Part shown: positions 1 to 64,000 of the stretch, one piece after another
How positions within the stretch are numbered: position 1 is the stretch's first letter
How the letters are laid out: every line of letters begins with the position of its first letter
IMG/VR virus record: IMGVR_UViG_3300009370_001221
Span: 124,001 to 188,000 of that record
DNA length: 64,000 bases
Strand: one strand, 5' to 3'
Made by a program: the position numbers and the translations under genes
The notes under the pieces: generated by a model
Database searches by the model: none
Seen by the model: the letters and a program-made list of their open reading frames with translations, nothing else
Told to the model about the DNA's origin: nothing

Positions 1-163
1 TTTCTTGAATTTCTGCTCTACGTGCTTTAGATAATTTGCCTAATTCACCGAGTGCTTTGCGAGCACGAGCGGCAGCTGCTTTAACACCTTTATCTTCGAA
101 TTTTGCTGATTCGCTCAAGTAACTATCTACTTGGTCTAAAATTTGTTGATGGATCGTTGCCAT
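1..163 (-). CDS. Histone H1-like (Hc1-type) small basic DNA-binding protein, 3' end runs off the window (not in ORF track)
   Basis: Reverse complement from ATG at 163 reads MATIHQQILDQVDSYLSESAKFEDKGVKAAAARARKALGELGKLSKARRAEIQE. The KGxKAAAxRARKAL motif is typical of Hc1-like proteins. GGAG RBS about 8 nt upstream. Confidence 0.75.
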   Translation of the reverse strand, partial: MATIHQQILDQVDSYLSESAKFEDKGVKAAAARARKALGELGKLSKARRAEIQE

Positions 164-189
164 TTTCTATACTCCTTTGGTATTTGTAT

Positions 190-1947
190 TTACATTATCT
201 GTACGTCATCACTGTAATTTGTGAATCCGTTCTCTTTTGTAACTGTCAAAACGCTATGTACTCGCCCTGCCAGTTCATCCTTATGGGATATTAGGAACAC
301 ACTTTTGTTTCTATCTCTACTAACTTTTTTAAGTATGCTGATACTACCTTCCAATCCCAAAGTATCCATTCCACTATCTACTAATTCATCTATAATTAAT
401 AAGTTTATATTATTATATAAATGTTCCCAAACGTCTCTAAATGCCCAACTTAAACTTAAAATAAGTCTATTGCGTTCGCCTCTACTTAAATTATCAAAGT
501 CTAAGTCACGGCCATACTCTGTAATTTCAACACTTAAATCATTTTGGAATTCTACAGTATGTGGTAATCCTATTCTATCTAAATAATAACTTAAACGTTT
601 ATTTAAGAATGCCAAGTTTTGATCTATTATACGTTTACGTATAAACGAATCCTTATTTACGAGCAAACGTAATAAAAATTCCTGATGTTCTCGCACTCTT
701 ACTATATCATTTAGTTTATCATAATTAACTTCTTGCAATACAGAATCTTGAAGATCTTCTATTTGACTGCTAAACGGATCAACTGCATCTATTTTAGTTG
801 CTAATTCCTTTTTTAAATACTCTAAACTTGAATCATGTTTATAAGCATCAGCAATCGTTTCATAAAATGTTTCTATTTCAGTATCTATATTATCTATCTC
901 ATCTATTTTTTTAATTATAGATTTTAAATTTTTCTTTTCCTTTTTTATTATGTCTTTATGTTCGTTTATCTGCGTGTTTATATCAGATAACATTTCTTGA
1001 TGCAATGCATCATGTAATGGTTGCCCACATGCATGACATTTTTTGTCTTCTGCTGATGCTAAATTAGTATTATAATTTTTCAGTTCTCTTTCATACTTTG
1101 TTAATGAACTCTCTGATGTTCTGCGTTCACGTTCATAACTGCGTAATTTGGATTCTATTTTTTCAATGTCTGCTTTTTTAGTATGTAATGCTAATTCATC
1201 CTCTATATTCACTGCTATTAATTTATCAATTGCTTTGTTTAGTTTATCTATTTCAGTATTTTTTGATTCTTCCCACGCTTTTTGTTTCAAACGCAAACTG
1301 TTTATTGTTGTCTCTATATTCTCATTTGCTTTTATTATACCTTTTATTGCGTATTCTTCTTCAGTTATTTTATCTTTAGTTACTTTTACTACTTCTCTTA
1401 AACTCTCTGCCTTTTCACTTAATAAAGTTATACCCAATAATTCCTCAATTACCTCACGTTGATCAGCAACACGCATCGCTAAAAATGGTTCAGTATATGT
1501 ATTAAGTGCTACAATATGTTTGAATATCGTATGCCCTAATCCTATATCACGCTCTATCTCTTCTTGTGTTTGCCTATTTTCACCTTGCGCCGAACTTTCT
1601 TCATCCTGCTTAAAATATTTTAATGTAGCAGGCCGTCTGCCGCGCTCTATACGATAGTCTTGACCATCCTTCTCATACTCAATAGTAACTAACATATTTT
1701 TACCGTTAGTTTTGTTTATGAGATTATCTTTTTTAATATTAGTTAATGCTGAACCATACAACACATAACTCAACGCATTAACAATAGTAGTCTTACCAGT
1801 ACCGTTACGAGCACCAGCATCATCGCCACCCAAGTCCAAATTCTCACCCAATACTAATGTAAGATCTTGTCTGTTTAAATCTACCGCTTGGGTTTGATTA
1901 CCCACGCTCATAAAATTTTTAACTGTTAGAGATTTTAATACTAACAC
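190..1947 (-). CDS. Recombination endonuclease ATPase subunit (T4 gp46 / SbcC / Rad50-like)
   Basis: Walker A (NGTGKTT), long coiled coil with CHAC zinc hook, ABC signature LSRGE, Walker B LLIIDE, H-loop LISH. Confidence 0.95.
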   Translation of the reverse strand: MLVLKSLTVKNFMSVGNQTQAVDLNRQDLTLVLGENLDLGGDDAGARNGTGKTTIVNALSYVLYGSALTNIKKDNLINKTNGKNMLVTIEYEKDGQDYRIERGRRPATLKYFKQDEESSAQGENRQTQEEIERDIGLGHTIFKHIVALNTYTEPFLAMRVADQREVIEELLGITLLSEKAESLREVVKVTKDKITEEEYAIKGIIKANENIETTINSLRLKQKAWEESKNTEIDKLNKAIDKLIAVNIEDELALHTKKADIEKIESKLRSYERERRTSESSLTKYERELKNYNTNLASAEDKKCHACGQPLHDALHQEMLSDINTQINEHKDIIKKEKKNLKSIIKKIDEIDNIDTEIETFYETIADAYKHDSSLEYLKKELATKIDAVDPFSSQIEDLQDSVLQEVNYDKLNDIVRVREHQEFLLRLLVNKDSFIRKRIIDQNLAFLNKRLSYYLDRIGLPHTVEFQNDLSVEITEYGRDLDFDNLSRGERNRLILSLSWAFRDVWEHLYNNINLLIIDELVDSGMDTLGLEGSISILKKVSRDRNKSVFLISHKDELAGRVHSVLTVTKENGFTNYSDDVQIM

Positions 1948-2972
1948 TAAATGCTCCTATATATGTCTAGTAGCATTTGTGGATCATAATGTTCACTCTC
2001 AATATTAGAAAGTTGGTCTATAACTATAGAGTCAATACTGTCAAAATTTAACTCTATGTCTTCATTCAATATATCTAAATCTAATTTCTCCTTGTCTGGC
2101 AATAAACTTAACTCACGCATTTTAAATTGTTCAGCAAATGTCTCTTTAACATAGTTTGCCTCTTCGTAAGTAATATCAATATCCATAGTAACCCTAGCAT
2201 AGGTTTTCTCAGTTAGATAATAACCCGGATCATCCAGTAATTGCGATAATTTTAATGTTTTATATGAAGGTGCATCAGGCCACGCAACAAACTCTGGCTC
2301 GCCATCCCACTCCAACATCATCATACCTCGCTCATCATCCCAAGCATCACTGTAGTTGTGGGGGAAACAATTGCCTACATATACAACATTCTTGCGTTGC
2401 TGTCTTTTATGAAAGTGGCCGCTAAAAACATAATCTGCTTTATGCATATCTTCAGCATGTAACTCATTAGTTTCAGGCATTTGTATCATTGCGTTCATAT
2501 AGAAATGTGGCAACTCGAAATGTCCAAAGATATATTTTGCTTTTACTTTCTTTAATTTTTTGTAATCATCACCCACGAGCCAAGGCACAATAGCACAATT
2601 TCCCGCATTAAACGGTTCATCTACTATTGTTATACCAGAGAATCTACTAGCAAACTCTACACTATTAAGATCACGCCTATCTCTGTAATATAAGTCGTGA
2701 TTGCCCGTGATAAAGTAAAAATTATCAAACGAACTGCCTAGTTTTTCCAAACTACGCAGGCTATAGTTCAGTGTGCTGACATTGATGCTGGCTCTATGAT
2801 GGTGCCAGTCTCCCAAAAATATGGCAGTTTCGCAATTGTTTTCTTGTGCGGTTGCTATGAACCAATCTACAAAATCTTCGCAATCTTTATTGTGTGTTAT
2901 TGAGTTACTTTTATTACCAAAGTGAATGTCTGTACATACTGCTATTTTATTGAATAAATTATCCGTACTCAT
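1947..2972 (-). CDS. Recombination endonuclease nuclease subunit (T4 gp47 / SbcD / Mre11-like)
   Basis: Metallophosphoesterase motifs DIH, GDWHH, GNHD, GHF, SGHFH. Coupled to the gp46-like gene. Confidence 0.93.
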   Translation of the reverse strand: MSTDNLFNKIAVCTDIHFGNKSNSITHNKDCEDFVDWFIATAQENNCETAIFLGDWHHHRASINVSTLNYSLRSLEKLGSSFDNFYFITGNHDLYYRDRRDLNSVEFASRFSGITIVDEPFNAGNCAIVPWLVGDDYKKLKKVKAKYIFGHFELPHFYMNAMIQMPETNELHAEDMHKADYVFSGHFHKRQQRKNVVYVGNCFPHNYSDAWDDERGMMMLEWDGEPEFVAWPDAPSYKTLKLSQLLDDPGYYLTEKTYARVTMDIDITYEEANYVKETFAEQFKMRELSLLPDKEKLDLDILNEDIELNFDSIDSIVIDQLSNIESEHYDPQMLLDIYRSI

Positions 2973-2979
2973 TTATATT

Positions 2980-3008
2980 ATTATAACGTACTTAAAGTAA
3001 AGTGTCAA
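2980..3008 (-). promoter_or_regulatory. Consensus sigma70 promoter for gp47-gp46, probably leaderless transcript
   Basis: TTGACA (3008-3003), 17 nt, TATAAT (2985-2980). ATG begins after 7 nt and there is no SD. The -35 box overlaps the upstream gene's TGA stop. Confidence 0.85.
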
Positions 3009-3826
3009 GAAGACGATGGTGCTGTATTTGATGTATTTTGATTCTGTCTTGTATAACTTGGTGCAATATTATTCATCTCTAGAATATCATCACGAATATT
3101 TTGATTTTTCTTTTCTGTGTTTAATATTTTAGTAAAGGAATTAGTAATTATTGCTGTATAATAAGCAAATGGATTTTGACTTTTGCTTTCATCAAACAAC
3201 AATCCTACTTGAACTAGTTGTAATATTGCTTGGCCACGCATCTCATCATTATATGTATATCCACGCCAATTAGATCTTGTTCCGTATCTATCACACAATT
3301 TAATAAACATTCGTGCTAACGTATCAGTCATATGCCCATGTTCCTTACAGAATTCTCCCTTTTTTAAATCACCTTTCCAATGACTTTTACCAACGCATAT
3401 TAATACACTTTCTTTACTATCATCATTAAACCGAAAGTGTTGATAAGGCGGAAAAGGTAACTTTTCATAATGATCTGCGACAGATTTAGGAGTTTTTACT
3501 CTGCCGTGTTGTAGTGGTATGTGCTCAAATGACATTATTCTAAACACTAGATCAGATTTTGCTATCTTTTTCCAATTTACTTGAAAGTCAATTAATCTAG
3601 GTTTTTTCTTTTTATTTGTATTTTCTGCTACTGCAATAGCATGATTATTTTTTGCTATTTTCGCGGCTCTATTGCGTTTTGCTTGGGCAACAGAACGTAT
3701 GTTTATTTTTTCAATGTTAGGAAGGATTATATCATAATCCTGATCTGTTGGTGTTAAATAACTACTATAACTATTTTTTGATTTATGTATTTCTTCTAAT
3801 ATATCTTTGTTTCGTAAGTATATCAT
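3005..3826 (-). CDS. Late-transcription sigma factor (T4 gp55-like)
   Basis: N-terminal YLRNKDILEEI and C-terminal NWRGYTYNDEM...FDESKSQNPFAYYTAIITNSF...EKKNQ match the gp55 family pattern. Confidence 0.75.
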   Translation of the reverse strand: MIYLRNKDILEEIHKSKNSYSSYLTPTDQDYDIILPNIEKINIRSVAQAKRNRAAKIAKNNHAIAVAENTNKKKKPRLIDFQVNWKKIAKSDLVFRIMSFEHIPLQHGRVKTPKSVADHYEKLPFPPYQHFRFNDDSKESVLICVGKSHWKGDLKKGEFCKEHGHMTDTLARMFIKLCDRYGTRSNWRGYTYNDEMRGQAILQLVQVGLLFDESKSQNPFAYYTAIITNSFTKILNTEKKNQNIRDDILEMNNIAPSYTRQNQNTSNTAPSSS

Positions 3827-3844
3827 TAAGGTTTCGCTCCATCA

Positions 3845-3852
3845 TATTTATA
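3845..3852 (-). promoter_or_regulatory. T4-type late promoter motif TATAAATA upstream of the gp55-like gene
   Basis: Plus strand TATTTATA at 3845-3852 is TATAAATA on minus, 18 nt before the ATG, with GGAG RBS in between. Confidence 0.55.
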
Positions 3853-3856
3853 CTAT

Positions 3857-3885
3857 ATTATAATACACGTACATTAAAAAGTCAA
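3857..3885 (-). promoter_or_regulatory. sigma70 promoter for the gp55-like gene
   Basis: TTGACT (3885-3880), 17 nt, TATAAT (3862-3857). Confidence 0.8.
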
Positions 3886-3886
3886 A

Positions 3887-3892
3887 TAAATA
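3887..3892 (+). promoter_or_regulatory. Late promoter core TAAATA upstream of baseplate operon
   Basis: TAAATA recurs in 5 plus-strand intergenic gaps upstream of structural genes (3887, 9703, 28075, 28766, 30377). Confidence 0.55.
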
Positions 3893-3915
3893 ATGTTATA
3901 ATATAGGAAAAAAAT

Positions 3916-4656
3916 ATGGCTATACGTGGACTATCACCAAGACTAGGAAACTTACTTGCTAAAGCAATACCTTTTGGTGCTGGGTTATTTGGTAGCTCAG
4001 GTAGTGGGAATCCAACTATTAGATGGAATGGCCCAGCAAAAGAACACAATCATGACTGGCGAACAAAACTTACATTAAGTTCAGCTACCAAAAATTTATT
4101 AGTCGGTAGTACAGTACTGCGTCCATTACACGACACCGGCGGTATTATTTTTCCTTATACACCAACTATTTTTGTACAGCATTCAGCAAATTTTGGTTCT
4201 AGTCAATTAACACATAGCAATTATGACCACCCTGCATTTGATAGTCATACAATTGGTGATTTAACTATTACTGGTCAGTTTACTGCTAATAGTTCTGCAG
4301 AAGCAGACTATGTATTAGCAGTATTACATTTTTTAAGAACAACAACTAAAATGTTTTTCGGCCAGGATTCAGACTTTCCGCCAGGAACACCTCCTCCTGT
4401 TTTGAGATTAAATGGGTTTGGAGATCATATATTTAAAAATATACCAGTAGTAGTAATAAACTTTAACATGGAAATGCCGGGAACTGTTGACTATGTCAGA
4501 ACAACAAATACTTTGTCAATGATTCCAACATCTACTACTATAGCAATTACAGTTAAACCTGTATACTCTAGAGCATCTACTTCAAAACGATTTGGACTTA
4601 AAAAGTTTGCGAGTGGTGCGTTACTAGGTAGTGGTAGTGAAGGGGGATTTATTTAA
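3916..4656 (+). CDS. Baseplate tail-tube initiator/cap-like protein (gp48/gp54-like)
   Basis: Conserved GIIFPYTPTI...THSNY...HFLRTTTKMFFG...PPPVLRL pattern. First gene of the baseplate cluster. Confidence 0.55.
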   Translation: MAIRGLSPRLGNLLAKAIPFGAGLFGSSGSGNPTIRWNGPAKEHNHDWRTKLTLSSATKNLLVGSTVLRPLHDTGGIIFPYTPTIFVQHSANFGSSQLTHSNYDHPAFDSHTIGDLTITGQFTANSSAEADYVLAVLHFLRTTTKMFFGQDSDFPPGTPPPVLRLNGFGDHIFKNIPVVVINFNMEMPGTVDYVRTTNTLSMIPTSTTIAITVKPVYSRASTSKRFGLKKFASGALLGSGSEGGFI

Positions 4657-4958
4657 TGACAGTTACTTACTCAGCTGATAGTCCGTATGCCATTACTCCT
4701 ATAGCCAATAATAAATTAGATTTGATGACTTATAGAACATTTTCTTTTGAGCCAGATGATATGGTGTATACAATTGATCAACTTTACAACAATAGACCAG
4801 ATTTATTAGCGCATGATTTATATGGGAGATCCACTTTTTGGTGGGTTTTTACTGTACGTAATCCAGATATTATAGTAGATCCTATTTGGGATTTTACTAC
4901 TGGTACCACAATATATCTTCCACAATTATCTACGTTAACACGATCATTAGATGGATAA
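4656..4958 (+). CDS. Baseplate wedge protein gp53-like (LysM-like)
   Basis: YNNRPDLLAHDLYG...WWVF..RNP motif and synteny. Confidence 0.7.
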   Translation: MTVTYSADSPYAITPIANNKLDLMTYRTFSFEPDDMVYTIDQLYNNRPDLLAHDLYGRSTFWWVFTVRNPDIIVDPIWDFTTGTTIYLPQLSTLTRSLDG

Positions 4959-4964
4959 TATAGC

Positions 4965-7900
4965 ATGGCAGCTTCAGACGTAACATTAGATGGTACTGCG
5001 GCAACGAGCAGACATGCTGAATCAACTGGGCATTCTCCCCATGCGGCAACACCAGCAGACGCAGGCCAAGCTGATAGTAGTGGTGGGTTACAATCTGAAA
5101 TAAATGCTAACCAAACTATTATAGCAAACAAACCTGGCCCAGAATGCCCTGATAATATTTTACATAATTATGCCAATTATACATATAAAATTAGTTTAAT
5201 GACTTGGGATTCGATAGAAGATTATAATGCAGATATTCAAAATGGAAAATGGCCATTAAAAGAAAATAATAAAAAAGTATTATTTTCTAGTGGTGGTATT
5301 GCTGAGCATGGGCCCGGAGCAAGTGGTCCTCCAGGTAGAAATTATCCAACACCTGCTCCACGACATGAAGAATTTGATGTGGATTTTTATATATCTTCTT
5401 TTACTACAACGTCTATTATGGGACTCAGTGGTGAATCAAGAGCCACTAATATTTTTGAATGTAATATGGAAGTCGTTGAACCTATTGGCGCAACGCTTTT
5501 AGAAAGGTTCTATACATTAGTTACAAGAGATGGGCGAGAAAATTGGGCAGAATTTCCACTTCTTATTAAAATAGAATTTATTGGATATGATGAATCTGGG
5601 AAGCCTGAGCTTATTAAACCAGCAATGAGACAAATACCAGTGAGACTTATAAACATGGTGTTTGATGTTGCTGGGGATGGGTCGACGTGTGGTCTTCAAT
5701 TTGTTGCATCCACCACTATTAAAAAAGACCATCCGCGAAATATTAAAATGGAAAGTAATGAATTGTGGGGTGTAACAGTAGGAGAATTTTTAACTGAATT
5801 TGCTCAGATTTATAACGATAACCAAAAGCATAGAACACATATAGGCCCCAATATGGATGAGGCTCGTGCATTGGTGAGTCAGGGCGCCAGCGCCAACGCC
5901 GGCGGCGCCGGAACAAACACCGCCGCTTTTGATGATATGGGTTCTGGATCTGCCGCAATAGCAGGCCCTAAGGTTCAAGAAGTTGCTGATACAATAGAAT
6001 TTGATATTGATCCTGCGATAGCAAAAGCTAAGATAGTACTAGAGGTAGCAGAGGACGCTCAACTAGAGGAAAAACCAAAAGAAGATCCATTTAAAGATAT
6101 GCCGCCAATATGGGTAGGACACGGCGTTGGAGTGAAGGCCGTGAAGGCGAGAGCTGCTATTAGAAAAAAAGTAAAAGATAGAGAAGCAAAGGCAGAAGCC
6201 GAAAAAAGCAAAGGAATTATTCCTGTAAAAGAAGGCAACCCAGCAAAAGTATCTATTGCCGCAGGCACCAAACAATTGGCCGTTATTGAAAAAATTATTA
6301 CTTTTAGTGAATATATCACTGACCAATTAATAGATCCAGAGAATGCATTCGAAGGGGGAACAAACAAAAGTAACCTAAAAAATAAAGAACTTTTAAAAAA
6401 TCCAGATCAAGGATTATTATGGTGGAAAGTTACCTTTGTTCCTGTACTAAAAGAATGGGATGACGCAAGAGGCCAATATGGTATGCATACTATTATTCAA
6501 ATTACACCATACAGAGTAAATGATCCAGTAACTACTGGTGGTAAATGTGAGATAGGCGTGGGCGTAACAGCACCTGCTATGCGTAATTACCAATACATAT
6601 ATACTGGCCAAAATATAGATGTTAAAGATTTTGCAATTAGTTTTAATAATTCTTTTATGCAAAGTATGATAGGGCAAGGAACAGGAGATTCTAAAAAAGC
6701 AAAAGTAGATGAGAGTAAAAATTCAGGGACTGGCCCAGGCCTAGCAAAATCAAATGCTACAACACCTGCATCTGCTGATCAACATGATCGCAGATATAGT
6801 ACTGGATCAAACCATAATAGTAAACAAAAGGCGGCCGGCACTATATTAGAAAATTTATATAGAAAGTTAGGTTCTGATATGATGCAATGTACTATTAATA
6901 TTGTCGGGGATCCACTCTATATACAACAAGACGGTATTGTAAATGTAGGACGAAAGACTAAAACAGGAACCATTGATCATAATTGGGCCATAGATCCAGC
7001 AAATGGTGCCGCATTGGCTGACCATCAAGATGCCCATATATATCTTTCATACAAAACACCAACCGACTATAGTGAAGGGACTGGTTTAATGGACTTTAAT
7101 GCGGGGGATCCAAGACATAGATCAAGTACATTAAGTGGTTATTACAGAGTGTGGGAGGTTGTTAATACTTTTCAAGGTGGAGAATTCAATCAATCGTTAA
7201 ATTTAACTCGTGTATATAACCAATGGAGAGAACAAAAGTACAATCCTTTAGAGGAAGGGAGTTTTAATGATAGGTCAGATTTTACTCAAGGAGGAGCAAG
7301 CCTGGGTGCAGGTGCAAGCCTGGGGCAAATTGCAAATTCTATAGCAACATCAGGTGGATCCGCCAAAAGAGATACTACATCAGAAGCATCATTAACTACT
7401 AGACAACGCGATCAACTAGCCATACAACAAGATACATTAAAAAAAGAAATAGATCTTGAACGTACTATTCTAATGAATGAAGCAACGGACCCTGGTGTAT
7501 TAAGTGTGCGAGATTCAAGAACTACTTCTAGTAATGTGTTTGTTTCCAATGATAATGCCCGCAATAAACAAAATACAGATGAAAATAAAATAAGATTTGA
7601 TGCGGCACAAAAAAAATTAACTAATATTAACGCACTATCCGACACCTCATCAGTAGAACAACAAACCACATTTGCTGATAATGTAAATGCAATGGGAAAT
7701 AATACTGACACATTAAGTCAAACATTTGATAATGATAGTTTAACTCCAACCTTTTCTGAAAACAGCGGACACCCTAGCCAAACATCTGTAGCTGGATTAC
7801 GCAGTAGTGCATTACACAAAACATTAACAGGAGTAGCAAATGGTACAAGTATTGTTTCTACTACAAATAATGGTGCACCATTATTTGATTATAATAAAAA

Positions 7901-8165
7901 AGGTGGGCTATATGGAGTTGCTGAAAATGAAATTAATTTGTCTTCATACACAGCCGATGATAAGGCATCCATTAATACTAACGAAGAATTAATTAGAACA
8001 CAACGCGAAATTCTTATTGGAACAGGAAATTTAGTTGCTAAAAAGGCCGCATACACCATTGCGAATGACGCAAGTAAAACCAATCAAACAATTCATGGTA
8101 AGTATGGTAATATATACAGAACGTGGGAGGAAGTAGGTTATTTTCAAAACTTACTAATATCATAA
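4965..8165 (+). CDS. Baseplate hub protein (gp27-like) with long low-complexity C-terminal extension
   Basis: Position between gp53-like and gp5-like genes. Late hub motifs YIYTGQNIDVKDF, INIVGDPLYI, SGYYRVWEVVNTFQGGEFNQSLNLTR. Confidence 0.55.
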   Translation: MAASDVTLDGTAATSRHAESTGHSPHAATPADAGQADSSGGLQSEINANQTIIANKPGPECPDNILHNYANYTYKISLMTWDSIEDYNADIQNGKWPLKENNKKVLFSSGGIAEHGPGASGPPGRNYPTPAPRHEEFDVDFYISSFTTTSIMGLSGESRATNIFECNMEVVEPIGATLLERFYTLVTRDGRENWAEFPLLIKIEFIGYDESGKPELIKPAMRQIPVRLINMVFDVAGDGSTCGLQFVASTTIKKDHPRNIKMESNELWGVTVGEFLTEFAQIYNDNQKHRTHIGPNMDEARALVSQGASANAGGAGTNTAAFDDMGSGSAAIAGPKVQEVADTIEFDIDPAIAKAKIVLEVAEDAQLEEKPKEDPFKDMPPIWVGHGVGVKAVKARAAIRKKVKDREAKAEAEKSKGIIPVKEGNPAKVSIAAGTKQLAVIEKIITFSEYITDQLIDPENAFEGGTNKSNLKNKELLKNPDQGLLWWKVTFVPVLKEWDDARGQYGMHTIIQITPYRVNDPVTTGGKCEIGVGVTAPAMRNYQYIYTGQNIDVKDFAISFNNSFMQSMIGQGTGDSKKAKVDESKNSGTGPGLAKSNATTPASADQHDRRYSTGSNHNSKQKAAGTILENLYRKLGSDMMQCTINIVGDPLYIQQDGIVNVGRKTKTGTIDHNWAIDPANGAALADHQDAHIYLSYKTPTDYSEGTGLMDFNAGDPRHRSSTLSGYYRVWEVVNTFQGGEFNQSLNLTRVYNQWREQKYNPLEEGSFNDRSDFTQGGASLGAGASLGQIANSIATSGGSAKRDTTSEASLTTRQRDQLAIQQDTLKKEIDLERTILMNEATDPGVLSVRDSRTTSSNVFVSNDNARNKQNTDENKIRFDAAQKKLTNINALSDTSSVEQQTTFADNVNAMGNNTDTLSQTFDNDSLTPTFSENSGHPSQTSVAGLRSSALHKTLTGVANGTSIVSTTNNGAPLFDYNKKGGLYGVAENEINLSSYTADDKASINTNEELIRTQREILIGTGNLVAKKAAYTIANDASKTNQTIHGKYGNIYRTWEEVGYFQNLLIS

Positions 8166-8166
8166 A

Positions 8167-9672
8167 ATGGTACGACGAGAATTTAATATAGGCGCACCTA
8201 CTGATGCTAAATCAAAAATTGAACGCCGTGGTCCAGGCCCATATGTTGGTATAGTAAAGGGATTTGGTGATCCATCTGGTATGAACAGAATTGCTGTTTA
8301 TATACCTGCATTGCAAAGCCAACGTCTATCATCTCAAACAACTAATCAAAAACAAGAAACTCGAGCAAATACTGTGTTATGTAATTTATTACTTCCATAT
8401 TATGGTAGAACAAATCGCACAGGTAATGAAAAATCATCGTATGCTGGTACATCAAAATCATACGGAATGTGGTTCCCTACACCAGACGTAGATAGTCTTG
8501 TAATGGTAATATTTGTTGATGGTAAGCAAGAAGAAGCATATATTATAGGAGGTGTTCCTGAGCCATATATGCTTCACATGGTACCAGGCATTGCAACTAG
8601 TCCAGCATTTCATCCCAATACTGCAACAACAAAAGCAGGAATAAAGTCTGTTATGGCCGGTGGTACTGCCGAATTACCAGTAGCAGAGTTTAATAGACAA
8701 GCCGCTGAAGAAAGAAATGACTTTTTAAACATTTTAAAACCATTACATCCATTAGCTGATATATTAATGTCACAAGGATTGCAAAATGATTATGTTAGAG
8801 GACTTTCAACATCTAGCGCACAACGTGAATCTCCGTCCAATGTTTTTGGTGTTTCTACTCCTGGACCATTAGATCCTAACGGTCCTAAAATAAAACAAGG
8901 ATTGGTTACTCCACAAAATCCTGGTTATGATTGGCCTGCTAATCGAGATAGTGGCCATACTTTTGTCATGGATGATGGTGACAATAGTGGTAGAAATAGA
9001 AACATTAGATTAAGAACAGGAACTGGCCATCAAATATTATTAAATGATACAGATGGTATAATTTATATAGGCAACGCAACTGGTACTACTTGGGTTGAAA
9101 TGACTAATGAAGGACAAATTGATGTGTTTAGTAAGCAAGATGTTAGTGTGCATACTGAAGGCAACATGAACTTTTTAGCAGATAAAAATGTTCATATACA
9201 ATCTGGTGAGGATTTAGTTATGCTTGCTGGGCACAATCTAAGAGTTGAAACAAATCCTGCCTCAGTAAGTGGTAAGGGACATGCCCATTTCTTTATTAAT
9301 GGTAATATGAAACAAACTGCTACAGGTACATTTAATATTAAATCAACAGACTGGTTTAATGTTACTGCCAAAGAAGCAATTAGTGTTACAACTTTAGCTT
9401 GTATGTATTTTAAAAGTGGCGGTGGCAAGGAGAATCCAATTAAACTTAATACAGAAGTAGGTAACCCGGCTGAAGAAGCATCGCATATTCCGTTATACGA
9501 AAAACCATGGGTTACGTTGGATGATAAAACTGAAACTTATAAAGTAGATGGCGAAAATCAATATACAATCGCAATGCAACGTGTTCCAATGCATGAACCA
9601 GATCCGCGCGATCATCAGAACGGCCTAGGGCCTACTGTTGGCAGTCCTCCACATGTAACTAAAAAACCATAG
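8167..9672 (+). CDS. Baseplate central spike protein (gp5-like OB-fold plus beta-helix), no lysozyme domain evident
   Basis: GPYVGIVK..DP..MNRIAVYIP OB-fold start, SYGMWFPTPD, GHTFVMDDGD...IRLRTGTGHQILLND, C-terminal beta-repeat region. Confidence 0.7.
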   Translation: MVRREFNIGAPTDAKSKIERRGPGPYVGIVKGFGDPSGMNRIAVYIPALQSQRLSSQTTNQKQETRANTVLCNLLLPYYGRTNRTGNEKSSYAGTSKSYGMWFPTPDVDSLVMVIFVDGKQEEAYIIGGVPEPYMLHMVPGIATSPAFHPNTATTKAGIKSVMAGGTAELPVAEFNRQAAEERNDFLNILKPLHPLADILMSQGLQNDYVRGLSTSSAQRESPSNVFGVSTPGPLDPNGPKIKQGLVTPQNPGYDWPANRDSGHTFVMDDGDNSGRNRNIRLRTGTGHQILLNDTDGIIYIGNATGTTWVEMTNEGQIDVFSKQDVSVHTEGNMNFLADKNVHIQSGEDLVMLAGHNLRVETNPASVSGKGHAHFFINGNMKQTATGTFNIKSTDWFNVTAKEAISVTTLACMYFKSGGGKENPIKLNTEVGNPAEEASHIPLYEKPWVTLDDKTETYKVDGENQYTIAMQRVPMHEPDPRDHQNGLGPTVGSPPHVTKKP

Positions 9673-9702
9673 TTATATATAGTAGCATATTATTAAATTA
9701 AC

Positions 9703-9708
9703 TAAATA
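9703..9708 (+). promoter_or_regulatory. Late promoter core TAAATA, 6 nt before ATG (leaderless)
   Basis: CTAAATA-TTGTAC-ATG with no SD. Confidence 0.6.
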
Positions 9709-9714
9709 TTGTAC

Positions 9715-10107
9715 ATGGCTATTACGTATAAAGGGTTTTCGACCTACAAAAAACAATTTTCCAACTCATACACTTTGAGTGGATTTGAACTTGCAAAACA
9801 AGATTTAACAAATCATTTTAACATTCGCAAGGGTGAAAAACTAATGAATCCAGAATTTGGGTCCATAGTTTGGGATGCATTATACGAGCCACTAACAGAC
9901 GAAATAGTATCTGAAATAGAAGAAGATATTAAAAGTATTATTGGGTATGATCCAAGATTGGAAGCAGAAAGCATATTGCTTGAACAGTATGAAAATGGAT
10001 TGCTTTTAGAATTACAAGTAAAATATATACCTGATCAAATATTAGGATCACTTTTGTTTGATTTTAATAACACATCTGGCCAAGTAACAGTGAGAGAAAC
10101 AGCATAA
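9715..10107 (+). CDS. Baseplate wedge subunit gp25-like
   Basis: YKGFST...LAKQDLTNHFNIRKGEKLMNPEFGSIVWDALYEP...YDPR motif. ATG 9715 preferred over TTG 9709. Confidence 0.85.
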   Translation: MAITYKGFSTYKKQFSNSYTLSGFELAKQDLTNHFNIRKGEKLMNPEFGSIVWDALYEPLTDEIVSEIEEDIKSIIGYDPRLEAESILLEQYENGLLLELQVKYIPDQILGSLLFDFNNTSGQVTVRETA

Positions 10108-13100
10108 TGGCATTAACAACAAGACAAAACACAATTTATCAAGCAGAAGATTGGAAGGTAGTATATCAATCTTTTATTAATGCTGATTTTGAAAGTTATG
10201 ATTTTGAAACATTGCGTAAGTCAATGATTGATTATCTTAAATTATATTACCCTGAAGATTTTAATGACTACGTTGAAAGTTCAGAGTTTATAGCATTAAT
10301 AGATCTTATTGCTTACATGGGACAAAATATTAGTTACAGAGTAGACTTAAACTCACGTGAAAACTTTCTTGCTACTGCTGAACGTAGAGAAAGCATATTA
10401 AGATTAGCAAGACTCGTTAGTTATAATTCTAAACGAAATATAAATGCTAGTGGAATGTTAAAATTGGCAAGTATTTCTACAACAGAAGATGTATATGATT
10501 CTAACGGAACAAACTTGGCAAATACTACTATTACATGGAATGACATTAACAATATTGATTATGCAGAGCAAGTTAATTTAATATTAAATGCCGCGATGGT
10601 AACAACACAAAAAGTTGGTACTCCCAATTTAAAAAGTACTCTCAATAATGTAAAAACAGAACAATATCAAATTAATATACCAGCAGGCACATTACCAATA
10701 TATTCTTTTACGAAAGAAGTAGAAGGCATTTCTATGGATTTTGAAATTACTAATGCTACATTTAAAGATAAAACTTATGTTTATGAACAGGCACCAAGTA
10801 ATGTATCCCCTTTTGGTATATTATATAGAAATGACGGTAAAGGAAACGGTAGTGCTAATACAGGATATTTTGTATATTTTAAACAAGGTATATTACAAAG
10901 TAGTAGTTTTACTATCAGTGATGCAATTCCTAATAGGCAAGTATTTGTTAATAATAGCAACATCTCTAATAATGATGTCTGGTTATATGAGTTAGATTCA
11001 AATAATGATTTATCTACGCTATGGACTCAAGTGCCGGCAGTAACAGGTAATAATATTATATTCAATAGTTTAAACAAAGATACAAGAACATTATATAGTG
11101 TAAACTCATTAGAAAGTGATCAAATATCATATGTTTTTGGTGATGGTATTTTTTCAAACATTCCACGCGGAACATATAGGGGTTACTTTAGACAAACCAA
11201 TGGTTTAGATTATATTATAAAAACAGACGACATGCAAAATGTTTCTATAGCCATGCCCTATATTAATAATAATAATTTAACGCATACATTAACATTTACA
11301 TTTAACTTGGAATCACAAGTTACAAATGCTACTACTAGAGAAACATTAGAGGACATTAAAACCAAAGCACCACAAAGTTATTATACACAAAATCGTATGG
11401 TAAATGGTGAAGATTATAATATATTTCCTATTACTTCTACAAATGAAATTATAAAAATTAAAGCAACAAATAGAACGTCGAGCGGTATTTCTCGCTACTT
11501 GGACGTAGTAGATCCAACAGCAAAATATTCTTCAACTAATATATTTGGCACAGATGGAATATTGTTTAGAGAATATTTCTCTAATACATTTGATTTTGAG
11601 TTTGCAAATGAAATGGATATATTACGAACAATTCGTGATAAGATAGAACCAATATTACGTGATGTGGGTAGTAAACATTATTACTTTGAAAAATATGATA
11701 GGATTACGGTTGGTGCAACGGTATGGGAACAAAGTACCACAAGTACTAATTCGAGCACCGGTTATTTTAAAAATAATTTAGGAGCATCTGTTCCTATAGG
11801 AGCATCTGCGCCAGCATCAGATAATAGAAAGTATTTGACCGGGAATGCCCTAGTAAAATTTAATGCACCAAGCGGCAAATATTTTAAATCAGATGGTAGT
11901 CTACATACTGGTAGTGTAGGCGATCCAGGTACATTTGCAAACATTTGGGCAATGATTAAAAGTGTAGTAGGTGATGGTCATAACAGTGGCGCAGGGAATT
12001 TAGCTAGCGGTGCCGGCCCAATTACAATTAGTGAGTTAATTGGTGATGGTGCTGAAGTTGCTGAAATTATTCCGCAGTTCATAACAGACTTGCCATCCGC
12101 TATGGAAACAGCAATGCTAACTAAAATCTTTAAACATGAAGAATTTGGTTTACGCTTTGATGCCACCACAAGAGAGTGGGTAATTATATTAGCGGCAGAC
12201 ATAGATACAACTTCTGAATTTTCATTTGCTTATGCTGGCGATACAACTAGTTTGAAAAGGGATGCAAGTTGGTTGATTAGATTTAAAAGTAACGGAACAA
12301 CATATACAACAACGTATAGAGGATTAAAGTATAGTATTGAAAGTGACATGGAAGCACGTTTTTACTTTGATAGTTCCGTTAAAATTTACAATTCACGCAC
12401 AGCAAAAACAGTCACAGATCAAGTTAATGTACTTGGTATTAATGCCCAACCTGATTCTAACACAGCAATGGATAAAGATCATATTTGGCAAATTTATGGA
12501 TTAGATACGGGTTTTTCAGGAGCAACAAATTCTCGCAGAGTACTAGTAACATTTTTGGATAGTGATGCTGACGGTATTCCAGATAATCCAGATCAATTTA
12601 CATTAGTTGTTGCCCCAACAGTAAATCCAAATACTAAATCAGTATTTTTTGAAAAGTTTACAGAAGAAAGTGGTGGGGAACAATGGAGATTAACTACTAA
12701 AACAGTTAATGTAACATATGCAACAGCAACAGCATTATCAGCTGCATCTACAACATTGTTTACTGATAAGGAAGTAATTTACTTGACTACAGATAAAGCA
12801 TTTAGAGTGTTCAATAAAACTGATAGTACATTTTTAGTCAGCACAGATTATAAAGTATATACTGGACGTAAATCACTTAAATTTAATTACAAACACAATT
12901 CACCATCAGATAGGAGAATTAATCCAGGGTTAAGCAATATTATTGATATGTATGTATTAACAAAAGCATATAGTAATGCATATACAAAGTACATTCAAGA
13001 TAATATAGGTATAGTTACTGAACCAACAACAAGTACAACAAACGAATTGAATACACAATTTAGTAACTTATTAGACTACAAAATGTTAAGTGATGAAATT

Positions 13101-13508
13101 ATTTTTCATCCAGTAAAATATAAACCATTATTTGGTGCAAAAGCATCAACTAACTTGCAAGCATCATTTAAAATTGTAAAAAATGCTAATTCAATAATAA
13201 CTGATACAGAAATTAAAACACAAACTATTGAAGCAATCAATGATTATTTTGATCAAAGTAATTGGGATTTTGGTGACACTTTTTATTTTACAGAATTATC
13301 AGCATATATTCACAATCAATTAACTCCGTATATTGCTACTGTTTTAATTGTACCAAAAGGTACGAATCAAAATTTTGGTAGTTTATTTGAAATACAAAGT
13401 AATAATGATGAAATTTTTATTAGTGATGCAAAAGTAGAAGATGTAGAAATTATAGATGCTGTAACTGCTTCTAAGATTAGAGCAAGCGGTACTATCATTA
13501 CTAGTTAG
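10107..13508 (+). CDS. Baseplate wedge subunit gp6-like
   Basis: DFETLRKSMIDYL...DFNDYVESSEFIALIDLIAY...ENFLATAERRES, FGDGIF, ETLEDIKTKAP..Y.TQNRMV..EDY. Confidence 0.85.
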   Translation: MALTTRQNTIYQAEDWKVVYQSFINADFESYDFETLRKSMIDYLKLYYPEDFNDYVESSEFIALIDLIAYMGQNISYRVDLNSRENFLATAERRESILRLARLVSYNSKRNINASGMLKLASISTTEDVYDSNGTNLANTTITWNDINNIDYAEQVNLILNAAMVTTQKVGTPNLKSTLNNVKTEQYQINIPAGTLPIYSFTKEVEGISMDFEITNATFKDKTYVYEQAPSNVSPFGILYRNDGKGNGSANTGYFVYFKQGILQSSSFTISDAIPNRQVFVNNSNISNNDVWLYELDSNNDLSTLWTQVPAVTGNNIIFNSLNKDTRTLYSVNSLESDQISYVFGDGIFSNIPRGTYRGYFRQTNGLDYIIKTDDMQNVSIAMPYINNNNLTHTLTFTFNLESQVTNATTRETLEDIKTKAPQSYYTQNRMVNGEDYNIFPITSTNEIIKIKATNRTSSGISRYLDVVDPTAKYSSTNIFGTDGILFREYFSNTFDFEFANEMDILRTIRDKIEPILRDVGSKHYYFEKYDRITVGATVWEQSTTSTNSSTGYFKNNLGASVPIGASAPASDNRKYLTGNALVKFNAPSGKYFKSDGSLHTGSVGDPGTFANIWAMIKSVVGDGHNSGAGNLASGAGPITISELIGDGAEVAEIIPQFITDLPSAMETAMLTKIFKHEEFGLRFDATTREWVIILAADIDTTSEFSFAYAGDTTSLKRDASWLIRFKSNGTTYTTTYRGLKYSIESDMEARFYFDSSVKIYNSRTAKTVTDQVNVLGINAQPDSNTAMDKDHIWQIYGLDTGFSGATNSRRVLVTFLDSDADGIPDNPDQFTLVVAPTVNPNTKSVFFEKFTEESGGEQWRLTTKTVNVTYATATALSAASTTLFTDKEVIYLTTDKAFRVFNKTDSTFLVSTDYKVYTGRKSLKFNYKHNSPSDRRINPGLSNIIDMYVLTKAYSNAYTKYIQDNIGIVTEPTTSTTNELNTQFSNLLDYKMLSDEIIFHPVKYKPLFGAKASTNLQASFKIVKNANSIITDTEIKTQTIEAINDYFDQSNWDFGDTFYFTELSAYIHNQLTPYIATVLIVPKGTNQNFGSLFEIQSNNDEIFISDAKVEDVEIIDAVTASKIRASGTIITS

Positions 13509-13516
13509 GAAACACC

Positions 13517-16500
13517 ATGGCCATACGTAAAACTGTAAATTTATTACCACAACAGTTCCAAACTGATGTAAATAAGAAATTTTTAAATGCTACATTAGAT
13601 CAATTAATATCTCCAGGAACAATGGAGATGTTATCTGGGTTTGTTGGGCGACGAGATGTTGATAATTTTAAAAATACAGATAGTTATATTGTTGAAACAG
13701 ATAATGATAGATTAAATTATCAACTTGAACCAGCAGTTACTATTAAAAAGGAATTGTCTGAAACAAAATATGATTTTGCCTCAACATATATAGATATTGT
13801 TAATTCAATTAGTGCCGCTGGCGGTGATAATAATAATCATGATAAACTGTTTAGTAATGAATATACAGTATGGTCACCACCAATTGATTATGACAAGACT
13901 ATTAACTATACAAAATATTACTGGCTACAAACAGGTCCAGATAGATGTGATATCACTGATCCTATCACTATTAGTGATATTGTAGGAAAGAAAACTTATA
14001 CATATACTTCAGTAGATGGCAATAAAACATTAAAATTTTCAACAGGACTTAAAGTACGATTTACTGGCACCGTTACGCCATCAACATACGCAAATATTGA
14101 TTATATTGTTGCGGACGTAGGCACAAGTATTAGATTAATTCCGTTAAGCGAATTATACACACCAGAGTCTGCTGTATATACATTAAGCAAAGATTACTTA
14201 ACTATCAAACGCGGTGCGATTGATGGTAACCAATGGAGTAATAATAACCGTTGGTTCCATGAAGAAATTATTGGAGTAACAGCAACATACAATAAAGATA
14301 CTGCTATATATGATTCAGCATTGCGAGCAAAAAGACCAATATTAGAATTTGATAATGATCTCAAATTATATGATTATGGTACAAAATTATTAACAACTGT
14401 TGATTTAGTTGATACAACTTTTACAGATGCTTTTACACAACTAGAAGGCGAGCCTGGCGGTTATATTGATGGTGTTGCATTGACCGCCGGACAAAAAGTT
14501 GTATTTACTGCCGATACTGATCCATTAGTAAATGGTTATATATATGATGTGCAATTTGTAACTATTGGCGGCGTAAGTGTTATTCATTTAGAAAAAAATA
14601 CTACTGTAGCAGATCCTGCAACAGATAATACTATTATTGTTAATAGCGGTGCTGATAATAAAGGCACACAATGGTATTACAAAAATAGTAAGTGGTACAA
14701 GGGACAAGTAAAAACTGGATTGAACCAAGCACCGATATTTGACGTATTTGATAAAAACGGAAATAGTTTTTCAACATACGCAAGTAGCACATTTGCTGGA
14801 TCAAATATCTTTAGTTATGCTGTAAACAGTGCCGGTACTGCTGACACAGAATTAGGCTTTGCCCTAACATATAAAAACTTTACTAACATTGGCGACATTA
14901 TTTTTAATGATAACCTAATTAAGGATAGTTTTTCATATACATCTGATGCCACAGCGGGCACTACAACATCCGTAAGACTTGCTACAGGATTCTTACATAA
15001 AAATACGGCTCTAACCACATATTCCACACTTTCTAATTGGGAAAAGGCTCCATTTGAAAGTAGACAATTTATACAAAATACTATTGTTGTAGGGTCAGAA
15101 TTAAAGCAATTTAAGGTAACTACTATTCCTAAAACGGAAACAACAGCAAAGAATTTAATTGTTACAGTAAATGGTAAGTTAAAAGAAAAAGGCACTGGTA
15201 CAACAACAAAAGATTATTATGTTACTACAGATACTGGATTTCAATATGTTAATTTTACAAACAATTTAACTATTGGCGATATATTAGTTATTAAGGTACA
15301 TACAGACACAAGTATTGAAAAATTAACTACTGGAGAGTTTTATACAATACCAACTAATTTAAGCAACAATCCACTAAATGATATGACAACTACTACTAAT
15401 TTTACATTAGGACAAGTTAGAGATCATATCAGTAGTTGTATTGAAAATAGTTTAGACTTTTCCGGTGCTACGTTAGGTAGTAATAATATTCGAGACATTG
15501 GCGATATTGCTACACTTGGTACTAAAATTATACAAAATACTGGCAGTTTGCTCAAAGCAGGTTATATGTTAACTAATGGAACATATAATTTAATTGACTC
15601 AATAACTCATGCTTCGAATGAATATAATAGATTTAAAAATCAATTTTTAAATAAAGCAAAAACTATTGGAGACTTTACAAGCACTTCAGATAGATTAGAC
15701 AAAACACTACGAGCAATGGCAGCTGAAAAAAATAGCACAATGCCATATTTTGATAGTGATATGGTAGCATTTTCAACAGACATTACGACATTATCATATA
15801 CAGTATTTGATATTGACAATAAACAATTTGAACTTAATACAACATATAATGACACAATCCCTGGACAAACAGCGGTATTAGTTTATAAAAATGATGTAAT
15901 GTTGTTAAAAGATCAAGACTATACTTTTTCTACTACCACACCGTTTGTTACTTTAACAAGTAACATTACATTGGCAGAAAACGATGTTATTAAACTTGTT
16001 GAATACACTAATACTGGTGGTAACTTTATTCCACCAACACCAACTAAATTAGGATTGTATCCTAAATATGTTCCAAGCAAATATTCTGATGACACATACA
16101 CAACTACTATTGACGTAATACAGGGACATGATGGATCTATTACACCAGCATATAGTGATTATAGAGATGATTTATTATTAGAGTTAGAAAGACGAATTTA
16201 TAATAATATAAAAGCAGTATATAACTTTAAGCTAGTAGATATTAATAGTGTAATACCATCTCGTTTTAGAAAAACACAATACTCAACAGACACTGTAAAC
16301 AACATATTAGCCATAGAATTAGCACAATGGGCGAATAATAATAATGTTGATTATACTAAAAATAGTTATTATGTTTCTGGTTCTGATTGGACTTACAATT
16401 ATAAAAACATAAAAGATACCTTAAGTGATGCGGAATTTTTACCAGGTTATTGGAGAGCAATTTACAAATACTTTTATGATACTGATCGCCCACACACTCA

Positions 16501-19500
16501 TCCGTGGGAAATGCTTGGATTTAGCATTAAACCAAGTTGGTGGGAAACAACTTACGGCCCTGCTCCATACACTAAAGACAACTTGGTGCTGTGGACAGAT
16601 ATAGAAGCAGGTAAAATTGTAAGTGGTGATAGAGCAGGCACATATATTGAATATGCTCGTCCTGGATTGGTGGCTACTTTTATACCAACTGACGCGGCCG
16701 GCGATTTAAAATCACCAACAAGTATTGGTATAGTTGGACTTGTGACTGGAGAAATTCAAGGAAACTTTTCAGTTGGGCACCAAGGCCCTGTTGAAACAGC
16801 ATGGCGCCGAAGCAGTTATTATCCTTTTGCAATTCAAATATTACTAGCCTTAACAAAACCAGCAAAATATTGTGAATTTATGTTTGATACAAGTAAAATA
16901 ACCACTAACATGTTGGGGCATTATGTTGATAAAACGACTACTTTACCTATTAAACCAAATGTATCTAAGATACATTCATACATTAATACAGATTCAACAG
17001 TTGATTATACATTAGGTTATAACAATTGGGTAGTAGATTATTCAAAATATTTAGGTCTTAATACAACAACATTTTATAAACAATTAAATGCTTTGGGTAT
17101 TAATTTAGCATATAAGATGTCGGGGTTTGCTGATAAAGATAAATTAAAAATCATACTAGAACAAATATCTCCTTCTAAATCCACAACAGATATTTTTATA
17201 CCACAAGAAGATTACAATTTTCATTTAATGGAAAGTAGTCCTATCCAAAGTATCAATTATAGTGGCGTAATTATTACAAGAAGCACGGGTGGTTGGAAAA
17301 TAGATGGTTATAATAAAAAACAACCAACATTTAAAATTTTACCAAGTATTATTACTAGTAATAGACGACGAACTGTAAGTGTTGGAGGATATGCTCCTAA
17401 ATGCTCAGAATTAATCACTGGGCGATCTTACTCTGTTAATGAATATATTAAATCTGGTGATATCTATTATCAAGTTAAAACTGCGTTTATAGCAGGTGAC
17501 GGTGATGACTTGGCTAATCTTACTCGCATTGCCAAATTACCCACAATTGGTGGCGTGTCAGCAACTCAATATGATGACTATAGCACAACAGTTGCAACTA
17601 TACCATATGGTAAAGAATACACAACAGTTCAAGAAGTATATGACTTTTTAATTAGTTATGGAAGATATTTAGAAAGTGTTGGCTTTGTATTTGATAATGT
17701 AACAAATGGGTTTGACTATATTGAAGATTGGAAAAATACTGCAAAAGAATTTTTATTCTGGACTTTGCATAACTTTTCTATAGGATCAATGATTACGTGT
17801 AGTGCTGGAGCAAATACTATTAAATTGAATTTAGTATCAGCACAAATTGATACAATGTCAAATAATATGTTACCATCGAGTGTTATAGATCAAAATAGAG
17901 ATAGAATTTCAGTAAACAATTTATTTTATAGTAGAATAGACAATAATTTTCAACTATCCGTTAGTGATAATACTGACGGTATATACGCGGCTACATTTAA
18001 TCCTATACAAACAGAACATTTATTAATACTTGAAAATGAAACAGTGTTTAAGGATGTTATTTGGTCATTATTTACTGGTAGTAGACAAAATAGAATTAAA
18101 CTAGTTGGTTATAAAACTGAACTATGGGATGGTACACAACAGTTACCAGGTTATGTATTATTAGATGATACCGTTGATGATTGGGACATTAATAAAAGTT
18201 ATCCAATTGGAGAAATAGTAAAATTTAAAGATAAATTTTATGCTAGTAAATTTAATCATGACCCAAATGATTTAACAGAACTTGGAAAATTTGACTTTAG
18301 TAAATGGAAATTATTAGATCGGGTTAATGGTGGCTTATTAACTAACCTAGACTCTAAAGCAGACAACTTTAGAGGTTATTATGAAATTGAAGATGATGGA
18401 AGAATTATAGAAACTGATACATTGGCATCTAATTTGATAGGTTTTCAAAATAGAAAATATTTAGAAAATTTACAAATTGGTGATATAGCTCAAAAGAAAT
18501 TCTATCAAGGATTTATTAAAGAGAAAGGCACATCATCTATTACTAATAAATTATTAAGAGCAAAACTACCAGCAATAGATAGCACACTTAACTTATACGA
18601 AGAGTGGGCATTTAGAGTTGGTGAGTACGGTTCTGTAGCAAGTTCACAAGTAATTGAATTTAAACTAAAAGAAAATGAATTTACAGATAATCCAGAACTA
18701 ATTGAGATTATTAATACTGCTGAACAATATAAAAATACAAATATTACACATAGGCCAAGTGACTTATATCAAAAACCACTTGAACCAAGACAGTTTAACA
18801 AAAATGTATTTAAAAATTTAGCAGAGGATATTAGCACAAGAGATTATTTGCCTGATGCTGGTTACGCACGTTTAGATGACGTACAGCACAAAGTATTAAG
18901 TCTAGAAAATTGGGTACCTAACAATACGGTAGACATTACTGAAAATATCAATATTGATACACAACTAATAGGTAAAACTTCTTATACTTCAACAGAAGGT
19001 ATAATCACAACACTAACAAATGGTATGGTAGTTAAATTTACTGGAATTAATACTATTCCTACCTCATATAAAACTGGTACTTGGATAGTAACTGGTGTTG
19101 ATGAATCTATAAAACTTACTGAAAAAAGCGAGTATTTAAATTCTCTAAATGTAGGTGATAAAATGTGGGTTGCAAATTCTGCTACATATCCACCAACATA
19201 CGCAGAAAATTCAAATGACTGGAATGTATATAGAATAACAAGTACTAAAAATAATCCTATATCTATAACAGGAGATACGATTGCAAATACTATTAAAGTA
19301 ACATTTAAAAATCCTGTAGATTCTATATTAGTAAATGAGATTATAATTTTACGAAGATTTGTTGATAGTACTATCCCTGCAATAGACTGGAGCGGGGTTT
19401 ACAAAGTTAAAACTAATTTTACTAGCGATGGACTCAATGTATTAGAATTATATGCCGATTTGGATCTATCTGCATCATTTGAAACTTTATCTTTAAATGA

Positions 19501-22500
19501 AACTAGTACACGTGGTGAATTTTTAAAGCTAGAAAGTGCTAGGTATGCAACTACTTCGGCACTAGTTAATAGAACAGAACCAACGCACGGGTGGGAAGAT
19601 GGTGATTATGCTTGGATTGATAATCATAATAGCACTAACAAATGGGCAGTACTTGAAAAGAAAGATCCTTATACATTAGGAAAAGAATTATATCCTAACG
19701 GTAAAGCAACCAATACAGGATTTGGACAAGGCGTTGCAGGCAATAAAGACTTGTCAACAATATTAGTTGGGTCAGTATATGATACAACATCAGCAGGTAG
19801 CATTGAGCAATGGACACGTGATGTTGCTACAGTGTTTGATGTTAAAAGTATATTTGTAAGTGATATCACTTCAAAGACAGCAGGCACATTAAATACTTCA
19901 GGTTACTTACTAACAGTAGAAAGTGATGGTTTACCACACCCAGCACCATTTGGAACATTTCCTACAACAGACGGAAAGAATCCAAATAGAGTTGTAACAC
20001 GCAACTATAAACATACATTTAAAACTCGTGTAGGAACAAATACTACAGCGGCACCACAAGTAGCAGTACCACTCGGTGGTATTGGCATAATGGCTAACGG
20101 TGTTGTAATAGCAAGTCCTTCAGCAACAGCAACATTACCAAACGACAATGGTCCAGCCAAGGGCGTTGCCCCAACAGGATTTGAATGGAACGCTGTAGAG
20201 AACGCAACGGCAGTTGGTATGGATGCATCACATGGGCATCCACAAGAAGATAATCAGTACCATTACCACAGCGGCAAATTTTTAAGCCAATGGGATTACC
20301 ATGTATATCAAGCAAATACATATTATCAAGGCACCAATTATAGTGGTGATCACTGGAGGCACACTGACGGTCATTCCAAAATCCTAGGCTATGCATATGA
20401 TGGTTATCCAATCTATGGCCCATTCGGCTACCAAACTGCCACTGATTCAACAACCACGCCACTGCGTATGACATCAGCATACCAAAAACACACAGATCCA
20501 GTATCTGGACGTGGTTATACATACACAGAATACCCTGCAGGTACATTTATAAATGACTATCAGTTTAATTCTGCTGTAGGAACATTAGACAAGCACAATG
20601 GTCGTTACTGTGTAACGCCAGATTATCCTGATGGAACTTATGCTTACTTCTTAACAATTACTAGTGCTGGCGTTCCAGTATATCCTTACATTATTGGACC
20701 AACATTTAAAGAGATACCAACATTAGAAACAGACACAGTGCCAGTAGATCCAGGTGGTAGTAATGCACAAACAATTGCATTAACGCCTGGAGAGTTCACA
20801 TATAGCAATACTGTTGTGGATGGTAGTAAATTAAAGAATAGTGGTTGGGCAGGCTGGCAATTTGATATGGCAGTTGACGATGACTATGTAGTAACAAGTG
20901 CGCCAAATAGTAATAGCGGACAAGGTTATGCTATTGTGCTTAAAAAGAAAACAGACAAAACATATGAACCATTTGACATTATGCGTTCACCAAGTCCCAC
21001 AACAAATGGGTATTTTGGTTATGATATTGCTGTAAGTAAAAGCGGCACGTATGTATTAGTAGGAGCTCCAGGTGAACTAAAAGCATATATGTATAAATTA
21101 GGAACAGGTGTTACAGCAAGTAATGAATACTTCAATGGCGATGGTTCAACTAATGTTTTTACTTTCTCTTCAACATCATTTAGTAATAGTAATGAACTAA
21201 CTGTAATTGTAGATGGCCAAATTAAAATTGAAACATTAGACTATACATTAAGTGCTACACAAATTACATTTGTAGCCGCTTCAATACCACCAAGTGGTAC
21301 TAATAATATCCATGTAAGAAAAGGAAATTATTATAGTGCAATCAAAACATTTACTGGCGCATCAGGTACAGACTTTGGCCGTAGTGTTGCATTAAGTGAC
21401 GATGGTACTATTGCATTTATTGGTCAACCAAACAAAGCAGATGGTACAGCATTATCTGCAGGTGCAACTGAAGTTTGGAGTAAAACACCAACAGACACAT
21501 ATTTTAAAATACAAGATATTAAAAGTAATATATCTAGTACTAATGAAAATTTTGGTAAGGAAGTAGAATGTGGTGTAGATGGTCATATAGTTGCTATTGG
21601 TTCACCAGGCACTGACTTTCTAGTAATAAAAGAAATAACTACGGATGCTATCAACGCCGGCCAAGTTGAATGCTGGATCGACAATACAAAACATACTGGT
21701 ACAATAACTGGCACAGTTGCTAATCCAACTGTAAGCATTGGTGATAAACTTGTTATTAATGATCAAGAAGTAACATTTACTGGTACAGCACTATCTAATG
21801 TAGTAAGTGATATTACTGCTAAAGCAATACCACATATAACAGCATCCGCAACAAGTGATAACAAGTTAAAAATTGTTAGCACAAAAACAGATGCTAACGC
21901 AAAACTTACAATACGTGCAGGCACAACAAACGGCGGGACAGTGTTTACAGCATTAGGCTTAACACTATACACATATAAATCAGCATTGCGCCATCCAGAT
22001 GGTCCGCAAAATGCTTTTTATGGTGAGCATATTAAATTTAATAATACTGCGACAATGATTACAATTGGATCACCTTCAAGCTCAAGTGAATTTGAATTAA
22101 CGTTAGATGGTAACTTGACAAAATTTGACCAGCAAAACACTATAATCACTGACGTTCAACCTGATTCTGGTTCTGCTTTAATATATGATATTAATACTGA
22201 CTTAACATATTCATTAATACAGCGAGTAGATTGGGCAAACCGTAAAAAGAATGACAAATTTGGTACAGGCCTTGCAATGATTGGTAATACAGCATTAATT
22301 GGTGCTCCTGGTGATGATTATTTTGTGGAGGAACTAAAAACTGCTGACGGTGTGGCAACTGCGTATGCTATAACAGGGCAATTTACTACTGATAATTTAG
22401 AAATTAGTATGAATGGTCGAACAATGTTACAAGCAGAATTTAGTAGTGACAACGCATCACCAAATAGTACTGTTACATTTACAACAGCACCAGTTGCAAC

Positions 22501-25500
22501 ATCAGCAATAGTGTTTAAAAAATACACACAAAATACTGGTTCTGTATTAGAAGCAACTAATACAAATAATAAAGTTGCATGGAATAGTAAACGCACTCAA
22601 TCCGATAAAATTGATATTGGTGCTATTAATAAAGTCATTACGTATGATAAATCAACTAATAAATTTATCGATTATATTGACTATCATGATCCAATTAAAG
22701 GCAAAATACCAGGCGTTGCTGATGAAGAAATTAGTTTTAAAACAATTTATGATCCAGCAGTATACAATGTTACTTTTAATGCAACAGTAGTTAATGACTT
22801 AAAAAATCATTGGGGTCCTAATGAAGTTGGGGTACTATGGTGGGATTTAACTAATACAAAATATATTGAGTATGAACAAGGTGAACTAGAGTATAAACGT
22901 CTTAACTGGGGCAAATTGTTCCCTGGTACACAAATTAATATATATGAGTGGATAGAGAGTGACTCATTACCCTCAACATATGTATCATTAGGAGGTGACG
23001 GCACTCCAAAATTTGCTGATGATTCAGCATATGTAGAGTATCAAAAGTATAATACATCTACAAATACGTTGGAGCCAATTTATTACTATTGGGTTAAAAA
23101 CAAAACATCTGTGCCAGAAGTTTCCAACGCATATTTGGACGCTAATGGACAAATTAAATTTGCGGCGCATGGTAAGGAACTTGAGTTAAAGAGTTTTATA
23201 CCAGCCGCTACGAGAAAATTGCCAGCAAAAACTGTCGCAACAATACTAACAAATCCTACTGCATATGGATTAAAATACATTGGTATTGCCGCACAGAATG
23301 CATTTATTGGATATAATCTACAAACAGGACTAACTGGTGAGAATATTATTTTAAGTATTGAATATGATACTGTTAAAAATGATATACCGTTACATACAGA
23401 ATGGCAACTAGTACAAAAGAATAATCCACTATCAAAACCAAACAATTATTTAATTACTAAACTAGGTGATAGTTTAGCAGGAAAAGATGTAAGTGAAAAT
23501 CTTGTACCAGATACAAACGTACATGTTGGATCACGGTATGGTATAATGGAATACCCACGTCAAAGTATGTTTATTGATAGATTGGGTGCTATTAAAGTAT
23601 TAGTAAACTTCTGTAATTCTGTATTTACTAAACACAGAATGGCATTAGATTATAGTTTAATAAAAATTTCATCAGCAGATAAAGCACCAACATATGGATA
23701 TGGTGAAACTGTAGCAACATATACTGAACTAACTTATATTAATACAAATACAATTACAGATGGTTATAAAGTAATTGTTGCAAGTGATGAAACAAGAGGC
23801 AATTATTGGGTAACATATCAATGGAGTGTTAGTGATAATAGATGGAATTTAGAGAAAAAACAAAAATATGATACAACAAAATATTGGGATTATATTGACT
23901 GGTATGCTACTGGTTATGACTCTAATACTATTATTGATTATACGGTCGCAACAGAAAATGACCGCGCAAAATTAGACACTAAACTTAACGATGTTGTTAA
24001 AGTATTAAATGATGGACAAAGCAAATGGATATTATATAAAAATACTAGTGCCTCAACTACTGATGTATACGATATAATTGGTCAAGAAAATGCTACAATT
24101 AAATTTAAAACAACATTATATACAACAACTACGCCGTTGGCAGAGTTGCGTTATATTATTGATGCATTAAACACACAATTATTTGTCAGTGACTTAGAAG
24201 TTGAATTTAATAAATTATGGTTTGAATTAATACATTTTATCTTGTATGATCAAAACTTACAAGTAGACTGGGCATTTAAAACTAGTTTTGTAACAATCAA
24301 TCAAACTGTACGTAAACTATCTGAATTAGTAAATTATAGTTATGATGTGCAAGATAGTGTTAGAGATTTTATTAATGAAGCAAAACCATACAGAACAAAT
24401 ATTAGAGAATATGTATACCGTTATGATTACACTGAATTACCACAAATAGGAAATACTGATTTTGATTTGCCAGGCTACTATGATACAACAGACAAATTAT
24501 TTAGATCACCTAATGTATATGAAGCAGACGACGATGCTCGTATGCTTACAGCACCTTGGGTTGATTGGAAAAATCATTATACAAAGAAAGTAGTTAGTGT
24601 TAATGTTTTAACTGCCGGCAGTGGTTATGCAACTACTGCAACATCAACATATGATGCAGTTGGTTATGATATTACTGGATATGATCACAGTGCAACTACA
24701 GCATCTCCACCAATAGTTACTATTTCAAGTGGCGCACAATGGAAATTAGGTTATACTTATGATGAAACCAAAATACCTGGCGCCGCAGGCGCACAGGCAG
24801 TTCTTGTAGTACCAGAACACAGTCCAGATACATTATGGTACTATAGTGGTACAGAACAAGGCACAACTCAATGGAAAGATATGGGTTGGAAAGTTACAAT
24901 AAAACCTAAATTAGCAACTAATGAAAGTAAAACGTTTGCTGTAACTGTAGTATTGGATGGCACAGGCAAACCAGATTTTTATATAGATGGCACAGAACGA
25001 CCTAACCTTATTTTGTACAGGGGGTCAACATACACATTCACACAAACAGACGTAAGCAATCTAGGTTACGGGTTCTTTAGGTTCTCGGCAATAGAAGATG
25101 GCACACATAGAGATGGCTCTGGCGCAACTGCTGTTCCTGTAATGAAAACACCTGGTTTAGCAAGTGTTGATTCTATTACAGTAACCAACGGTGGTACAGG
25201 TTATGTAACCACTCCAATAGTAACTATATCAGGCGGTAGTGGTAGTGGTGCAACTGGTTATGCTAATTTAGAAAACTATAAAGTAAGAGACCTTAAAGAA
25301 ACAATTAAATTTGATCGTGTTGATGCACCATCACATGTTAAAACAATTGCCGTAACTGCTGGAGGCAGTGGATATACCTCAGCACCTACGGTAACAATAA
25401 CAAATGCCTCAGGAGATACAACAGGCGTTGGTGCAAGTGCCAAAGCGGTTATTACCGGTGGAGCAGTAACAGCGGTTATTGTAGAACAAGAAGGCACAGG

Positions 25501-28069
25501 TTATACTGCCGCACCAACAATTAGTTTTACTGGTGGCGGTGGCAGTAGTGCTACAGCAACAGCAACAGTTTCATACTCATCCTATAATAAGTTAGAAACA
25601 GCACATGAGGCGGCCGCTAAAAAGCACAGCGATCGTTTAACATTATATTATGCTGGTGGACAAGCAGGCACAGGTAGTACAAAAACATGGGATAATAAGA
25701 CAGCTGACATTTTAACCTATGATGCAGTTATAGCAGACTCAGGATTACAATATAAAGCAAACAAAGTAACAGGTGCTACATTTGATATGGAACCTGGTTA
25801 TGATAGAGCATCATTCTCATCTTCGGCATTTGATGATTCTGAAATTAGTCCAGAAGGTATAGCAGTTATCTCAAGTGTAGATACTGATTTAGGCGGTGGT
25901 GACTTTAGTACAACTGGTGGTATAGATCCTGCTGATGTTGTAGTAGATGGTGACGGCTTTGTAACAGAATATACATCACATGCACCAGAAGAACAAGTAC
26001 CCGGTCGTGTATTTGATACATTGGATATTAAAGTATATGAAATGCCTTCACCACGTGAATCAGGCGTTACTATTAAAAAACATACATTTGAAGGTAATGG
26101 TTCAACTGTAACATATGATTTTACTGGCAAGGGCGGACTGCCTACAAATCTTGAAGGTATTGAAGTATATGTAAATAATTCATTAAAGAAACTAACAACC
26201 GATTATACTGTTTCTATTAGAAGTAATGATATAACAATGGTTTCTCCTGTGCCAACAGGACAATTAATACATTTTGTATTAATTGAAACAGGTGGTGATA
26301 CTGTTACATCAACTAAACAAGATTTTTATGGGGACGGTTCAACAACACAATATGTTGTGAATGTTCCATATGAATATGCACAATATTTGTATGTGACTGT
26401 AAACGGTGTAGAAAATAATCCAACATGGACAGCAACCAGTTATTATAAAAAAACAAAATTAACTTTTGCGTCAGCACCTCCAAGTGGCGGCCGCATACGA
26501 GTACATACATTCAATAAGTCAGGATTAACACTTACAAATGCAGGCAGTGGCTACACATCGGCTCCAGCAGTAACATTTAGTGGAGGTGGAGGTAGTGCGG
26601 CAGCTGCTACAGCAGTTATCAATGCTGAAGGCAAAGTAAGTGGATTAATTGTAACAAATGCAGGTACTGGATATACATCAGCACCAACTGTTACAATTGC
26701 AGGCACAGCAACCGCAACTGCTACTGTAACTGATGGTAAAATAGAAGCAATTAGACCATTTGTTAAGGTTGAAAGTGAAGAACAAACAATTACTGTTCCC
26801 GGCAGTCCAACATGGCCTGCAAGTTACACTTATACATATGGTCAGGATAACTTCTTTGATTTTGGTCCTGACGCCGCAAAAGTGTTTGTGTATTTAAATA
26901 ATGAACGATTGAATCCACCAGATACAGAATACTATACTGGTGATGGGTCAACTGCTGTATATGCCTGTCCGTCTAATCCAACTATTGCATATGCTTCAGT
27001 AACTGATGCAATGGTTCAGGTACACGTAGATGGTGTATTAAAAACACTTACAACAGATTATACATTTACTGGTGGAACACCACCACGTGATGAAATAACA
27101 TTTGCTGTTGGTAAAGTACCAGCGGCAGGTGCAGAAATAGCAATTACAGTTAGAAACGGGCAGTATTGGATTCCAAATGATTATCAAATTATACTTGAAA
27201 ATGGTAGCGGTGTATCTGTTACTGCTGGAACAATTGCTACAGGTGATAAATTGTTTATACAGTCATTTGCTAATCAGAGATATAGCAAAGGCAAAACAAT
27301 TGTAATAAAAGGCACATCAGTTGCAACGGCTACTTCACTAGAAAAATATGATGCAGTAATTTATGATTCGTCTGGTTATGCTGGTGATGTAAGTGTATCA
27401 ATCTCAACACCAATATATGATATATCCGCATTAGAAAATAATTCAAATTATGTATGGGTATGGTTAAATGGTGTACCACAAATTGCTAACCACGATTACT
27501 ATATAACTGGAACTAAACTAGTAATGACTCCATTAAGTGGTAGCATATTAGCGTCAGATATGATTACTGTTAGTGGTATGAGACAAGCAGAACAACGACC
27601 TGGTATTGCTTTTAGAATTTGGAAAGATATGTTTGACAAGACATCTTACTATAGAATTGCATCAGCAAATACAACAACACTGTCTACAGCATTAGCAATG
27701 ACAGATATAGAAATTAATGTAACAGACGCAACTAAATTGTTGACACCTGTTCCAACAACAGCAACGCCAGGTGTGATATTCATTAATGGCGAGCGTATAG
27801 AATATTGGGAAATAGATGGTAATAAACTAAAAAGAATACGTCGTGGCACATGGGGCACAGGTGCTCATGCTACACATGCTTCAGCAAGTGAAGTAGTAGA
27901 TGGCAGTAAACAACAATTAATTCCAGGATCAACAGTACATACTAAAGTTTGGTATGATCAAGGAACAACACCAGCCGCGGCTACAAACGGCTTAGGTTTG
28001 GGTATGGCAACTGGTAAGGAAGTAACGTTCCTTAAAGAGGCACCGCTATCAACTCCCAAGGTAATATAA
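13517..28069 (+). CDS. Giant mosaic baseplate wedge/tail structural protein (gp7-like scaffold; YHYH domain, FG-GAP-like propeller, GDGST and GxGY-x4-P repeats)
   Basis: One uninterrupted 4850-aa ORF after gp6. N-terminal TVNLLPQQFQTDVNKKFLNATLDQL. Internal domains recognised by motif (see findings). Confidence 0.7.
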   Translation: MAIRKTVNLLPQQFQTDVNKKFLNATLDQLISPGTMEMLSGFVGRRDVDNFKNTDSYIVETDNDRLNYQLEPAVTIKKELSETKYDFASTYIDIVNSISAAGGDNNNHDKLFSNEYTVWSPPIDYDKTINYTKYYWLQTGPDRCDITDPITISDIVGKKTYTYTSVDGNKTLKFSTGLKVRFTGTVTPSTYANIDYIVADVGTSIRLIPLSELYTPESAVYTLSKDYLTIKRGAIDGNQWSNNNRWFHEEIIGVTATYNKDTAIYDSALRAKRPILEFDNDLKLYDYGTKLLTTVDLVDTTFTDAFTQLEGEPGGYIDGVALTAGQKVVFTADTDPLVNGYIYDVQFVTIGGVSVIHLEKNTTVADPATDNTIIVNSGADNKGTQWYYKNSKWYKGQVKTGLNQAPIFDVFDKNGNSFSTYASSTFAGSNIFSYAVNSAGTADTELGFALTYKNFTNIGDIIFNDNLIKDSFSYTSDATAGTTTSVRLATGFLHKNTALTTYSTLSNWEKAPFESRQFIQNTIVVGSELKQFKVTTIPKTETTAKNLIVTVNGKLKEKGTGTTTKDYYVTTDTGFQYVNFTNNLTIGDILVIKVHTDTSIEKLTTGEFYTIPTNLSNNPLNDMTTTTNFTLGQVRDHISSCIENSLDFSGATLGSNNIRDIGDIATLGTKIIQNTGSLLKAGYMLTNGTYNLIDSITHASNEYNRFKNQFLNKAKTIGDFTSTSDRLDKTLRAMAAEKNSTMPYFDSDMVAFSTDITTLSYTVFDIDNKQFELNTTYNDTIPGQTAVLVYKNDVMLLKDQDYTFSTTTPFVTLTSNITLAENDVIKLVEYTNTGGNFIPPTPTKLGLYPKYVPSKYSDDTYTTTIDVIQGHDGSITPAYSDYRDDLLLELERRIYNNIKAVYNFKLVDINSVIPSRFRKTQYSTDTVNNILAIELAQWANNNNVDYTKNSYYVSGSDWTYNYKNIKDTLSDAEFLPGYWRAIYKYFYDTDRPHTHPWEMLGFSIKPSWWETTYGPAPYTKDNLVLWTDIEAGKIVSGDRAGTYIEYARPGLVATFIPTDAAGDLKSPTSIGIVGLVTGEIQGNFSVGHQGPVETAWRRSSYYPFAIQILLALTKPAKYCEFMFDTSKITTNMLGHYVDKTTTLPIKPNVSKIHSYINTDSTVDYTLGYNNWVVDYSKYLGLNTTTFYKQLNALGINLAYKMSGFADKDKLKIILEQISPSKSTTDIFIPQEDYNFHLMESSPIQSINYSGVIITRSTGGWKIDGYNKKQPTFKILPSIITSNRRRTVSVGGYAPKCSELITGRSYSVNEYIKSGDIYYQVKTAFIAGDGDDLANLTRIAKLPTIGGVSATQYDDYSTTVATIPYGKEYTTVQEVYDFLISYGRYLESVGFVFDNVTNGFDYIEDWKNTAKEFLFWTLHNFSIGSMITCSAGANTIKLNLVSAQIDTMSNNMLPSSVIDQNRDRISVNNLFYSRIDNNFQLSVSDNTDGIYAATFNPIQTEHLLILENETVFKDVIWSLFTGSRQNRIKLVGYKTELWDGTQQLPGYVLLDDTVDDWDINKSYPIGEIVKFKDKFYASKFNHDPNDLTELGKFDFSKWKLLDRVNGGLLTNLDSKADNFRGYYEIEDDGRIIETDTLASNLIGFQNRKYLENLQIGDIAQKKFYQGFIKEKGTSSITNKLLRAKLPAIDSTLNLYEEWAFRVGEYGSVASSQVIEFKLKENEFTDNPELIEIINTAEQYKNTNITHRPSDLYQKPLEPRQFNKNVFKNLAEDISTRDYLPDAGYARLDDVQHKVLSLENWVPNNTVDITENINIDTQLIGKTSYTSTEGIITTLTNGMVVKFTGINTIPTSYKTGTWIVTGVDESIKLTEKSEYLNSLNVGDKMWVANSATYPPTYAENSNDWNVYRITSTKNNPISITGDTIANTIKVTFKNPVDSILVNEIIILRRFVDSTIPAIDWSGVYKVKTNFTSDGLNVLELYADLDLSASFETLSLNETSTRGEFLKLESARYATTSALVNRTEPTHGWEDGDYAWIDNHNSTNKWAVLEKKDPYTLGKELYPNGKATNTGFGQGVAGNKDLSTILVGSVYDTTSAGSIEQWTRDVATVFDVKSIFVSDITSKTAGTLNTSGYLLTVESDGLPHPAPFGTFPTTDGKNPNRVVTRNYKHTFKTRVGTNTTAAPQVAVPLGGIGIMANGVVIASPSATATLPNDNGPAKGVAPTGFEWNAVENATAVGMDASHGHPQEDNQYHYHSGKFLSQWDYHVYQANTYYQGTNYSGDHWRHTDGHSKILGYAYDGYPIYGPFGYQTATDSTTTPLRMTSAYQKHTDPVSGRGYTYTEYPAGTFINDYQFNSAVGTLDKHNGRYCVTPDYPDGTYAYFLTITSAGVPVYPYIIGPTFKEIPTLETDTVPVDPGGSNAQTIALTPGEFTYSNTVVDGSKLKNSGWAGWQFDMAVDDDYVVTSAPNSNSGQGYAIVLKKKTDKTYEPFDIMRSPSPTTNGYFGYDIAVSKSGTYVLVGAPGELKAYMYKLGTGVTASNEYFNGDGSTNVFTFSSTSFSNSNELTVIVDGQIKIETLDYTLSATQITFVAASIPPSGTNNIHVRKGNYYSAIKTFTGASGTDFGRSVALSDDGTIAFIGQPNKADGTALSAGATEVWSKTPTDTYFKIQDIKSNISSTNENFGKEVECGVDGHIVAIGSPGTDFLVIKEITTDAINAGQVECWIDNTKHTGTITGTVANPTVSIGDKLVINDQEVTFTGTALSNVVSDITAKAIPHITASATSDNKLKIVSTKTDANAKLTIRAGTTNGGTVFTALGLTLYTYKSALRHPDGPQNAFYGEHIKFNNTATMITIGSPSSSSEFELTLDGNLTKFDQQNTIITDVQPDSGSALIYDINTDLTYSLIQRVDWANRKKNDKFGTGLAMIGNTALIGAPGDDYFVEELKTADGVATAYAITGQFTTDNLEISMNGRTMLQAEFSSDNASPNSTVTFTTAPVATSAIVFKKYTQNTGSVLEATNTNNKVAWNSKRTQSDKIDIGAINKVITYDKSTNKFIDYIDYHDPIKGKIPGVADEEISFKTIYDPAVYNVTFNATVVNDLKNHWGPNEVGVLWWDLTNTKYIEYEQGELEYKRLNWGKLFPGTQINIYEWIESDSLPSTYVSLGGDGTPKFADDSAYVEYQKYNTSTNTLEPIYYYWVKNKTSVPEVSNAYLDANGQIKFAAHGKELELKSFIPAATRKLPAKTVATILTNPTAYGLKYIGIAAQNAFIGYNLQTGLTGENIILSIEYDTVKNDIPLHTEWQLVQKNNPLSKPNNYLITKLGDSLAGKDVSENLVPDTNVHVGSRYGIMEYPRQSMFIDRLGAIKVLVNFCNSVFTKHRMALDYSLIKISSADKAPTYGYGETVATYTELTYINTNTITDGYKVIVASDETRGNYWVTYQWSVSDNRWNLEKKQKYDTTKYWDYIDWYATGYDSNTIIDYTVATENDRAKLDTKLNDVVKVLNDGQSKWILYKNTSASTTDVYDIIGQENATIKFKTTLYTTTTPLAELRYIIDALNTQLFVSDLEVEFNKLWFELIHFILYDQNLQVDWAFKTSFVTINQTVRKLSELVNYSYDVQDSVRDFINEAKPYRTNIREYVYRYDYTELPQIGNTDFDLPGYYDTTDKLFRSPNVYEADDDARMLTAPWVDWKNHYTKKVVSVNVLTAGSGYATTATSTYDAVGYDITGYDHSATTASPPIVTISSGAQWKLGYTYDETKIPGAAGAQAVLVVPEHSPDTLWYYSGTEQGTTQWKDMGWKVTIKPKLATNESKTFAVTVVLDGTGKPDFYIDGTERPNLILYRGSTYTFTQTDVSNLGYGFFRFSAIEDGTHRDGSGATAVPVMKTPGLASVDSITVTNGGTGYVTTPIVTISGGSGSGATGYANLENYKVRDLKETIKFDRVDAPSHVKTIAVTAGGSGYTSAPTVTITNASGDTTGVGASAKAVITGGAVTAVIVEQEGTGYTAAPTISFTGGGGSSATATATVSYSSYNKLETAHEAAAKKHSDRLTLYYAGGQAGTGSTKTWDNKTADILTYDAVIADSGLQYKANKVTGATFDMEPGYDRASFSSSAFDDSEISPEGIAVISSVDTDLGGGDFSTTGGIDPADVVVDGDGFVTEYTSHAPEEQVPGRVFDTLDIKVYEMPSPRESGVTIKKHTFEGNGSTVTYDFTGKGGLPTNLEGIEVYVNNSLKKLTTDYTVSIRSNDITMVSPVPTGQLIHFVLIETGGDTVTSTKQDFYGDGSTTQYVVNVPYEYAQYLYVTVNGVENNPTWTATSYYKKTKLTFASAPPSGGRIRVHTFNKSGLTLTNAGSGYTSAPAVTFSGGGGSAAAATAVINAEGKVSGLIVTNAGTGYTSAPTVTIAGTATATATVTDGKIEAIRPFVKVESEEQTITVPGSPTWPASYTYTYGQDNFFDFGPDAAKVFVYLNNERLNPPDTEYYTGDGSTAVYACPSNPTIAYASVTDAMVQVHVDGVLKTLTTDYTFTGGTPPRDEITFAVGKVPAAGAEIAITVRNGQYWIPNDYQIILENGSGVSVTAGTIATGDKLFIQSFANQRYSKGKTIVIKGTSVATATSLEKYDAVIYDSSGYAGDVSVSISTPIYDISALENNSNYVWVWLNGVPQIANHDYYITGTKLVMTPLSGSILASDMITVSGMRQAEQRPGIAFRIWKDMFDKTSYYRIASANTTTLSTALAMTDIEINVTDATKLLTPVPTTATPGVIFINGERIEYWEIDGNKLKRIRRGTWGTGAHATHASASEVVDGSKQQLIPGSTVHTKVWYDQGTTPAAATNGLGLGMATGKEVTFLKEAPLSTPKVI

Positions 28070-28074
28070 TAGGA

Positions 28075-28080
28075 TAAATA
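28075..28080 (+). promoter_or_regulatory. Late promoter core TAAATA, 6 nt before ATG (leaderless)
   Basis: ATAAATA-CTTCAG-ATG at 28087. Confidence 0.6.
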
Positions 28081-28086
28081 CTTCAG

Positions 28087-28761
28087 ATGGAAAACAATGA
28101 AATCAAGCAAGAAACCAGTGAAGAGCAAGAAGAAATGCAAGAGAAACAACCTAACGAAATTCCAGGCGTAAACGTCGAGGGTTTTATTAAAATATTTGAT
28201 CCAGATTCGGAAGAAGTATTTGTAGAACAACGTAACGCTATTCATTATGAAAACTTTTCCAAAGCATTAGCAGACAGTATTTCTAATCAGACTACTGGCT
28301 TTATACACGAAATGCACTTCGGTAATGGTGGCACATCCGTGTCTACTACAGGCATTATAACATATCTACCTGCTAACAATTCAGGTGCGTCTTCGGATTT
28401 GTATAATAAAACTTATTACAAAGTTGTTGATGGAACTAGTTCCTCAAATACAGATCCTACAAGAAATAAAATGACTATAAGCCACACAAGTGGTACAATT
28501 TATACTGATATTTTAGTAACTTGTTTGCTTGATTATGGAGAGCCTGCAGGGCAAGAGGCATTTGATAACTCATCAGCACTAGATGGGTCATATGTTTTTG
28601 ATGAATTAGGGTTAAAAAGTTGGGAATCAGGTGGTATTGCTACAGGTAATTTATTAACACATGTAGTATTTCACCCAGTACAAAAATCACTTAATCGGTT
28701 AATTCAAATAGATTATACGATAAGGATACAAACATTAACGAATCTAAGTAGTGCAACATAA
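28087..28761 (+). CDS. Conserved virion structural protein (tail/baseplate-fibre attachment type)
   Basis: FGNGGT, CLLDYGEP, FDELGL, LLTHVVFHPVQKSLNR motifs typical of T4-like tail-region proteins, plus synteny. Confidence 0.55.
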   Translation: MENNEIKQETSEEQEEMQEKQPNEIPGVNVEGFIKIFDPDSEEVFVEQRNAIHYENFSKALADSISNQTTGFIHEMHFGNGGTSVSTTGIITYLPANNSGASSDLYNKTYYKVVDGTSSSNTDPTRNKMTISHTSGTIYTDILVTCLLDYGEPAGQEAFDNSSALDGSYVFDELGLKSWESGGIATGNLLTHVVFHPVQKSLNRLIQIDYTIRIQTLTNLSSAT

Positions 28762-28765
28762 TAGA

Positions 28766-28771
28766 TAAATA
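28766..28771 (+). promoter_or_regulatory. Late promoter core TAAATA (leadered, AGGAGA RBS at 28801)
   Basis: ATAAATA followed by a small hairpin and AGGAGA 8 nt before the GTG start. Confidence 0.55.
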
Positions 28772-28814
28772 GAAATATACGTATTTTAAAAAGTCGACTC
28801 AGGAGAGATAAAAA

Positions 28815-30359
28815 GTGGCATATACAGTTAACAAAACGAGTGGTGCAGTTTTATCCGTAATTGCGGATGGAACATTAGACACTACAACGAATTTAACCTT
28901 AATTGGTAAAAACTATTCCGGTTATGGTGAAGTTCAAAATGAAAACTTCGTAAAACTACTAGAAAACTTTGCTAACTCCTCCCAACCGTCCTCACCACTC
29001 GCTGGCCAGCTCTGGTGGGACACAACAAATACCGCACTCAAAGTATATACCGGAACAGCTTGGGTAGAATCAGGTGGTGTTACATCCGCATCTTCAGCAC
29101 CTTCGAGCCCAGTAGAAGGTGATTTATGGTTTGATACTACAAATGATCAATTAAAAGCATGGAATGGTTCAGCGTGGATTGTTATTGGACCAAGTTATTC
29201 GGGTGGTGTATTAAGTGGAGCAATAGTAGATACAATAGTAGATAATGCATCAGGAACACACACAGTAGTAAAAATGTATGTTGCTAATACATTAGTAGGA
29301 ATTGTTTCTAAAGATAGTGTTTTTACACCAAACGTTGCTATATCAGGATTTGCAACAGTAAGTCCAGGATATAATTTAAGTACAAATGTAACAGGCGCAA
29401 AATATACAGGCACAGCAACAGACTCCGATAAGTTGGGTGGTGTTGCGGCCGCAAATTATTTGCGTTCAAATGCTAACGATACAACAAGTGGAACACTTGG
29501 CGTTGTCAATGATAATGGTATGACCATTGGTGTCGACTCTGATTTATCAATGAGTGTATCTGGTAATGATGTAACAATTAAGAACGTTACAAGCAACGGT
29601 AATTTACTATTTGGTATTAACCAAGGTGGTTCACCAGCAACTGCTATTACTATTAGTGGTTCAACAAACTCAGTAACTATCGCAGGTGACTTAACAGTTA
29701 GTGGCACAACTACTACACTTAATACAAACAACTTACTTGTAGAAGATCCATTAATTGTTCTTGCTAAGAATGTAACCGGCGCACCATCATTTGATTCTGG
29801 TTTAATAGTAGAGCGTGGCACTCAGCCTAACACAGGTTGGATTTGGGATGAATCTCAAGACCAATGGGCCGCAGTTAATACAACTGAAACAGGTTCAACA
29901 GCAGGCAATGTAGCAATTGATTCATACGCAAACATACAATGTGCTACAATGACGGGTATTTCAACACAAGCGAAATATGCTGACTTGGCGGAAAACTTTA
30001 CAGCAGATTATGCATATGATCCAGGAACAGTATTGCAAATTGGTGGTGAGCATGAAGTTACTATGTGTGAAACTGATGCTTCAGAAGATGTGCTAGGTGT
30101 TGTTAGTTCATATCCAGCATACTTAATGAACAGTGAAGAAGACGGCGTCACAGTAGCAATTGCAGGTCGTGTACCAGTTAAAGTATCAGGCCCAGTTACT
30201 AAGGGTGATAGATTAGTTTCAGCAGGTAATGGCACAGCAAGAAAAGCTTCTAAAGAAGAATGCACTCCATGGAATGTTATTGGGCGGGCCTTAGAAAGCG
30301 ATATTGATAAAGAGGAAACACATATTACATTAGTTATGTGCATTGTTAAAGTAGTTTAA
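28815..30359 (+). CDS. Tail fibre-like protein with C-terminal intramolecular chaperone-like domain
   Basis: GKNYSGYGEVQNENFVKLLENFA, two PxxGxLWxD motifs, C-terminal YADLAE...PGTV...GVVSSYPAYLMN...GRVPVKV..PV.KGDRLV. Confidence 0.7.
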   Translation: MAYTVNKTSGAVLSVIADGTLDTTTNLTLIGKNYSGYGEVQNENFVKLLENFANSSQPSSPLAGQLWWDTTNTALKVYTGTAWVESGGVTSASSAPSSPVEGDLWFDTTNDQLKAWNGSAWIVIGPSYSGGVLSGAIVDTIVDNASGTHTVVKMYVANTLVGIVSKDSVFTPNVAISGFATVSPGYNLSTNVTGAKYTGTATDSDKLGGVAAANYLRSNANDTTSGTLGVVNDNGMTIGVDSDLSMSVSGNDVTIKNVTSNGNLLFGINQGGSPATAITISGSTNSVTIAGDLTVSGTTTTLNTNNLLVEDPLIVLAKNVTGAPSFDSGLIVERGTQPNTGWIWDESQDQWAAVNTTETGSTAGNVAIDSYANIQCATMTGISTQAKYADLAENFTADYAYDPGTVLQIGGEHEVTMCETDASEDVLGVVSSYPAYLMNSEEDGVTVAIAGRVPVKVSGPVTKGDRLVSAGNGTARKASKEECTPWNVIGRALESDIDKEETHITLVMCIVKVV

Positions 30360-30376
30360 AAACTATTTGCTTTTGC

Positions 30377-30382
30377 TAAATA
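30377..30382 (+). promoter_or_regulatory. Late promoter core TAAATA (leadered, AGGAGA RBS)
   Basis: CTAAATA, then hairpin ATAACG-ATATA-CGTTAT, then AGGAGA 8 nt before ATG 30452. Confidence 0.55.
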
Positions 30383-30451
30383 TAGATACATAACGATATA
30401 CGTTATTCTCGAGAAAGAAAAAACGATAATTTATCCTAGGAGAAATCGAAT

Positions 30452-31366
30452 ATGGCATATACATCAGGTGATACGATTCTAGCAGCTCACTATAACAGTT
30501 TCGTATCTGATTTTAATACTAACTGGGGGACAGGAAGTGGTGATCAAGGCTACGGCCAATCAAATACACTTTCCTCGGTCTCAGCTGGTGATACTGTAAC
30601 TGCCACCCAATGGTCTACACTTTTAGCAAGAGAGACAAGCGCCGCGGCACACCAAGGCACTACTCTAACGTCGATTACCTCACCAAACGCAGGCGATACA
30701 ATTAGTGCATTTACAGCATTAGCTGCAAATACAGCATTGATTAACACAAATAGACACAATATTGACAGTGGAAAATATGCTGATACCACAAGCACAGAGA
30801 GTGGTTCAGGAAGTTGGACAACAAGTACAGTACATACTTTTACATTAACTTTTGCCAGTGCTGATGCGGCAAGATATTATTACAATTGTGGCGGTTCAAC
30901 CCGCTTTAGTTTTAGTAGATCAGGCGGTACTTCACATACAAAGAATACAGAATGGTCGAATTTGGCAACAGCGTGTGGTACAGTTATTTTTGCTGTACAA
31001 GGCACAACCAAGTCAGGTGGTTCTGGATCAACAACAACCTTGGCAACAACTATTGGTTATCAAGATATGACAACATCAAACCAAACATTGTTTAAACAGA
31101 TGGAAGGTGATAACCCTTATACTGCTAACTTTATTCAGATAGAAGCAAAAACTAATGCTGTTGATAGTGGCGGCAATGGTGATAATGGACACATACTAAC
31201 ATTTGTAGTTACATGGTCTGATGCGGCTGGTGATACATTTAATGATACTGTAGATGGTACAGTAACAGATACTATTACACATAGAACACCAAACACAAGT
31301 TCATTAAATAATGCAAGTTGGAGTGCGGCACCTTCATATAGTAATACAAGTTTTAGTCAGTCATAA
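30452..31366 (+). CDS. Virion structural (fibre-associated) protein, Ser/Thr/Gly-rich
   Basis: MAYTSGDTILAAHYN N-terminus, repeated AGDT(V/I)(T/S)A motif, last gene of the tail cluster. Confidence 0.55.
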   Translation: MAYTSGDTILAAHYNSFVSDFNTNWGTGSGDQGYGQSNTLSSVSAGDTVTATQWSTLLARETSAAAHQGTTLTSITSPNAGDTISAFTALAANTALINTNRHNIDSGKYADTTSTESGSGSWTTSTVHTFTLTFASADAARYYYNCGGSTRFSFSRSGGTSHTKNTEWSNLATACGTVIFAVQGTTKSGGSGSTTTLATTIGYQDMTTSNQTLFKQMEGDNPYTANFIQIEAKTNAVDSGGNGDNGHILTFVVTWSDAAGDTFNDTVDGTVTDTITHRTPNTSSLNNASWSAAPSYSNTSFSQS

Positions 31367-31369
31367 TAG

Positions 31370-31398
31370 TTGACAATTTGTTGTATCTAATGTATAAT
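31370..31398 (+). promoter_or_regulatory. Perfect consensus sigma70 promoter heading the modification cluster, probably leaderless
   Basis: TTGACA (31370-75), 17 nt, TATAAT (31393-98). ATG at 31406 after 7 nt, no SD. Confidence 0.88.
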
Positions 31399-31405
31399 AT
31401 TTTAT

Positions 31406-31756
31406 ATGAGTGTGAAAGATACAGTAAAAAAGAAATTTAACCAAAAAGTGGCTCACGCAACAAAGCGTGAGACCACTTTAGGTTTACTATCCCTCCCTTA
31501 TAACAGCGGTTTATTTAAAATAACAAGAGAATTAATTAATTTTGCCGAATTAATGTCGCTACGTTCCGCGATAGCAGAGTCGGCAGACTTAAAAGCAAAT
31601 CCCACAGTAGTATTAGATTCATATGATAATCCTATATTAATAGAAAATCCACGAGACTTTACTGAGAAACTGTGGCAACGATACTATGAAGTCAATAACG
31701 AATATCTCGAAGATATCAAAACTATTAGGGCAACAAGAAAACCCGAACAAATCTAA
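31406..31756 (+). CDS. Hypothetical protein
   Basis: 116-aa ORF directly behind the promoter and coupled to the next gene (TAATG). Confidence 0.7.
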   Translation: MSVKDTVKKKFNQKVAHATKRETTLGLLSLPYNSGLFKITRELINFAELMSLRSAIAESADLKANPTVVLDSYDNPILIENPRDFTEKLWQRYYEVNNEYLEDIKTIRATRKPEQI

Positions 31757-32595
31757 TGCCTACCGAAAATGGCGTACTATTATTTGCATACGATAACGAA
31801 TCTATAAAATATACAGAACTTGCCAAACTCTGTGCGTTACTTGTACGCAAACACTTACCTAATACAGGAGTTACATTAGTCACTGATAACTCTATCGATG
31901 GTCCTTTTGATGATGTTATATTGGTCGAGACAGGTAACAGTGGACGTAGAACATTTAGAAACCCTAATGGAGAGACAGAAGAAGTCACTTGGCATAATAA
32001 AACTCGCCCACAAGCATACGATTTAACTCCGTATGAAAAAACATTACTGCTAGATGTAGACTATCTAATGTTTAATAACTCATTGCAGTGGCTATTTCAA
32101 TCTGATAAAGAGTTAATATGCCACAATACCGCTTATGATATTACAGGAAAAGAAAGTCTTATAGACGAAAAAATGCTACATTGGAGTAGTATTCCAATGT
32201 TATGGGCAACTGTATTATACTTTACTAAAAATAATACAGCAAAAGAATTTTTTAATCTAGTTAAATTAGTACAAGACAACTATCAATACTATTATAACTT
32301 ATATAATTTCAAGATGGGTCCATACAGGAATGACTATGCTATAAGTATTGCATATAATTTATTAAGTTTGGAACATTATATCTTAGATCCACTCTTTACC
32401 CTCCCCTCACAATTTACACTTGAAAATGTTCGAGAAGATGGAACTCTTGTGTATAACGCTGATGGAGAGATAGCATACATAAAAAATACTAATGTGCATA
32501 TTATGAACAAACATAGTATTATAGAACATGTAGATGAAATATTAAGATACGCAACACAACCAACACTTACACATGAAGCGAATCAAGGAACATGA
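31756..32595 (+). CDS. GT-A fold glycosyltransferase (GT8-like)
   Basis: YDLTPYEKTLLLDVDY (DxD), WATVLYF, RNDYAISIA. Confidence 0.7.
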   Translation: MPTENGVLLFAYDNESIKYTELAKLCALLVRKHLPNTGVTLVTDNSIDGPFDDVILVETGNSGRRTFRNPNGETEEVTWHNKTRPQAYDLTPYEKTLLLDVDYLMFNNSLQWLFQSDKELICHNTAYDITGKESLIDEKMLHWSSIPMLWATVLYFTKNNTAKEFFNLVKLVQDNYQYYYNLYNFKMGPYRNDYAISIAYNLLSLEHYILDPLFTLPSQFTLENVREDGTLVYNADGEIAYIKNTNVHIMNKHSIIEHVDEILRYATQPTLTHEANQGT

Positions 32596-33436
32596 TGAAC
32601 AAATTGGGTATTTTACATTTGTTCAGAATAACGACGATACTGATTATTTAAAACTAGCATACGCCTGTGGATTAAGTTTAAAAGCAACACAAACCATAAA
32701 CAAGTTTGCTATTGCTGTAGACAACAATACTAAACAACAATTAACAGAGAAACATTACAAAGTATTTGACTATGTAATAGACATTCCGTGGGGTGATGAT
32801 AGTGAGGATGACGCATGGAAATTAGGCAATGAATGGAAAGCATGGTCAATAACACCATTTAAAGAGACAGTTAAGTTAGATTGTGATATTGTGTTTACAC
32901 GCAATATAGATCATTGGTGGACATTTATGCGTGAGCAGGAAGTAATGATTGCGACAAATGTTCGCAAACTAGACGGTTCTATATCTAACTCACGCAAGTA
33001 CAGAAAACTCTTTGATATCAATAACTTACCTAACACTTATAGTGGGTTTATGTACTTCAGGTATGGTGAAAATAGTCTAAAACTATTTAAAACATTAAAA
33101 TGGGTTTATAAAAATTGGGATGAAGTATCACAACAATTAAAGAATTGTAGGGATGAAAAGCCTACAACTGATGTTGCGTTGGCAATAGCATTAGTGTTAC
33201 AAGAAGCAGAGTATACACATACAAACAATGTATTAGATTATCCAACATTTGTGCATATGAAAAATAGCATACTAGGTTGGCCAGAATCGCATAAGATAGA
33301 AGATATTATTAATATAGAGTATAGTGATGATGTTGGATTAATATTAGGTGTAGAGCCACAAATATATCCTGTACATGGCGCAGAGTGTAAAGAATACCTA
33401 GCAGATAAAACAATAGAATACTATGAAAGGAATTAA
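32573..33436 (+). CDS. GT-A fold glycosyltransferase (GT8-like), paralogue of previous gene
   Basis: ITPFKETVKLDCDIVF (DxD), YSGFMYF, TTDVALAIA, HMK. Confidence 0.7.
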   Translation: MKRIKEHDEQIGYFTFVQNNDDTDYLKLAYACGLSLKATQTINKFAIAVDNNTKQQLTEKHYKVFDYVIDIPWGDDSEDDAWKLGNEWKAWSITPFKETVKLDCDIVFTRNIDHWWTFMREQEVMIATNVRKLDGSISNSRKYRKLFDINNLPNTYSGFMYFRYGENSLKLFKTLKWVYKNWDEVSQQLKNCRDEKPTTDVALAIALVLQEAEYTHTNNVLDYPTFVHMKNSILGWPESHKIEDIINIEYSDDVGLILGVEPQIYPVHGAECKEYLADKTIEYYERN

Positions 33437-33860
33437 GCCATTAAACAAAAGTTCTGCTATAAAAGGCATTGATGATTTAATTGAAGCAATTGAAACTCAT
33501 GTTGAATTAGAATATGAAAAGCCTGACTATTGTTTATATTATACTGATCAAGGTATAATATATGAAGCATCGCCAGAAGAAGATATAAGAACACATATCA
33601 AGGTTCCTTCTAAATGGTTAGATACTAATCACATTACTGACTGGGTAATAGTTAAAGGCAAGTTAGAACCAGTTAAACATGATGTACATGACCGTTTAAG
33701 AAAATATACTAAAGTAACACACGCAACAGAATTAGATCCTGACTTGCCTGTGTATGTAACAGAAAAAGATCATAGAATTATCAAAAAAGTCATTACTGCT
33801 GATGAAGTAGTATTCAATAGAGATGAAAATTATTATCAATTACAACAGGAGAAAAGATGA
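33423..33860 (+). CDS. Hypothetical protein
   Basis: 145-aa ORF overlapping both neighbours in the operon. Confidence 0.6.
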   Translation: MKGIKPLNKSSAIKGIDDLIEAIETHVELEYEKPDYCLYYTDQGIIYEASPEEDIRTHIKVPSKWLDTNHITDWVIVKGKLEPVKHDVHDRLRKYTKVTHATELDPDLPVYVTEKDHRIIKKVITADEVVFNRDENYYQLQQEKR

Positions 33861-34084
33861 TTGTAAAACATGCTAAATTCCCTTGGGAAGTAAAGAAGGG
33901 GGAAATTATCAAAAATAAAGATTTTAAAAAAGCAATTAAAATTTACAGAAGCGTTAAGTCGTGGTGTGAAGAAAATTGTAAGAATGAATATATATTAGAT
34001 GATACTGTCTACGCCTTAGGTGTAAAAGTGTCATTCGAGAAAAAGGCGGAAGCCAATAAATTTGAAAAGGAATTCAATACATGA
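33857..34084 (+). CDS. Hypothetical small protein
   Basis: ATGA overlap with upstream gene, AGGAG RBS. Confidence 0.55.
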   Translation: MIVKHAKFPWEVKKGEIIKNKDFKKAIKIYRSVKSWCEENCKNEYILDDTVYALGVKVSFEKKAEANKFEKEFNT

Positions 34085-34093
34085 GGAAATACA

Positions 34094-34393
34094 ATGTGGG
34101 AACCATGGTTATTAATGATAATGTTAAGTGTGGGTCCATTTAATGGACAATACAATGGTGAGAATGATATTTGGTATAATATACGAATGCATTCAGAAGG
34201 AGAATGCCGACAAGCGGCAAGAGATATGATGAGAACACATCGTATATTCCAGCACCTCAATCCTACTTTACATATGGATGTTATATGTAGAAAAGAATTA
34301 CTTGCAGGAACATACAATCAAACAAACTCAAATTTTCCAAAATGTATTAATTATCGTCAATGTCTTGACATGTTTAAAAAAGAATATGACTGA
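34094..34393 (+). CDS. Hypothetical protein, hydrophobic N-terminus, 4 Cys
   Basis: GAGG RBS upstream, fills the operon gap. Confidence 0.5.
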   Translation: MWEPWLLMIMLSVGPFNGQYNGENDIWYNIRMHSEGECRQAARDMMRTHRIFQHLNPTLHMDVICRKELLAGTYNQTNSNFPKCINYRQCLDMFKKEYD

Positions 34394-35312
34394 AATAGTT
34401 GACATTGCTGACTTAGATTGCGTATACTTAACATACGACGAGCCACAAAAAGATGAGTTTTGGGCCAAGATACTAAACATGGTACCTTGGGCAATACACA
34501 TTGATGGTGTATATGGTTCGGATGCCGCCCATAAAGCGGCTGCCAATGCTTGTGATACTGAGCGATTTGTTTTAATAGATGGTGATAATTTACCTGATCC
34601 AGAGTTTTTTAACTTACAACTAACACTAGATGATGTTACTAAACATTGTGTGTTTAGATGGAAGGGTCGTAATGTTATTAACGGACTAATGTATGGCAAT
34701 GGTGGTTTAAGTTGCTGGCCTGTAGACTTTGTTTTAAACATGACTACACATGAAAACACTGATGGTTCTGATGAAACATTAGTAGAGTTTTGTTTTGACG
34801 ATAATTACAGACCAATGCATAACTGCTATAGTACAACATACCCAAATGGCTCAGCATTACACGCATGGCGTGCTGGGTTTAGAGAAGGTGTTAAAATGGT
34901 TTTAAACAAAGGAACTAAACCTGATTTAAAAACATTTGAAGAGCAAGTACATGCTCGCAACTTCGATAACTTATGCATATGGCAAACTGTTGGGCGTGAT
35001 GTTGAGCATGGCATATGGAGTATATACGGCGCACGTTTAGGGACATTTTTAACAATGCTTACTGATTGGGAGCATGTTAATGTAAGGGACTTCAAATATT
35101 TAAATGAAATGTTTAATGCAGAATATAAAGATAAGGATCCTGAAATAGAATCACAAGTAATAGGTGAAATATTACAAAACAAACTAAACATGCCTATATG
35201 TGAGATGAGTGCTGAGGCAAGTGTGTTCTTTAAAGCACATTACAGCAAGCATACAAACTACGATATAATGATACAAGAATTAGATGTAATACGCGGCATT
35301 GAAGGTTGGTAA
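34386..35312 (+). CDS. Phage GT-A-like glycosyltransferase/nucleotidyltransferase-fold protein
   Basis: YLTYDEP...HIDGVYGSDAAHKAAA..CDTERFVLIDGDN (DxD)...YGNGGLSCW...AWRAGFREGVKM. ATG 34386 preferred over the track start 34278. Confidence 0.65.
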   Translation: MTEIVDIADLDCVYLTYDEPQKDEFWAKILNMVPWAIHIDGVYGSDAAHKAAANACDTERFVLIDGDNLPDPEFFNLQLTLDDVTKHCVFRWKGRNVINGLMYGNGGLSCWPVDFVLNMTTHENTDGSDETLVEFCFDDNYRPMHNCYSTTYPNGSALHAWRAGFREGVKMVLNKGTKPDLKTFEEQVHARNFDNLCIWQTVGRDVEHGIWSIYGARLGTFLTMLTDWEHVNVRDFKYLNEMFNAEYKDKDPEIESQVIGEILQNKLNMPICEMSAEASVFFKAHYSKHTNYDIMIQELDVIRGIEGW

Positions 35313-36739
35313 TGGAACTTTATAAAGATAATAAGGGCGACAAAATAGAAGTTAAGGATGGAAAGTTTAAGTCAGATTTCTATAGAAGTGCTGAGGATAT
35401 TAAAGTACAGTTAGACTCAGTGTCTCCATCCTTTTGTCTTGCTAAATGGAATCAAGTTAGTTTACATTTACCTACAGGCTTAAACAACAGTTGCTATCAT
35501 CCACCACTGCATAAAATGGAGTTAGACACTCCATCTGCATTACATAATACACAACATAAGAAAGAAATGCGTAAACTTATGCTAGAAGGCGAACGTCCTA
35601 GCGAGTGCCAGTACTGTTGGAACATAGAAGATACTGGGCATATGAGTGATAGACATTACAGAAGTGGTGAGCCGTGGGCACAGATGGACTTTGATAATAT
35701 AGTTAATGCTCCGTGGGATGCAGATAAGAACCCGCGTTATGTAGAAGTAAACTTTAATCATAACTGTAACTTAAAATGTAGTTACTGTAGTCCACAGTTT
35801 AGTACTGCGTGGGAAAAGGAAATGAAACAACACGGTGCATGGCCTACATCTAAACCACATAACGCACCTGAACACTTTGAGATTAATCCTTGCATACCAC
35901 ACAGCAAATATAATCCTTATGTACATGCGTTTTGGGAATGGTGGCCTGACTTATATAAAGACTTAAAGCATTTCCGTATGACTGGTGGTGAACCTATGAT
36001 GGATAAAAATACGCATAAAGTATTTGATTACATTATAGACAACCCCAAAAGCGACTTACATTTAAACGTTACAAGTAACTTTAGTCCTGTAGACAACAAA
36101 TTGTTTGACAAGTATTTAGATAAAGTTAAACGTATATGTTTAGATGAGAAGGTAGAACACTTTATGCAATACGTTAGTGTAGATAGTTGGATGGAACAAG
36201 CAGAGTATATACGTAATGGGTTAGATTTTAATAAGATGTGTGATAACATCAACACATACTTAACGGAAGTTCCGTATAGAAACTCTTTAACGTTTATTAT
36301 AACATATAATAATTTAAGTGTTTCAGGAATGGATAAGTTATTAGCCTATATACACGGTTTGCGACAAGCATACAGCGAAACTTATCAACGTGTATGGTTT
36401 GATACGCCGTTATTGCGACAGCCTGCTTGGCAAAGCATACAGTTATTGCCTGAACCATATCAAGATATACACGATGAGAACATATGTTGGATGTTGGATA
36501 ACATGGAAGATGAGAAAACTCGCTTTAAAGGCTTTAAGGATTATGAAGTCCAACGTATGCAACGCGACTTGGCGTGGTGGCAAGAGAGTGATAAGTTAGA
36601 TCCAGAGTATATAGACAACTGTAAAGCAGACTTTTATCGCTTTTTTACTGAGCACGACAAACGTCGTGGCACTAATTTTATAAAAACATTCCCTGAAATG
36701 ATATATTGGTGGGAAGAATGTGAGAGGTTAGCACGTTGA
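35312..36739 (+). CDS. Radical SAM protein with N-terminal twitch/SPASM-like domain (#1)
   Basis: CNLKCSYC, TGGEP, N-terminal FCLAKW...SCYHPP...ECQYCW. ATG 35312 overlaps the upstream TAA. Confidence 0.9.
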   Translation: MELYKDNKGDKIEVKDGKFKSDFYRSAEDIKVQLDSVSPSFCLAKWNQVSLHLPTGLNNSCYHPPLHKMELDTPSALHNTQHKKEMRKLMLEGERPSECQYCWNIEDTGHMSDRHYRSGEPWAQMDFDNIVNAPWDADKNPRYVEVNFNHNCNLKCSYCSPQFSTAWEKEMKQHGAWPTSKPHNAPEHFEINPCIPHSKYNPYVHAFWEWWPDLYKDLKHFRMTGGEPMMDKNTHKVFDYIIDNPKSDLHLNVTSNFSPVDNKLFDKYLDKVKRICLDEKVEHFMQYVSVDSWMEQAEYIRNGLDFNKMCDNINTYLTEVPYRNSLTFIITYNNLSVSGMDKLLAYIHGLRQAYSETYQRVWFDTPLLRQPAWQSIQLLPEPYQDIHDENICWMLDNMEDEKTRFKGFKDYEVQRMQRDLAWWQESDKLDPEYIDNCKADFYRFFTEHDKRRGTNFIKTFPEMIYWWEECERLAR

Positions 36740-37644
36740 CTTTTGTAGCGGATATTAAAAAATTACATGTAGAACCCACTACAGTATGCCAGGCAGAGTG
36801 TCCTATGTGTATTAGAACTCTACAGGGTTATCATAGGACTATGGAAAATAAAGAATTATCATTTAATCAATTTAAAACATTAGTAAAACCATTAATACAC
36901 AACTTAGACCATGTACAATTTTGTGGTTCATTTGGAGATCCTATCGCGTGTAAAGATTTACGCATAATGATGTTATGGATTGGACAAATGAATCAACAAA
37001 CGCATGTTTCAATACACACAAATGGTGGGATAGGAAGCACAAAATTATGGACTCATATTGCTTATCTAACAAGAAGCAACCCTGCTAGTCGTGTTATATT
37101 TGCTATTGATGGATTAGAAGATACTAATCATTTATATAGAAAAAATGTTGTATGGAAAACCTTAATGAAAAATGCTAAAACATTTATCAATGCAGGAGGT
37201 GTAGGGCAAGTGGACATGATTGTATTTAAACACAACGAACACCAGATAGACGAAGCAAAACAATTAGCAAAGGATATGGGATTTAAAGCATTTAAAACTA
37301 AAGCAACTAGCAGATTTGCACATAACCCCAACACTGGATTGGAGCCGCCTACCAATCATTCATTTGAAATGAAAGATAAAGAGTTTGCATGCCACGTGGA
37401 AAAACAGAAAAGTGTTTATTTAAGTGCAGAAGGATTATGGTATCCATGTTGTTGGACACACGTAGCACATGCACAAAAAGATGACCAGTGGGGTGATCCT
37501 ATAGTAAATATCAATGATAGATCAACGAAATGGTATAATTTAGAAAAGAACATACTATCTAAACATTTAGATAAAGTATGCCATAGAGCGTGTGCTACAA
37601 CAGCATTTAGCGGTCAATGGACAACTGAGCAATACTTCTCATGA
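36736..37644 (+). CDS. Radical SAM protein with C-terminal SPASM-like domain (#2)
   Basis: CQAECPMC, GSFGDP, C-terminal C...GLWYPCCW...CHRAC. TTG start. Confidence 0.85.
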   Translation: MTFVADIKKLHVEPTTVCQAECPMCIRTLQGYHRTMENKELSFNQFKTLVKPLIHNLDHVQFCGSFGDPIACKDLRIMMLWIGQMNQQTHVSIHTNGGIGSTKLWTHIAYLTRSNPASRVIFAIDGLEDTNHLYRKNVVWKTLMKNAKTFINAGGVGQVDMIVFKHNEHQIDEAKQLAKDMGFKAFKTKATSRFAHNPNTGLEPPTNHSFEMKDKEFACHVEKQKSVYLSAEGLWYPCCWTHVAHAQKDDQWGDPIVNINDRSTKWYNLEKNILSKHLDKVCHRACATTAFSGQWTTEQYFS

Positions 37645-39005
37645 CATTAAGAACACCAGGTAGAGAATCAGATTTAAAAATTAAACGATGGCTTAACGAG
37701 ACAGTAAGTCCATCATTTTGTATGGCCAAGTGGCGAAACGCTACTATATGGCTTGGAAGTGGTATGACTACTAGTTGTCACCACCCGCCGGCACACAAAA
37801 TAGATATTAAAGAACTACTAAATAATTCATCAGCTATTCATAATACAAAACAAAAAAAGCAAGATAGAGAACAAATGCTTGCAGGCGAAAGGCCACCCGG
37901 TTGTGAATACTGTTGGAAAATAGAAGATATTGGGCCCGATGCTATATCCGATCGTGTCCATAAAAGCGTCATATATGATGAGGAGGACGTACATTATGTT
38001 AGACAAAAAGATGCCGAAGAAAACTTTGCATTACGCACTCTCGAGGCCGCCTTTGATAGGACTTGCAATTTTGCTTGTTCTTATTGCAATCCTGCTTTTA
38101 GTAGTACCTGGGTAAAGGATATAAAGAACAATGGTTCCTACGAGAAATTAAAGTCAGACGGCCGTAACCATTTCACACATCAACACAACGAAGCACAGTT
38201 ATATAAGCACGACGAAACAAATCCATTTACAGAAGCCTTTTGGCAATGGTGGCAAGAAGAACTACACGAAACACTAGATGAGTTTAGGATAACTGGTGGC
38301 GAACCCTTAATGTCGGGCGAAATATGGAAGTTATTTGAATGGTTCAAACTAACAGACAAAAAGTCCGATATGAGGCTCGCTATCAATTCTAACTTAGGTG
38401 CTAAAGACGAACTAATAGATCGCTTTATAGAGAACGCACAACATATTCCACACTTACATCTATATACATCTTGTGAAGCATTCGGCGCACAAGCAGAGTA
38501 TATTAGAGACGGATTAGTATGGGATAAATGGGTAGAAAACTGCCATCGTGTATGTAGGGACGGTAATTTAGAAGGCTTCCATATGATGTGTACTATTAAC
38601 AGTTTGTGCTTGGATTCCTTGCCAAAGTTCTTAGATCACGTAATGAGTTTTAAACAACAGTACGGACGTGACTTTCCTACGTTTACTTTAAACATATTAA
38701 GGTTTCCATCCTTCCAATCTCCACTAGTGCTACCGCAATCAATACGGCAACAATACAGAGACAACTTAGAGCAATGGCTTGTTTTAAACGAAGACAATCT
38801 ACACGAAATGGAAGGCAATCACATACTACGACTGTTAGATTATTTAAGTGTAGTAGATAAACCACACAGCGATACGTTCGAACCAGAAGCACTACAGAAC
38901 GACTTTTATCACTTCTATAAACAATACGACACACGACGAAACAAGAACTTTACAGAGACTTTCCCTAACTTAAAACAATGGTATGAGGAACTACCCCATG
39001 ACTAA
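37641..39005 (+). CDS. Radical SAM protein with N-terminal twitch domain (#3, paralogue of #1)
   Basis: CNFACSYC, TGGEP, FCMAKW...SCHHPP...GCEYCW. Confidence 0.9.
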   Translation: MTLRTPGRESDLKIKRWLNETVSPSFCMAKWRNATIWLGSGMTTSCHHPPAHKIDIKELLNNSSAIHNTKQKKQDREQMLAGERPPGCEYCWKIEDIGPDAISDRVHKSVIYDEEDVHYVRQKDAEENFALRTLEAAFDRTCNFACSYCNPAFSSTWVKDIKNNGSYEKLKSDGRNHFTHQHNEAQLYKHDETNPFTEAFWQWWQEELHETLDEFRITGGEPLMSGEIWKLFEWFKLTDKKSDMRLAINSNLGAKDELIDRFIENAQHIPHLHLYTSCEAFGAQAEYIRDGLVWDKWVENCHRVCRDGNLEGFHMMCTINSLCLDSLPKFLDHVMSFKQQYGRDFPTFTLNILRFPSFQSPLVLPQSIRQQYRDNLEQWLVLNEDNLHEMEGNHILRLLDYLSVVDKPHSDTFEPEALQNDFYHFYKQYDTRRNKNFTETFPNLKQWYEELPHD

Positions 39006-39022
39006 TACGCTAAAGTGGGCGG

Positions 39023-39067
39023 GGCCGAGTCACACCCAGCCGAAACACCTGGTTTGGCGAAATTTTT
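39023..39067 (+). repeat. 45-bp element, copy A (inverted partner at 53287-53331)
   Basis: GGCCGAGTCACACCCA-GCCGAAAC-ACCTGGT-T-TGGCGAAATTTTT, 38/45 identical to the reverse complement of 53287-53331. Confidence 0.9.
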
Positions 39068-39122
39068 TACACAGTAGATACCATATCGGAACATAACAAT
39101 GCAGGGCGGAGGATTTGAATAT

Positions 39123-39296
39123 ATGAATTATTTAAAAAACATACCACGTTGGGGTACTGCACTACTATTAATAGTGTGTGGCATCTGCATAGGAATACTG
39201 TTATCACTAACTTTATTATGTGGTACGGGTGAGCATGAAGTAATCGTAAACAACTTCCTAGGGTATGAGCAACTAATGGTAATTAAACGCTTATGA
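39123..39296 (+). CDS. Small membrane protein
   Basis: GGAGG RBS 10 nt before ATG 39123, one hydrophobic segment. Confidence 0.55.
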   Translation: MNYLKNIPRWGTALLLIVCGICIGILLSLTLLCGTGEHEVIVNNFLGYEQLMVIKRL

Positions 39297-39535
39297 TAAT
39301 AAAACTATTAAAAACAATAAAGAACGTAGTGGATCCTAACTACTGGGCAAGTGAGATAGGCAATAAAACAGGTGCGTACGACAAAGCACATAACAGTAAG
39401 TTGGCTAATTGGTCACGTAGTCTTACAGGATGGAAGTGGTGGGCATGGCAACTAGGCGGAGGTTTGGTGTTTGTTATTGTGATGGAACTGTTATTAAATC
39501 TGCTGGGTATGAGTATGTTACCCTGGAGATGGTAG
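39293..39535 (+). CDS. Small Trp-rich membrane protein
   Basis: ATGA overlap. 80 aa, 8 Trp, C-terminal hydrophobic helix. Confidence 0.6.
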   Translation: MIIKLLKTIKNVVDPNYWASEIGNKTGAYDKAHNSKLANWSRSLTGWKWWAWQLGGGLVFVIVMELLLNLLGMSMLPWRW

Positions 39536-39720
39536 GGTCGGGTTATCTGTCGGGTTGTCGAACGACGGGGAAAATTTTTTCCTATAGGGCAGAATATTTC
39601 GAGCGACAAAAAAAATTAGAAACATACAACATGCCCGATTTGTTTTTTCTACCACATGCATTGTCACTACGCCCCAACTCTTTTTTCTTTTTCAAAAAGT
39701 TTTTTTTATTTTAAAATATT
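39536..39720. other. 185-bp non-coding region with multiple A/T tracts between GC-rich blocks
   Basis: GGGGAAAATTTTTTCC quasi-palindrome, A8 at 39608, T6 at 39643, T-tracts 39681-39707. Longest intergenic gap in the window. Confidence 0.6.
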
Positions 39721-41049
39721 ATGGATAAAGGTTACCTTAACAAAGATACACCATTCAATACCACTACACTGTTATTGGATCGTAATAAACAATCGTTGCC
39801 TAATAGCTTCTTTACTATAGAAGAACGTGACTTATTATGTAATAGTGATGTATTCTGTATGCTACCGTGGATCCATATACACGGATGGTCCGATGGTAAT
39901 GCTTACCCGTGCTGTATGGCAGAGCCTAATGAACCTATAGGTAATCTTAGAGATTATACACTCGAAGAAGTATGGAACAATGCCTCCTATAGGACTATGC
40001 GACACAATATGCTCAATGGCATACCGTGTAAGGAGTGTAATAAGTGTTATGAGAAGGAGCGTAATGGGTTTTATTCATTACGTAATGAGAGTAATAGAAA
40101 TTTCGCATATAGTATAAAGGATATCACCACCACTCCTGATGGTTCATCACCAGTTAATCCAATCTATTGGGATGTTCGCTTTACCAATATGTGTAACTTT
40201 AAGTGTAGGATGTGTGGGCCACAGTTTAGTTCTAATTGGGTAAACGAGTATAACAGTATGTATGGGCAATCGGATATAGAGAAAATAAGTTATACGAGAG
40301 GTAATAAGCAATTAAACTGGGAAATGATAGAGCCATATATAGACAATCTCCATAAGATATACTGGGCAGGAGGTGAGCCTTTAATGATGGAAGAACATTG
40401 GCGTATAATGGATGAATTGATTAAGCGAGATAAGTTAGATGTATCGTTAGTATACAATACTAACTTTAGCGAAGTCAAGTATAAGGGGCGTTCAGTATTC
40501 GATATGTGGAGATTATTCGATGATGTCAGTATAGGAGCATCGTTAGATGGAATGGGTGATAGAGCAGAGTATATACGTAAGGGAACGGTGTGGGATACTA
40601 TAGTAAGGAATCGTTACGACATGCTCGATGTGTGCCCAGACGTAGACTTTTTTCCCAGTGCCACATTGCAGGTATTAAACGCATACCACCTACCAGACTT
40701 TCATAACGATTGGGTAGAGCGCGGCCTTATAGGCGTATACGACTTTCATGTAAACATTCTCCAAGGGCCCGACTATTATAGACTCAGTATACTACCCGAC
40801 TATATGAAGGAAGAAGTTAAGTCACTATACGAAGAACACATAAGTAGTATAGCAGATGCCGACGACATTAAGCGAGCCACCAATGGTTTCGAGAGTGCAA
40901 TCAACTTTATGTATAGTGAAGATAGAACGGATCTTATACCAGAGTTCCGTAAAGAAATTACCAAGTATGATAACCACCGTAATGAAGATTTTCAAACGGT
41001 ATTCCCAGAGTTGATACCACTATTCAAAACCTTCCCGGAGAGGTCTTAA
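39721..41049 (+). CDS. Radical SAM protein with N-terminal SPASM domain (#4)
   Basis: FCMLPWIH...DGNAYPCC...ECNKCY, CNFKCRMC, AGGEP. Confidence 0.9.
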   Translation: MDKGYLNKDTPFNTTTLLLDRNKQSLPNSFFTIEERDLLCNSDVFCMLPWIHIHGWSDGNAYPCCMAEPNEPIGNLRDYTLEEVWNNASYRTMRHNMLNGIPCKECNKCYEKERNGFYSLRNESNRNFAYSIKDITTTPDGSSPVNPIYWDVRFTNMCNFKCRMCGPQFSSNWVNEYNSMYGQSDIEKISYTRGNKQLNWEMIEPYIDNLHKIYWAGGEPLMMEEHWRIMDELIKRDKLDVSLVYNTNFSEVKYKGRSVFDMWRLFDDVSIGASLDGMGDRAEYIRKGTVWDTIVRNRYDMLDVCPDVDFFPSATLQVLNAYHLPDFHNDWVERGLIGVYDFHVNILQGPDYYRLSILPDYMKEEVKSLYEEHISSIADADDIKRATNGFESAINFMYSEDRTDLIPEFRKEITKYDNHRNEDFQTVFPELIPLFKTFPERS

Positions 41050-41071
41050 TAGACAGGGCCCTAGAATAACG

Positions 41072-42316
41072 ATGGACTATAATGATAAAAAGCCACTAAA
41101 GATTGATTGGAATGATCTTTCACTATACCAACAATTGGTATTAGAAGAAAACCCATCATTCTGTATGTATCCTTGGACACATTTACACGCATACCCAGAT
41201 AGTTCTGTTCATCTATGCTGTATGAGTGAGATGGATATGCCAGTCGGTAATCTAAATGATAACACGCTGGAGGAAATTTGGCATAGCGAACATATGGTGA
41301 ATATACGTAATAGAATGATTGATGGACTACACAATCCAGAATGCGTCAAGTGTTATGAACAAGATAAGAATGGCTTTATGAGCGGCCGGGTATCAGCGAA
41401 TAAACATTTCGGACACCATATAGCAAAGGCCAATAGTATAGAACCAGACTATGAGATAATATACTGGGATGTTCGGTTTAGCAACCTATGCAATTTTCGC
41501 TGTCGAACGTGTGGTCCCCTGTTTTCAAGCAATTGGTATCAGGATTATGTTAAATTACACCAAAATTCCCCTACAAATAGTAAGGTTATTACGTGTAATC
41601 TGGATATCGAAGAGTGTATCAGGCATATACCATACGTAGAACAGATATATTTCGCTGGTGGAGAACCCCTAATGATGGCCGCACATTGGGAGATTATTGC
41701 CGAATTACTAAAGCAAAATAGAACCGACGTTAAGTTAATATACAATACCAATTTTTCGCAACTCAAATATAAGCAATTGAGTATACTGGATATGTGGAAA
41801 GAGTTTGACTCCGTTAGTATAGGTGCTTCATTAGACGGTTCGGGTATGCGAGGAGAGTATATAAGGAAAGAAACTGTATGGAAAGATATAGTCGATAATA
41901 GAGAACAGATGTTACGAGTATGCCCAAACGTTGATTTCTATATAAGTTGCACGTTGAGTATACTGAATTCGTATCATATGCCAGACTTTCATAAAGAATG
42001 GATCAACTATGGCCTAATAGGAGCACCTGACTTTAACGTGAATATACTAATGAATCCTCCGCATTACCGTATAGACAATTTACCAATGCCAGATAAGGAG
42101 GCGGTAATAGAAAAATACAAACGACATATCGACTATCTTAGTCCAATCGATCCTCTCCAACGTGCAACCAATGGTTTTCAAAGTGCAATTAACTTTATTG
42201 AACAACCGAGCAATGCTAGACTATTCTTAGAGTTTATGGCACTCACCGCTAAAATGGATAAGATTCGTTCTGAGTCGTTTAATGAAACCTTTCCGGAGTT
42301 TAGTTTTGTCAATTAA
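41072..42316 (+). CDS. Radical SAM protein with N-terminal SPASM domain (#5)
   Basis: FCMYPWTH...HLCC...ECVKCY, CNFRCRTC, AGGEP. Confidence 0.9.
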   Translation: MDYNDKKPLKIDWNDLSLYQQLVLEENPSFCMYPWTHLHAYPDSSVHLCCMSEMDMPVGNLNDNTLEEIWHSEHMVNIRNRMIDGLHNPECVKCYEQDKNGFMSGRVSANKHFGHHIAKANSIEPDYEIIYWDVRFSNLCNFRCRTCGPLFSSNWYQDYVKLHQNSPTNSKVITCNLDIEECIRHIPYVEQIYFAGGEPLMMAAHWEIIAELLKQNRTDVKLIYNTNFSQLKYKQLSILDMWKEFDSVSIGASLDGSGMRGEYIRKETVWKDIVDNREQMLRVCPNVDFYISCTLSILNSYHMPDFHKEWINYGLIGAPDFNVNILMNPPHYRIDNLPMPDKEAVIEKYKRHIDYLSPIDPLQRATNGFQSAINFIEQPSNARLFLEFMALTAKMDKIRSESFNETFPEFSFVN

Positions 42317-43667
42317 GGATGATCTCAACCGTGTTCGAAACCCTGCGTTCAAAGCAATTCCTACTCTGTGTTACTTACCGTTTATTCATTTAGAAGCGTC
42401 TGCAATTGGGGACGTAAAGCCTTGTTGTATGACGGAAGGTCCTGTCCTGGATGAAGATCGTAATCCTTATAACTTATCAACTTGTACTCTGAAGGAGGCG
42501 TTTAACTCTCAGCATATGAAACAAATGAGGGCAGACTTTCTGCAAGGTAAAAAGCCTTCTAACTGTAAGAAGTGTTGGGATGAAGAGTCTCAAGGAATAA
42601 CTTCTAAACGTTTAATTTGGGCAGAGCAATTCAGTTTAAAATACCCAGAGTTGGACTACGTTTTTACAAATGAAGTCAATGACTCGAACCTGGTTTATTT
42701 AGACTTAAAACTAGGAACCATTTGCAACTTAAAGTGTCGTATTTGTGGGCCGATGAGTAGTTCAAAGTGGGCGCAGGATGAAATAGATGTCGCTGTTCAG
42801 TTTGAAGGTGTTCAAAAGAGTGAAATAAAGGACTTAAAAGCGTACCAGTGGCAAAAGCAAGGGCAGTGGCCTCGAACAAACGATCGCTTCTGGCGCAACT
42901 TGGAAGAGATTCTGCCGGGAGTGGTTCATTTAGAGTTTACTGGAGGAGAGCCTTGGTTAATTAACGAGCACTTTGAGTTGTTAGAGCAGGCCGTTCGGGA
43001 TGGTTTTGCAGGTCGCATCTACCTTCATTACAACACAAATGGTACGCAGTTGCCTCTCCATGCTTTGGAAAACATTTGGCCTCATTTCAAAGGGGTCAAG
43101 GCTTCCTTTTCTGTGGATGACGTTGGGGAGAAGTTTGAGTACCAACGGTCTGGCGCCAAGTGGGACGAGGTTAATTACAACATTAATTACTTGTGTGCAA
43201 ATAAATTAGAAAATATGGAGACTGAGATTTGTACCACCCTGTCTTTGTTTAATATTGCGTCTCTAATTCATCTCCAGCAGTGGATCAGGGACATTGAAAA
43301 CTTAGACACTTGGTACCTTAATCTCATGCACCAGCCAGAGCACTTTAACATTTCAATTCTACCCGATTGGGCCAAGGACGAGATTGCTTACGGACTCCTC
43401 CATTACAATTGGAACGCGGTTGACAGGCTCACTGCGTTTAAACACCGGGATGAGTTCTTGAAGGTAATTAAAAGTATTGTAGAGTACATGTATTACCATG
43501 AAGTCAGTGACTTGGAGCATGAACGTGCGTATTTGCATGACGTAATTTACAAAATAGACGCGATTCGGGGGCAGAAACTCGTGGAGGTCGACCCCAGATT
43601 GTGCGAATTTCTGGGTTACAGGCACCAAGGGCAGAAAGAAAAATGGAAAGCAAAAAACCAACCGTAA
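42282..43667 (+). CDS. Radical SAM protein with N-terminal SPASM domain (#6)
   Basis: LCYLPFIH...KPCC...NCKKCW, CNLKCRIC, TGGEP. Confidence 0.9.
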   Translation: MKPFRSLVLSIKDDLNRVRNPAFKAIPTLCYLPFIHLEASAIGDVKPCCMTEGPVLDEDRNPYNLSTCTLKEAFNSQHMKQMRADFLQGKKPSNCKKCWDEESQGITSKRLIWAEQFSLKYPELDYVFTNEVNDSNLVYLDLKLGTICNLKCRICGPMSSSKWAQDEIDVAVQFEGVQKSEIKDLKAYQWQKQGQWPRTNDRFWRNLEEILPGVVHLEFTGGEPWLINEHFELLEQAVRDGFAGRIYLHYNTNGTQLPLHALENIWPHFKGVKASFSVDDVGEKFEYQRSGAKWDEVNYNINYLCANKLENMETEICTTLSLFNIASLIHLQQWIRDIENLDTWYLNLMHQPEHFNISILPDWAKDEIAYGLLHYNWNAVDRLTAFKHRDEFLKVIKSIVEYMYYHEVSDLEHERAYLHDVIYKIDAIRGQKLVEVDPRLCEFLGYRHQGQKEKWKAKNQP

Positions 43668-44959
43668 AACCAAAATCGCTCTGTCTTGCCCCTTTCGTGC
43701 ATACCTACATTTCACCACAGTCCGAAAGACGCTTATGTTGTGCGTCTAGAGAGCCGGCCAACGCTTTTAAGCAGTATATCGACACTGATTCTGGCTCTGG
43801 AACGTATAAACCAATGACATTAGAGCAACATTGGAACAGTGACCACATGAAAAGAGTAAGAAAGGCGCACATGAACGGTGACATCATACCCGAATGCCAA
43901 GTGTGTAATGAGAAATTACTCAATACCGACGTATACCGGGACTACTTTTGGCATTTGTTTAAAGAAAAATACAATGACATATGGGAAAAAACGGATGACA
44001 CGGGTTATACTACCATGAAACCTGTCAGCTGGGACTACCGATTTAGTAATTTGTGTAACTTTAAGTGCCGAATGTGTGGTGACATGTTAAGTAGTGCGTG
44101 GGAATCGGAAGAAAAAGTCAATGACATGGTAGATTACAATGACATTTCTAATAATTGGATGCGACCGGACGTAAGAAAAAAGATAAGTGAGTTCCAAAGT
44201 AGTGTAGTTGAGCAAGAATTTAGTGACGCAGTTAATGACCACCGTGTGGAAGAGATATATTGGGTAGGTGGAGAGCCATTAATGATGGAAGAACACTGGC
44301 GTTACATGAAAAAAATTATAGAACTAGGTGACGGAGCAAAAGTTTATGCAAGATACAACACAAACCTGTCAAGAATTGAGTACAAGGGATGTCATTTGTT
44401 TAAAGACATCCTTGACAACATAAGAGATTGGCAAATTTGTGCGTCAATTGACGGAACTAATGTCATTGGTGAGTACATTAGGGATGGTTTACACTATGAC
44501 ACGTGGTTGGAATACTACAAATTAGGAATGGAACACCAAAAAACTCCAAACCAAATGCGTTTGGACTTCACTTTAACCCTTCCGGGCCTTTACGAAGTAA
44601 AAAATATGTTTGACTTGAGTAAAGAATTGGATACTCCACTGTTGGCCAAGGTGACATTTGCATTTACCCCTGACATAATCATGTCTCCCATGTCATTACC
44701 TAGGGGAATACTAAATAGTTTTATAGACGAACTGTTAGAATATTGTCAACCTTATACATGGAAGCAAAAACCTTTAATAGATGTCCTAGAGAACATGAAA
44801 AATCGACCCAACTTCGAGGAACAATGGCCCGAAGAATACGTAAAGGGTGCAAAGGGTGGCAAGAAAAGAGTATTAAGAATAGAAAAAATACGAAACGATA
44901 AAGTTCGTTTAGAAGATATACTTAAGGATCAATTATTATCATGGTGGGAGGCATTATGA
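43643..44959 (+). CDS. Radical SAM protein with N-terminal SPASM domain (#7)
   Basis: LCLAPFVH...RLCC...ECQVC, CNFKCRMC, VGGEP. ATG 43643 preferred over the track start 43601. Confidence 0.9.
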   Translation: MESKKPTVKPKSLCLAPFVHTYISPQSERRLCCASREPANAFKQYIDTDSGSGTYKPMTLEQHWNSDHMKRVRKAHMNGDIIPECQVCNEKLLNTDVYRDYFWHLFKEKYNDIWEKTDDTGYTTMKPVSWDYRFSNLCNFKCRMCGDMLSSAWESEEKVNDMVDYNDISNNWMRPDVRKKISEFQSSVVEQEFSDAVNDHRVEEIYWVGGEPLMMEEHWRYMKKIIELGDGAKVYARYNTNLSRIEYKGCHLFKDILDNIRDWQICASIDGTNVIGEYIRDGLHYDTWLEYYKLGMEHQKTPNQMRLDFTLTLPGLYEVKNMFDLSKELDTPLLAKVTFAFTPDIIMSPMSLPRGILNSFIDELLEYCQPYTWKQKPLIDVLENMKNRPNFEEQWPEEYVKGAKGGKKRVLRIEKIRNDKVRLEDILKDQLLSWWEAL

Positions 44960-46011
44960 ATCACGGAAAAAAGTTTGAGTATGTCTGGCTAGATGGTTAT
45001 ACGCCAGAACCTTCATTAAGAAGTAAAGTAAAAATTGATAACAACGCAGTAAGATGGTCATTTGATGGTTCATCAACGCAACAAGCGGAAGGTGGAAGTT
45101 CAGATTGTATTTTAAATCCTGTTTCACAGTATTATATGCTTGATAGAATTAGACCAGATGCAACAAGACGTATGACAGGCGAAGACATGAGTGCAACTTA
45201 TGTCATGTGTGAGGTTTTAGACTCAGAAAATAAAGCACATCCTAGTAATACACGTCACGCAGTTAAGAATGTTAGTGACGATTGGTGGTTTGGATTTGAA
45301 CAAGAGTACTTTATGTACCAGGATGGACGTCCATTAGGCTGGCCTAAAAAAGGAGAGCCAAGGGCACAAGGAGATTACTACTGTGGTGTAGGTAGTGACA
45401 ATGTTGTTGGTAGAGAAATTGTTGACCGACATACCGAAGCATGTATGAATGCAGAAATTGGCATTACAGGAACCAATGCAGAGGTTGCCTTAGGGCAATG
45501 GGAGTTCCAAGTTTTAGGAAAAGGAGTTAAAGCAGGCGATGACCTTTGGATGGCAAGATATATTTTAATTAAAATTGCTGAAAAACATGGCGTGTCAATT
45601 AACCTTGCACCTAAACCTGTAAAGGGTGACTGGAATGGCACAGGTATGCATACAAATTTCTCTAATAATAACATGAGAAGTTATGGAACGGAGCAATTAA
45701 TGACCAATATGTGTGAAGCATTAGGAAAGGTTCACGAAATTGGCATCAAAGAGTATGGTTCAGACAACGACCAACGTTTAACAGGGTTACATGAAACACA
45801 AAGCATAGATGAATTTAGTTATGGTGTTAGTGATCGCGGTGCAAGTATACGAATTCCAATTTATACTACACAAAATGATTGGCACGGTTACTTGGAAGAT
45901 AGGCGTCCAGCAGGTAATGCAGACCCGTATCGTATTATTAAACATATTACAGATACATGTGACGGTGTTACCAACGGTCAAAAGACTGGATCAATATACG
46001 ACGAAAGGTAA
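44956..46011 (+). CDS. glnII: Glutamine synthetase type II
   Basis: [80 protein letters not shown]. Confidence 0.92.
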
Positions 46012-46022
46012 AGGAAGGTGAC

Positions 46023-46238
46023 ATGAAGAAAGATATACATCCAAAGTATGAAGTAATAAAAGTAAAGTGCCATTGTGGCAATGAATTCGAAACCAGGTCC
46101 ACCTTATGTAAAGATTTATACGTGGAAGTATGCTCTAATTGTCACCCTTTCTATACAGGTGGAGCAGGCAAAGTAAAAGTTGAGGGACGAGTAAGTAAGT
46201 TCCAAGAAAAGTATGGAAGAAAGGACATAAAAAAATGA
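46023..46238 (+). CDS. rpmE: 50S ribosomal protein bL31 (Zn-ribbon, type A)
   Basis: MKKDIHPKY...CHCG...[12 protein letters not shown]...[20 protein letters not shown]. Confidence 0.95.
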
Positions 46239-46966
46239 AATACGTTAAGAATAATATGTTATACGAAGGTAAAGCAAAGAAGATTTGGTCAATCGAAGGG
46301 TTGCAATTTCGTAATCAAGTCATTATGTACTTTAAAGATGATGCTACTGCGTTTAACGCGGAAAAGAAAAGCGAGTTTGATGGCAAAGGTGAACTTAATT
46401 GTTGGATTAGTGACGTACTTTTACGTGCAATGGAACATTTAGGTGTACCGACACACTATGTAGAGAAGATTAGTGACAGAGAAATTGTTGCTGATCACGT
46501 GGCTATAATTCCTATAGAGGTAATTGTACGTAATGTTGCCGCAGGAACATTTTGTAAACGTTATGGTTTAGAAAATGGAACTAAACTTAATCATGCTATT
46601 GTAGAGTATTGTGTTAAAGATGATGATTTAGGTGATCCACCTATAGCATGGGAGGCAATTACAGCATTAGAACCTTCTCGTGAAAAAGAATTAAAAGCAA
46701 TGACTGCAATGACTAGAGATGTTAATAAGTATCTCAAGGCAATTTTTTACACTTTGGGATTAGTGCTAGTAGATTTCAAGTTAGAATTTGGAATTAACCA
46801 ATATGGTGACATAGTTTTAGCAGATGAAATTTGTCCTGACACAATGCGTCTATGGGATGTTAATACAATGCAGTCCTTTGACAAAGATTTGTTTAGGTTT
46901 GACAAAGGTGACTTGTTAGCAGGATACAAGGAAGTTAAAAGGAGGCTAGAAGCATGGCAGGATTAG
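46235..46966 (+). CDS. purC: SAICAR synthetase
   Basis: [59 protein letters not shown]. Confidence 0.95.
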
Positions 46967-47364
46967 TAGGAATTATCATGGGAAGTCCATCCGATAGTGA
47001 ATGCATGAACAACTGTGTTGATATTTTAGAGGAGGAAGATATACCCTTTGACTATATTGTAGCATCAGCACACAGAGATCCGGAGAAAGTTAAACAATGG
47101 GTAGAAGAAGCAGAAGAAAGAGGCAACAGAATAATTATTGCCGCCGCTGGTATGGCGGCCGCATTGCCTGGCGTATGCGCCGCATACACAAGTCTGCCAG
47201 TTATTGGCGTACCCATGTCGTCCGAACTAAATGGCATGGATAGTTTGTTAAGTATTTCACAAATGCCAAAGGGTGTACCAGTTGCATGTATGTCTATTGG
47301 CAAAGCAGGTGCAATAAATGCCGCGTATTTGTCAAAACGAATACTAGATTTACTAGATGCTTAA
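46954..47364 (+). CDS. purE: N5-CAIR mutase (AIR carboxylase catalytic subunit)
   Basis: IIMGSPSD, ASAHRDP, IAAAGMAAALPGVCAA, PVIGVP, DSLLSISQMPKGVPVA. Confidence 0.95.
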   Translation: MAGLVGIIMGSPSDSECMNNCVDILEEEDIPFDYIVASAHRDPEKVKQWVEEAEERGNRIIIAAAGMAAALPGVCAAYTSLPVIGVPMSSELNGMDSLLSISQMPKGVPVACMSIGKAGAINAAYLSKRILDLLDA

Positions 47365-47797
47365 AGATAAAATTACGCAAGACATGAAGGACGCAATGCG
47401 TTCAAAGGACAAGCAAAGGTTGGAAGCAATCCGTTTGCTACGTGCCGCTATTCAAAGACGTGAAGTTGATGATCGTGCTGAGTTAGACGAAGCAGGAGTA
47501 ATAAGTGTCATTGAAAAAATGGTAAAACAAGGCAAAGACTCCATTGAACAATTTGCAAAGGGTAATAGGCAAGACCTTGTTGCTAAAGAAGAGTCTACTT
47601 TGGTAGTAATAGAGGAATATTTGCCTAAACAATTAAGCGAAGCAGAAGTAGATGCGTTAATAGACGAAGCCTTTAAGGAAACTGGCGCAAAAACAATTAA
47701 AGAGATGGGTAAAGTAATGGGTTGGATAAAACCCAAAGGGCAAGGAAAGGTAGACATGGGTGCTGTTAGTGCTAAAATTAAAAAAAGGTTAACATGA
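47357..47797 (+). CDS. yqeY: GatB/YqeY domain protein
   Basis: DMKDAMRSKD...SIEQFAKGNRQDLVAKE...YLPKQLSEAEV...MGKVMG. Confidence 0.92.
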   Translation: MLKDKITQDMKDAMRSKDKQRLEAIRLLRAAIQRREVDDRAELDEAGVISVIEKMVKQGKDSIEQFAKGNRQDLVAKEESTLVVIEEYLPKQLSEAEVDALIDEAFKETGAKTIKEMGKVMGWIKPKGQGKVDMGAVSAKIKKRLT

Positions 47798-48900
47798 AAA
47801 TACTTGATAAACTAACAATGCGTTTACGTAGTGATGATTTTAGCACTATGGAAGTGTACATGGATGTTTATGACACACCTTTAGGACGTAAATGGTTAAC
47901 TGCACTAAACGACATACTTAATCAAAACTTAATACTAGAAAAAAACTATTGTTTCATGGGATTTATTTTTGGCCAAAGGGACGGTGAAGTAATTTTAAAT
48001 GAAATAAATCACGCAATTAAATTTATAAACGAACATAGTAATATAGATTATAAAATAGAAACAGATGAATACAATTTAGAAAATTGTTTACAGTATGGAG
48101 ATGTTGGTATAGACTTGCCTGGACTAATGGTTAATCATGAAAGGTTTAATTGGTTACACAGATGGTTTGAAGAATTGCAAGGACACGATACTGGTGACGT
48201 AAAAACATCAATGACGTATCATTATTGGAGAGCAGACAAAGAAACAAAATACTATATTAGGCAATTAAACTTATTATGTCACGAGTTTGAAACGTGGGCA
48301 TTAAGTAATCGTAAGTTAGTACAAGCACCAGAATGGATGCAAAAGTCGCAATTAATGTGTTGGCTAAACGCTCCTAGATTCAACTTAGATTCCGACGAGG
48401 ACTTTACGGAGTTTGGTGTCCACGCACTAACAAAAAACTTCGGCGGTGTATATGTAGGTGTTAATAAAGCAGTAGGCAAGACTCATTGGGAAGTATTTAA
48501 TGACGAAGGAGGTGAATCGGGCTCACTGGGAGAAATAACAACTGCTTTATACACACAAACTAAAGCCGCCGGCGATTTTGATATAAATTGGTCGCCTAAT
48601 GAACATTTTTCAGAGCATGAATGGAGAGAACGAAAAATAATTGAGTTTTGTGATTGGCTACGAAGTAATAATTTAGATCCAGATGATCCTTCATTAACAT
48701 TAGGGCACCCAAAGGTAGGACAAGTTGACTTAGAACGTTCTTTTAATACGGAGAATACTCCTATTGTTTGGTATGTTTTAAATAACTTTTTAGATGTACA
48801 AAGTTTAAAAACATCAGACGCATATGCAGAATGGAATTATCGTTGGTATGATGATAAATTTGTTAATATGTCAATAGAGGCCATGCCTGGTGTCTGTTAA
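47794..48900 (+). CDS. Hypothetical protein, His-containing motifs
   Basis: 368-aa coupled ORF with NWLHRWFEELQG and LNLLCHEFE motifs. No family recognised. Confidence 0.7.
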   Translation: MKILDKLTMRLRSDDFSTMEVYMDVYDTPLGRKWLTALNDILNQNLILEKNYCFMGFIFGQRDGEVILNEINHAIKFINEHSNIDYKIETDEYNLENCLQYGDVGIDLPGLMVNHERFNWLHRWFEELQGHDTGDVKTSMTYHYWRADKETKYYIRQLNLLCHEFETWALSNRKLVQAPEWMQKSQLMCWLNAPRFNLDSDEDFTEFGVHALTKNFGGVYVGVNKAVGKTHWEVFNDEGGESGSLGEITTALYTQTKAAGDFDINWSPNEHFSEHEWRERKIIEFCDWLRSNNLDPDDPSLTLGHPKVGQVDLERSFNTENTPIVWYVLNNFLDVQSLKTSDAYAEWNYRWYDDKFVNMSIEAMPGVC

Positions 48901-49864
48901 ATTAGTAATATCAGGTGGTGATAGTTTTACCTTTGGCAGTGAGTTGTCAGATATTGATGAAACTGGAAAGACGCTTGTCCAGCTAATGCCAAGTAAATTT
49001 TCCTGGGCAGATCTAGTAGCACAAAAATTAAAAGCAATACATATTAATACTGCTTGGCCTAGTCGAAGTAATAGTTTTATTACTAGGCATATCATACACG
49101 AAGTATCTAAAGCATTACACTACAATCAGAACATTAATTCCGGAATACTCGGACGGCCAGGCCGAATTCGTCCGTATAGACCTAATGAAATATTCGTTCA
49201 AGTAATGTGGACATATCTTGGAAGACACGAAGTTCTTGTTAATAATTTACTTCACGAGTATGATCGAGGAGGCAAAGCAGGCAAGCCTGGAACTGGTCCA
49301 ATATATTATGATAGACCGGATTCTCCATGGTTTAATGTAGATCCACATAGTGCTTTAGATGATGTTGATAATAAACTTATAGGGTTTGCAAATTATATAG
49401 AAGAGTATTATAAAGTTACTGGAGAGTTAACTGATCATTATATATCTCTTAAAGAAATTTTATTTTTACAAGAATTTTTAGAGAATAGAAACATTAAATA
49501 TATGTTTACGTATGTACACTCTGAGGTTATAGATCAACTTACTGGTATAGATGTAAAAAATGAATATACAACAGATTTAGATACACCTATAGATATTATT
49601 GATGAACTGCGTAGAGAAATAAAATTTGATGAGTGGTTTAGTTTTTCTTCTTGGGAAATGTTTGATAGAAAATCGTATGGTGGATTTAAACGCCCAGAAA
49701 AAGATTATATTGGTTTTTGGAATTGGGCAGCCGGATCACAACGCACAAGTCCAACAAAGAAGAGGAAAAAATATAAATTTGGTCCTGGAGGCCACCCATT
49801 AGAACAAGCACATATAGATGCGGCGGAGATAATATATGATCACATTAGTAATCTCTGGGGGTGA
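48890..49864 (+). CDS. SGNH/GDSL-like hydrolase or acyltransferase (#1)
   Basis: SGGDSFTFGSEL block I, SRSN block II, C-terminal GHPLEQAH. Confidence 0.65.
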   Translation: MSVKLVISGGDSFTFGSELSDIDETGKTLVQLMPSKFSWADLVAQKLKAIHINTAWPSRSNSFITRHIIHEVSKALHYNQNINSGILGRPGRIRPYRPNEIFVQVMWTYLGRHEVLVNNLLHEYDRGGKAGKPGTGPIYYDRPDSPWFNVDPHSALDDVDNKLIGFANYIEEYYKVTGELTDHYISLKEILFLQEFLENRNIKYMFTYVHSEVIDQLTGIDVKNEYTTDLDTPIDIIDELRREIKFDEWFSFSSWEMFDRKSYGGFKRPEKDYIGFWNWAAGSQRTSPTKKRKKYKFGPGGHPLEQAHIDAAEIIYDHISNLWG

Positions 49865-50744
49865 TAGTTTCACGTTTGGTAGTGAATTGTCAGATGATTG
49901 TGGCACGATGCACGTGCCGGTAGTCACCAGCACACCCTATCATCGACCAACTCAACCTATAAGGCTAGGGCCATTCGCAGCTGCAAGTAAACATTCTTGG
50001 GCCAATTTAACAGCAAATAAATTAAATGCAAAACATATTAACACGGGAGAGAGTGGCCGTAGTAATTCCTATATTGTTAGGCATATTATTAATATAATAT
50101 ATGAAGCATTAGAACACAACTATAAACCTGACGAAATATTTGTTCAAGTAATGTGGACATTTGTGGCAAGACAAGAAATTGCTGTAAATTTTGACATAAA
50201 AAGGTATGATAGTCCGTGGTTTGCTGTAGATCCTTATGTATGTGAGGATGAGACTAAATCAAATTGGTTTAAAAAAGTATCCAAAAGTGTGCCAAATTGG
50301 CAAGAAGTACATGATGATATGCATAAGCGATATTTAATAAACAAAGATTTAGGGTTAGTAGACTATGCAAAATCATATTATACAGTTGTAAGTGATTTGC
50401 ATGACAAATATACATCACTACAGAAAATTTTAATGCTACAAGACTTTTTAGAGAGTAGAAATGTTAAATATATGTTTACATATGTCAATGAACATGTAAT
50501 GAAAGGCCTTATTAGTATAGATAAGTTTACTAATGGCTTACATAGTTTTATAAAATTTGATGAGTGGTTTAAATTTCCCGGCGATAAAGAGTTTATGGGG
50601 TTCGATGATTGGGCAAAAGCAAATGGTTATCCATATGCTACGTCACATCCACTTGAACAGGCACATAAAGATGCCGCGGAACTGTTATATGAAAAAGCCA
50701 AACAAATTATCACAGGAAGCGTGGGGCCAATACCCGGAGAGTGA
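49836..50744 (+). CDS. SGNH/GDSL-like protein (#2, tandem paralogue of #1)
   Basis: SGGDSFTFGSEL, GRSN, SHPLEQAH. Shares FVQVMWT with #1. Confidence 0.65.
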   Translation: MITLVISGGDSFTFGSELSDDCGTMHVPVVTSTPYHRPTQPIRLGPFAAASKHSWANLTANKLNAKHINTGESGRSNSYIVRHIINIIYEALEHNYKPDEIFVQVMWTFVARQEIAVNFDIKRYDSPWFAVDPYVCEDETKSNWFKKVSKSVPNWQEVHDDMHKRYLINKDLGLVDYAKSYYTVVSDLHDKYTSLQKILMLQDFLESRNVKYMFTYVNEHVMKGLISIDKFTNGLHSFIKFDEWFKFPGDKEFMGFDDWAKANGYPYATSHPLEQAHKDAAELLYEKAKQIITGSVGPIPGE

Positions 50745-50745
50745 T

Positions 50746-50895
50746 GTGCAAGAAAAATTAAAAAGTTTAATAGTACACAAACCTAGTAAAGGTTATCGTT
50801 GGTTACGGGATAAGATACTTACTATTAAACGAGAACTTAAATATCGTAAACGTTTAAAAGAATTGAAAAAGAAAGATCCATTTATATATAAATGA
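50746..50895 (+). CDS. Small basic hypothetical protein (49 aa)
   Basis: GTG start with GGAG 6 nt upstream, ends LKELKKKDPFIYK, ATGA overlap with next gene. The longer track ORF 50557 overlaps SGNH #2. Confidence 0.5.
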   Translation: MQEKLKSLIVHKPSKGYRWLRDKILTIKRELKYRKRLKELKKKDPFIYK

Positions 50896-51134
50896 ACATA
50901 TTAGATTTACACGGTTATAACTTACAAGATGCATACAACGAAACATTAAGTTTTCTCAGAGATATGCACAAAGACAAAGAGAAAAAAGTAAAAGTTATTA
51001 CTGGTAAAGGAGCAATTGCAAAAGAATTCCCTTTTTGGATAGAAAAAAGTTCTTATATAAAAAGGTTTGAACCAACAAATGATGGAGGTTGTTGGTACAT
51101 CACTATGGCTGATCAATACCGACCAACAATGTAA
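50892..51134 (+). CDS. Stand-alone Smr domain protein
   Basis: LDLHG...A...FL...VKVITGKG Smr signature in 80 aa. Confidence 0.8.
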   Translation: MNILDLHGYNLQDAYNETLSFLRDMHKDKEKKVKVITGKGAIAKEFPFWIEKSSYIKRFEPTNDGGCWYITMADQYRPTM

Positions 51135-51721
51135 TGATTTTTACCAATGGTGATAGTTTTACTTACGGAGATGAATTAGATAAACCGTATAGCGAAGCAT
51201 GGCCGTATATTTTATCACAGATGCTTAATTTAGACGTAGTAAATTTTGGTGAAAATGGTAAAGATAATGCTGGTATAGTACAAACAACAAAAGATTATTG
51301 GTCTATTACTGGTAGTTTTTCTGAAGCCTTCCCGCCTACAATTTGGATTATACAGTGGTCAACATTCAGACGATTTAACGACAACCCCCCAATAGATGTA
51401 ATATTACAAAAATTAGACAAGCAATATTTGCTTGATTTATACTTTGTACATGTAAGAGACTTACAAGATTGGTTTGAAGAGCATAATTTTTCTTATATAA
51501 TGTTTAATGGTTTTGATAATGAAAAATACATAAGTGATAGTGATTCAGAGTTTAAGCAACTAGTTGACGATAAGTATTTTATAGGCTGGCCAGATGAAGC
51601 AGTAGTAAATTGGGTATATGAATATGAACATGGTCCTAGAGGCCACCCAAGAGCAGAAGGCCATAGAAGAATAGCGGAAATACTCTATGAAAATATTAGG
51701 AGTAAGTTGCGGTTTCCATGA
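51134..51721 (+). CDS. SGNH/GDSL-like protein (#3)
   Basis: TNGDSFTYGDEL, GKDN, GHPRAEGHRRIA. Confidence 0.7.
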   Translation: MIFTNGDSFTYGDELDKPYSEAWPYILSQMLNLDVVNFGENGKDNAGIVQTTKDYWSITGSFSEAFPPTIWIIQWSTFRRFNDNPPIDVILQKLDKQYLLDLYFVHVRDLQDWFEEHNFSYIMFNGFDNEKYISDSDSEFKQLVDDKYFIGWPDEAVVNWVYEYEHGPRGHPRAEGHRRIAEILYENIRSKLRFP

Positions 51722-53288
51722 TGCGGCAATTAGTTTAATAGATGACGGTGAAATATTGTTCGCTGGACACGCAGAACGTTATAGCAAAGTAAAACACGAT
51801 AAAGAATTAAACAGCAAGTTACTTAACAACGCATTAGATTATGGTTACCCCGATTTTGTCTCATACTATGAAAATCCGTGGCTTAAGAAAACTAGACAGT
51901 TGTATTCCGGGCAATGGAAAGACTTGTTTACAGAGTTTAGCATTAAAAAGAAAATAGCATACAACACAGGGTTTAGATGGAACAAAACTAGTTTTAATTA
52001 TCATAATCATCACCACAGCCACGCCGCCGCAGGCTTCCAAACAAGTCCTTTTAATGATGCCACTGTAGTAGTAATAGATGCTATTGGAGAATGGGATTGT
52101 ATTACGTTATGGAATGCATATTATGATGGTAATGGCCAAGCCTGCTATGAAAGAATTTGGGGAGCAAAGTATCCTAATAGTGTAGGACTGTTTTACAGTG
52201 CGATGACGCAAAAAGTTGGCTTGCGGCCGTTAGATGAAGAGTATATTTTAATGGGTATGGCAGCATATGGAGAGCCAATTTATAATAGAGAAATACTAGA
52301 TAAGTTTTGGAAAATTGGCGGTCCGAAAATACTTCGTGCAAGAGAAAACTTACATTTAGGCACTGATTGGCACAGTGGCCCGCCATGGACGTCACAAGAT
52401 GACGATATGGTAGAACAAGACCAATACGATATAGCCGCTTCTGCTCAAGTTGCACTAGAACAAGTTGTAACATACATAATGAATTTTGCACGGCGTATTG
52501 GCAAGTCTCCTAATTTAGTTTACATGGGAGGTGTTGCGTTAAATTGCGTTTGTAATACTAATATTTCCCGCATTTGGGAGGATGTTTGGATTATGCCCAA
52601 TCCTGGTGATGCTGGCAGTAGTTTAGGCGCGGCCGCCCTAACATATGGTAAGAAACTAAACTGGCGAGGGCCGTTCCTGGGGTATGATATAAAAGGTGAA
52701 TACCCAGATGGAGAAATTATAAAAGAATTAATGTCCTCACGTCAAATTGTGGGCGTTGCCAACGGTAGAGCGGAGTTTGGTCCAAGGGCACTAGGCAATA
52801 GGACATTGTTTGCTGATCCACGCGGGCCAGACATTAAAGATAAAGTAAATGAGATAAAGCGTCGGCAAAAGTTTAGGCCGTTTGCTCCAATGATACTCGA
52901 AGAGAGATCAGAAGAGTACTTTGAAATGCCACTAGTAACTACACCAGCACATCCTTCTACACGCCCTTCTTTTTCCGTACATAAGTCAGGTCAACCGCAT
53001 CATTTTACAATGACACACATTCCAAGTCCGTTTATGCAGTATGTAGGACGGTGTAGACAGCCAGATAAGTTTCCGGCGATTGTACATAAGGATGGCACAA
53101 GCAGAGTGCAGACGGTAGGGCCAAATGATAATCCTAATGTACGTAAATTGCTTAAGATGTGGGAATATTATACAGGTTGTCCAATGTTGTTAAATACTAG
53201 TTTAAACATTAGAGGCGAGCCAATGGTAAATGACATTGAAGACGCCAAGCGTTTTACTGAACTATATGGTGTAAAAGTATGCACATAA
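51687..53288 (+). CDS. Carbamoyltransferase (NodU/CmcH/TobZ family)
   Basis: ILGVSCGFHDAA, HHHSHAAA, VIDAIGE, MGMAAYG, GGVALNC, PGDAGSSLGAA, EFGPRALGNR, FRPFAP, HKDGTSRVQTV, LLNTSLN. Confidence 0.93.
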   Translation: MKILGVSCGFHDAAISLIDDGEILFAGHAERYSKVKHDKELNSKLLNNALDYGYPDFVSYYENPWLKKTRQLYSGQWKDLFTEFSIKKKIAYNTGFRWNKTSFNYHNHHHSHAAAGFQTSPFNDATVVVIDAIGEWDCITLWNAYYDGNGQACYERIWGAKYPNSVGLFYSAMTQKVGLRPLDEEYILMGMAAYGEPIYNREILDKFWKIGGPKILRARENLHLGTDWHSGPPWTSQDDDMVEQDQYDIAASAQVALEQVVTYIMNFARRIGKSPNLVYMGGVALNCVCNTNISRIWEDVWIMPNPGDAGSSLGAAALTYGKKLNWRGPFLGYDIKGEYPDGEIIKELMSSRQIVGVANGRAEFGPRALGNRTLFADPRGPDIKDKVNEIKRRQKFRPFAPMILEERSEEYFEMPLVTTPAHPSTRPSFSVHKSGQPHHFTMTHIPSPFMQYVGRCRQPDKFPAIVHKDGTSRVQTVGPNDNPNVRKLLKMWEYYTGCPMLLNTSLNIRGEPMVNDIEDAKRFTELYGVKVCT

Positions 53289-53331
53289 AAATTTCGCCAC
53301 ACCAGGTAGTTTATTTGGGTGTGACTCGGCC
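53287..53331 (-). repeat. 45-bp element, copy B (inverted relative to 39023-39067)
   Basis: Minus strand GGCCGAGTCACACCCA-AATAAACT-ACCTGGT-G-TGGCGAAATTTTT. Fills the whole gap from the carbamoyltransferase stop to the next ATG. Confidence 0.9.
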
Positions 53332-54021
53332 ATGACCTCCATTGCATTTTGTGGTGATAGTTTTTGTAAAATATATGACGAACAACCATATCTGGGATGG
53401 CCAAATTTATTATGGCACCATTATGATGCTAACATTGTATGTGACGGTATGGCCGGCTGTGCTTTAATTCATTCGTATGAAAAGCTTTTACCAGTGGTAG
53501 ATAAAGCAGATTATGTAATATTTTGTATTACAGATCCTGCTAGGTTACCAAATAGAGAAGCATTGCCAATGTTTTACAATCCAAGGCCCTGGATTGGATG
53601 CTCCGGGGACCGCGGCCCACCTTCTACAATCGAACAATCCGCTCTTAAATATTATAAACATATTTTTTATGAAGAATATCATAACATGGCACAAAAAGGT
53701 ATATTAATGCAAATAGATGAATTAATGGTTCAAAAACAAAAAAAATGTATTTGGTTTCCTTGTTTTGAAAATAGTATGCAAGAATATATACCACAAAGTG
53801 GACCAATTGCTGATATTAGCTTAGGAGAAATTAGCTTCAATGAATATAAAAATAAAGGTTTTTCTAAGAAAAAATACAGTGATGTAAAAATAGAAGATGA
53901 TAGAATATGTCATTTGAGTGAAGAAAATAATATTAAGATGGCTAATTTAATTATTGATATAATTAAAAATGATAATTTTAATCCTAAAGAAATAAAACTG
54001 GGAGATTATTTTAATGGCTAA
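53332..54021 (+). CDS. SGNH/GDSL-like protein (#4, divergent)
   Basis: AFCGDSFC, C-terminal CHLSEENNIKMA. Confidence 0.55.
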   Translation: MTSIAFCGDSFCKIYDEQPYLGWPNLLWHHYDANIVCDGMAGCALIHSYEKLLPVVDKADYVIFCITDPARLPNREALPMFYNPRPWIGCSGDRGPPSTIEQSALKYYKHIFYEEYHNMAQKGILMQIDELMVQKQKKCIWFPCFENSMQEYIPQSGPIADISLGEISFNEYKNKGFSKKKYSDVKIEDDRICHLSEENNIKMANLIIDIIKNDNFNPKEIKLGDYFNG

Positions 54022-54706
54022 AAACGGAAAGAGTGATGTTAGTAAACATGATTTTGAAAAACTAGCAAATAGTAAGAAAAGTAAAGACAGAACACCATTC
54101 CCTGCAGGGAAGGTTCCTGAACGTGAATCAGAAGATACTATAGTTATCTATGGTGCTAAACGTGCTGGTAATCATTACTTACAGAGTTATTTTCATTCAA
54201 TTGGTGAGAAGTGTGAGTTTAGGCATGAAGCAGCTCATGCTAAAAAGTTATTTTTAACAAAAGGCAAACAGTTAATTATACTTGTACGTAATCCAGAAGA
54301 CCAGATAATATCTAATACCTATAGTATGTTTAATGCTGATAAAGATGGGTATGGTGTTGGTACAAAAGATCGACCATTAAAAGATTTATCTGCCCAGGCT
54401 ATACCTTATCAAGTAGTAGGACAAGCATGTGAATATTTAAAAAAATTCACAGACACTATGATTACATTAACTATGTCATATCCATTTCAATTCGTATTGT
54501 ATGATACCATAATACAGAATAAATTAAATAGTATATACACGCAACGTGATCCACAGTACTATAAAGATTATATATTAAATTACGACGATATTTTAATAAT
54601 GTTAGCAAATAGCGATATTTGTGAATATTGTTTAACACATTGGCGTGCTTATAACTTACAACAAACTGTCTACTATCCAGAATTAGCAAATGTTAATAAA
54701 TCGTAA
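54014..54706 (+). CDS. Sulfotransferase-like P-loop protein
   Basis: YGAKRAGNHYL (5'-PSB-like) and LVRNPEDQIIS (3'-PB-like). Confidence 0.55.
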   Translation: MAKNGKSDVSKHDFEKLANSKKSKDRTPFPAGKVPERESEDTIVIYGAKRAGNHYLQSYFHSIGEKCEFRHEAAHAKKLFLTKGKQLIILVRNPEDQIISNTYSMFNADKDGYGVGTKDRPLKDLSAQAIPYQVVGQACEYLKKFTDTMITLTMSYPFQFVLYDTIIQNKLNSIYTQRDPQYYKDYILNYDDILIMLANSDICEYCLTHWRAYNLQQTVYYPELANVNKS

Positions 54707-55871
54707 AATTCTCTCAAATACTACGGCAACTAAATTCCAAGTAAGAAGAAAATATAGAGAACGTAAAGGTCCTTTATTAGAAAAAGATTATACATGTTGG
54801 TATCCACATCGTAGTCTAACAATTGATCAACTAGGAGAATGTTATATATGTACATGTGAAGCATGGTTACCTTATTCTGTTGGAAATATTTTAGAATTCG
54901 ATGATCTTACCGACATTTGGACTAATAATATTGCTAGAAAACTCCAAAACAATACTAAAACCGGCACAACATTTAAATTTTGTGATACTTCAATTTGTAA
55001 TCCGTGGTCAAAATCGTATCAACAAGCAAGAGCGTTACCATATCAAATTGCAATTTGTACAGATGATAGTTGTAATTTGCGATGCCCTAGTTGTCGTACT
55101 GATCTGATTCATTTTAATAAAGGTCCAATATACGAAAAAAGAAAATTATATACTGATAGAATTACATCGTTAATGAAAGACTTTGATCTACCTGTTTCGT
55201 GTGCTTTGGGTGGTAGTGGAGAGATTTTTAGTTCTAAAATTTTGTCTGATGTTTTGTATAATTATGAGCCAAATGATAAACATCGATTTAAAATTAAAAC
55301 TAATGGAACTCTTATAGATAACCGAGTTAAAGATAGTCCAATTATGCAAAAACTTTCAGAATTTACAATCAGTATTGATGCTGGGAGCAAATCAGTATAT
55401 GATGTTGTAAGACCTCCGGCTAACTGGAATAAATTAAGATCAAATTTAGATTTTTTAAGGGAAAATAATTTTCAATTATCTTTTAATTTTGTCCTCCAAA
55501 AAGCCAATTTATATGATGTAATTAATTTTGCAGATTTATGTGAGCATTATGGTGCTATAGGACACTATGAAGGTATAAATGATTGGGGTACATGGAATTA
55601 CGAAACTTATTTAAAACAAAGAATCCATCAACCTGAAGATGAATTATATTCCGAGTGGAATAAAATTAAAGAACAACTTCTTCAGCATTCATGGAGAGAT
55701 TATTTAATATTTGCTTCTAATATTGATACAGAAAACCAATTTACATATGAGAGATTATATTCCAAACACCCAAACAAGAATTATTTACCGCTAGGATACA
55801 ATGAAAATGATGGGACATACCACAGTGAAAGACATCCGATGCTAGGTCTTAAATGGACATTAGATAATTAA
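54690..55871 (+). CDS. Radical SAM protein with N-terminal SPASM-like domain (#8)
   Basis: CWYPHRSLTIDQLGECYICTC, CNLRCPSC, GGSGE. Confidence 0.88.
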   Translation: MLINRKILSNTTATKFQVRRKYRERKGPLLEKDYTCWYPHRSLTIDQLGECYICTCEAWLPYSVGNILEFDDLTDIWTNNIARKLQNNTKTGTTFKFCDTSICNPWSKSYQQARALPYQIAICTDDSCNLRCPSCRTDLIHFNKGPIYEKRKLYTDRITSLMKDFDLPVSCALGGSGEIFSSKILSDVLYNYEPNDKHRFKIKTNGTLIDNRVKDSPIMQKLSEFTISIDAGSKSVYDVVRPPANWNKLRSNLDFLRENNFQLSFNFVLQKANLYDVINFADLCEHYGAIGHYEGINDWGTWNYETYLKQRIHQPEDELYSEWNKIKEQLLQHSWRDYLIFASNIDTENQFTYERLYSKHPNKNYLPLGYNENDGTYHSERHPMLGLKWTLDN

Positions 55872-55877
55872 TTAGTT

Positions 55878-58800
55878 ATGTACGACAAAATATATAGGAA
55901 AGATTATGATATTCAACAGGCGTCCGAAAGATGTAAAACGAGACATTATTGGTACATTGATAATGGGGTTGATTGTAGTGATTTTGATTTTAATTGGACT
56001 CCTGTTCCATGGGAATCTAGATTTACTCACGTATTCCCTAGTAAATGGCAACGTGACGGAGGTATTAGGTTAGTAAACAAAGACTATCCTAATGGCGATG
56101 TTAAATTTAATAAAGAAAAGCAAGTTAGTAGAGTTCCCATTAAAGATAAATGGGTACTTGATCCTGATACTGATTATATCCATTTTGATTTTAGCTGGCA
56201 TCCAGATACATTTACAGGGGTATATACTTATGTCTTCCCATCACAGTGGCAACGTGATGGAGGTACTAGGTATGTAATAGAGCCTGACGCTCCTATTAAA
56301 TACGTATCTGATCAAGTAACAGTAAGAATACCAAATAAGGATAATTGGAGGCTGAACAAATATACTGACTATACTAATTTCGACTTTAGTTGGCATCCAG
56401 ATTTATCGCAAGGCGTGTATAATTATATATTCCCATCACAGTGGCAACGTGATGGCGGCACACAATATATGGTTGACCGGCTCGCTTTTCCTAAGTACGT
56501 ATCCGATCAAATAACAAAACGCATTAGTGATTTAAGATATTGGACAATACCAGATGATGTAGATACTGATGCGTTTGACTTTAGTTGGCATCCTGATCCA
56601 GCACATGGATCATGGACATACGTTTTTCCTTCATTATGGCAACGTAATAGTAGCGTAACGTATCGTATAATGCCAGACGCACCAAAAAAATATGTAAGTG
56701 ATCAAGTAATACGTCCACTACCTAATAAAAAAGATTGGATAATTCCTGACAATATAGATGAGGATAGTTTTGATTTTAGTTGGATGCCTGACCCAGATGA
56801 TCCTCCATACATATATGTTTTTGGCACACAATGGCAAAAGGATGGCGGCCCAATATATAAAGTAGAAGGTGCTACTGAAATATCTTACTGTACTGAACAA
56901 TATGCAAAAGCAGTACCGGGTAGAATGCGTCACTGGCATATAACACCAACAGGCACAGACTATAGTTCATTTGATTTTAGTTGGCATCCAGAAGAGGCAC
57001 AAAAAGACTATAAACACATATTTGGTACACAATGGCAAAGAACAAGTCCTATATATTACTATAGCGGAAGTGATCCTAACCCTAAAGTAAATTACGTAAG
57101 TGACCAACGTGTTACAATGAAAAGTAATGCGTTGCCACGTTACACAATAGAAACAACACTAGAAGATTTAATAGAATCACATCCTGAAGAACGCTTTTGG
57201 GCGTTAAATGCAGAGATGGATTATGACAAGTTTGATTTTAGTTGGCATCCTGATTTAAGTCAAATGGATTATGTCCATGTGTTTGGTTCTCAGTGGCAAA
57301 AGCATAGTCAAACATACTATGTTAATGCTCCTGCTTATTTGAAAGGTAATACCCACTTAAATTTTGTGGGTGATCAAAAGGTAGTAGCGAATAGTACTCT
57401 AGATATATTTTATATGGACAGAGGTGGTGAAGGAAGTAAGGAACGCTTCAATTCACTGGCTCTGAGACACTCTCAGACGCTCAAGACACGCTACTTTGGT
57501 AATACTCGCGATACTTTACTGCGTTGTGCTAAAAAATGCAAGACAAAGCGTTTTTGGGCGGTGTCAAGTGAGAATAGTTATGGTGATTTTAATTTTGACT
57601 GGCATTGTGAGCCATGGCAAAATGGTATGCTCCATGTGTTTGGTTCAAAATGGAATAAATGGAGTAATACGTTCCTTGTAAATGCTGATGACTTTATTCG
57701 TACGTTTGATTGGGCAGATAAAATAGAGGATGTGTATAATTTAAACTTCGTAGAGGATCAACTAGTAACTACACTGGATGATTTAAACAATATTATATTT
57801 TTGGACTTTGGTAACAGTAATGCTGAAGAAGCATATGAAACTGTATACAGTAAGCACCCAAGAGTTAAACGTATACGCTTTTTTGACAACTATTTGGATA
57901 CATTTAAGAGAATAATGGCCAAAGCCGATACAGATTATTTTTGGGTCACTAGTAGCATATGCGATTATAGCCAATTTGACTTTAGTTGGCAACCGGAGCC
58001 GTGGCAGGACACAATGTTACACACATTCCAAAGCGGAGAACAGAAGTTTGGTGATACTTTCTATGTTAATAAGGCACATGCAGAGGAACAGTTAAAAGAT
58101 ATTAAGTTATTGGACTGGTATGACAAAGTAAACTATTGTAATGAGCAAATAGTAACAAGAACAGAGTGGCCTGAAGTAATATATGACACAGATTTAGTTA
58201 CTGCTATAAAAGAACACACATTTGAGTCACCTTATGTTGCTTTTAAACATAGATCAATGGCCGAATATAAAACAAATTACGACCCAAGTGTTTGGCGCTC
58301 AGAAGATCGCTCTTTACACGTACTTTCACAGAGTGGATCTGTGTCCGTAGTACCGAAAGACTGTAAAGAGCAAATTTCAAGGCAAGTTTATGACTATCCC
58401 TATATCTTGCGCCACGAAGGCATTTATATGCCCGATAAACCACAAGATATAGTGTTTATTTCATATGATGAAAAGAATGCCCAGGAAAACTATGAAGTGT
58501 TATTAAAATCCTTTCCATATGCTAAACGAGTTGATGGCGTAGAGGGTATGCTTAATGCTATGCAAGAAGCGGCACGTATATGTGAAACTCCATACTTTTA
58601 TGCTGTATTTGCTAAAACAGTATTGCATGAAAACTTTAAATTCAACTACCAACCCGATTGGTTATCTAATCCTAAAAACTATGTCTTTTATGCGTATAAT
58701 CCTGTGTTAGACTATAGTTATGGACACGGTAGTATTGTTATGTACGATGCAGAGTGGCTTAAGGATGTTACAGAGGCAGAATTAGATATAGATTTTACAA

Positions 58801-59099
58801 CTACACACGAAATAGAAGTAATACCTGAGGTAAGTTGTATAAACGTATTTGACAGTGAATATAGTGCGTGGCGCACAGCGTTTAGAGAAGCATATAAGTT
58901 ATGTGCCAGTAATACTGTAGAGGACAAGTATAGATTAAAGTTATGGACTACAAAAGACAATACAGAGTTTGGAGAGTATAGTAAGCAAGGTGCTTTATGT
59001 GGTGTAGAACATTACAGCAAAATACAAGATGATTTTAATATTACTGACTGGAAGTGGTTAAGGAAGCAATTTGATCTATGGTATTCGCGACCTGTATAG
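55878..59099 (+). CDS. 1073-aa protein with 9 DFSWHPD-type repeats and degenerate GT-A-like domains
   Basis: Repeats FDFSWHPD..Y..F.(S/T)QWQRDGG about every 65 aa. C-terminal FISYDE...RVDGVEG...AWRTAFRE is homologous to 34386-35312. Confidence 0.75.
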   Translation: MYDKIYRKDYDIQQASERCKTRHYWYIDNGVDCSDFDFNWTPVPWESRFTHVFPSKWQRDGGIRLVNKDYPNGDVKFNKEKQVSRVPIKDKWVLDPDTDYIHFDFSWHPDTFTGVYTYVFPSQWQRDGGTRYVIEPDAPIKYVSDQVTVRIPNKDNWRLNKYTDYTNFDFSWHPDLSQGVYNYIFPSQWQRDGGTQYMVDRLAFPKYVSDQITKRISDLRYWTIPDDVDTDAFDFSWHPDPAHGSWTYVFPSLWQRNSSVTYRIMPDAPKKYVSDQVIRPLPNKKDWIIPDNIDEDSFDFSWMPDPDDPPYIYVFGTQWQKDGGPIYKVEGATEISYCTEQYAKAVPGRMRHWHITPTGTDYSSFDFSWHPEEAQKDYKHIFGTQWQRTSPIYYYSGSDPNPKVNYVSDQRVTMKSNALPRYTIETTLEDLIESHPEERFWALNAEMDYDKFDFSWHPDLSQMDYVHVFGSQWQKHSQTYYVNAPAYLKGNTHLNFVGDQKVVANSTLDIFYMDRGGEGSKERFNSLALRHSQTLKTRYFGNTRDTLLRCAKKCKTKRFWAVSSENSYGDFNFDWHCEPWQNGMLHVFGSKWNKWSNTFLVNADDFIRTFDWADKIEDVYNLNFVEDQLVTTLDDLNNIIFLDFGNSNAEEAYETVYSKHPRVKRIRFFDNYLDTFKRIMAKADTDYFWVTSSICDYSQFDFSWQPEPWQDTMLHTFQSGEQKFGDTFYVNKAHAEEQLKDIKLLDWYDKVNYCNEQIVTRTEWPEVIYDTDLVTAIKEHTFESPYVAFKHRSMAEYKTNYDPSVWRSEDRSLHVLSQSGSVSVVPKDCKEQISRQVYDYPYILRHEGIYMPDKPQDIVFISYDEKNAQENYEVLLKSFPYAKRVDGVEGMLNAMQEAARICETPYFYAVFAKTVLHENFKFNYQPDWLSNPKNYVFYAYNPVLDYSYGHGSIVMYDAEWLKDVTEAELDIDFTTTHEIEVIPEVSCINVFDSEYSAWRTAFREAYKLCASNTVEDKYRLKLWTTKDNTEFGEYSKQGALCGVEHYSKIQDDFNITDWKWLRKQFDLWYSRPV

Positions 59100-59952
59100 C
59101 ATTAGTAACATCTGATTTTGGTGTTTCGCGTGTTTCCACGCAATCTATAAAGTGTCCTAATTCGTTTTCTAAAGGCGTTCTTCCTGTATAAGGAATAACT
59201 TCAGTTTGTATATCTTTATTCAACCTATTGTTTTCTAACTTACTATGATTAGTAATAGTTAAAGTTTCCTCGTCAGTATCCCATATAGCACAGCCTTTGG
59301 TGCCTATTACTGTAACTATTCGTTTACGCATAGGACTATACCAACCAACATCTACTTCTACAGAAACACCGTAACAATGCCCAGTAAAATGTATTCTGTC
59401 ATAAGTTGTAGCATAGTTATTACTTAAATTATAAACGTTAACGTCCTTTACAACTATGGAATTATCCATAAGGTACTGTATAATACTAATGTCATGTGGT
59501 GCTAAACTTAATAATGGTGTTGTTTTAGTTTGATATATGCCCCAATTAAGACGCTCTGTTTTAATATGTCTTATCTCACCTAATACGCCGTCTGTTATTA
59601 GTTGTTTTAGTGTTATACAATGGGGATGATATAAAAATATATGTCCTACCATTAAAACTTGATCATCTTGTAATATGTCGCGTAACTCTTTACATTGCTC
59701 TAATGTTTCTGCTAACGGTTTTTCAACGTAAACATCATGGCCGTTTAGTATTAGTTTTCTTGCTGATGTATAATGATCCCATAATGGTGTAGCAAGTATA
59801 ACAGGGTCTAACGTGTCTATTTCATCAATAGTTTGTCCGTTTTTAATGTCTATAATTTGTGGTACTATGCCCTGCCTTTCAATAGCATGGGCCACCTTTG
59901 TACCCCAGTAGCCTGCGCCAACTAACCAAATTTTATTAATATCAAAAGCCAT
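59041..59952 (-). CDS. Gfo/Idh/MocA family NAD-dependent oxidoreductase (WlbA/WbpB-like sugar 3-dehydrogenase)
   Basis: VGAGYWG, ATP..DH, VYVEKP, LMVGH, DHxxHD-type LAPHDI. Confidence 0.85.
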   Translation of the reverse strand: MAFDINKIWLVGAGYWGTKVAHAIERQGIVPQIIDIKNGQTIDEIDTLDPVILATPLWDHYTSARKLILNGHDVYVEKPLAETLEQCKELRDILQDDQVLMVGHIFLYHPHCITLKQLITDGVLGEIRHIKTERLNWGIYQTKTTPLLSLAPHDISIIQYLMDNSIVVKDVNVYNLSNNYATTYDRIHFTGHCYGVSVEVDVGWYSPMRKRIVTVIGTKGCAIWDTDEETLTITNHSKLENNRLNKDIQTEVIPYTGRTPLENELGHFIDCVETRETPKSDVTNAIQVANTIDQIASLTTSSQ

Positions 59953-61075
59953 TTGCTGTTTCTATAATATAATCTTGTTGTTCGTCTGTTAAACTATGAT
60001 AGCAAGGTAGACTTACTATGCTATGAGCAACTCTTTCTGCATTTGGACAATTACCCGGATAATTTTCATAAGCAGGTTGTTTTGTCATTGGAACACGATA
60101 ATGTACATTACATTGTATGCCGTTATTGTTCATATAGCTTATAAAATCATCCCTGTATTGCTCAAGTAATGTACCAAAGTATCCAGGAATTTCCCGCATC
60201 ATTATAACGTAAACATACCAGGTATGTGTATTATCAGGAAGTGCTTGTGGTGTTACAAACTTATCTTGATCAAGCATTTCATTATATTTTGTGCATATTT
60301 CACGTTTACGTTCAAGCCAATTGGCCAAATAAGGTAATTTTGCCTCTACAATTTTTGCTTGTATGTTATCTATTCTAGCATTATAACCCATTGTGTGATA
60401 TAACCACTTATCATTCCTGCCATGATCTCTATACATTCGTGCCTTGTCAATTAGTCCTTTCTTGCCAGTAATAGCACCAGCGTCACCCATCGCACCTAAA
60501 TTTTTAACAGGATTAAAACTAAAACAAGTTAAGTCTACTAAATTACCAACACGTTGTCCTTTATATTTTGCACCAAAACTTTGTGCGGCATCTTCAATTA
60601 ACCGCAAGCCATGATAATCGTCACTAGAATGGTTATCTACTATCTCTTTTAGTTTATCAATATCTGGTGTTTGCCCATAAGTGTCTACAAACAATATTGC
60701 TCGAGTCTTAGTGTTTATTGCTTCTTCTACTTTGTTTACATCAATTAAATAATTATGGTCTATATCCACAAATACAGGAGTAGCACCTACTTGTAAAATT
60801 GCTTCAGCCGTGCTTACAAAAGTATGTGGTGTAGTAATTATTTCTTGTCCGGTCCAGTCCAATTGAAGTGATAACAATGCACACAATAAAGCAGTTGATC
60901 CACTACCTGTTGAAGCACATGCTTCAGCACCTGTGTATTCTGCCATAACGTTTTCAAAATTATCTGTTACTGGACCAGTAATAAAATGACTGCCGTCTAT
61001 ACAATATTGTATAGCGGCGTCTATATCTTCTTTTGCTTCAATATATTGACTTTTAAGATCTGTAAAAGGAATCAT
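59942..61075 (-). CDS. DegT/DnrJ/EryC1/StrS PLP-dependent sugar aminotransferase
   Basis: MIPFTDLKSQY, IEDAAQSFG, SFNPVKNLGAMGDAG, GYNARID, SLPCY. Confidence 0.93.
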   Translation of the reverse strand: MIPFTDLKSQYIEAKEDIDAAIQYCIDGSHFITGPVTDNFENVMAEYTGAEACASTGSGSTALLCALLSLQLDWTGQEIITTPHTFVSTAEAILQVGATPVFVDIDHNYLIDVNKVEEAINTKTRAILFVDTYGQTPDIDKLKEIVDNHSSDDYHGLRLIEDAAQSFGAKYKGQRVGNLVDLTCFSFNPVKNLGAMGDAGAITGKKGLIDKARMYRDHGRNDKWLYHTMGYNARIDNIQAKIVEAKLPYLANWLERKREICTKYNEMLDQDKFVTPQALPDNTHTWYVYVIMMREIPGYFGTLLEQYRDDFISYMNNNGIQCNVHYRVPMTKQPAYENYPGNCPNAERVAHSIVSLPCYHSLTDEQQDYIIETANGF

Positions 61076-62048
61076 CTTTATCTCTTAACCATTCCCAAGT
61101 ATCAACAAACCCTTCTTCAATGTCTATTATGGGATCATATCCGAGTAAGTTTCTTGCTTTAGTATTACTACATGTGCCACGTTTACCAAACGCTTCGTTA
61201 TGCTCTGCTATTTTTATTTGACTATTGCTGTTAGTTACTTCAATTGCTACTGTTGCCGCTTCAACTAGAGTGCGGCTTCTTTCTCTTGTAATGTTGAATG
61301 TTTCATCAGCGGCCCTATCGTTTAATACACATTGCACCATACCTTTTATAAAGTCATCCATGTGTGTAAAGTCTATACTTGAGTCTCCATTAACATATAT
61401 AGTTTCATTGTTTGCGGCCTGCAATAAAAATTTCGGAACAACTCTGTCTATTATATCACGTGGTCCATATACAGCACTCGGACGTACAATAGTATATTCT
61501 ACATTGTGTTCGTTACAGTATCGTTTAACAATGCCTTCACTCGCTAGTTTTAATATACCATAATCGCTTTTGGGTTGCATTTGATTCCAATCTTCTCTCA
61601 TGCCATAAAAATGTCCGCCTGATGGCCAATCACCATATACCATACTGCTACTAACGTGGATAAATCGTTTAATGATACCTTGACTACCATATAATAAATT
61701 GTATACGCCTTTAACAAGGGAGTCGCAAGCCATTACGGGGTCATATTGTACTAATTTTACGCGAGAGAATGCCGCTAGGTTAACTATAATGTCTGGTTCG
61801 TATTTCTCTATTACCCTAGCAATACCTTTAGTGTTTTTAATATTTTCGTGTACAGGTGCCCGTAGTTTAGTTTGACTCATAAACTTTTGGCGATTAGAGG
61901 TCGTTATCCAAAACTCTCTAGGAGGGATTACGCCGTAATCAGTCTGTATATCTACAATAAGGATAGAGTGGCCAAGTGTTTCTAGTGCAACGGATAAATT
62001 ATGCCCTATAAACCCTGCGCCACCAGCAATTAGTATTTTCATAGCCAA
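61053..62048 (-). CDS. NAD-dependent nucleotide-sugar epimerase/dehydratase (extended SDR)
   Basis: AGGAGFIG, SSSMVYG, YGILK (YxxxK), RPSAVYGP, DFTHMDD. Confidence 0.9.
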   Translation of the reverse strand: MAMKILIAGGAGFIGHNLSVALETLGHSILIVDIQTDYGVIPPREFWITTSNRQKFMSQTKLRAPVHENIKNTKGIARVIEKYEPDIIVNLAAFSRVKLVQYDPVMACDSLVKGVYNLLYGSQGIIKRFIHVSSSMVYGDWPSGGHFYGMREDWNQMQPKSDYGILKLASEGIVKRYCNEHNVEYTIVRPSAVYGPRDIIDRVVPKFLLQAANNETIYVNGDSSIDFTHMDDFIKGMVQCVLNDRAADETFNITRERSRTLVEAATVAIEVTNSNSQIKIAEHNEAFGKRGTCSNTKARNLLGYDPIIDIEEGFVDTWEWLRDKDDSFYRS

Positions 62049-62941
62049 GTTGATTTAAATTCATTAAGGTCCCTTTTACTTATACCATATTTTTTAGCAA
62101 CGCCGTCTTCGCCTCTAAAATCCTCTAATATGTTAAGCCACTTTTCTTTATCAATTAGTCTTTTAAGTATATCAACTTCCATTCTGCTTAAAGTGTGTGC
62201 GTTTTCTATAAAATCTTCATATGCTTCAGAGGCAATTGGAAACTTTTCTTTGACTAAACTATACATTGTGCGAGCAAGTTCTTGTATTTCCCACTGAGCG
62301 TGTTCATCCGCTCGTAGTTTGGTGTAATGGAAAAAGTTGTTTAAGTCTATTTTCCAATATAGTTCTGTGTAGTTGTTAAGTGGCAACACGATACGAGACA
62401 GTTCCCTAGACAAGCCTTGGCGATCTACAAAGTTATAATTGTCGTTCGGGTGCTCTCCTAAAAGACTTAAATAATCGTCGTAGTTTGATGCACCAATACG
62501 TTTAATAGTATTAAAGCACATCTGCTCTTCCATAGGAGGTAGTTTACCTCCGCGGCCTTGCTTGTTACTTGTACTCTGTGGCTTTAGATTGTCTCTATTT
62601 GGGATATAGAATTCGTCTGACATAACACTATATCTTCCAGAGTACTCGTTTAAGTTTGCTGTCCTATGTCGTACGTGTTGCCTCATAACGAAGATAGGCA
62701 TCTTTAAGTGGAACTTAACTTCGCACATTTCTACGGGAGATGTATGTTTGTGCTTAACTAGATATCTTATTAATGCTCTATCGTTTCTAGTTCCTTTGGT
62801 ACCCTTACCATAAGAAACACGGGCCGCTTGGACTATCGACTCATCAGTTCCCATAGTGTCTATGAGTCCTACGAAGCCGTGGTCCAAATACTTTACATAG
62901 TTTGTACTGCTTTCAAAATCAATGTCATTAACTTGTGTCAT
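62039..62941 (-). CDS. thyX: FAD-dependent thymidylate synthase
   Basis: AARVSYG, HTSPVE, RHRTANLNEYSGRY (RHR-x7-S), RIVLP, LRADEHAQWEI. Confidence 0.95.
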   Translation of the reverse strand: MTQVNDIDFESSTNYVKYLDHGFVGLIDTMGTDESIVQAARVSYGKGTKGTRNDRALIRYLVKHKHTSPVEMCEVKFHLKMPIFVMRQHVRHRTANLNEYSGRYSVMSDEFYIPNRDNLKPQSTSNKQGRGGKLPPMEEQMCFNTIKRIGASNYDDYLSLLGEHPNDNYNFVDRQGLSRELSRIVLPLNNYTELYWKIDLNNFFHYTKLRADEHAQWEIQELARTMYSLVKEKFPIASEAYEDFIENAHTLSRMEVDILKRLIDKEKWLNILEDFRGEDGVAKKYGISKRDLNEFKSTWL

Positions 62942-63261
62942 AAATTTTTCAATGTTTCGTCTGTGGTTGATTGAATATCCGTTGATATTTTTCCGATGTT
63001 TAAAATATAATCAACGGAGACTATTTCATCTTCAAATTCTTCCATTCGTTCTTCTAAAGCAATTTCTAAATCTTCTGGTGGAATGCCTTGTTGTAATAAT
63101 TCTACTACACTAACAATAATTTCTTGTTTACCTATAGTATGTACTACTAAATGGTCAATATATTCCACAGGTATGTTGGTTATATCAACCCCCTCTATTA
63201 TTGTCTCCCACCTATTTAAAAATGCTCTAGTTAAACAAATACTATCATTAGGCTGTGGCAC
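62938..63261 (-). CDS. Hypothetical acidic protein
   Basis: 107-aa ORF coupled to thyX (ATGA overlap). Confidence 0.6.
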   Translation of the reverse strand: MPQPNDSICLTRAFLNRWETIIEGVDITNIPVEYIDHLVVHTIGKQEIIVSVVELLQQGIPPEDLEIALEERMEEFEDEIVSVDYILNIGKISTDIQSTTDETLKNL

Positions 63262-63817
63262 GAGCCTTAGTCTTCTTTTTAGTTGTTGCTTTCTTTTTGA
63301 CTGTTTTTGGCATCAACTCATCTGCCTCTTCTCTTAACCTCGCCGCTTCTGATTCCATCATTGCAGCTTGATTATTAAGACTTTCAGCAATTTGTGCATC
63401 ACTCATTACACTTCCATCTTCTGTTTGACTTTGCTGTGCAACTACGGCGGGACTGCCAGTATCACTACTTACTTCATTTGCTCTAATTGCATCATTTACT
63501 TGATTTAATGGAACTGCATTCTGTGAATCAGGCGTTAGTGCTACATCGTTTGTTGGAAGTTTCATTATTTTGCGAGTAGAATGTAATGTTTCCAAAATAG
63601 GACGTCCTTCTTTATTCATATGGTGATGTAGCACATCAGCCAATTGATTGGATTGTTGCCCTTCAAGGCCCTCTAATACTGCCATTAAAGAGTCGTGTTC
63701 TGTCTCTGGTAACGATCTTGTCTTTACCACTAAACAATTATCTGGCTCGCCGGGAACTTCCCTGAAAAGTACTACTACTTTGTCGCTTGTTGATATTTGC
63801 TTGCCAACGTGTTTCAT
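63248..63817 (-). CDS. Hypothetical protein
   Basis: 189-aa ORF with AGGAG RBS. Confidence 0.7.
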   Translation of the reverse strand: MKHVGKQISTSDKVVVLFREVPGEPDNCLVVKTRSLPETEHDSLMAVLEGLEGQQSNQLADVLHHHMNKEGRPILETLHSTRKIMKLPTNDVALTPDSQNAVPLNQVNDAIRANEVSSDTGSPAVVAQQSQTEDGSVMSDAQIAESLNNQAAMMESEAARLREEADELMPKTVKKKATTKKKTKARATA

Positions 63818-63826
63818 ATATTTCTC

Positions 63827-64000
63827 CTATTCCTCATCTGCAGGTGGTTCAATCTCTGCTGTTGGTGTATCATCATCTTCAGCTGGTGTATCTGGTGCTG
63901 GAACATGATGTTGTAAAAATGCTATTAATCTATCATAAGTCATACCAACTGCCGATAGTTCAGCGGCATTGAAAGCACCCCTACGGGAACTTACTTCAAT
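63827..64000 (-). CDS. Hypothetical protein, 3' part only (not in ORF track)
   Basis: Open frame from the window end: IEVSSRRGAFNAAELSAVGMTYDRLIAFL...acidic tail, TAG at 63829-63827. Confidence 0.6.
   Translation of the reverse strand: MEVSSRRGAFNAAELSAVGMTYDRLIAFLQHHVPAPDTPAEDDDTPTAEIEPPADEE

What the first reader, a model, noticed from the sequence alone, without database searches (positions are those of the whole stretch)
35312..55871. Array of eight phage radical SAM enzymes, seven with the SPASM/twitch domain N-terminal to the core
Seen: seven CxxxCxxC genes lie in a near-contiguous 9.6-kb run (35312-44959) and an eighth at 54690. Seven carry the Cys-rich auxiliary module (FCxxPWxH...PCC...CxxC, or FCxAKW...SCxHPP...CxYCW) before the SAM core; only #2 has it C-terminal. 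Two subfamilies are visible (#1/#3 and #4-#7). Known: characterised SPASM/twitch enzymes (anSME, AlbA, MftC, BtrN, MoaA) carry this module C-terminally and modify peptides, proteins or sugars; BtrN oxidises an aminocyclitol. Inference: a paralogue-expanded enzyme set acting on a shared substrate class, most likely the glycans made by the adjacent GTs and amino-sugar genes, or virion proteins.
Basis: partly seen in the sequence, partly recalled or inferred. Interest (0 to 1): 0.8.

Follow-up and report, generated by a model that had tools for sequence, protein, structure and literature searches.

The report
Conserved phage radical SAM enzyme cassette
A marine T4-like phage carries eight iron-sulfur "radical SAM" enzyme genes, six from a catalogued but apparently unstudied family with its extra iron-sulfur domain at the front; they form an old five-member cassette kept beside sugar-transferase genes in many uncultured phages and most likely tailor a glycan.

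Summary
Exactly eight ORFs in the window carry CxxxCxxC, at the stated coordinates. Six (#1, #3-#7) score 274-397 bits against NCBIfam NF033640 "N_Twi_rSAM" (cutoff 170). The N-terminal twitch architecture is therefore already curated, though I found no paper that characterises it. #8 belongs to a separate, rarer family with an N-terminal SPASM-like module. #2 has the usual domain order.

The array is not a recent paralogue burst. A tree resolves five deep subfamilies (A-E) that recur in the same order in related phage contigs. All 80 best IMG/VR loci carry 3-6 such genes. dN/dS against orthologues is 0.07-0.12.

The cassette sits in a conserved ~20 kb module after the tail-fibre genes. That module holds GT8-like and GT-A-like proteins, SGNH-like proteins, a carbamoyltransferase and a 368-aa family with no PDB fold match. 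Bacterial homologues often lie among GT2, NDP-sugar and GDSL genes, and some are fused to TPR/Sel1 repeats.

Best reading (about 0.45): stepwise radical tailoring of a glycan, with the fully Cys-ligated twitch cluster acting as a redox relay. Main rival (about 0.25): modification of virion proteins. The substrate is unproven.

The parts
35312..36739 (+). rSAM #1, N_Twi_rSAM subfamily A (ATG at 35312 overlaps the upstream stop; a TTG at 35306 is also open)
   Evidence: NF033640 312.6 bits. Cys 44/63/101/104 plus C154xxxC158xxC161. Clade A in the tree. dN/dS 0.08.
36736..37644 (+). rSAM #2, 302 aa, conventional order: core at residue 18, Cys-rich C-terminus. An accessory insert found in only 6 of 85 loci.
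   Evidence: Pfam Radical_SAM 28.4 bits, NF033640 only 35.5 bits. Cluster c22. Weak twitch-profile match at 226-265.
37641..39005 (+). rSAM #3, N_Twi_rSAM subfamily B
   Evidence: NF033640 321.9 bits. Clade B. dN/dS 0.10.
39039..39535 (+). Terminator-like hairpin (39039-39058) and two small ORFs with a hydrophobic stretch (read by eye; no TM prediction was run), at 39099-39296 and 39293-39535. They split the array into two units. The close relative L005 lacks this gap.
39721..41049 (+). rSAM #4, N_Twi_rSAM subfamily C
   Evidence: NF033640 397.2 bits, Pfam SPASM at 46-109. AF2 model pLDDT 93.9. Clade C, which also holds the bacterial singletons.
41072..42316 (+). rSAM #5, N_Twi_rSAM subfamily C, duplicate of #4 (47.5% identity)
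42282..43667 (+). rSAM #6, N_Twi_rSAM subfamily D
   Evidence: NF033640 341.6 bits. Clade D.
43601..44959 (+). rSAM #7, N_Twi_rSAM subfamily E (start uncertain: GTG at 43601 or ATG at 43643)
   Evidence: NF033640 273.6 bits. Clade E.
54690..55871 (+). rSAM #8, a separate family with an N-terminal SPASM-like module. Its orthologue in L005 is fused in front of the #7 orthologue.
   Evidence: Pfam SPASM at 36-98 and Radical_SAM at 127-282. NF033640 36.7 bits. Fusion seen. Only 48 word-index relatives.
34278..35312 (+). 344-aa GT-A-like protein (cluster c1), immediately upstream of the cassette in 77 of 85 phage loci
   Evidence: Atlas leads to GT2/GT92/CgtA. 26% identity to the C-terminus of ORF 55878-59099.
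31756..33436 (+). Two GT8-like (glycogenin-like) paralogues (cluster c2): 31756-32595 and 32573-33436
   Evidence: The family profile hits only glycogenins in the PDB, E 8e-4 to 0.05, through the DxD motif. Present in 66 of 85 loci.
28815..31756 (+). Tail-fibre-like protein (28815-30359), 32% Ser/Thr protein (30452-31366) and a 116-aa protein (31406-31756). These are conserved leaders of the module (c8, c6, c7).
44941..47797 (+). GlnII-like, purC, purE and YqeY genes. This insertion lies between rSAM E and c4 and is seen only in this window and L005.
47794..48900 (+). 368-aa protein (cluster c4). It follows rSAM E in the loci inspected and is present in 56 of 85 loci. The model is confident but has no PDB fold match.
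48890..51721 (+). DUF6071/GDSL-like paralogues (cluster c9): 48890-49864, 49836-50744, 51134-51721
51687..53288 (+). NodU/CmcH-type carbamoyltransferase (cluster c5), present in 55 of 85 loci
55878..59099 (+). 1073-aa protein with six FDFSW[HQ]P repeats and a C-terminal domain homologous to the 344-aa GT-A-like protein
59942..62048 (-). DegT-family sugar aminotransferase (59942-61075) and SDR NDP-sugar epimerase/decarboxylase-like gene (61053-62048)
   Evidence: Present in 11 and 15 of 85 loci respectively.

Best explanation
The six N_Twi_rSAM genes are one copy each (two for C) of five ancient subfamilies, A-B-C-C'-D-E. Together with #8, and optionally #2, they belong to a conserved ~20 kb glycan-building and glycan-tailoring module. 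This module follows the tail-fibre genes in a large group of uncultured T4-like phages related to the Rak2/Atu_ph07 group.

Proposed mechanism: each enzyme binds SAM at the CxxxCxxC [4Fe-4S] cluster, generates a 5'-deoxyadenosyl radical and abstracts a hydrogen from a sugar carbon. The sugar could be an NDP-sugar or a residue of a growing oligosaccharide made by the neighbouring GT8-like, GT-A-like and GT10-like transferases. The N-terminal twitch domain holds a second [4Fe-4S] cluster ligated by four invariant Cys. As proposed for BtrN, this cluster would take up or return the electron. The net chemistry would then be oxidation, epimerisation or dehydration at a position specific to each subfamily. 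SGNH-like enzymes, the carbamoyltransferase and the unknown 368-aa protein would add further decorations. The product probably decorates the adjacent Ser/Thr-rich fibre proteins or the host surface.

Shown: family membership, the Cys and SAM motifs, the fold, the conserved order, purifying selection and the co-occurrence with GT-type genes. Inferred: the presence of a second cluster, the redox role, a sugar substrate and the target of the glycan.
For: Membership and motifs. Confident rSAM-core model for #4.

Five deep orthologous clades, each phage array holding one member of each in the same order. All 80 best IMG/VR loci carry 3-6 N_Twi genes, and 52 carry exactly five.

Conserved neighbours across 85 loci: GT-A-like c1 in 77, GT8-like c2 in 66, c3 in 57, c4 in 56, carbamoyltransferase in 55, SGNH-like c9 in 34. 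The c2 profile hits only glycogenin GT8 in the PDB. c3 has GT10 leads and sits between rSAM genes. The flank carries a DegT sugar aminotransferase and an NDP-sugar SDR.

Bacterial homologues lie among GT2, GT4, NDP-sugar epimerase/dehydratase, TylCIII-type C-methyltransferase, RmlD, GDSL, AsnB and ABC-transporter genes.

Four invariant Cys imply a fully ligated auxiliary cluster. BtrN has such a cluster, and it is proposed to accept an electron during a two-electron sugar oxidation (PMC9012708).

dN/dS is 0.07-0.12. 29 of the 150 best representatives are natural fusions of 2-3 modules, which argues that the paralogues act together.
Against: No member of the family has a known substrate. Many bacterial singletons sit in contexts with no glycan genes, for example Reichenbachiella and Nitratireductor; only about 16 of 54 bacterial-labelled loci show glycan-type neighbours.

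The best fold matches are peptide-modifying SPASM enzymes, although all have TM 0.3-0.5. Recurrent TPR/Sel1 fusions fit protein recognition as well as polysaccharide machinery.

The GT assignments for c1 and c3 rest on language-model leads below the tool's trust level, and Pfam finds nothing for them. The module's position among fibre genes could reflect a hypervariable island rather than shared function. Cultured phages with N_Twi genes (RsoM2USA, Vibrio K566) lack c1-c4 by profile search.
Confidence: 0.45

Rival explanations
1. The cassette modifies proteins: the tail-fibre or other virion proteins encoded next to it, or a peptide. The chemistry would be RiPP-like (thioether or C-C crosslinks, epimerisation, Cys/Ser oxidation), with each paralogue acting on a different site. 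The GTs would act separately.
For: The top fold matches are SkfB, anSME, CteB and SuiB. NCBIfam gives partial hits to sactipeptide and ryptide maturases. Bacterial homologues are fused to TPR/Sel1 protein-interaction repeats. The cassette always follows fibre-like and Ser/Thr-rich structural genes. An Asp/Arg hydroxylase and PhyH dioxygenases are neighbours in some loci.
Against: Pfam and NCBIfam report no PqqD/RRE domain in any of the eight. No conserved small precursor ORF was found; the only small ORFs lie in a gap that the nearest relative lacks. Fold matches to nucleotide- and sugar-acting enzymes (viperin, BlsE, MoaA, DesII) are about as good. A twitch with a single cluster is less typical of RiPP maturases than a full SPASM domain (PMC9012708).
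Confidence: 0.25
2. The enzymes act on a nucleotide, on DNA or on a small molecule, for example an aminocyclitol- or nucleoside-like metabolite. This would be BtrN-, viperin- or MoaA-like chemistry. The product would serve as a modified base, a defence or counter-defence molecule, or an antibiotic-like compound.
For: There are partial NCBIfam and fold hits to viperin, MoaA and QueE. Arg94, Arg121 and Arg286 are invariant, which would fit an anionic, phosphate-bearing substrate. purC, purE and GlnII are embedded in the array. The best PDB hit of the flanking aminotransferase is a glutamine-scyllo-inositol transaminase.
Against: The purC/purE/GlnII block occurs only in this window and L005 among 85 loci, so it is an insertion. 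The nearby thymidylate synthase is an ordinary ThyX, not a hydroxymethylase. The viperin and MoaA scores are far below their cutoffs. An NDP-sugar would also explain the invariant arginines.
Confidence: 0.1
3. The array is a recent, lineage-specific expansion of redundant paralogues, driven by an arms race over host range (diversifying copies of one activity).
For: It lies in a region resembling the hypervariable 'host recognition cluster' described for pelagimyophages, where rSAM cassettes come and go (PMC7029224). #4 and #5 are a true duplicate pair.
Against: The paralogues are only 21-34% identical apart from #4/#5. Each groups with orthologues from diverged phages and Bdellovibrionota rather than with its neighbours, and the order is conserved. 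dN/dS is 0.07-0.12.
Confidence: 0.04

Closest known systems
NCBIfam NF033640, N_Twi_rSAM (twitch domain-containing radical SAM protein)
   Same: #1, #3, #4, #5, #6 and #7 match the whole 398-position model at 274-397 bits against a cutoff of 170. They share the same N-terminal twitch, core and helical C-terminus.
   Different: None for those six. #2 (35.5 bits) and #8 (36.7 bits) are not members. The family has a name but, as far as I could find, no characterised member or published function.
BtrN (twitch radical SAM dehydrogenase of butirosin biosynthesis)
   Same: Both have one auxiliary [4Fe-4S] site with four Cys ligands. BtrN has a carbohydrate-like substrate and works with a DegT-family aminotransferase; a DegT gene flanks this module. 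Its auxiliary cluster is thought to accept an electron (PMC9012708).
   Different: In BtrN the twitch is C-terminal. phmmer against the PDB finds no sequence similarity. BtrN is not among the 50 best fold matches. The enzymes here also have an extra conserved helical C-terminal domain.
SPASM peptide/protein maturases (anSME, SkfB, CteB, SuiB)
   Same: They are the best Foldseek matches to the model of #4. Pfam SPASM matches the Cys-rich module.
   Different: TM is only 0.35-0.43, covering essentially the core. Their auxiliary domain is C-terminal and usually binds two clusters. No RRE or precursor peptide is present here.
Radical SAM gene sets reported in marine T4-like phages
   Same: Nishimura et al. 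2017 (PMC5332604) report a T4-like environmental genome with 12 rSAM genes. Zaragoza-Solas et al. 2020 (PMC7029224) report rSAM cassettes and glycosyltransferases in the 'host recognition cluster' after the giant VrlC gene. The layout here is comparable, after a 4850-aa ORF whose identity I did not test.
   Different: Those papers mention the genes only in passing. They do not identify the family, the N-terminal twitch, the five-subfamily order or the conserved partners. The baseplate protein of this phage is closest to Atu_ph07/Rak2-type jumbo phages, not to cultured pelagiphages or cyanophages.

Membership tests
Radical SAM superfamily | CxxxCxxC motif for the SAM-binding [4Fe-4S] cluster | tested here: met
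   Present once in each of the eight ORFs and in no other ORF of the window.
Radical SAM superfamily | Pfam PF04055 at or above its gathering score (29.5 bits) | tested here: inconclusive
   All eight score 23-29 bits (E 1e-4 to 1e-6), just under the cutoff. Membership rests instead on NF033640 and the fold.
Radical SAM superfamily | Partial TIM-barrel core fold | tested here: met
   The AF2 model of #4 (pLDDT 93.9) gives 38 PDB matches at E<=1e-3; those listed are all radical SAM enzymes. Only #4 was modelled.
Radical SAM superfamily | Reductive cleavage of SAM | not testable with these tools
   Needs anaerobic reconstitution and a 5'-deoxyadenosine assay.
NCBIfam NF033640 N_Twi_rSAM | Whole-protein score of at least 170 bits | tested here: met
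   #1 312.6, #3 321.9, #4 397.2, #5 371.0, #6 341.6, #7 273.6 bits.
NCBIfam NF033640 N_Twi_rSAM (for #2 and #8) | Whole-protein score of at least 170 bits | tested here: not met
   #2 35.5 bits and #8 36.7 bits, as partial matches to the core only.
Twitch/SPASM auxiliary domain | Cys-rich module matching PF13186 (cutoff 21.5 bits) | tested here: met
   #4 41.9, #5 47.3, #6 27.6 and #8 25.7 bits, all N-terminal. #7 scores 20.0, just below the cutoff. #1 and #3 have no Pfam hit but match a twitch-only family profile at 72-76 bits and keep the four Cys.
Twitch/SPASM auxiliary domain | Position C-terminal to the core, as in all characterised members | tested here: not met
   The module precedes the core in seven of the eight ORFs. 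The review PMC9012708 describes these domains as C-terminal extensions.
Twitch (one cluster) versus SPASM (two clusters) | Number of auxiliary-cluster ligands | tested here: inconclusive
   Exactly four Cys are invariant across 61 family members, which fits one fully ligated cluster. #8 has six Cys in the module.
RiPP radical SAM maturases | RRE/PqqD-like recognition domain and a nearby precursor peptide | tested here: not met
   No such domain in the Pfam or NCBIfam scans. No conserved small ORF; the 39005-39721 gap is absent from L005.
BtrN / MoaA / viperin families | Sequence-level membership (family model score, or detectable similarity to solved members) | tested here: not met
   MoaA scores at most 31 bits against a cutoff of 284, and viperin at most 30 against 180. 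phmmer against the PDB finds nothing.

The most novel reading that the evidence does not exclude
The five N_Twi subfamilies, the #8-type enzyme, the fold-orphan 368-aa protein, three glycosyltransferase-like families, SGNH-like enzymes and a carbamoyltransferase together form a phage-encoded assembly line. It would build a heavily C-H-functionalised glycan on the tail fibres. That would be a kind of virion glycosylation, and of radical carbohydrate chemistry, with no characterised precedent, and it would assign a function to a family of about 8,000 protein clusters.
Probability: 0.2. Interest if true: 0.8.

Novelty: new member of a known kind. Interest (0 to 1): 0.55.

Why it matters
It has a curated name, but I found no known reaction for it. 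It is also the one sizeable group in which the twitch domain is placed in front of the radical SAM core.

This window shows the family in its commonest natural setting, a five-subfamily cassette locked to glycosyltransferase-type genes behind the tail fibres of uncultured T4-like phages. That setting turns 'what do these enzymes do?' into a concrete experiment, because a defined gene set, candidate substrates and candidate acceptor proteins all sit side by side.

If the inferred second cluster is real, a phage that maintains eight such enzymes commits up to sixteen [4Fe-4S] clusters per set in seawater. Related loci add Fe-S assembly and reductase genes. This suggests that the product matters for infection or host range.

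Tried and rejected
- Megablast of the array against GenBank phages found no match. tblastn found only six distant records, all annotated 'hypothetical' or 'radical SAM'.
- phmmer of #2, #4 and #8 against the PDB found nothing.
- Foldseek of the #4 model gave only generic core matches at TM 0.3-0.5, so it names no function.
- Bacterial singleton contexts (Reichenbachiella, Nitratireductor) are uninformative.
- The 368-aa partner has no Pfam, PHROG, Atlas, PDB-sequence or PDB-fold match. It is found only in uncultured Caudovirales and Atu_ph07.
- Pfam finds nothing for c3 and c10, and almost nothing for c2. PDB profile searches were empty for c1 and c4; for c3 they gave only a weak hit (E 0.006) to rubrerythrin, which I took to be chance.
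- The T4 late-promoter motif occurs only once in the window, so it says nothing about when the cassette is expressed.
- There are no tRNAs and no Rfam hits.
- Profiles of c1-c4 find nothing in RsoM2USA or Vibrio phage K566, so no cultured phage with the full module was identified.
- I tested whether 50892-51721 is a broken gene. It is not: the 195-aa product is nearly as long as its 208-218-aa homologues.
- Literature searches for 'N-terminal SPASM/twitch', NF033640, or radical SAM with capsule or jumbo-phage terms found no characterisation.

Full report
WHAT THE WINDOW IS. The window is a T4-like myovirus fragment. It carries SbcCD-like gp46/47 genes, a gp55-type late sigma factor, a baseplate hub and a gp6-type baseplate wedge. 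The wedge protein is 34-38% identical to those of Atu_ph07, Phosso, SCTP-2 and Rak2/GAP32-type jumbo phages. A 4850-aa ORF follows the baseplate genes. The window is identical to IMG/VR contig UViG_3300013114_000208, 77.8 kb. Its array is found at 0.90-0.98 word share in four marine or seawater DNA runs from two studies, and at lower share in ten more.

THE OBSERVATION. Pfam Radical_SAM hits all eight just under its gathering score. NCBIfam is decisive: #1, #3, #4, #5, #6 and #7 match NF033640, 'N_Twi_rSAM, twitch domain-containing radical SAM protein', over its full length at 274-397 bits against a cutoff of 170. In an alignment of 61 family members the invariant residues are as follows:
- four Cys before the core (C46, C65, C106, C109 of #4; spacing C-x18-C-x40-CxxC);
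- the three core Cys (158/162/165);
- GGEP (217-220);
- R94, R121, N248, S274 and R286.

A C-terminal D417/R420/P429 motif is nearly invariant. Pfam SPASM matches residues 46-109 of #4 at 41.9 bits, and also the N-termini of #5, #6 and #8.

#8 has an N-terminal SPASM-like module with six Cys but belongs to a different, rarer family. #2 has the core at residue 18 and a C-terminal C...CC...CxxxC pattern, which only weakly resembles the twitch profile (E 0.02). So the count 'seven N-terminal, one C-terminal' is right. The module in #2 is the least certain.

ARE THE GENES REAL AND FUNCTIONAL? Contigs from two independent metagenomes cover the #4-#7 stretch colinearly. They show no indels and only scattered substitutions, several of them spaced three bases apart. 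Against the orthologues on contig L005, dN/dS is 0.07-0.12 for #1, #3, #4 and #5; dS is saturated for the others. Short contigs at 99% identity or better occur in marine RNA libraries. This is compatible with transcription but does not prove it.

NOT A LOCAL EXPANSION BUT AN OLD CASSETTE. The paralogues are 21-34% identical, apart from #4/#5 at 47.5%. A maximum-likelihood tree of 83 family members from phage-like and bacterial loci resolves five deep clades. Each of #1, #3, #4/#5, #6 and #7 groups with orthologues from other arrays (L001, L005, L007, L055) rather than with its neighbours. Those arrays keep the same order, A-B-C-D-E.

All 80 best loci carry 3-6 N_Twi genes on one strand, and 52 carry exactly five. 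Arrays also occur in Bdellovibrionota, including eight tandem copies on a 1.89-Mb chromosome. Clade C also contains the single-copy genes of cultured Bacteroidota and Alphaproteobacteria.

An exhaustive profile search finds 8,153 clusters (50% identity) at E<=1e-30. 29 of the 150 best representatives are natural fusions of two or three N_Twi modules. In L005 the #8 orthologue is fused in front of the #7 orthologue. These fusions argue that the paralogues work together.

THE CONSERVED MODULE. I clustered all ORFs of 85 phage loci. The canonical order is: fibre-like c8, Ser/Thr-rich c6, small c7, two c2, one or two c1, rSAM A, [c3 or a #2-like gene], B, C, D, [c3], E, c4, [c9], carbamoyltransferase c5.

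What each cluster appears to be:
- c2 (window 31756-33436) is GT8-like. Its profile hits only glycogenins in the PDB, through the DxD motif.
- c1 (34278-35312) is a phage-specific family with GT-A leads. It shares a domain with the C-terminus of the 1073-aa ORF that follows #8.
- c3 is absent from this window but sits between rSAM genes elsewhere. It has GT10 fucosyltransferase leads only.
- c9 is DUF6071/GDSL-like.
- c4 (47794-48900) gives a confident model (pLDDT 86, pTM 0.86) with no PDB match. Its only structural relatives are from uncultured Caudovirales and Atu_ph07.

In this window and L005 a GlnII-purC-purE-YqeY block has been inserted between E and c4. On the far flank lie a DegT-family sugar aminotransferase, an NDP-sugar SDR and an ordinary ThyX.

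BACTERIAL CONTEXTS. Singletons in Reichenbachiella and Nitratireductor have uninformative neighbours. About 16 of 54 bacterial-labelled loci hold GT2, NDP-sugar epimerase/dehydratase, PhyH dioxygenase, GDSL, AsnB or ABC-transporter genes. Look-ups of fused representatives gave further examples:
- An N_Twi-TPR protein lies next to an NDP-sugar epimerase/C-methyltransferase fusion, RmlD and a GT2.
- A Sel1-N_Twi protein lies amid four GT2 genes, a GT4, GDSL enzymes, B12-radical SAM enzymes and TPR proteins.

TPR/Sel1 repeats suit protein recognition. They are also typical scaffolds of exopolysaccharide modification machinery; that last point is from my own knowledge.

STRUCTURE. The AF2 model of #4 is confident (pLDDT 93.9, pTM 0.90). 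Ahead of the barrel it shows a beta-hairpin between the first two Cys and helices carrying the CxxC. After the barrel comes a helical C-terminal domain. Foldseek finds only core-level similarity, at TM 0.3-0.5, to SkfB, anSME, CteB, SuiB, viperin, BlsE, MoaA and DesII. No sequence relative has a solved structure.

MECHANISM. Characterised twitch enzymes differ in their auxiliary cluster. MoaA has three Cys and an open iron that binds the substrate. BtrN has four Cys and a low-potential cluster thought to accept the electron in a two-electron oxidation of an aminocyclitol (PMC9012708). Four invariant Cys place N_Twi on the BtrN side. My best explanation is therefore stepwise, position-specific radical tailoring (oxidation, epimerisation or dehydration) of sugars. 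The neighbouring transferases would assemble those sugars, and the product would probably be displayed on the adjacent fibre proteins or on the host surface (confidence about 0.45).

The main rival is RiPP-like modification of virion proteins (about 0.25). The peptide-maturase fold hits and the TPR fusions favour it. The lack of any RRE domain or precursor peptide weakens it. A nucleotide, DNA or small-molecule role is less likely (about 0.1), because the purine genes are a lineage-specific insertion and ThyX is ordinary.

COMPARISON AND NOVELTY. The N-terminal twitch is already captured by NCBIfam. Multi-rSAM sets in marine T4-like phages have been noted in passing (PMC5332604; PMC7029224). 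I found no paper on the family itself. The window is thus a new member of a known but uncharacterised kind. What appears undescribed is the five-subfamily cassette with fixed order and its fixed partnership with GT-type genes and the fold-orphan c4 protein.

Noticed in passing
window 47794-48900: A 368-aa protein family follows rSAM E in the phage loci inspected (present in 56 of 85 loci). Invariant residues include H122, E126, C162, H163, E164, E166, D237, E238 and D263. The AF2 model is confident, yet no PDB fold match reaches E<0.2. It may be a new, possibly metal-binding, fold.
   Followed up: partly
window 13517-28069: A single 4850-aa ORF, Thr/Gly/Ser-rich, lies directly after the gp6-type baseplate wedge. 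This is the position of the giant VrlC baseplate protein described for pelagi- and cyanomyophages.
   Followed up: no
window 44941-47797: A GlnII-like glutamine synthetase (377 bits, below the 500-bit equivalog cutoff), purC, purE and YqeY are inserted inside the otherwise conserved module. Among 85 loci this is seen only here and in L005.
   Followed up: partly
window 55878-59099: A 1073-aa protein has six copies of an FDFSW[HQ]P motif (residues 104-701) and a C-terminal domain 26% identical to the 344-aa GT-A-like protein. Similar large c1-family proteins end the module in other loci.
   Followed up: partly
window 3845-3852 (- strand) and whole window: The T4 late-promoter motif TATAAATA occurs once, against 14.7 expected from shuffles. 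The single copy lies just upstream of the gp55-like late sigma gene. The strong depletion is unexplained.
   Followed up: no
window 39005-39721: A 716-bp gap between #3 and #4 holds a terminator-like hairpin and two overlapping small ORFs (65 and 80 aa), each with a hydrophobic stretch. The 84-94% identical relative L005 has no such gap.
   Followed up: partly
P0181, P0197, P0205, P0207, P0211, P0221, P0227, P0230, P0249, P0256, P0270 (environmental N_Twi proteins): About a dozen of the 150 best family representatives carry an unannotated N-terminal domain of ~125-150 aa with a conserved '...NxRIIF...LNxVDISNFFV' motif ahead of the twitch. Others carry TPR or Sel1 repeats.
   Followed up: partly
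L053 (OZ220490.1, Bdellovibrionales chromosome) 2282-13874: Eight N_Twi genes, seven of them in one tandem run and four nearly identical, plus another rSAM lie next to an AsnB-type asparagine synthase on a 1.89-Mb bacterial chromosome. I did not check whether this is a prophage remnant.
   Followed up: no
L001 15695-18188: In a related phage array the carbamoyltransferase is flanked by a ferredoxin-reductase-like protein (NAD_binding_1/6) and an FeS_assembly_P protein. These may supply electrons and clusters to the rSAM set.
   Followed up: no

Follow-up and report, generated by a model that had tools for sequence, protein, structure and literature searches.

A jumbo-phage repeat protein with a GT-A-like C-terminal domain in which an invariant lysine occupies the position of the DxD motif

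Results

A long repeat protein lies among carbamoyltransferase, radical SAM and sugar-nucleotide genes

The window analysed here is a stretch of 64,000 nucleotides, positions 124,001 to 188,000 of the IMG/VR virus record IMGVR_UViG_3300009370_001221. On its plus strand an open reading frame at 55878..59099 encodes a protein of 1073 aa, P0001, that is acidic (pI 5.2 overall, 4.8-5.5 by segment) and rich in aromatic residues (17-18%), and no hydrophobic N-terminal segment is visible in its translation. A baseplate and giant-fibre module lies upstream on the same strand. Closer to the gene are a NodU/CmcH-type carbamoyltransferase (51687..53288, plus strand), which is a conserved upstream neighbour in the distant relatives L005-L008, and a radical SAM/SPASM gene (54690..55871, plus strand) that ends 7 nt before the P0001 start. 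Eight radical SAM paralogs, most with a SPASM match, are found in the window and five in L008. Convergent to P0001 on the minus strand, at 59041..62048, are sugar-nucleotide genes encoding a GFO/IDH/MocA oxidoreductase, a DegT-type aminotransferase and an NDP-sugar 4,6-dehydratase/epimerase, and the L008 homolog is flanked by the same sugar-nucleotide genes. The synteny with carbamoyltransferase and sugar genes is kept in four relatives of 32-44% identity; more distant relatives carry a B12-type radical SAM gene instead, with few or no SPASM genes adjoining the repeat protein. A ThyX gene is located nearby, and thymidylate-synthase-like, DHFR and dCMP-deaminase genes are near the homolog in L008.

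Nine repeat units precede the C-terminal domain

The initial annotation of this locus, made from the sequence alone, had reported nine copies of an aromatic motif, with a period of about 65 aa for copies 2-5. Both observations hold. The motif F[DN]F[SDN]W occurs nine times, at residues 36, 103, 168, 233, 298, 365, 452, 571 and 700, with spacings of 67, 65, 65, 65, 67, 87, 119 and 129 aa. Repeat 2 used as a phmmer query matched all nine copies (domain E-values 5e-4 to 2e-44), as did a family-wide unit HMM (9/9, E 4e-19 to 1e-32, well past chance). The repeats share 18-58% identity in amino acids and 37-66% between units in DNA, and a search for a tandem repeat at the DNA level within the gene found none; as judged by these comparisons, the repeats are old and of protein level.

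Seven of the units are short and occupy residues 15-490 (55920..57347, plus strand; unit HMM E 1e-19 to 1e-32), with limits at residues 15-70, 83-142, 147-202, 212-272, 277-337, 345-400 and 432-488. The core period of this array is 65 aa, and units 1 and 7 retain a preceding helix. The AlphaFold2 model of residues 1-505 (pLDDT 85.8, pTM 0.63, short beta strands) predicts a continuous, beta-rich and ordered structure. With this 505-residue model, which is larger than the advised size for both searches, Foldseek against the PDB returned no match with E <1 and no VIA row covered residues 20-410, so that PDB matches were confined to residues 414-505; Mimivirus R699, which matched this model alone, reached a VIA Z of 3.3. 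No fibre, Ig-like or decoration fold matched the array model, no CBM or lectin fold or family matched the 65-aa unit in Foldseek PDB, VIA or Atlas, and the Atlas search with the array returned viral hypothetical clusters and no named ones. Because the short-repeat array is without a structural match, any binding role assigned to it is a guess.

Units 8 and 9 are parts of larger modules. Module 8 (residues 506-640, 57393..57797, plus strand) consists of the alpha/beta half of a GT-A-like domain and repeat unit 8, and module 9 (residues 639-760, 57792..58157, plus strand) of a second alpha/beta part and repeat unit 9. The three alpha/beta segments that had been noticed in the protein are real: the two modules match each other (E 5e-20), residues 631-712 match the C-terminal domain in its N-terminal half (E 1e-6), and a profile made from this domain picks up residues 500-591 and 634-720 as well. 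Module 8 is without the invariant residues of that domain, and the internal modules have lost the catalytic-type residues while retaining an aromatic/Pro core. An echo of the same motif at the N-terminus is likewise borne out, as residues 13-69, pre-repeat helix included, match module 8 (E 6e-11). A linker follows (residues 761-839, 58158..58394, plus strand), the length of which is kept family-wide (constant 225-aa offset). The linker shows no detectable similarity by descent to the modules; a tenth, degenerate module within it was considered and the idea was dropped, given an hhalign probability of only 1.7% against module 9.

The repeat HMM also matches residues 910-938, inside the C-terminal domain, and in most relatives it matches the equivalent segment at a constant offset of 225 aa. 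By sequence comparison, the repeat is homologous to the central segment of P0001's own C-terminal domain, from the strand that normally bears the DxD motif through the following two strands. It had been proposed that the repeat derives from the segment after the DxD motif; the origin within the central segment stands, and the boundary shifts, since the repeat starts at the DxD-bearing strand itself and sometimes at the preceding helix.

The C-terminal domain is modelled with a GT-A-like fold

The C-terminal domain comprises residues 840-1073 (58395..59096, plus strand), and its C-terminal part is helical. As modelled (AlphaFold2 pLDDT 92.3), it has a GT-A-like fold, a Rossmann-like alpha/beta/alpha sandwich, in agreement with the initial annotation. 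The best Foldseek matches in the PDB are nearly all GT-A glycosyltransferases or GT-A-like nucleotidyltransferases (E 9e-5), and the matches are distant (E about 1e-4, TM 0.35-0.48). In VIA, the best 50 rows all belong to glycosyltransferases or nucleotidyltransferases of the GT-A fold (Z 10.5-7.5); their alignments comprise 122-215 residues, and the likeness lies over model residues 13-153. As these structural matches are distant and include nucleotidyltransferases, the reaction might be something other than glycosyl transfer. P0001 has no match in Pfam, PHROG or NCBIfam and does not reach the gathering score of the Pfam GT2 families PF00535 and PF13641. Sequence searches of the PDB with P0001 and the domain profile gave nothing usable, nor did the domain profile against family databases; the best Pfam glycosyltransferase lead is the match of a DxD-type paralog to PF13641 (E 0.038, 14 bits, cutoff 27).

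That paralog type is present in the window as a stand-alone version of the C-terminal domain (34278..35312, plus strand, 344 aa, D-G-D). The C-terminal domain of P0001 matches this frame, noted earlier as 34386-35312, at window positions 34413-35126 (E 8e-9, 29% identity), with ..LIDGD.. of the paralog opposite ..AVFAK.. of P0001, and the replacement of the DxD motif is confirmed. Two more paralogs, one D-G-D of 245 aa and one E-G-D of 314 aa, are encoded elsewhere in the same phage record.

The P0001 family is large: clustering at 50% identity yields at least 1600 groups, the proteins reach 2248 aa, and Pfam, PHROG and NCBIfam give no match for it. The gene is found in thousands of aquatic jumbo-phage genomes, and every copy named by its source is labelled hypothetical. 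The architecture is conserved with 7 to 26 repeats, and between close relatives the difference is one of entire units of 65 aa. Bacterial homologs, in Photorhabdus, Bdellovibrionales and alphaproteobacterial MAGs, are single-domain proteins of about 235-275 aa and all of the DxD type; the P. asymbiotica gene is flanked by one GT4 and two GT2 genes. Among isolated phages, the sole tblastn finding was a stand-alone domain amid unannotated genes of Ralstonia phage RsoM2USA. Ten family members with sequence beyond the domain gave no Pfam match and thus no fusion clue. In the matching passages of the 'moraphage' paper (PMC12619734), core glycosyltransferases are mentioned, radical SAM and carbamoyltransferase do not appear, and 'repeat' occurs once.

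Lysine replaces the DxD motif in an otherwise conserved site

Where the central strand ends and the DxD motif is expected, P0001 carries F911-A912-K913 (58608..58616, plus strand). The DxD motif is absent from P0001, whereas its paralogs in the same genome carry D-G-D or E-G-D and the bacterial homologs all carry D-[GA]-D. F-[AG]-K is found throughout the family: the lysine is present in 324/324 distinct FAK-type sequences. Members of the FAK type were encountered only on viral or phage-like contigs. Nine further residues are 100% conserved in these 324 relatives (E865, N941, Y948, G949, D972, R1003, E1004, K1007 and W1023), and most of them, E865, N941, Y948, R1003 and E1004 included, are common to DxD-type relatives. 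Because the lysine is found in every member and the invariant polar residues are kept, the replacement is not a private decay of P0001.

We compared conservation between the 324 FAK-type and 102 DxD-type domains, using numbering within the C-terminal domain. The FAK type differs in D72>F and D74>K (1.00) and in the loss of H56 and K115. Conserved at 90% or more in both types are D18, S23, E26, G51, A55, N102, Y109, F163, R164, E165, W184, G199 and A200. GT-A glycosyltransferases typically have an acidic catalytic base where helix alphaF starts (xED) and a G-loop. In the predicted model the invariant E1004 falls within a helix at 155-170 (domain numbering); this residue and the likewise invariant Y948-G949 may be candidates for these features. 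H56, D72 and D74 are likely the metal ligands of the DxD-type relatives. Motif loss together with relaxed conservation of the site, the COSMC-like pattern, is not what we find, given that only H56, D72, D74 and K115 have changed. The switch looks specific and coordinated, a rewiring rather than decay. Arrays similar to that of P0001 are also found upstream of DxD-type domains, for example in a protein of 1735 aa with fifteen ~100-aa units followed by a V-V-D-G-D domain. Since DxD-type relatives bear the same kind of array, the array is independent of any loss of catalysis.

The suggestion of a catalytically dead protein is at odds with the invariant lysine, with the nine invariant site residues that are mostly shared with the DxD type, and with the arrays of DxD-type relatives. 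The initial annotation had named an intact alternative catalytic site as evidence against its own view, and such a site is indicated in the C-terminal domain, only by conservation. Conserved pockets can persist in ligand-binding pseudoenzymes too, and this counts against reading the domain as active.

Discussion

We propose that P0001 is a rewired, probably metal-independent, glycan-building enzyme whose array binds or spaces the substrate, a prediction to which we give about an even chance of being right. The FAK-type family would descend from a DxD-type GT-A glycosyltransferase family that is also present in bacteria. In residues 840-1073 the GT-A fold appears to be retained, along with the family's conserved polar residues, and we read the domain as still functional. 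The putative metal set His56, Asp72 and Asp74 would have become Tyr/Met, Phe and an invariant Lys, and the domain would most likely be a metal-independent transferase using a nucleotide-activated sugar. Lys913, with R1003 and K1007, may take the role of the cation at the diphosphate; K913 is placed there solely because it aligns with the second Asp of the DxD motif. The invariance of the three residues is consistent with a metal-independent GT-A enzyme of the GT14 or bacterial GT6 type. In GT14 the DxD motif and the metal requirement are lost and basic side chains act in the cation's role, and in prokaryotic GT6 both are lost as well (PMC7185993). Like P0001, GT14 C2GnT-L, bacterial GT6 (BoGT6a) and WrtF have a GT-A fold without DxD, and the likeness lies in motif loss within an otherwise conserved site and a basic side chain as a plausible cation substitute. 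They differ from P0001 in having no self-derived repeat array; the relation is one of fold, and the role of K913 is by analogy.

The part upstream of the domain would represent graded internal duplicates of the central segment, which takes in the DxD strand, the loop and the two strands after it. The series would run from two modules of alpha/beta part plus segment, through one unit of helix plus segment, to the 65-aa units that are segment only. Gain or loss of whole units at once would tune the length of the array. Its function may be accessory, as a platform on which a polymeric substrate is bound or spaced, and this substrate is probably a glycan. The surrounding block of carbamoyltransferase, radical SAM and NDP-sugar genes would build or decorate a modified glycan during infection. 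A bolder form of the proposal, which we consider rather unlikely, is that P0001 represents a phage-specific metal-independent GT-A class in which the enzyme's acceptor-side subdomain, copied in tandem and truncated, makes up a rigid array that varies in length. This array would be a built-in ruler or processivity track, and it would determine how long a carbamoylated, heavily tailored glycan becomes in jumbo-phage infection, or how it is patterned. If this is true, gaining or losing one whole unit would be a quick way to alter the glycan.

Alternatively, the C-terminal domain may be dead. The protein as a whole would then act as a multivalent lectin or a scaffold, either chaperoning the DxD-type paralogs or presenting substrate to them. 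The loss of DxD and of the conserved His56, the clearly non-catalytic appearance of modules 8 and 9 and the short units, the three DxD/ExD paralogs in the same phage, and the precedent of COSMC, which acts for T-synthase (PMC7185993), all fit this possibility. COSMC (C1GALT1C1), a GT31 pseudo-glycosyltransferase chaperone, resembles P0001 in being GT-A-derived, in having lost DxD and in coexisting with DxD paralogs, but it has also lost xED and has no conserved site, whereas the P0001 family keeps its other invariant polar residues fully (100% in 324) and has gained an invariant Lys. Given also that the same arrays occur in DxD-type relatives and that the paralog at 34278 sits 21 kb off, we regard a pseudoenzyme as possible, though unlikely. 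It is improbable that P0001 is a virion structural or decoration protein, with the array as a fibre or surface rod whose length is set by repeat number and the C-terminal domain as a glycan-binding tip. The upstream baseplate and giant-fibre module, an array predicted to be continuous and ordered, and whole-unit copy-number variation in close relatives, typical of host-interaction proteins, speak for such a role, yet the array matched no structural fold of this kind, a PHROG match is absent, and the constant neighbours in distant relatives are biosynthetic enzymes, not structural genes.

The neighbours themselves suggest two further roles. SPASM enzymes usually act on peptides, and with so many radical SAM paralogs in the window and in L008, one of them directly upstream, P0001 might be their substrate or template, its repeated Trp/Lys/Asp motifs being cross-linked or modified as in a multi-core RiPP precursor. 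However, distant relatives have the B12-type radical SAM gene and few or no adjoining SPASM genes, and the units are predicted with high confidence to be folded and derive from an enzyme fold, which makes this very improbable. Least probable of all, and remote in our estimation, is a glycosyltransferase that modifies hypermodified bases of the phage genome. DNA-glycosylating glycosyltransferases are known from phages (10.1101/2023.12.21.572611), and ThyX and the L008 nucleotide genes are in keeping with this role, but P0001 is acidic in every segment and the window showed neither a hydroxymethylase nor a TET-like gene. Nucleotide-metabolism neighbours are, moreover, ordinary for T4-like phages.

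Returning to P0001 as a rewired transferase, if it is active it would represent a new GT-A family without DxD and would help to explain how glycosylation by large phages, whether of themselves or of their hosts, comes about. The FAK-type and DxD-type relatives amount to a natural experiment in which a metal site (H, D, D) is exchanged for lysine while the remainder of the pocket is unchanged. The conserved neighbours of P0001, which are carbamoyltransferase, radical SAM and amino-sugar genes, point to a phage-encoded glycan pathway. The first-strand loop motif of GT2 enzymes is ..YNE, and the first strand of P0001 ends in a ..SYDE loop that resembles it. P0001 is like the GT-A enzymes of the GT2 kind (SpsA 1h7l, PcManGT 6yv7, SunS 7msp, B4GALNT1 9h6j) in its alpha/beta/alpha fold over model residues 13-153; their DxD, placed where the central strand ends, is also found in its DxD-type relatives, and the bacterial homologs likewise lie inside glycosyltransferase operons. 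It differs from them in an identity of about 10%, in matching no Pfam glycosyltransferase model, and in having F-A-K for DxD, a helical C-terminal part of its own and an invariant F-R-E..K. Virus-encoded GT-A domains are also found in PBCV-1 A064R (2p6w) and Mimivirus R655 (VIA Z 7.8-7.9 to the C-terminal model), and A064R, R655 and R699 come from genomes with their own sugar-nucleotide pathway, as here. These three proteins combine different complete catalytic domains, whereas P0001 has the unusual construction of one complete enzyme domain preceded by ever-shorter, truncated copies of its own centre.

Repeat array of P0001 and its origin

The repeat protein P0001 (1073 aa; ORF 55878..59099, + strand) carries nine FDFSW-type motifs, at residues 36, 103, 168, 233, 298, 365, 452, 571 and 700. 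All nine units are significant both with repeat 2 as a phmmer query (5e-4 to 2e-44) and with a unit HMM for which 400 units from relatives were used (4e-19 to 1e-32). From the N-terminal end, repeat 1, a unit with a preceding helix, is followed by five 65-aa units (repeats 2-6), by repeat 7, again with a preceding helix, by modules 8 and 9, each of an alpha/beta part plus a unit, by an 80-aa linker and by the complete C-terminal domain (residues 840-1073). The longer modules, residues 506-640 and 639-760, match each other at 5e-20, and residues 631-712 are matched by the first half of the C-terminal domain at 1e-6. The repeats were described accurately in the initial annotation, longer modules included. 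A tenth, degenerate module suspected in the linker was rejected (hhalign probability 1.7%). Given that the units of P0001 share just 18-58% identity and that no DNA tandem repeat was found in the gene, the array is old, and what has been maintained is its protein sequence.

The unit HMM also matches residues 910-938 within the C-terminal domain (E 0.006), and finds the equivalent segment in most relatives at a constant 225 aa past the last module. The duplicated segment starts at the strand that bears the DxD in related proteins and runs through an F.F...PD loop into a Y.F strand. The repeat is defined by a Pro-Asp and a Tyr-x-Phe, which are conserved in C-terminal domains with F-[AG]-K at the DxD position (FAK type), but not in relatives with D-x-D there (DxD type). 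On these grounds the repeat is, as judged from sequence, an internal duplicate of the domain's own centre; the proposal that it derives from GT-A fragments is both upheld and sharpened, its source being the central segment that begins at the DxD strand.

Predicted structure

Modelled with a 114-sequence alignment, the C-terminal domain reached a pLDDT of 92.3 and a pTM of 0.86. GT-A glycosyltransferases and nucleotidyltransferases of GT-A-like fold made up nearly all Foldseek matches in the PDB, with PcManGT best (8.8e-5), followed by SunS, ppGalNAc-Ts, WrtF, RmlT and RmlA. A structure search independent of Foldseek found B4GALNT1 at Z 10.5, and all of its best 50 rows were glycosyltransferases or nucleotidyltransferases of GT-A fold, over model residues 13-153. 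Among viral models, the first two matches were family members ('Uncharacterized protein, uncultured Caudovirales phage') and the following ones mostly viral glycosyltransferases. The predicted GT-A-like fold thus agrees with the initial annotation and stands, at a large distance from its structural matches (about 10% identity, TM 0.35-0.48).

The array (residues 1-505), modelled with 91 equivalent seven-unit stretches, gave many short strands (pLDDT 85.8, pTM 0.63). Foldseek returned no match with E < 1 for this 505-residue model, which is above the advised size. A wide structure search matched residues 414-505 only, and weakly, to glycosyltransferases and nucleotidyltransferases of GT-A fold at Z <= 4.0, and Atlas matches were confined to viral hypothetical clusters. 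As modelled, at a length exceeding that advised, the 65-aa array has no structural relative that these searches recognise.

Family and descent

A word-index search with P0001 returned 2929 relatives (E ≤ 0.001). Among the 120 listed, lengths run from 943 to 1871 aa, the upper value being the ceiling of the search and not of the family, and none has a meaningful functional name; proteins about 430 aa long have the domain as well. An exhaustive profile search gave 1604 cluster representatives at E ≤ 0.001 (214-2248 aa), 800 of them below 1e-30; members with a source name are annotated as hypothetical, and contigs carrying members reach 428 kb. The architecture is remarkably uniform: n units of 65-70 aa are followed by spacings of about 87, of 119-130, of 122-134 and of 225. 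The number of copies varies from 7 to 26 across the family, and among relatives at 70-90% identity to P0001 the differences are of whole 65-aa units (7 to 12 copies). The family is GT-A-derived but undescribed, and its construction is unusual.

Homologs in prokaryotic genome records (Photorhabdus; Bdellovibrionales and alphaproteobacterial MAGs) are single-domain proteins of 235-275 aa, all of DxD type, the only FAK-type matches there being on a few probable phage contigs binned into MAGs. In Photorhabdus asymbiotica DSM 15149 (L032 6771-14291) the DxD-type homolog P0423 (234 aa) lies in an apparent operon of GT4, homolog, GT2, GT2, nucleotidyltransferase, ABC transporter and HlyD-type protein genes, which may represent a system for a secreted glycoconjugate or glycopeptide. 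With bacterial homologs of DxD type, in P. asymbiotica placed among glycosyltransferase genes, the parent family thus behaves like a glycosyltransferase. A homolog in a MAG labelled Fischerella sp. (L040) has N-A-K at the DxD position, a third motif state.

The phage that encodes P0001 also has three stand-alone paralogs of the domain (D-G-D, D-G-D and E-G-D). DxD-type domains too are preceded by arrays of truncated copies: in the 1735-aa relative P0280, fifteen units of about 100 aa (helix, strand, loop, strands) precede a V-V-D-G-D domain, and other DxD-type relatives have seven or eight such units; P0327 and P0321 are among the array-bearing DxD-type members. The P0280 units are of at least two alternating sequence types, which suggests that this mode of construction has a second style, independent of the first. 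Since DxD-type domains carry arrays, the array would be an accessory of a catalytic-type domain and not a by-product of its death. Eight proteins (P0276-P0279, P0282, P0283, P0285, P0296) have two complete DxD-type domains in tandem, e.g. residues 6-247 and 305-530.

Gene neighbourhood

Upstream of the repeat gene, on the same + strand, lie a DxD paralog (34278-35312), seven radical SAM genes (35306-44956; four with a significant SPASM match), auxiliary metabolic genes for a glutamine-synthetase-like protein, SAICAR synthetase (purC), AIR carboxylase (purE) and YqeY (44941-47797), a DUF6071 gene, and a NodU/CmcH-type carbamoyltransferase (51687-53288). An eighth radical SAM/SPASM gene (54690-55871, +) stops 7 nt short of the P0001 start codon. 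In the five of eight paralogs with a significant SPASM match, SPASM (residues ~30-110) precedes the radical SAM core (~130-310), the reverse of the usual order. Three small + strand ORFs lie between the surroundings of the carbamoyltransferase and the repeat gene (54014-54706, 53332-54021, 51134-51721): one has a weak likeness to sulfotransferases (E 0.02, short of the Pfam cutoff), one is GDSL-like (E 5e-4, below cutoff), and one begins with a GDS-type motif without a family match. As leads only, they are possible glycan-tailoring enzymes. Downstream, convergent, are genes for a GFO/IDH/MocA oxidoreductase, a DegT aminotransferase, an NDP-sugar 4,6-dehydratase and then ThyX; the 3' ends of the repeat gene and the oxidoreductase gene overlap by 59 nt (59041-59099).

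In all four contigs with distant P0001 relatives (L005-L008; 32-44% identity; 215-352 kb) a carbamoyltransferase gene lies immediately or almost immediately upstream and radical SAM genes (B12-type or SPASM) are nearby; DegT, dehydratase/epimerase or GT4 genes are nearby in most. The strongest evidence for a role of P0001 in the making or tailoring of a modified glycan is this conserved block; candidate targets are virion proteins (e.g. the giant fibre) and the envelope of the host. In L008, five similar radical SAM genes flank the homolog.

A dead or a rewired site

We compared 324 distinct F-[AG]-K domains with 102 D-x-D domains on one profile. Position 72 is D (0.99) in the DxD type and F (0.89) in the FAK type, position 74 D (1.00) and K (1.00), position 56 H (0.94) and Y/M, and position 115 K (0.97) and I/V. 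Common to both at >=90% are D18, S23, E26, A29, G51, A55, N102, Y109, F163, R164, E165, W184, G199 and A200. Nine residues (E26, N102, Y109, G110, D133, R164, E165, K168, W184) are 100% conserved in the FAK type, more tightly than in the DxD type. This conservation, with K74 invariant, does not bear out the suggestion that the domain is catalytically dead: the likely metal ligands have been exchanged specifically and in coordination, all else being fixed, which is not the erosion that a dead site would be expected to show. GT14 and prokaryotic GT6 no longer have DxD or a metal requirement, basic side chains taking the cation's role in GT14, whereas COSMC, having lost both DxD and xED, became a chaperone (PMC7185993). 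The FAK pattern is closer to the metal-independent enzymes than to COSMC, and Lys913 (domain position 74) is inferred, by alignment, to contact the donor diphosphate. We favour, at about even confidence, the reading that P0001 is a rewired, probably metal-independent transferase whose self-derived array binds or spaces the substrate. A ligand-binding pseudoenzyme or scaffold, for which COSMC is the precedent and to which the invariant residues are opposed, is unlikely. Modules 8 and 9, unlike the C-terminal domain, have lost E26, G51, A55 and K74 in 334 family copies and keep the aromatic/Pro core alone, hence they are non-catalytic.

The other readings are less probable. Set beside the conserved glycan-type block, a virion structural protein is an improbable identity for P0001. 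That P0001 itself serves the radical SAM enzymes, whose genes lie close by in the window, as their substrate is held to be very improbable. Least probable of all is a DNA glycosyltransferase; every segment of P0001 is acidic (pI 4.8-5.5) and rich in Phe/Trp/Tyr (11-18%), weakly favouring sugar binding over DNA binding.

Source phage

The source record is a 235 kb IMG/VR virus (completeness estimate 67%), of which the window is bases 124001-188000. Since the window holds T4-type SbcCD genes along with a baseplate gene and a tail-fibre-like ORF of 4850 aa, and its SbcC-like protein is 47% identical to the counterpart in Pseudomonas jumbo phage PA5oct and relatives, the source is a large tailed phage, known from metagenomes only. 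The 4850-aa ORF (13517-28069, +), which probably codes for a giant tail fibre or an adhesin, matches YHYH, FG-GAP and T7 tail-fibre N-terminal domains; the glycan-type gene block follows it closely downstream, on that strand too.
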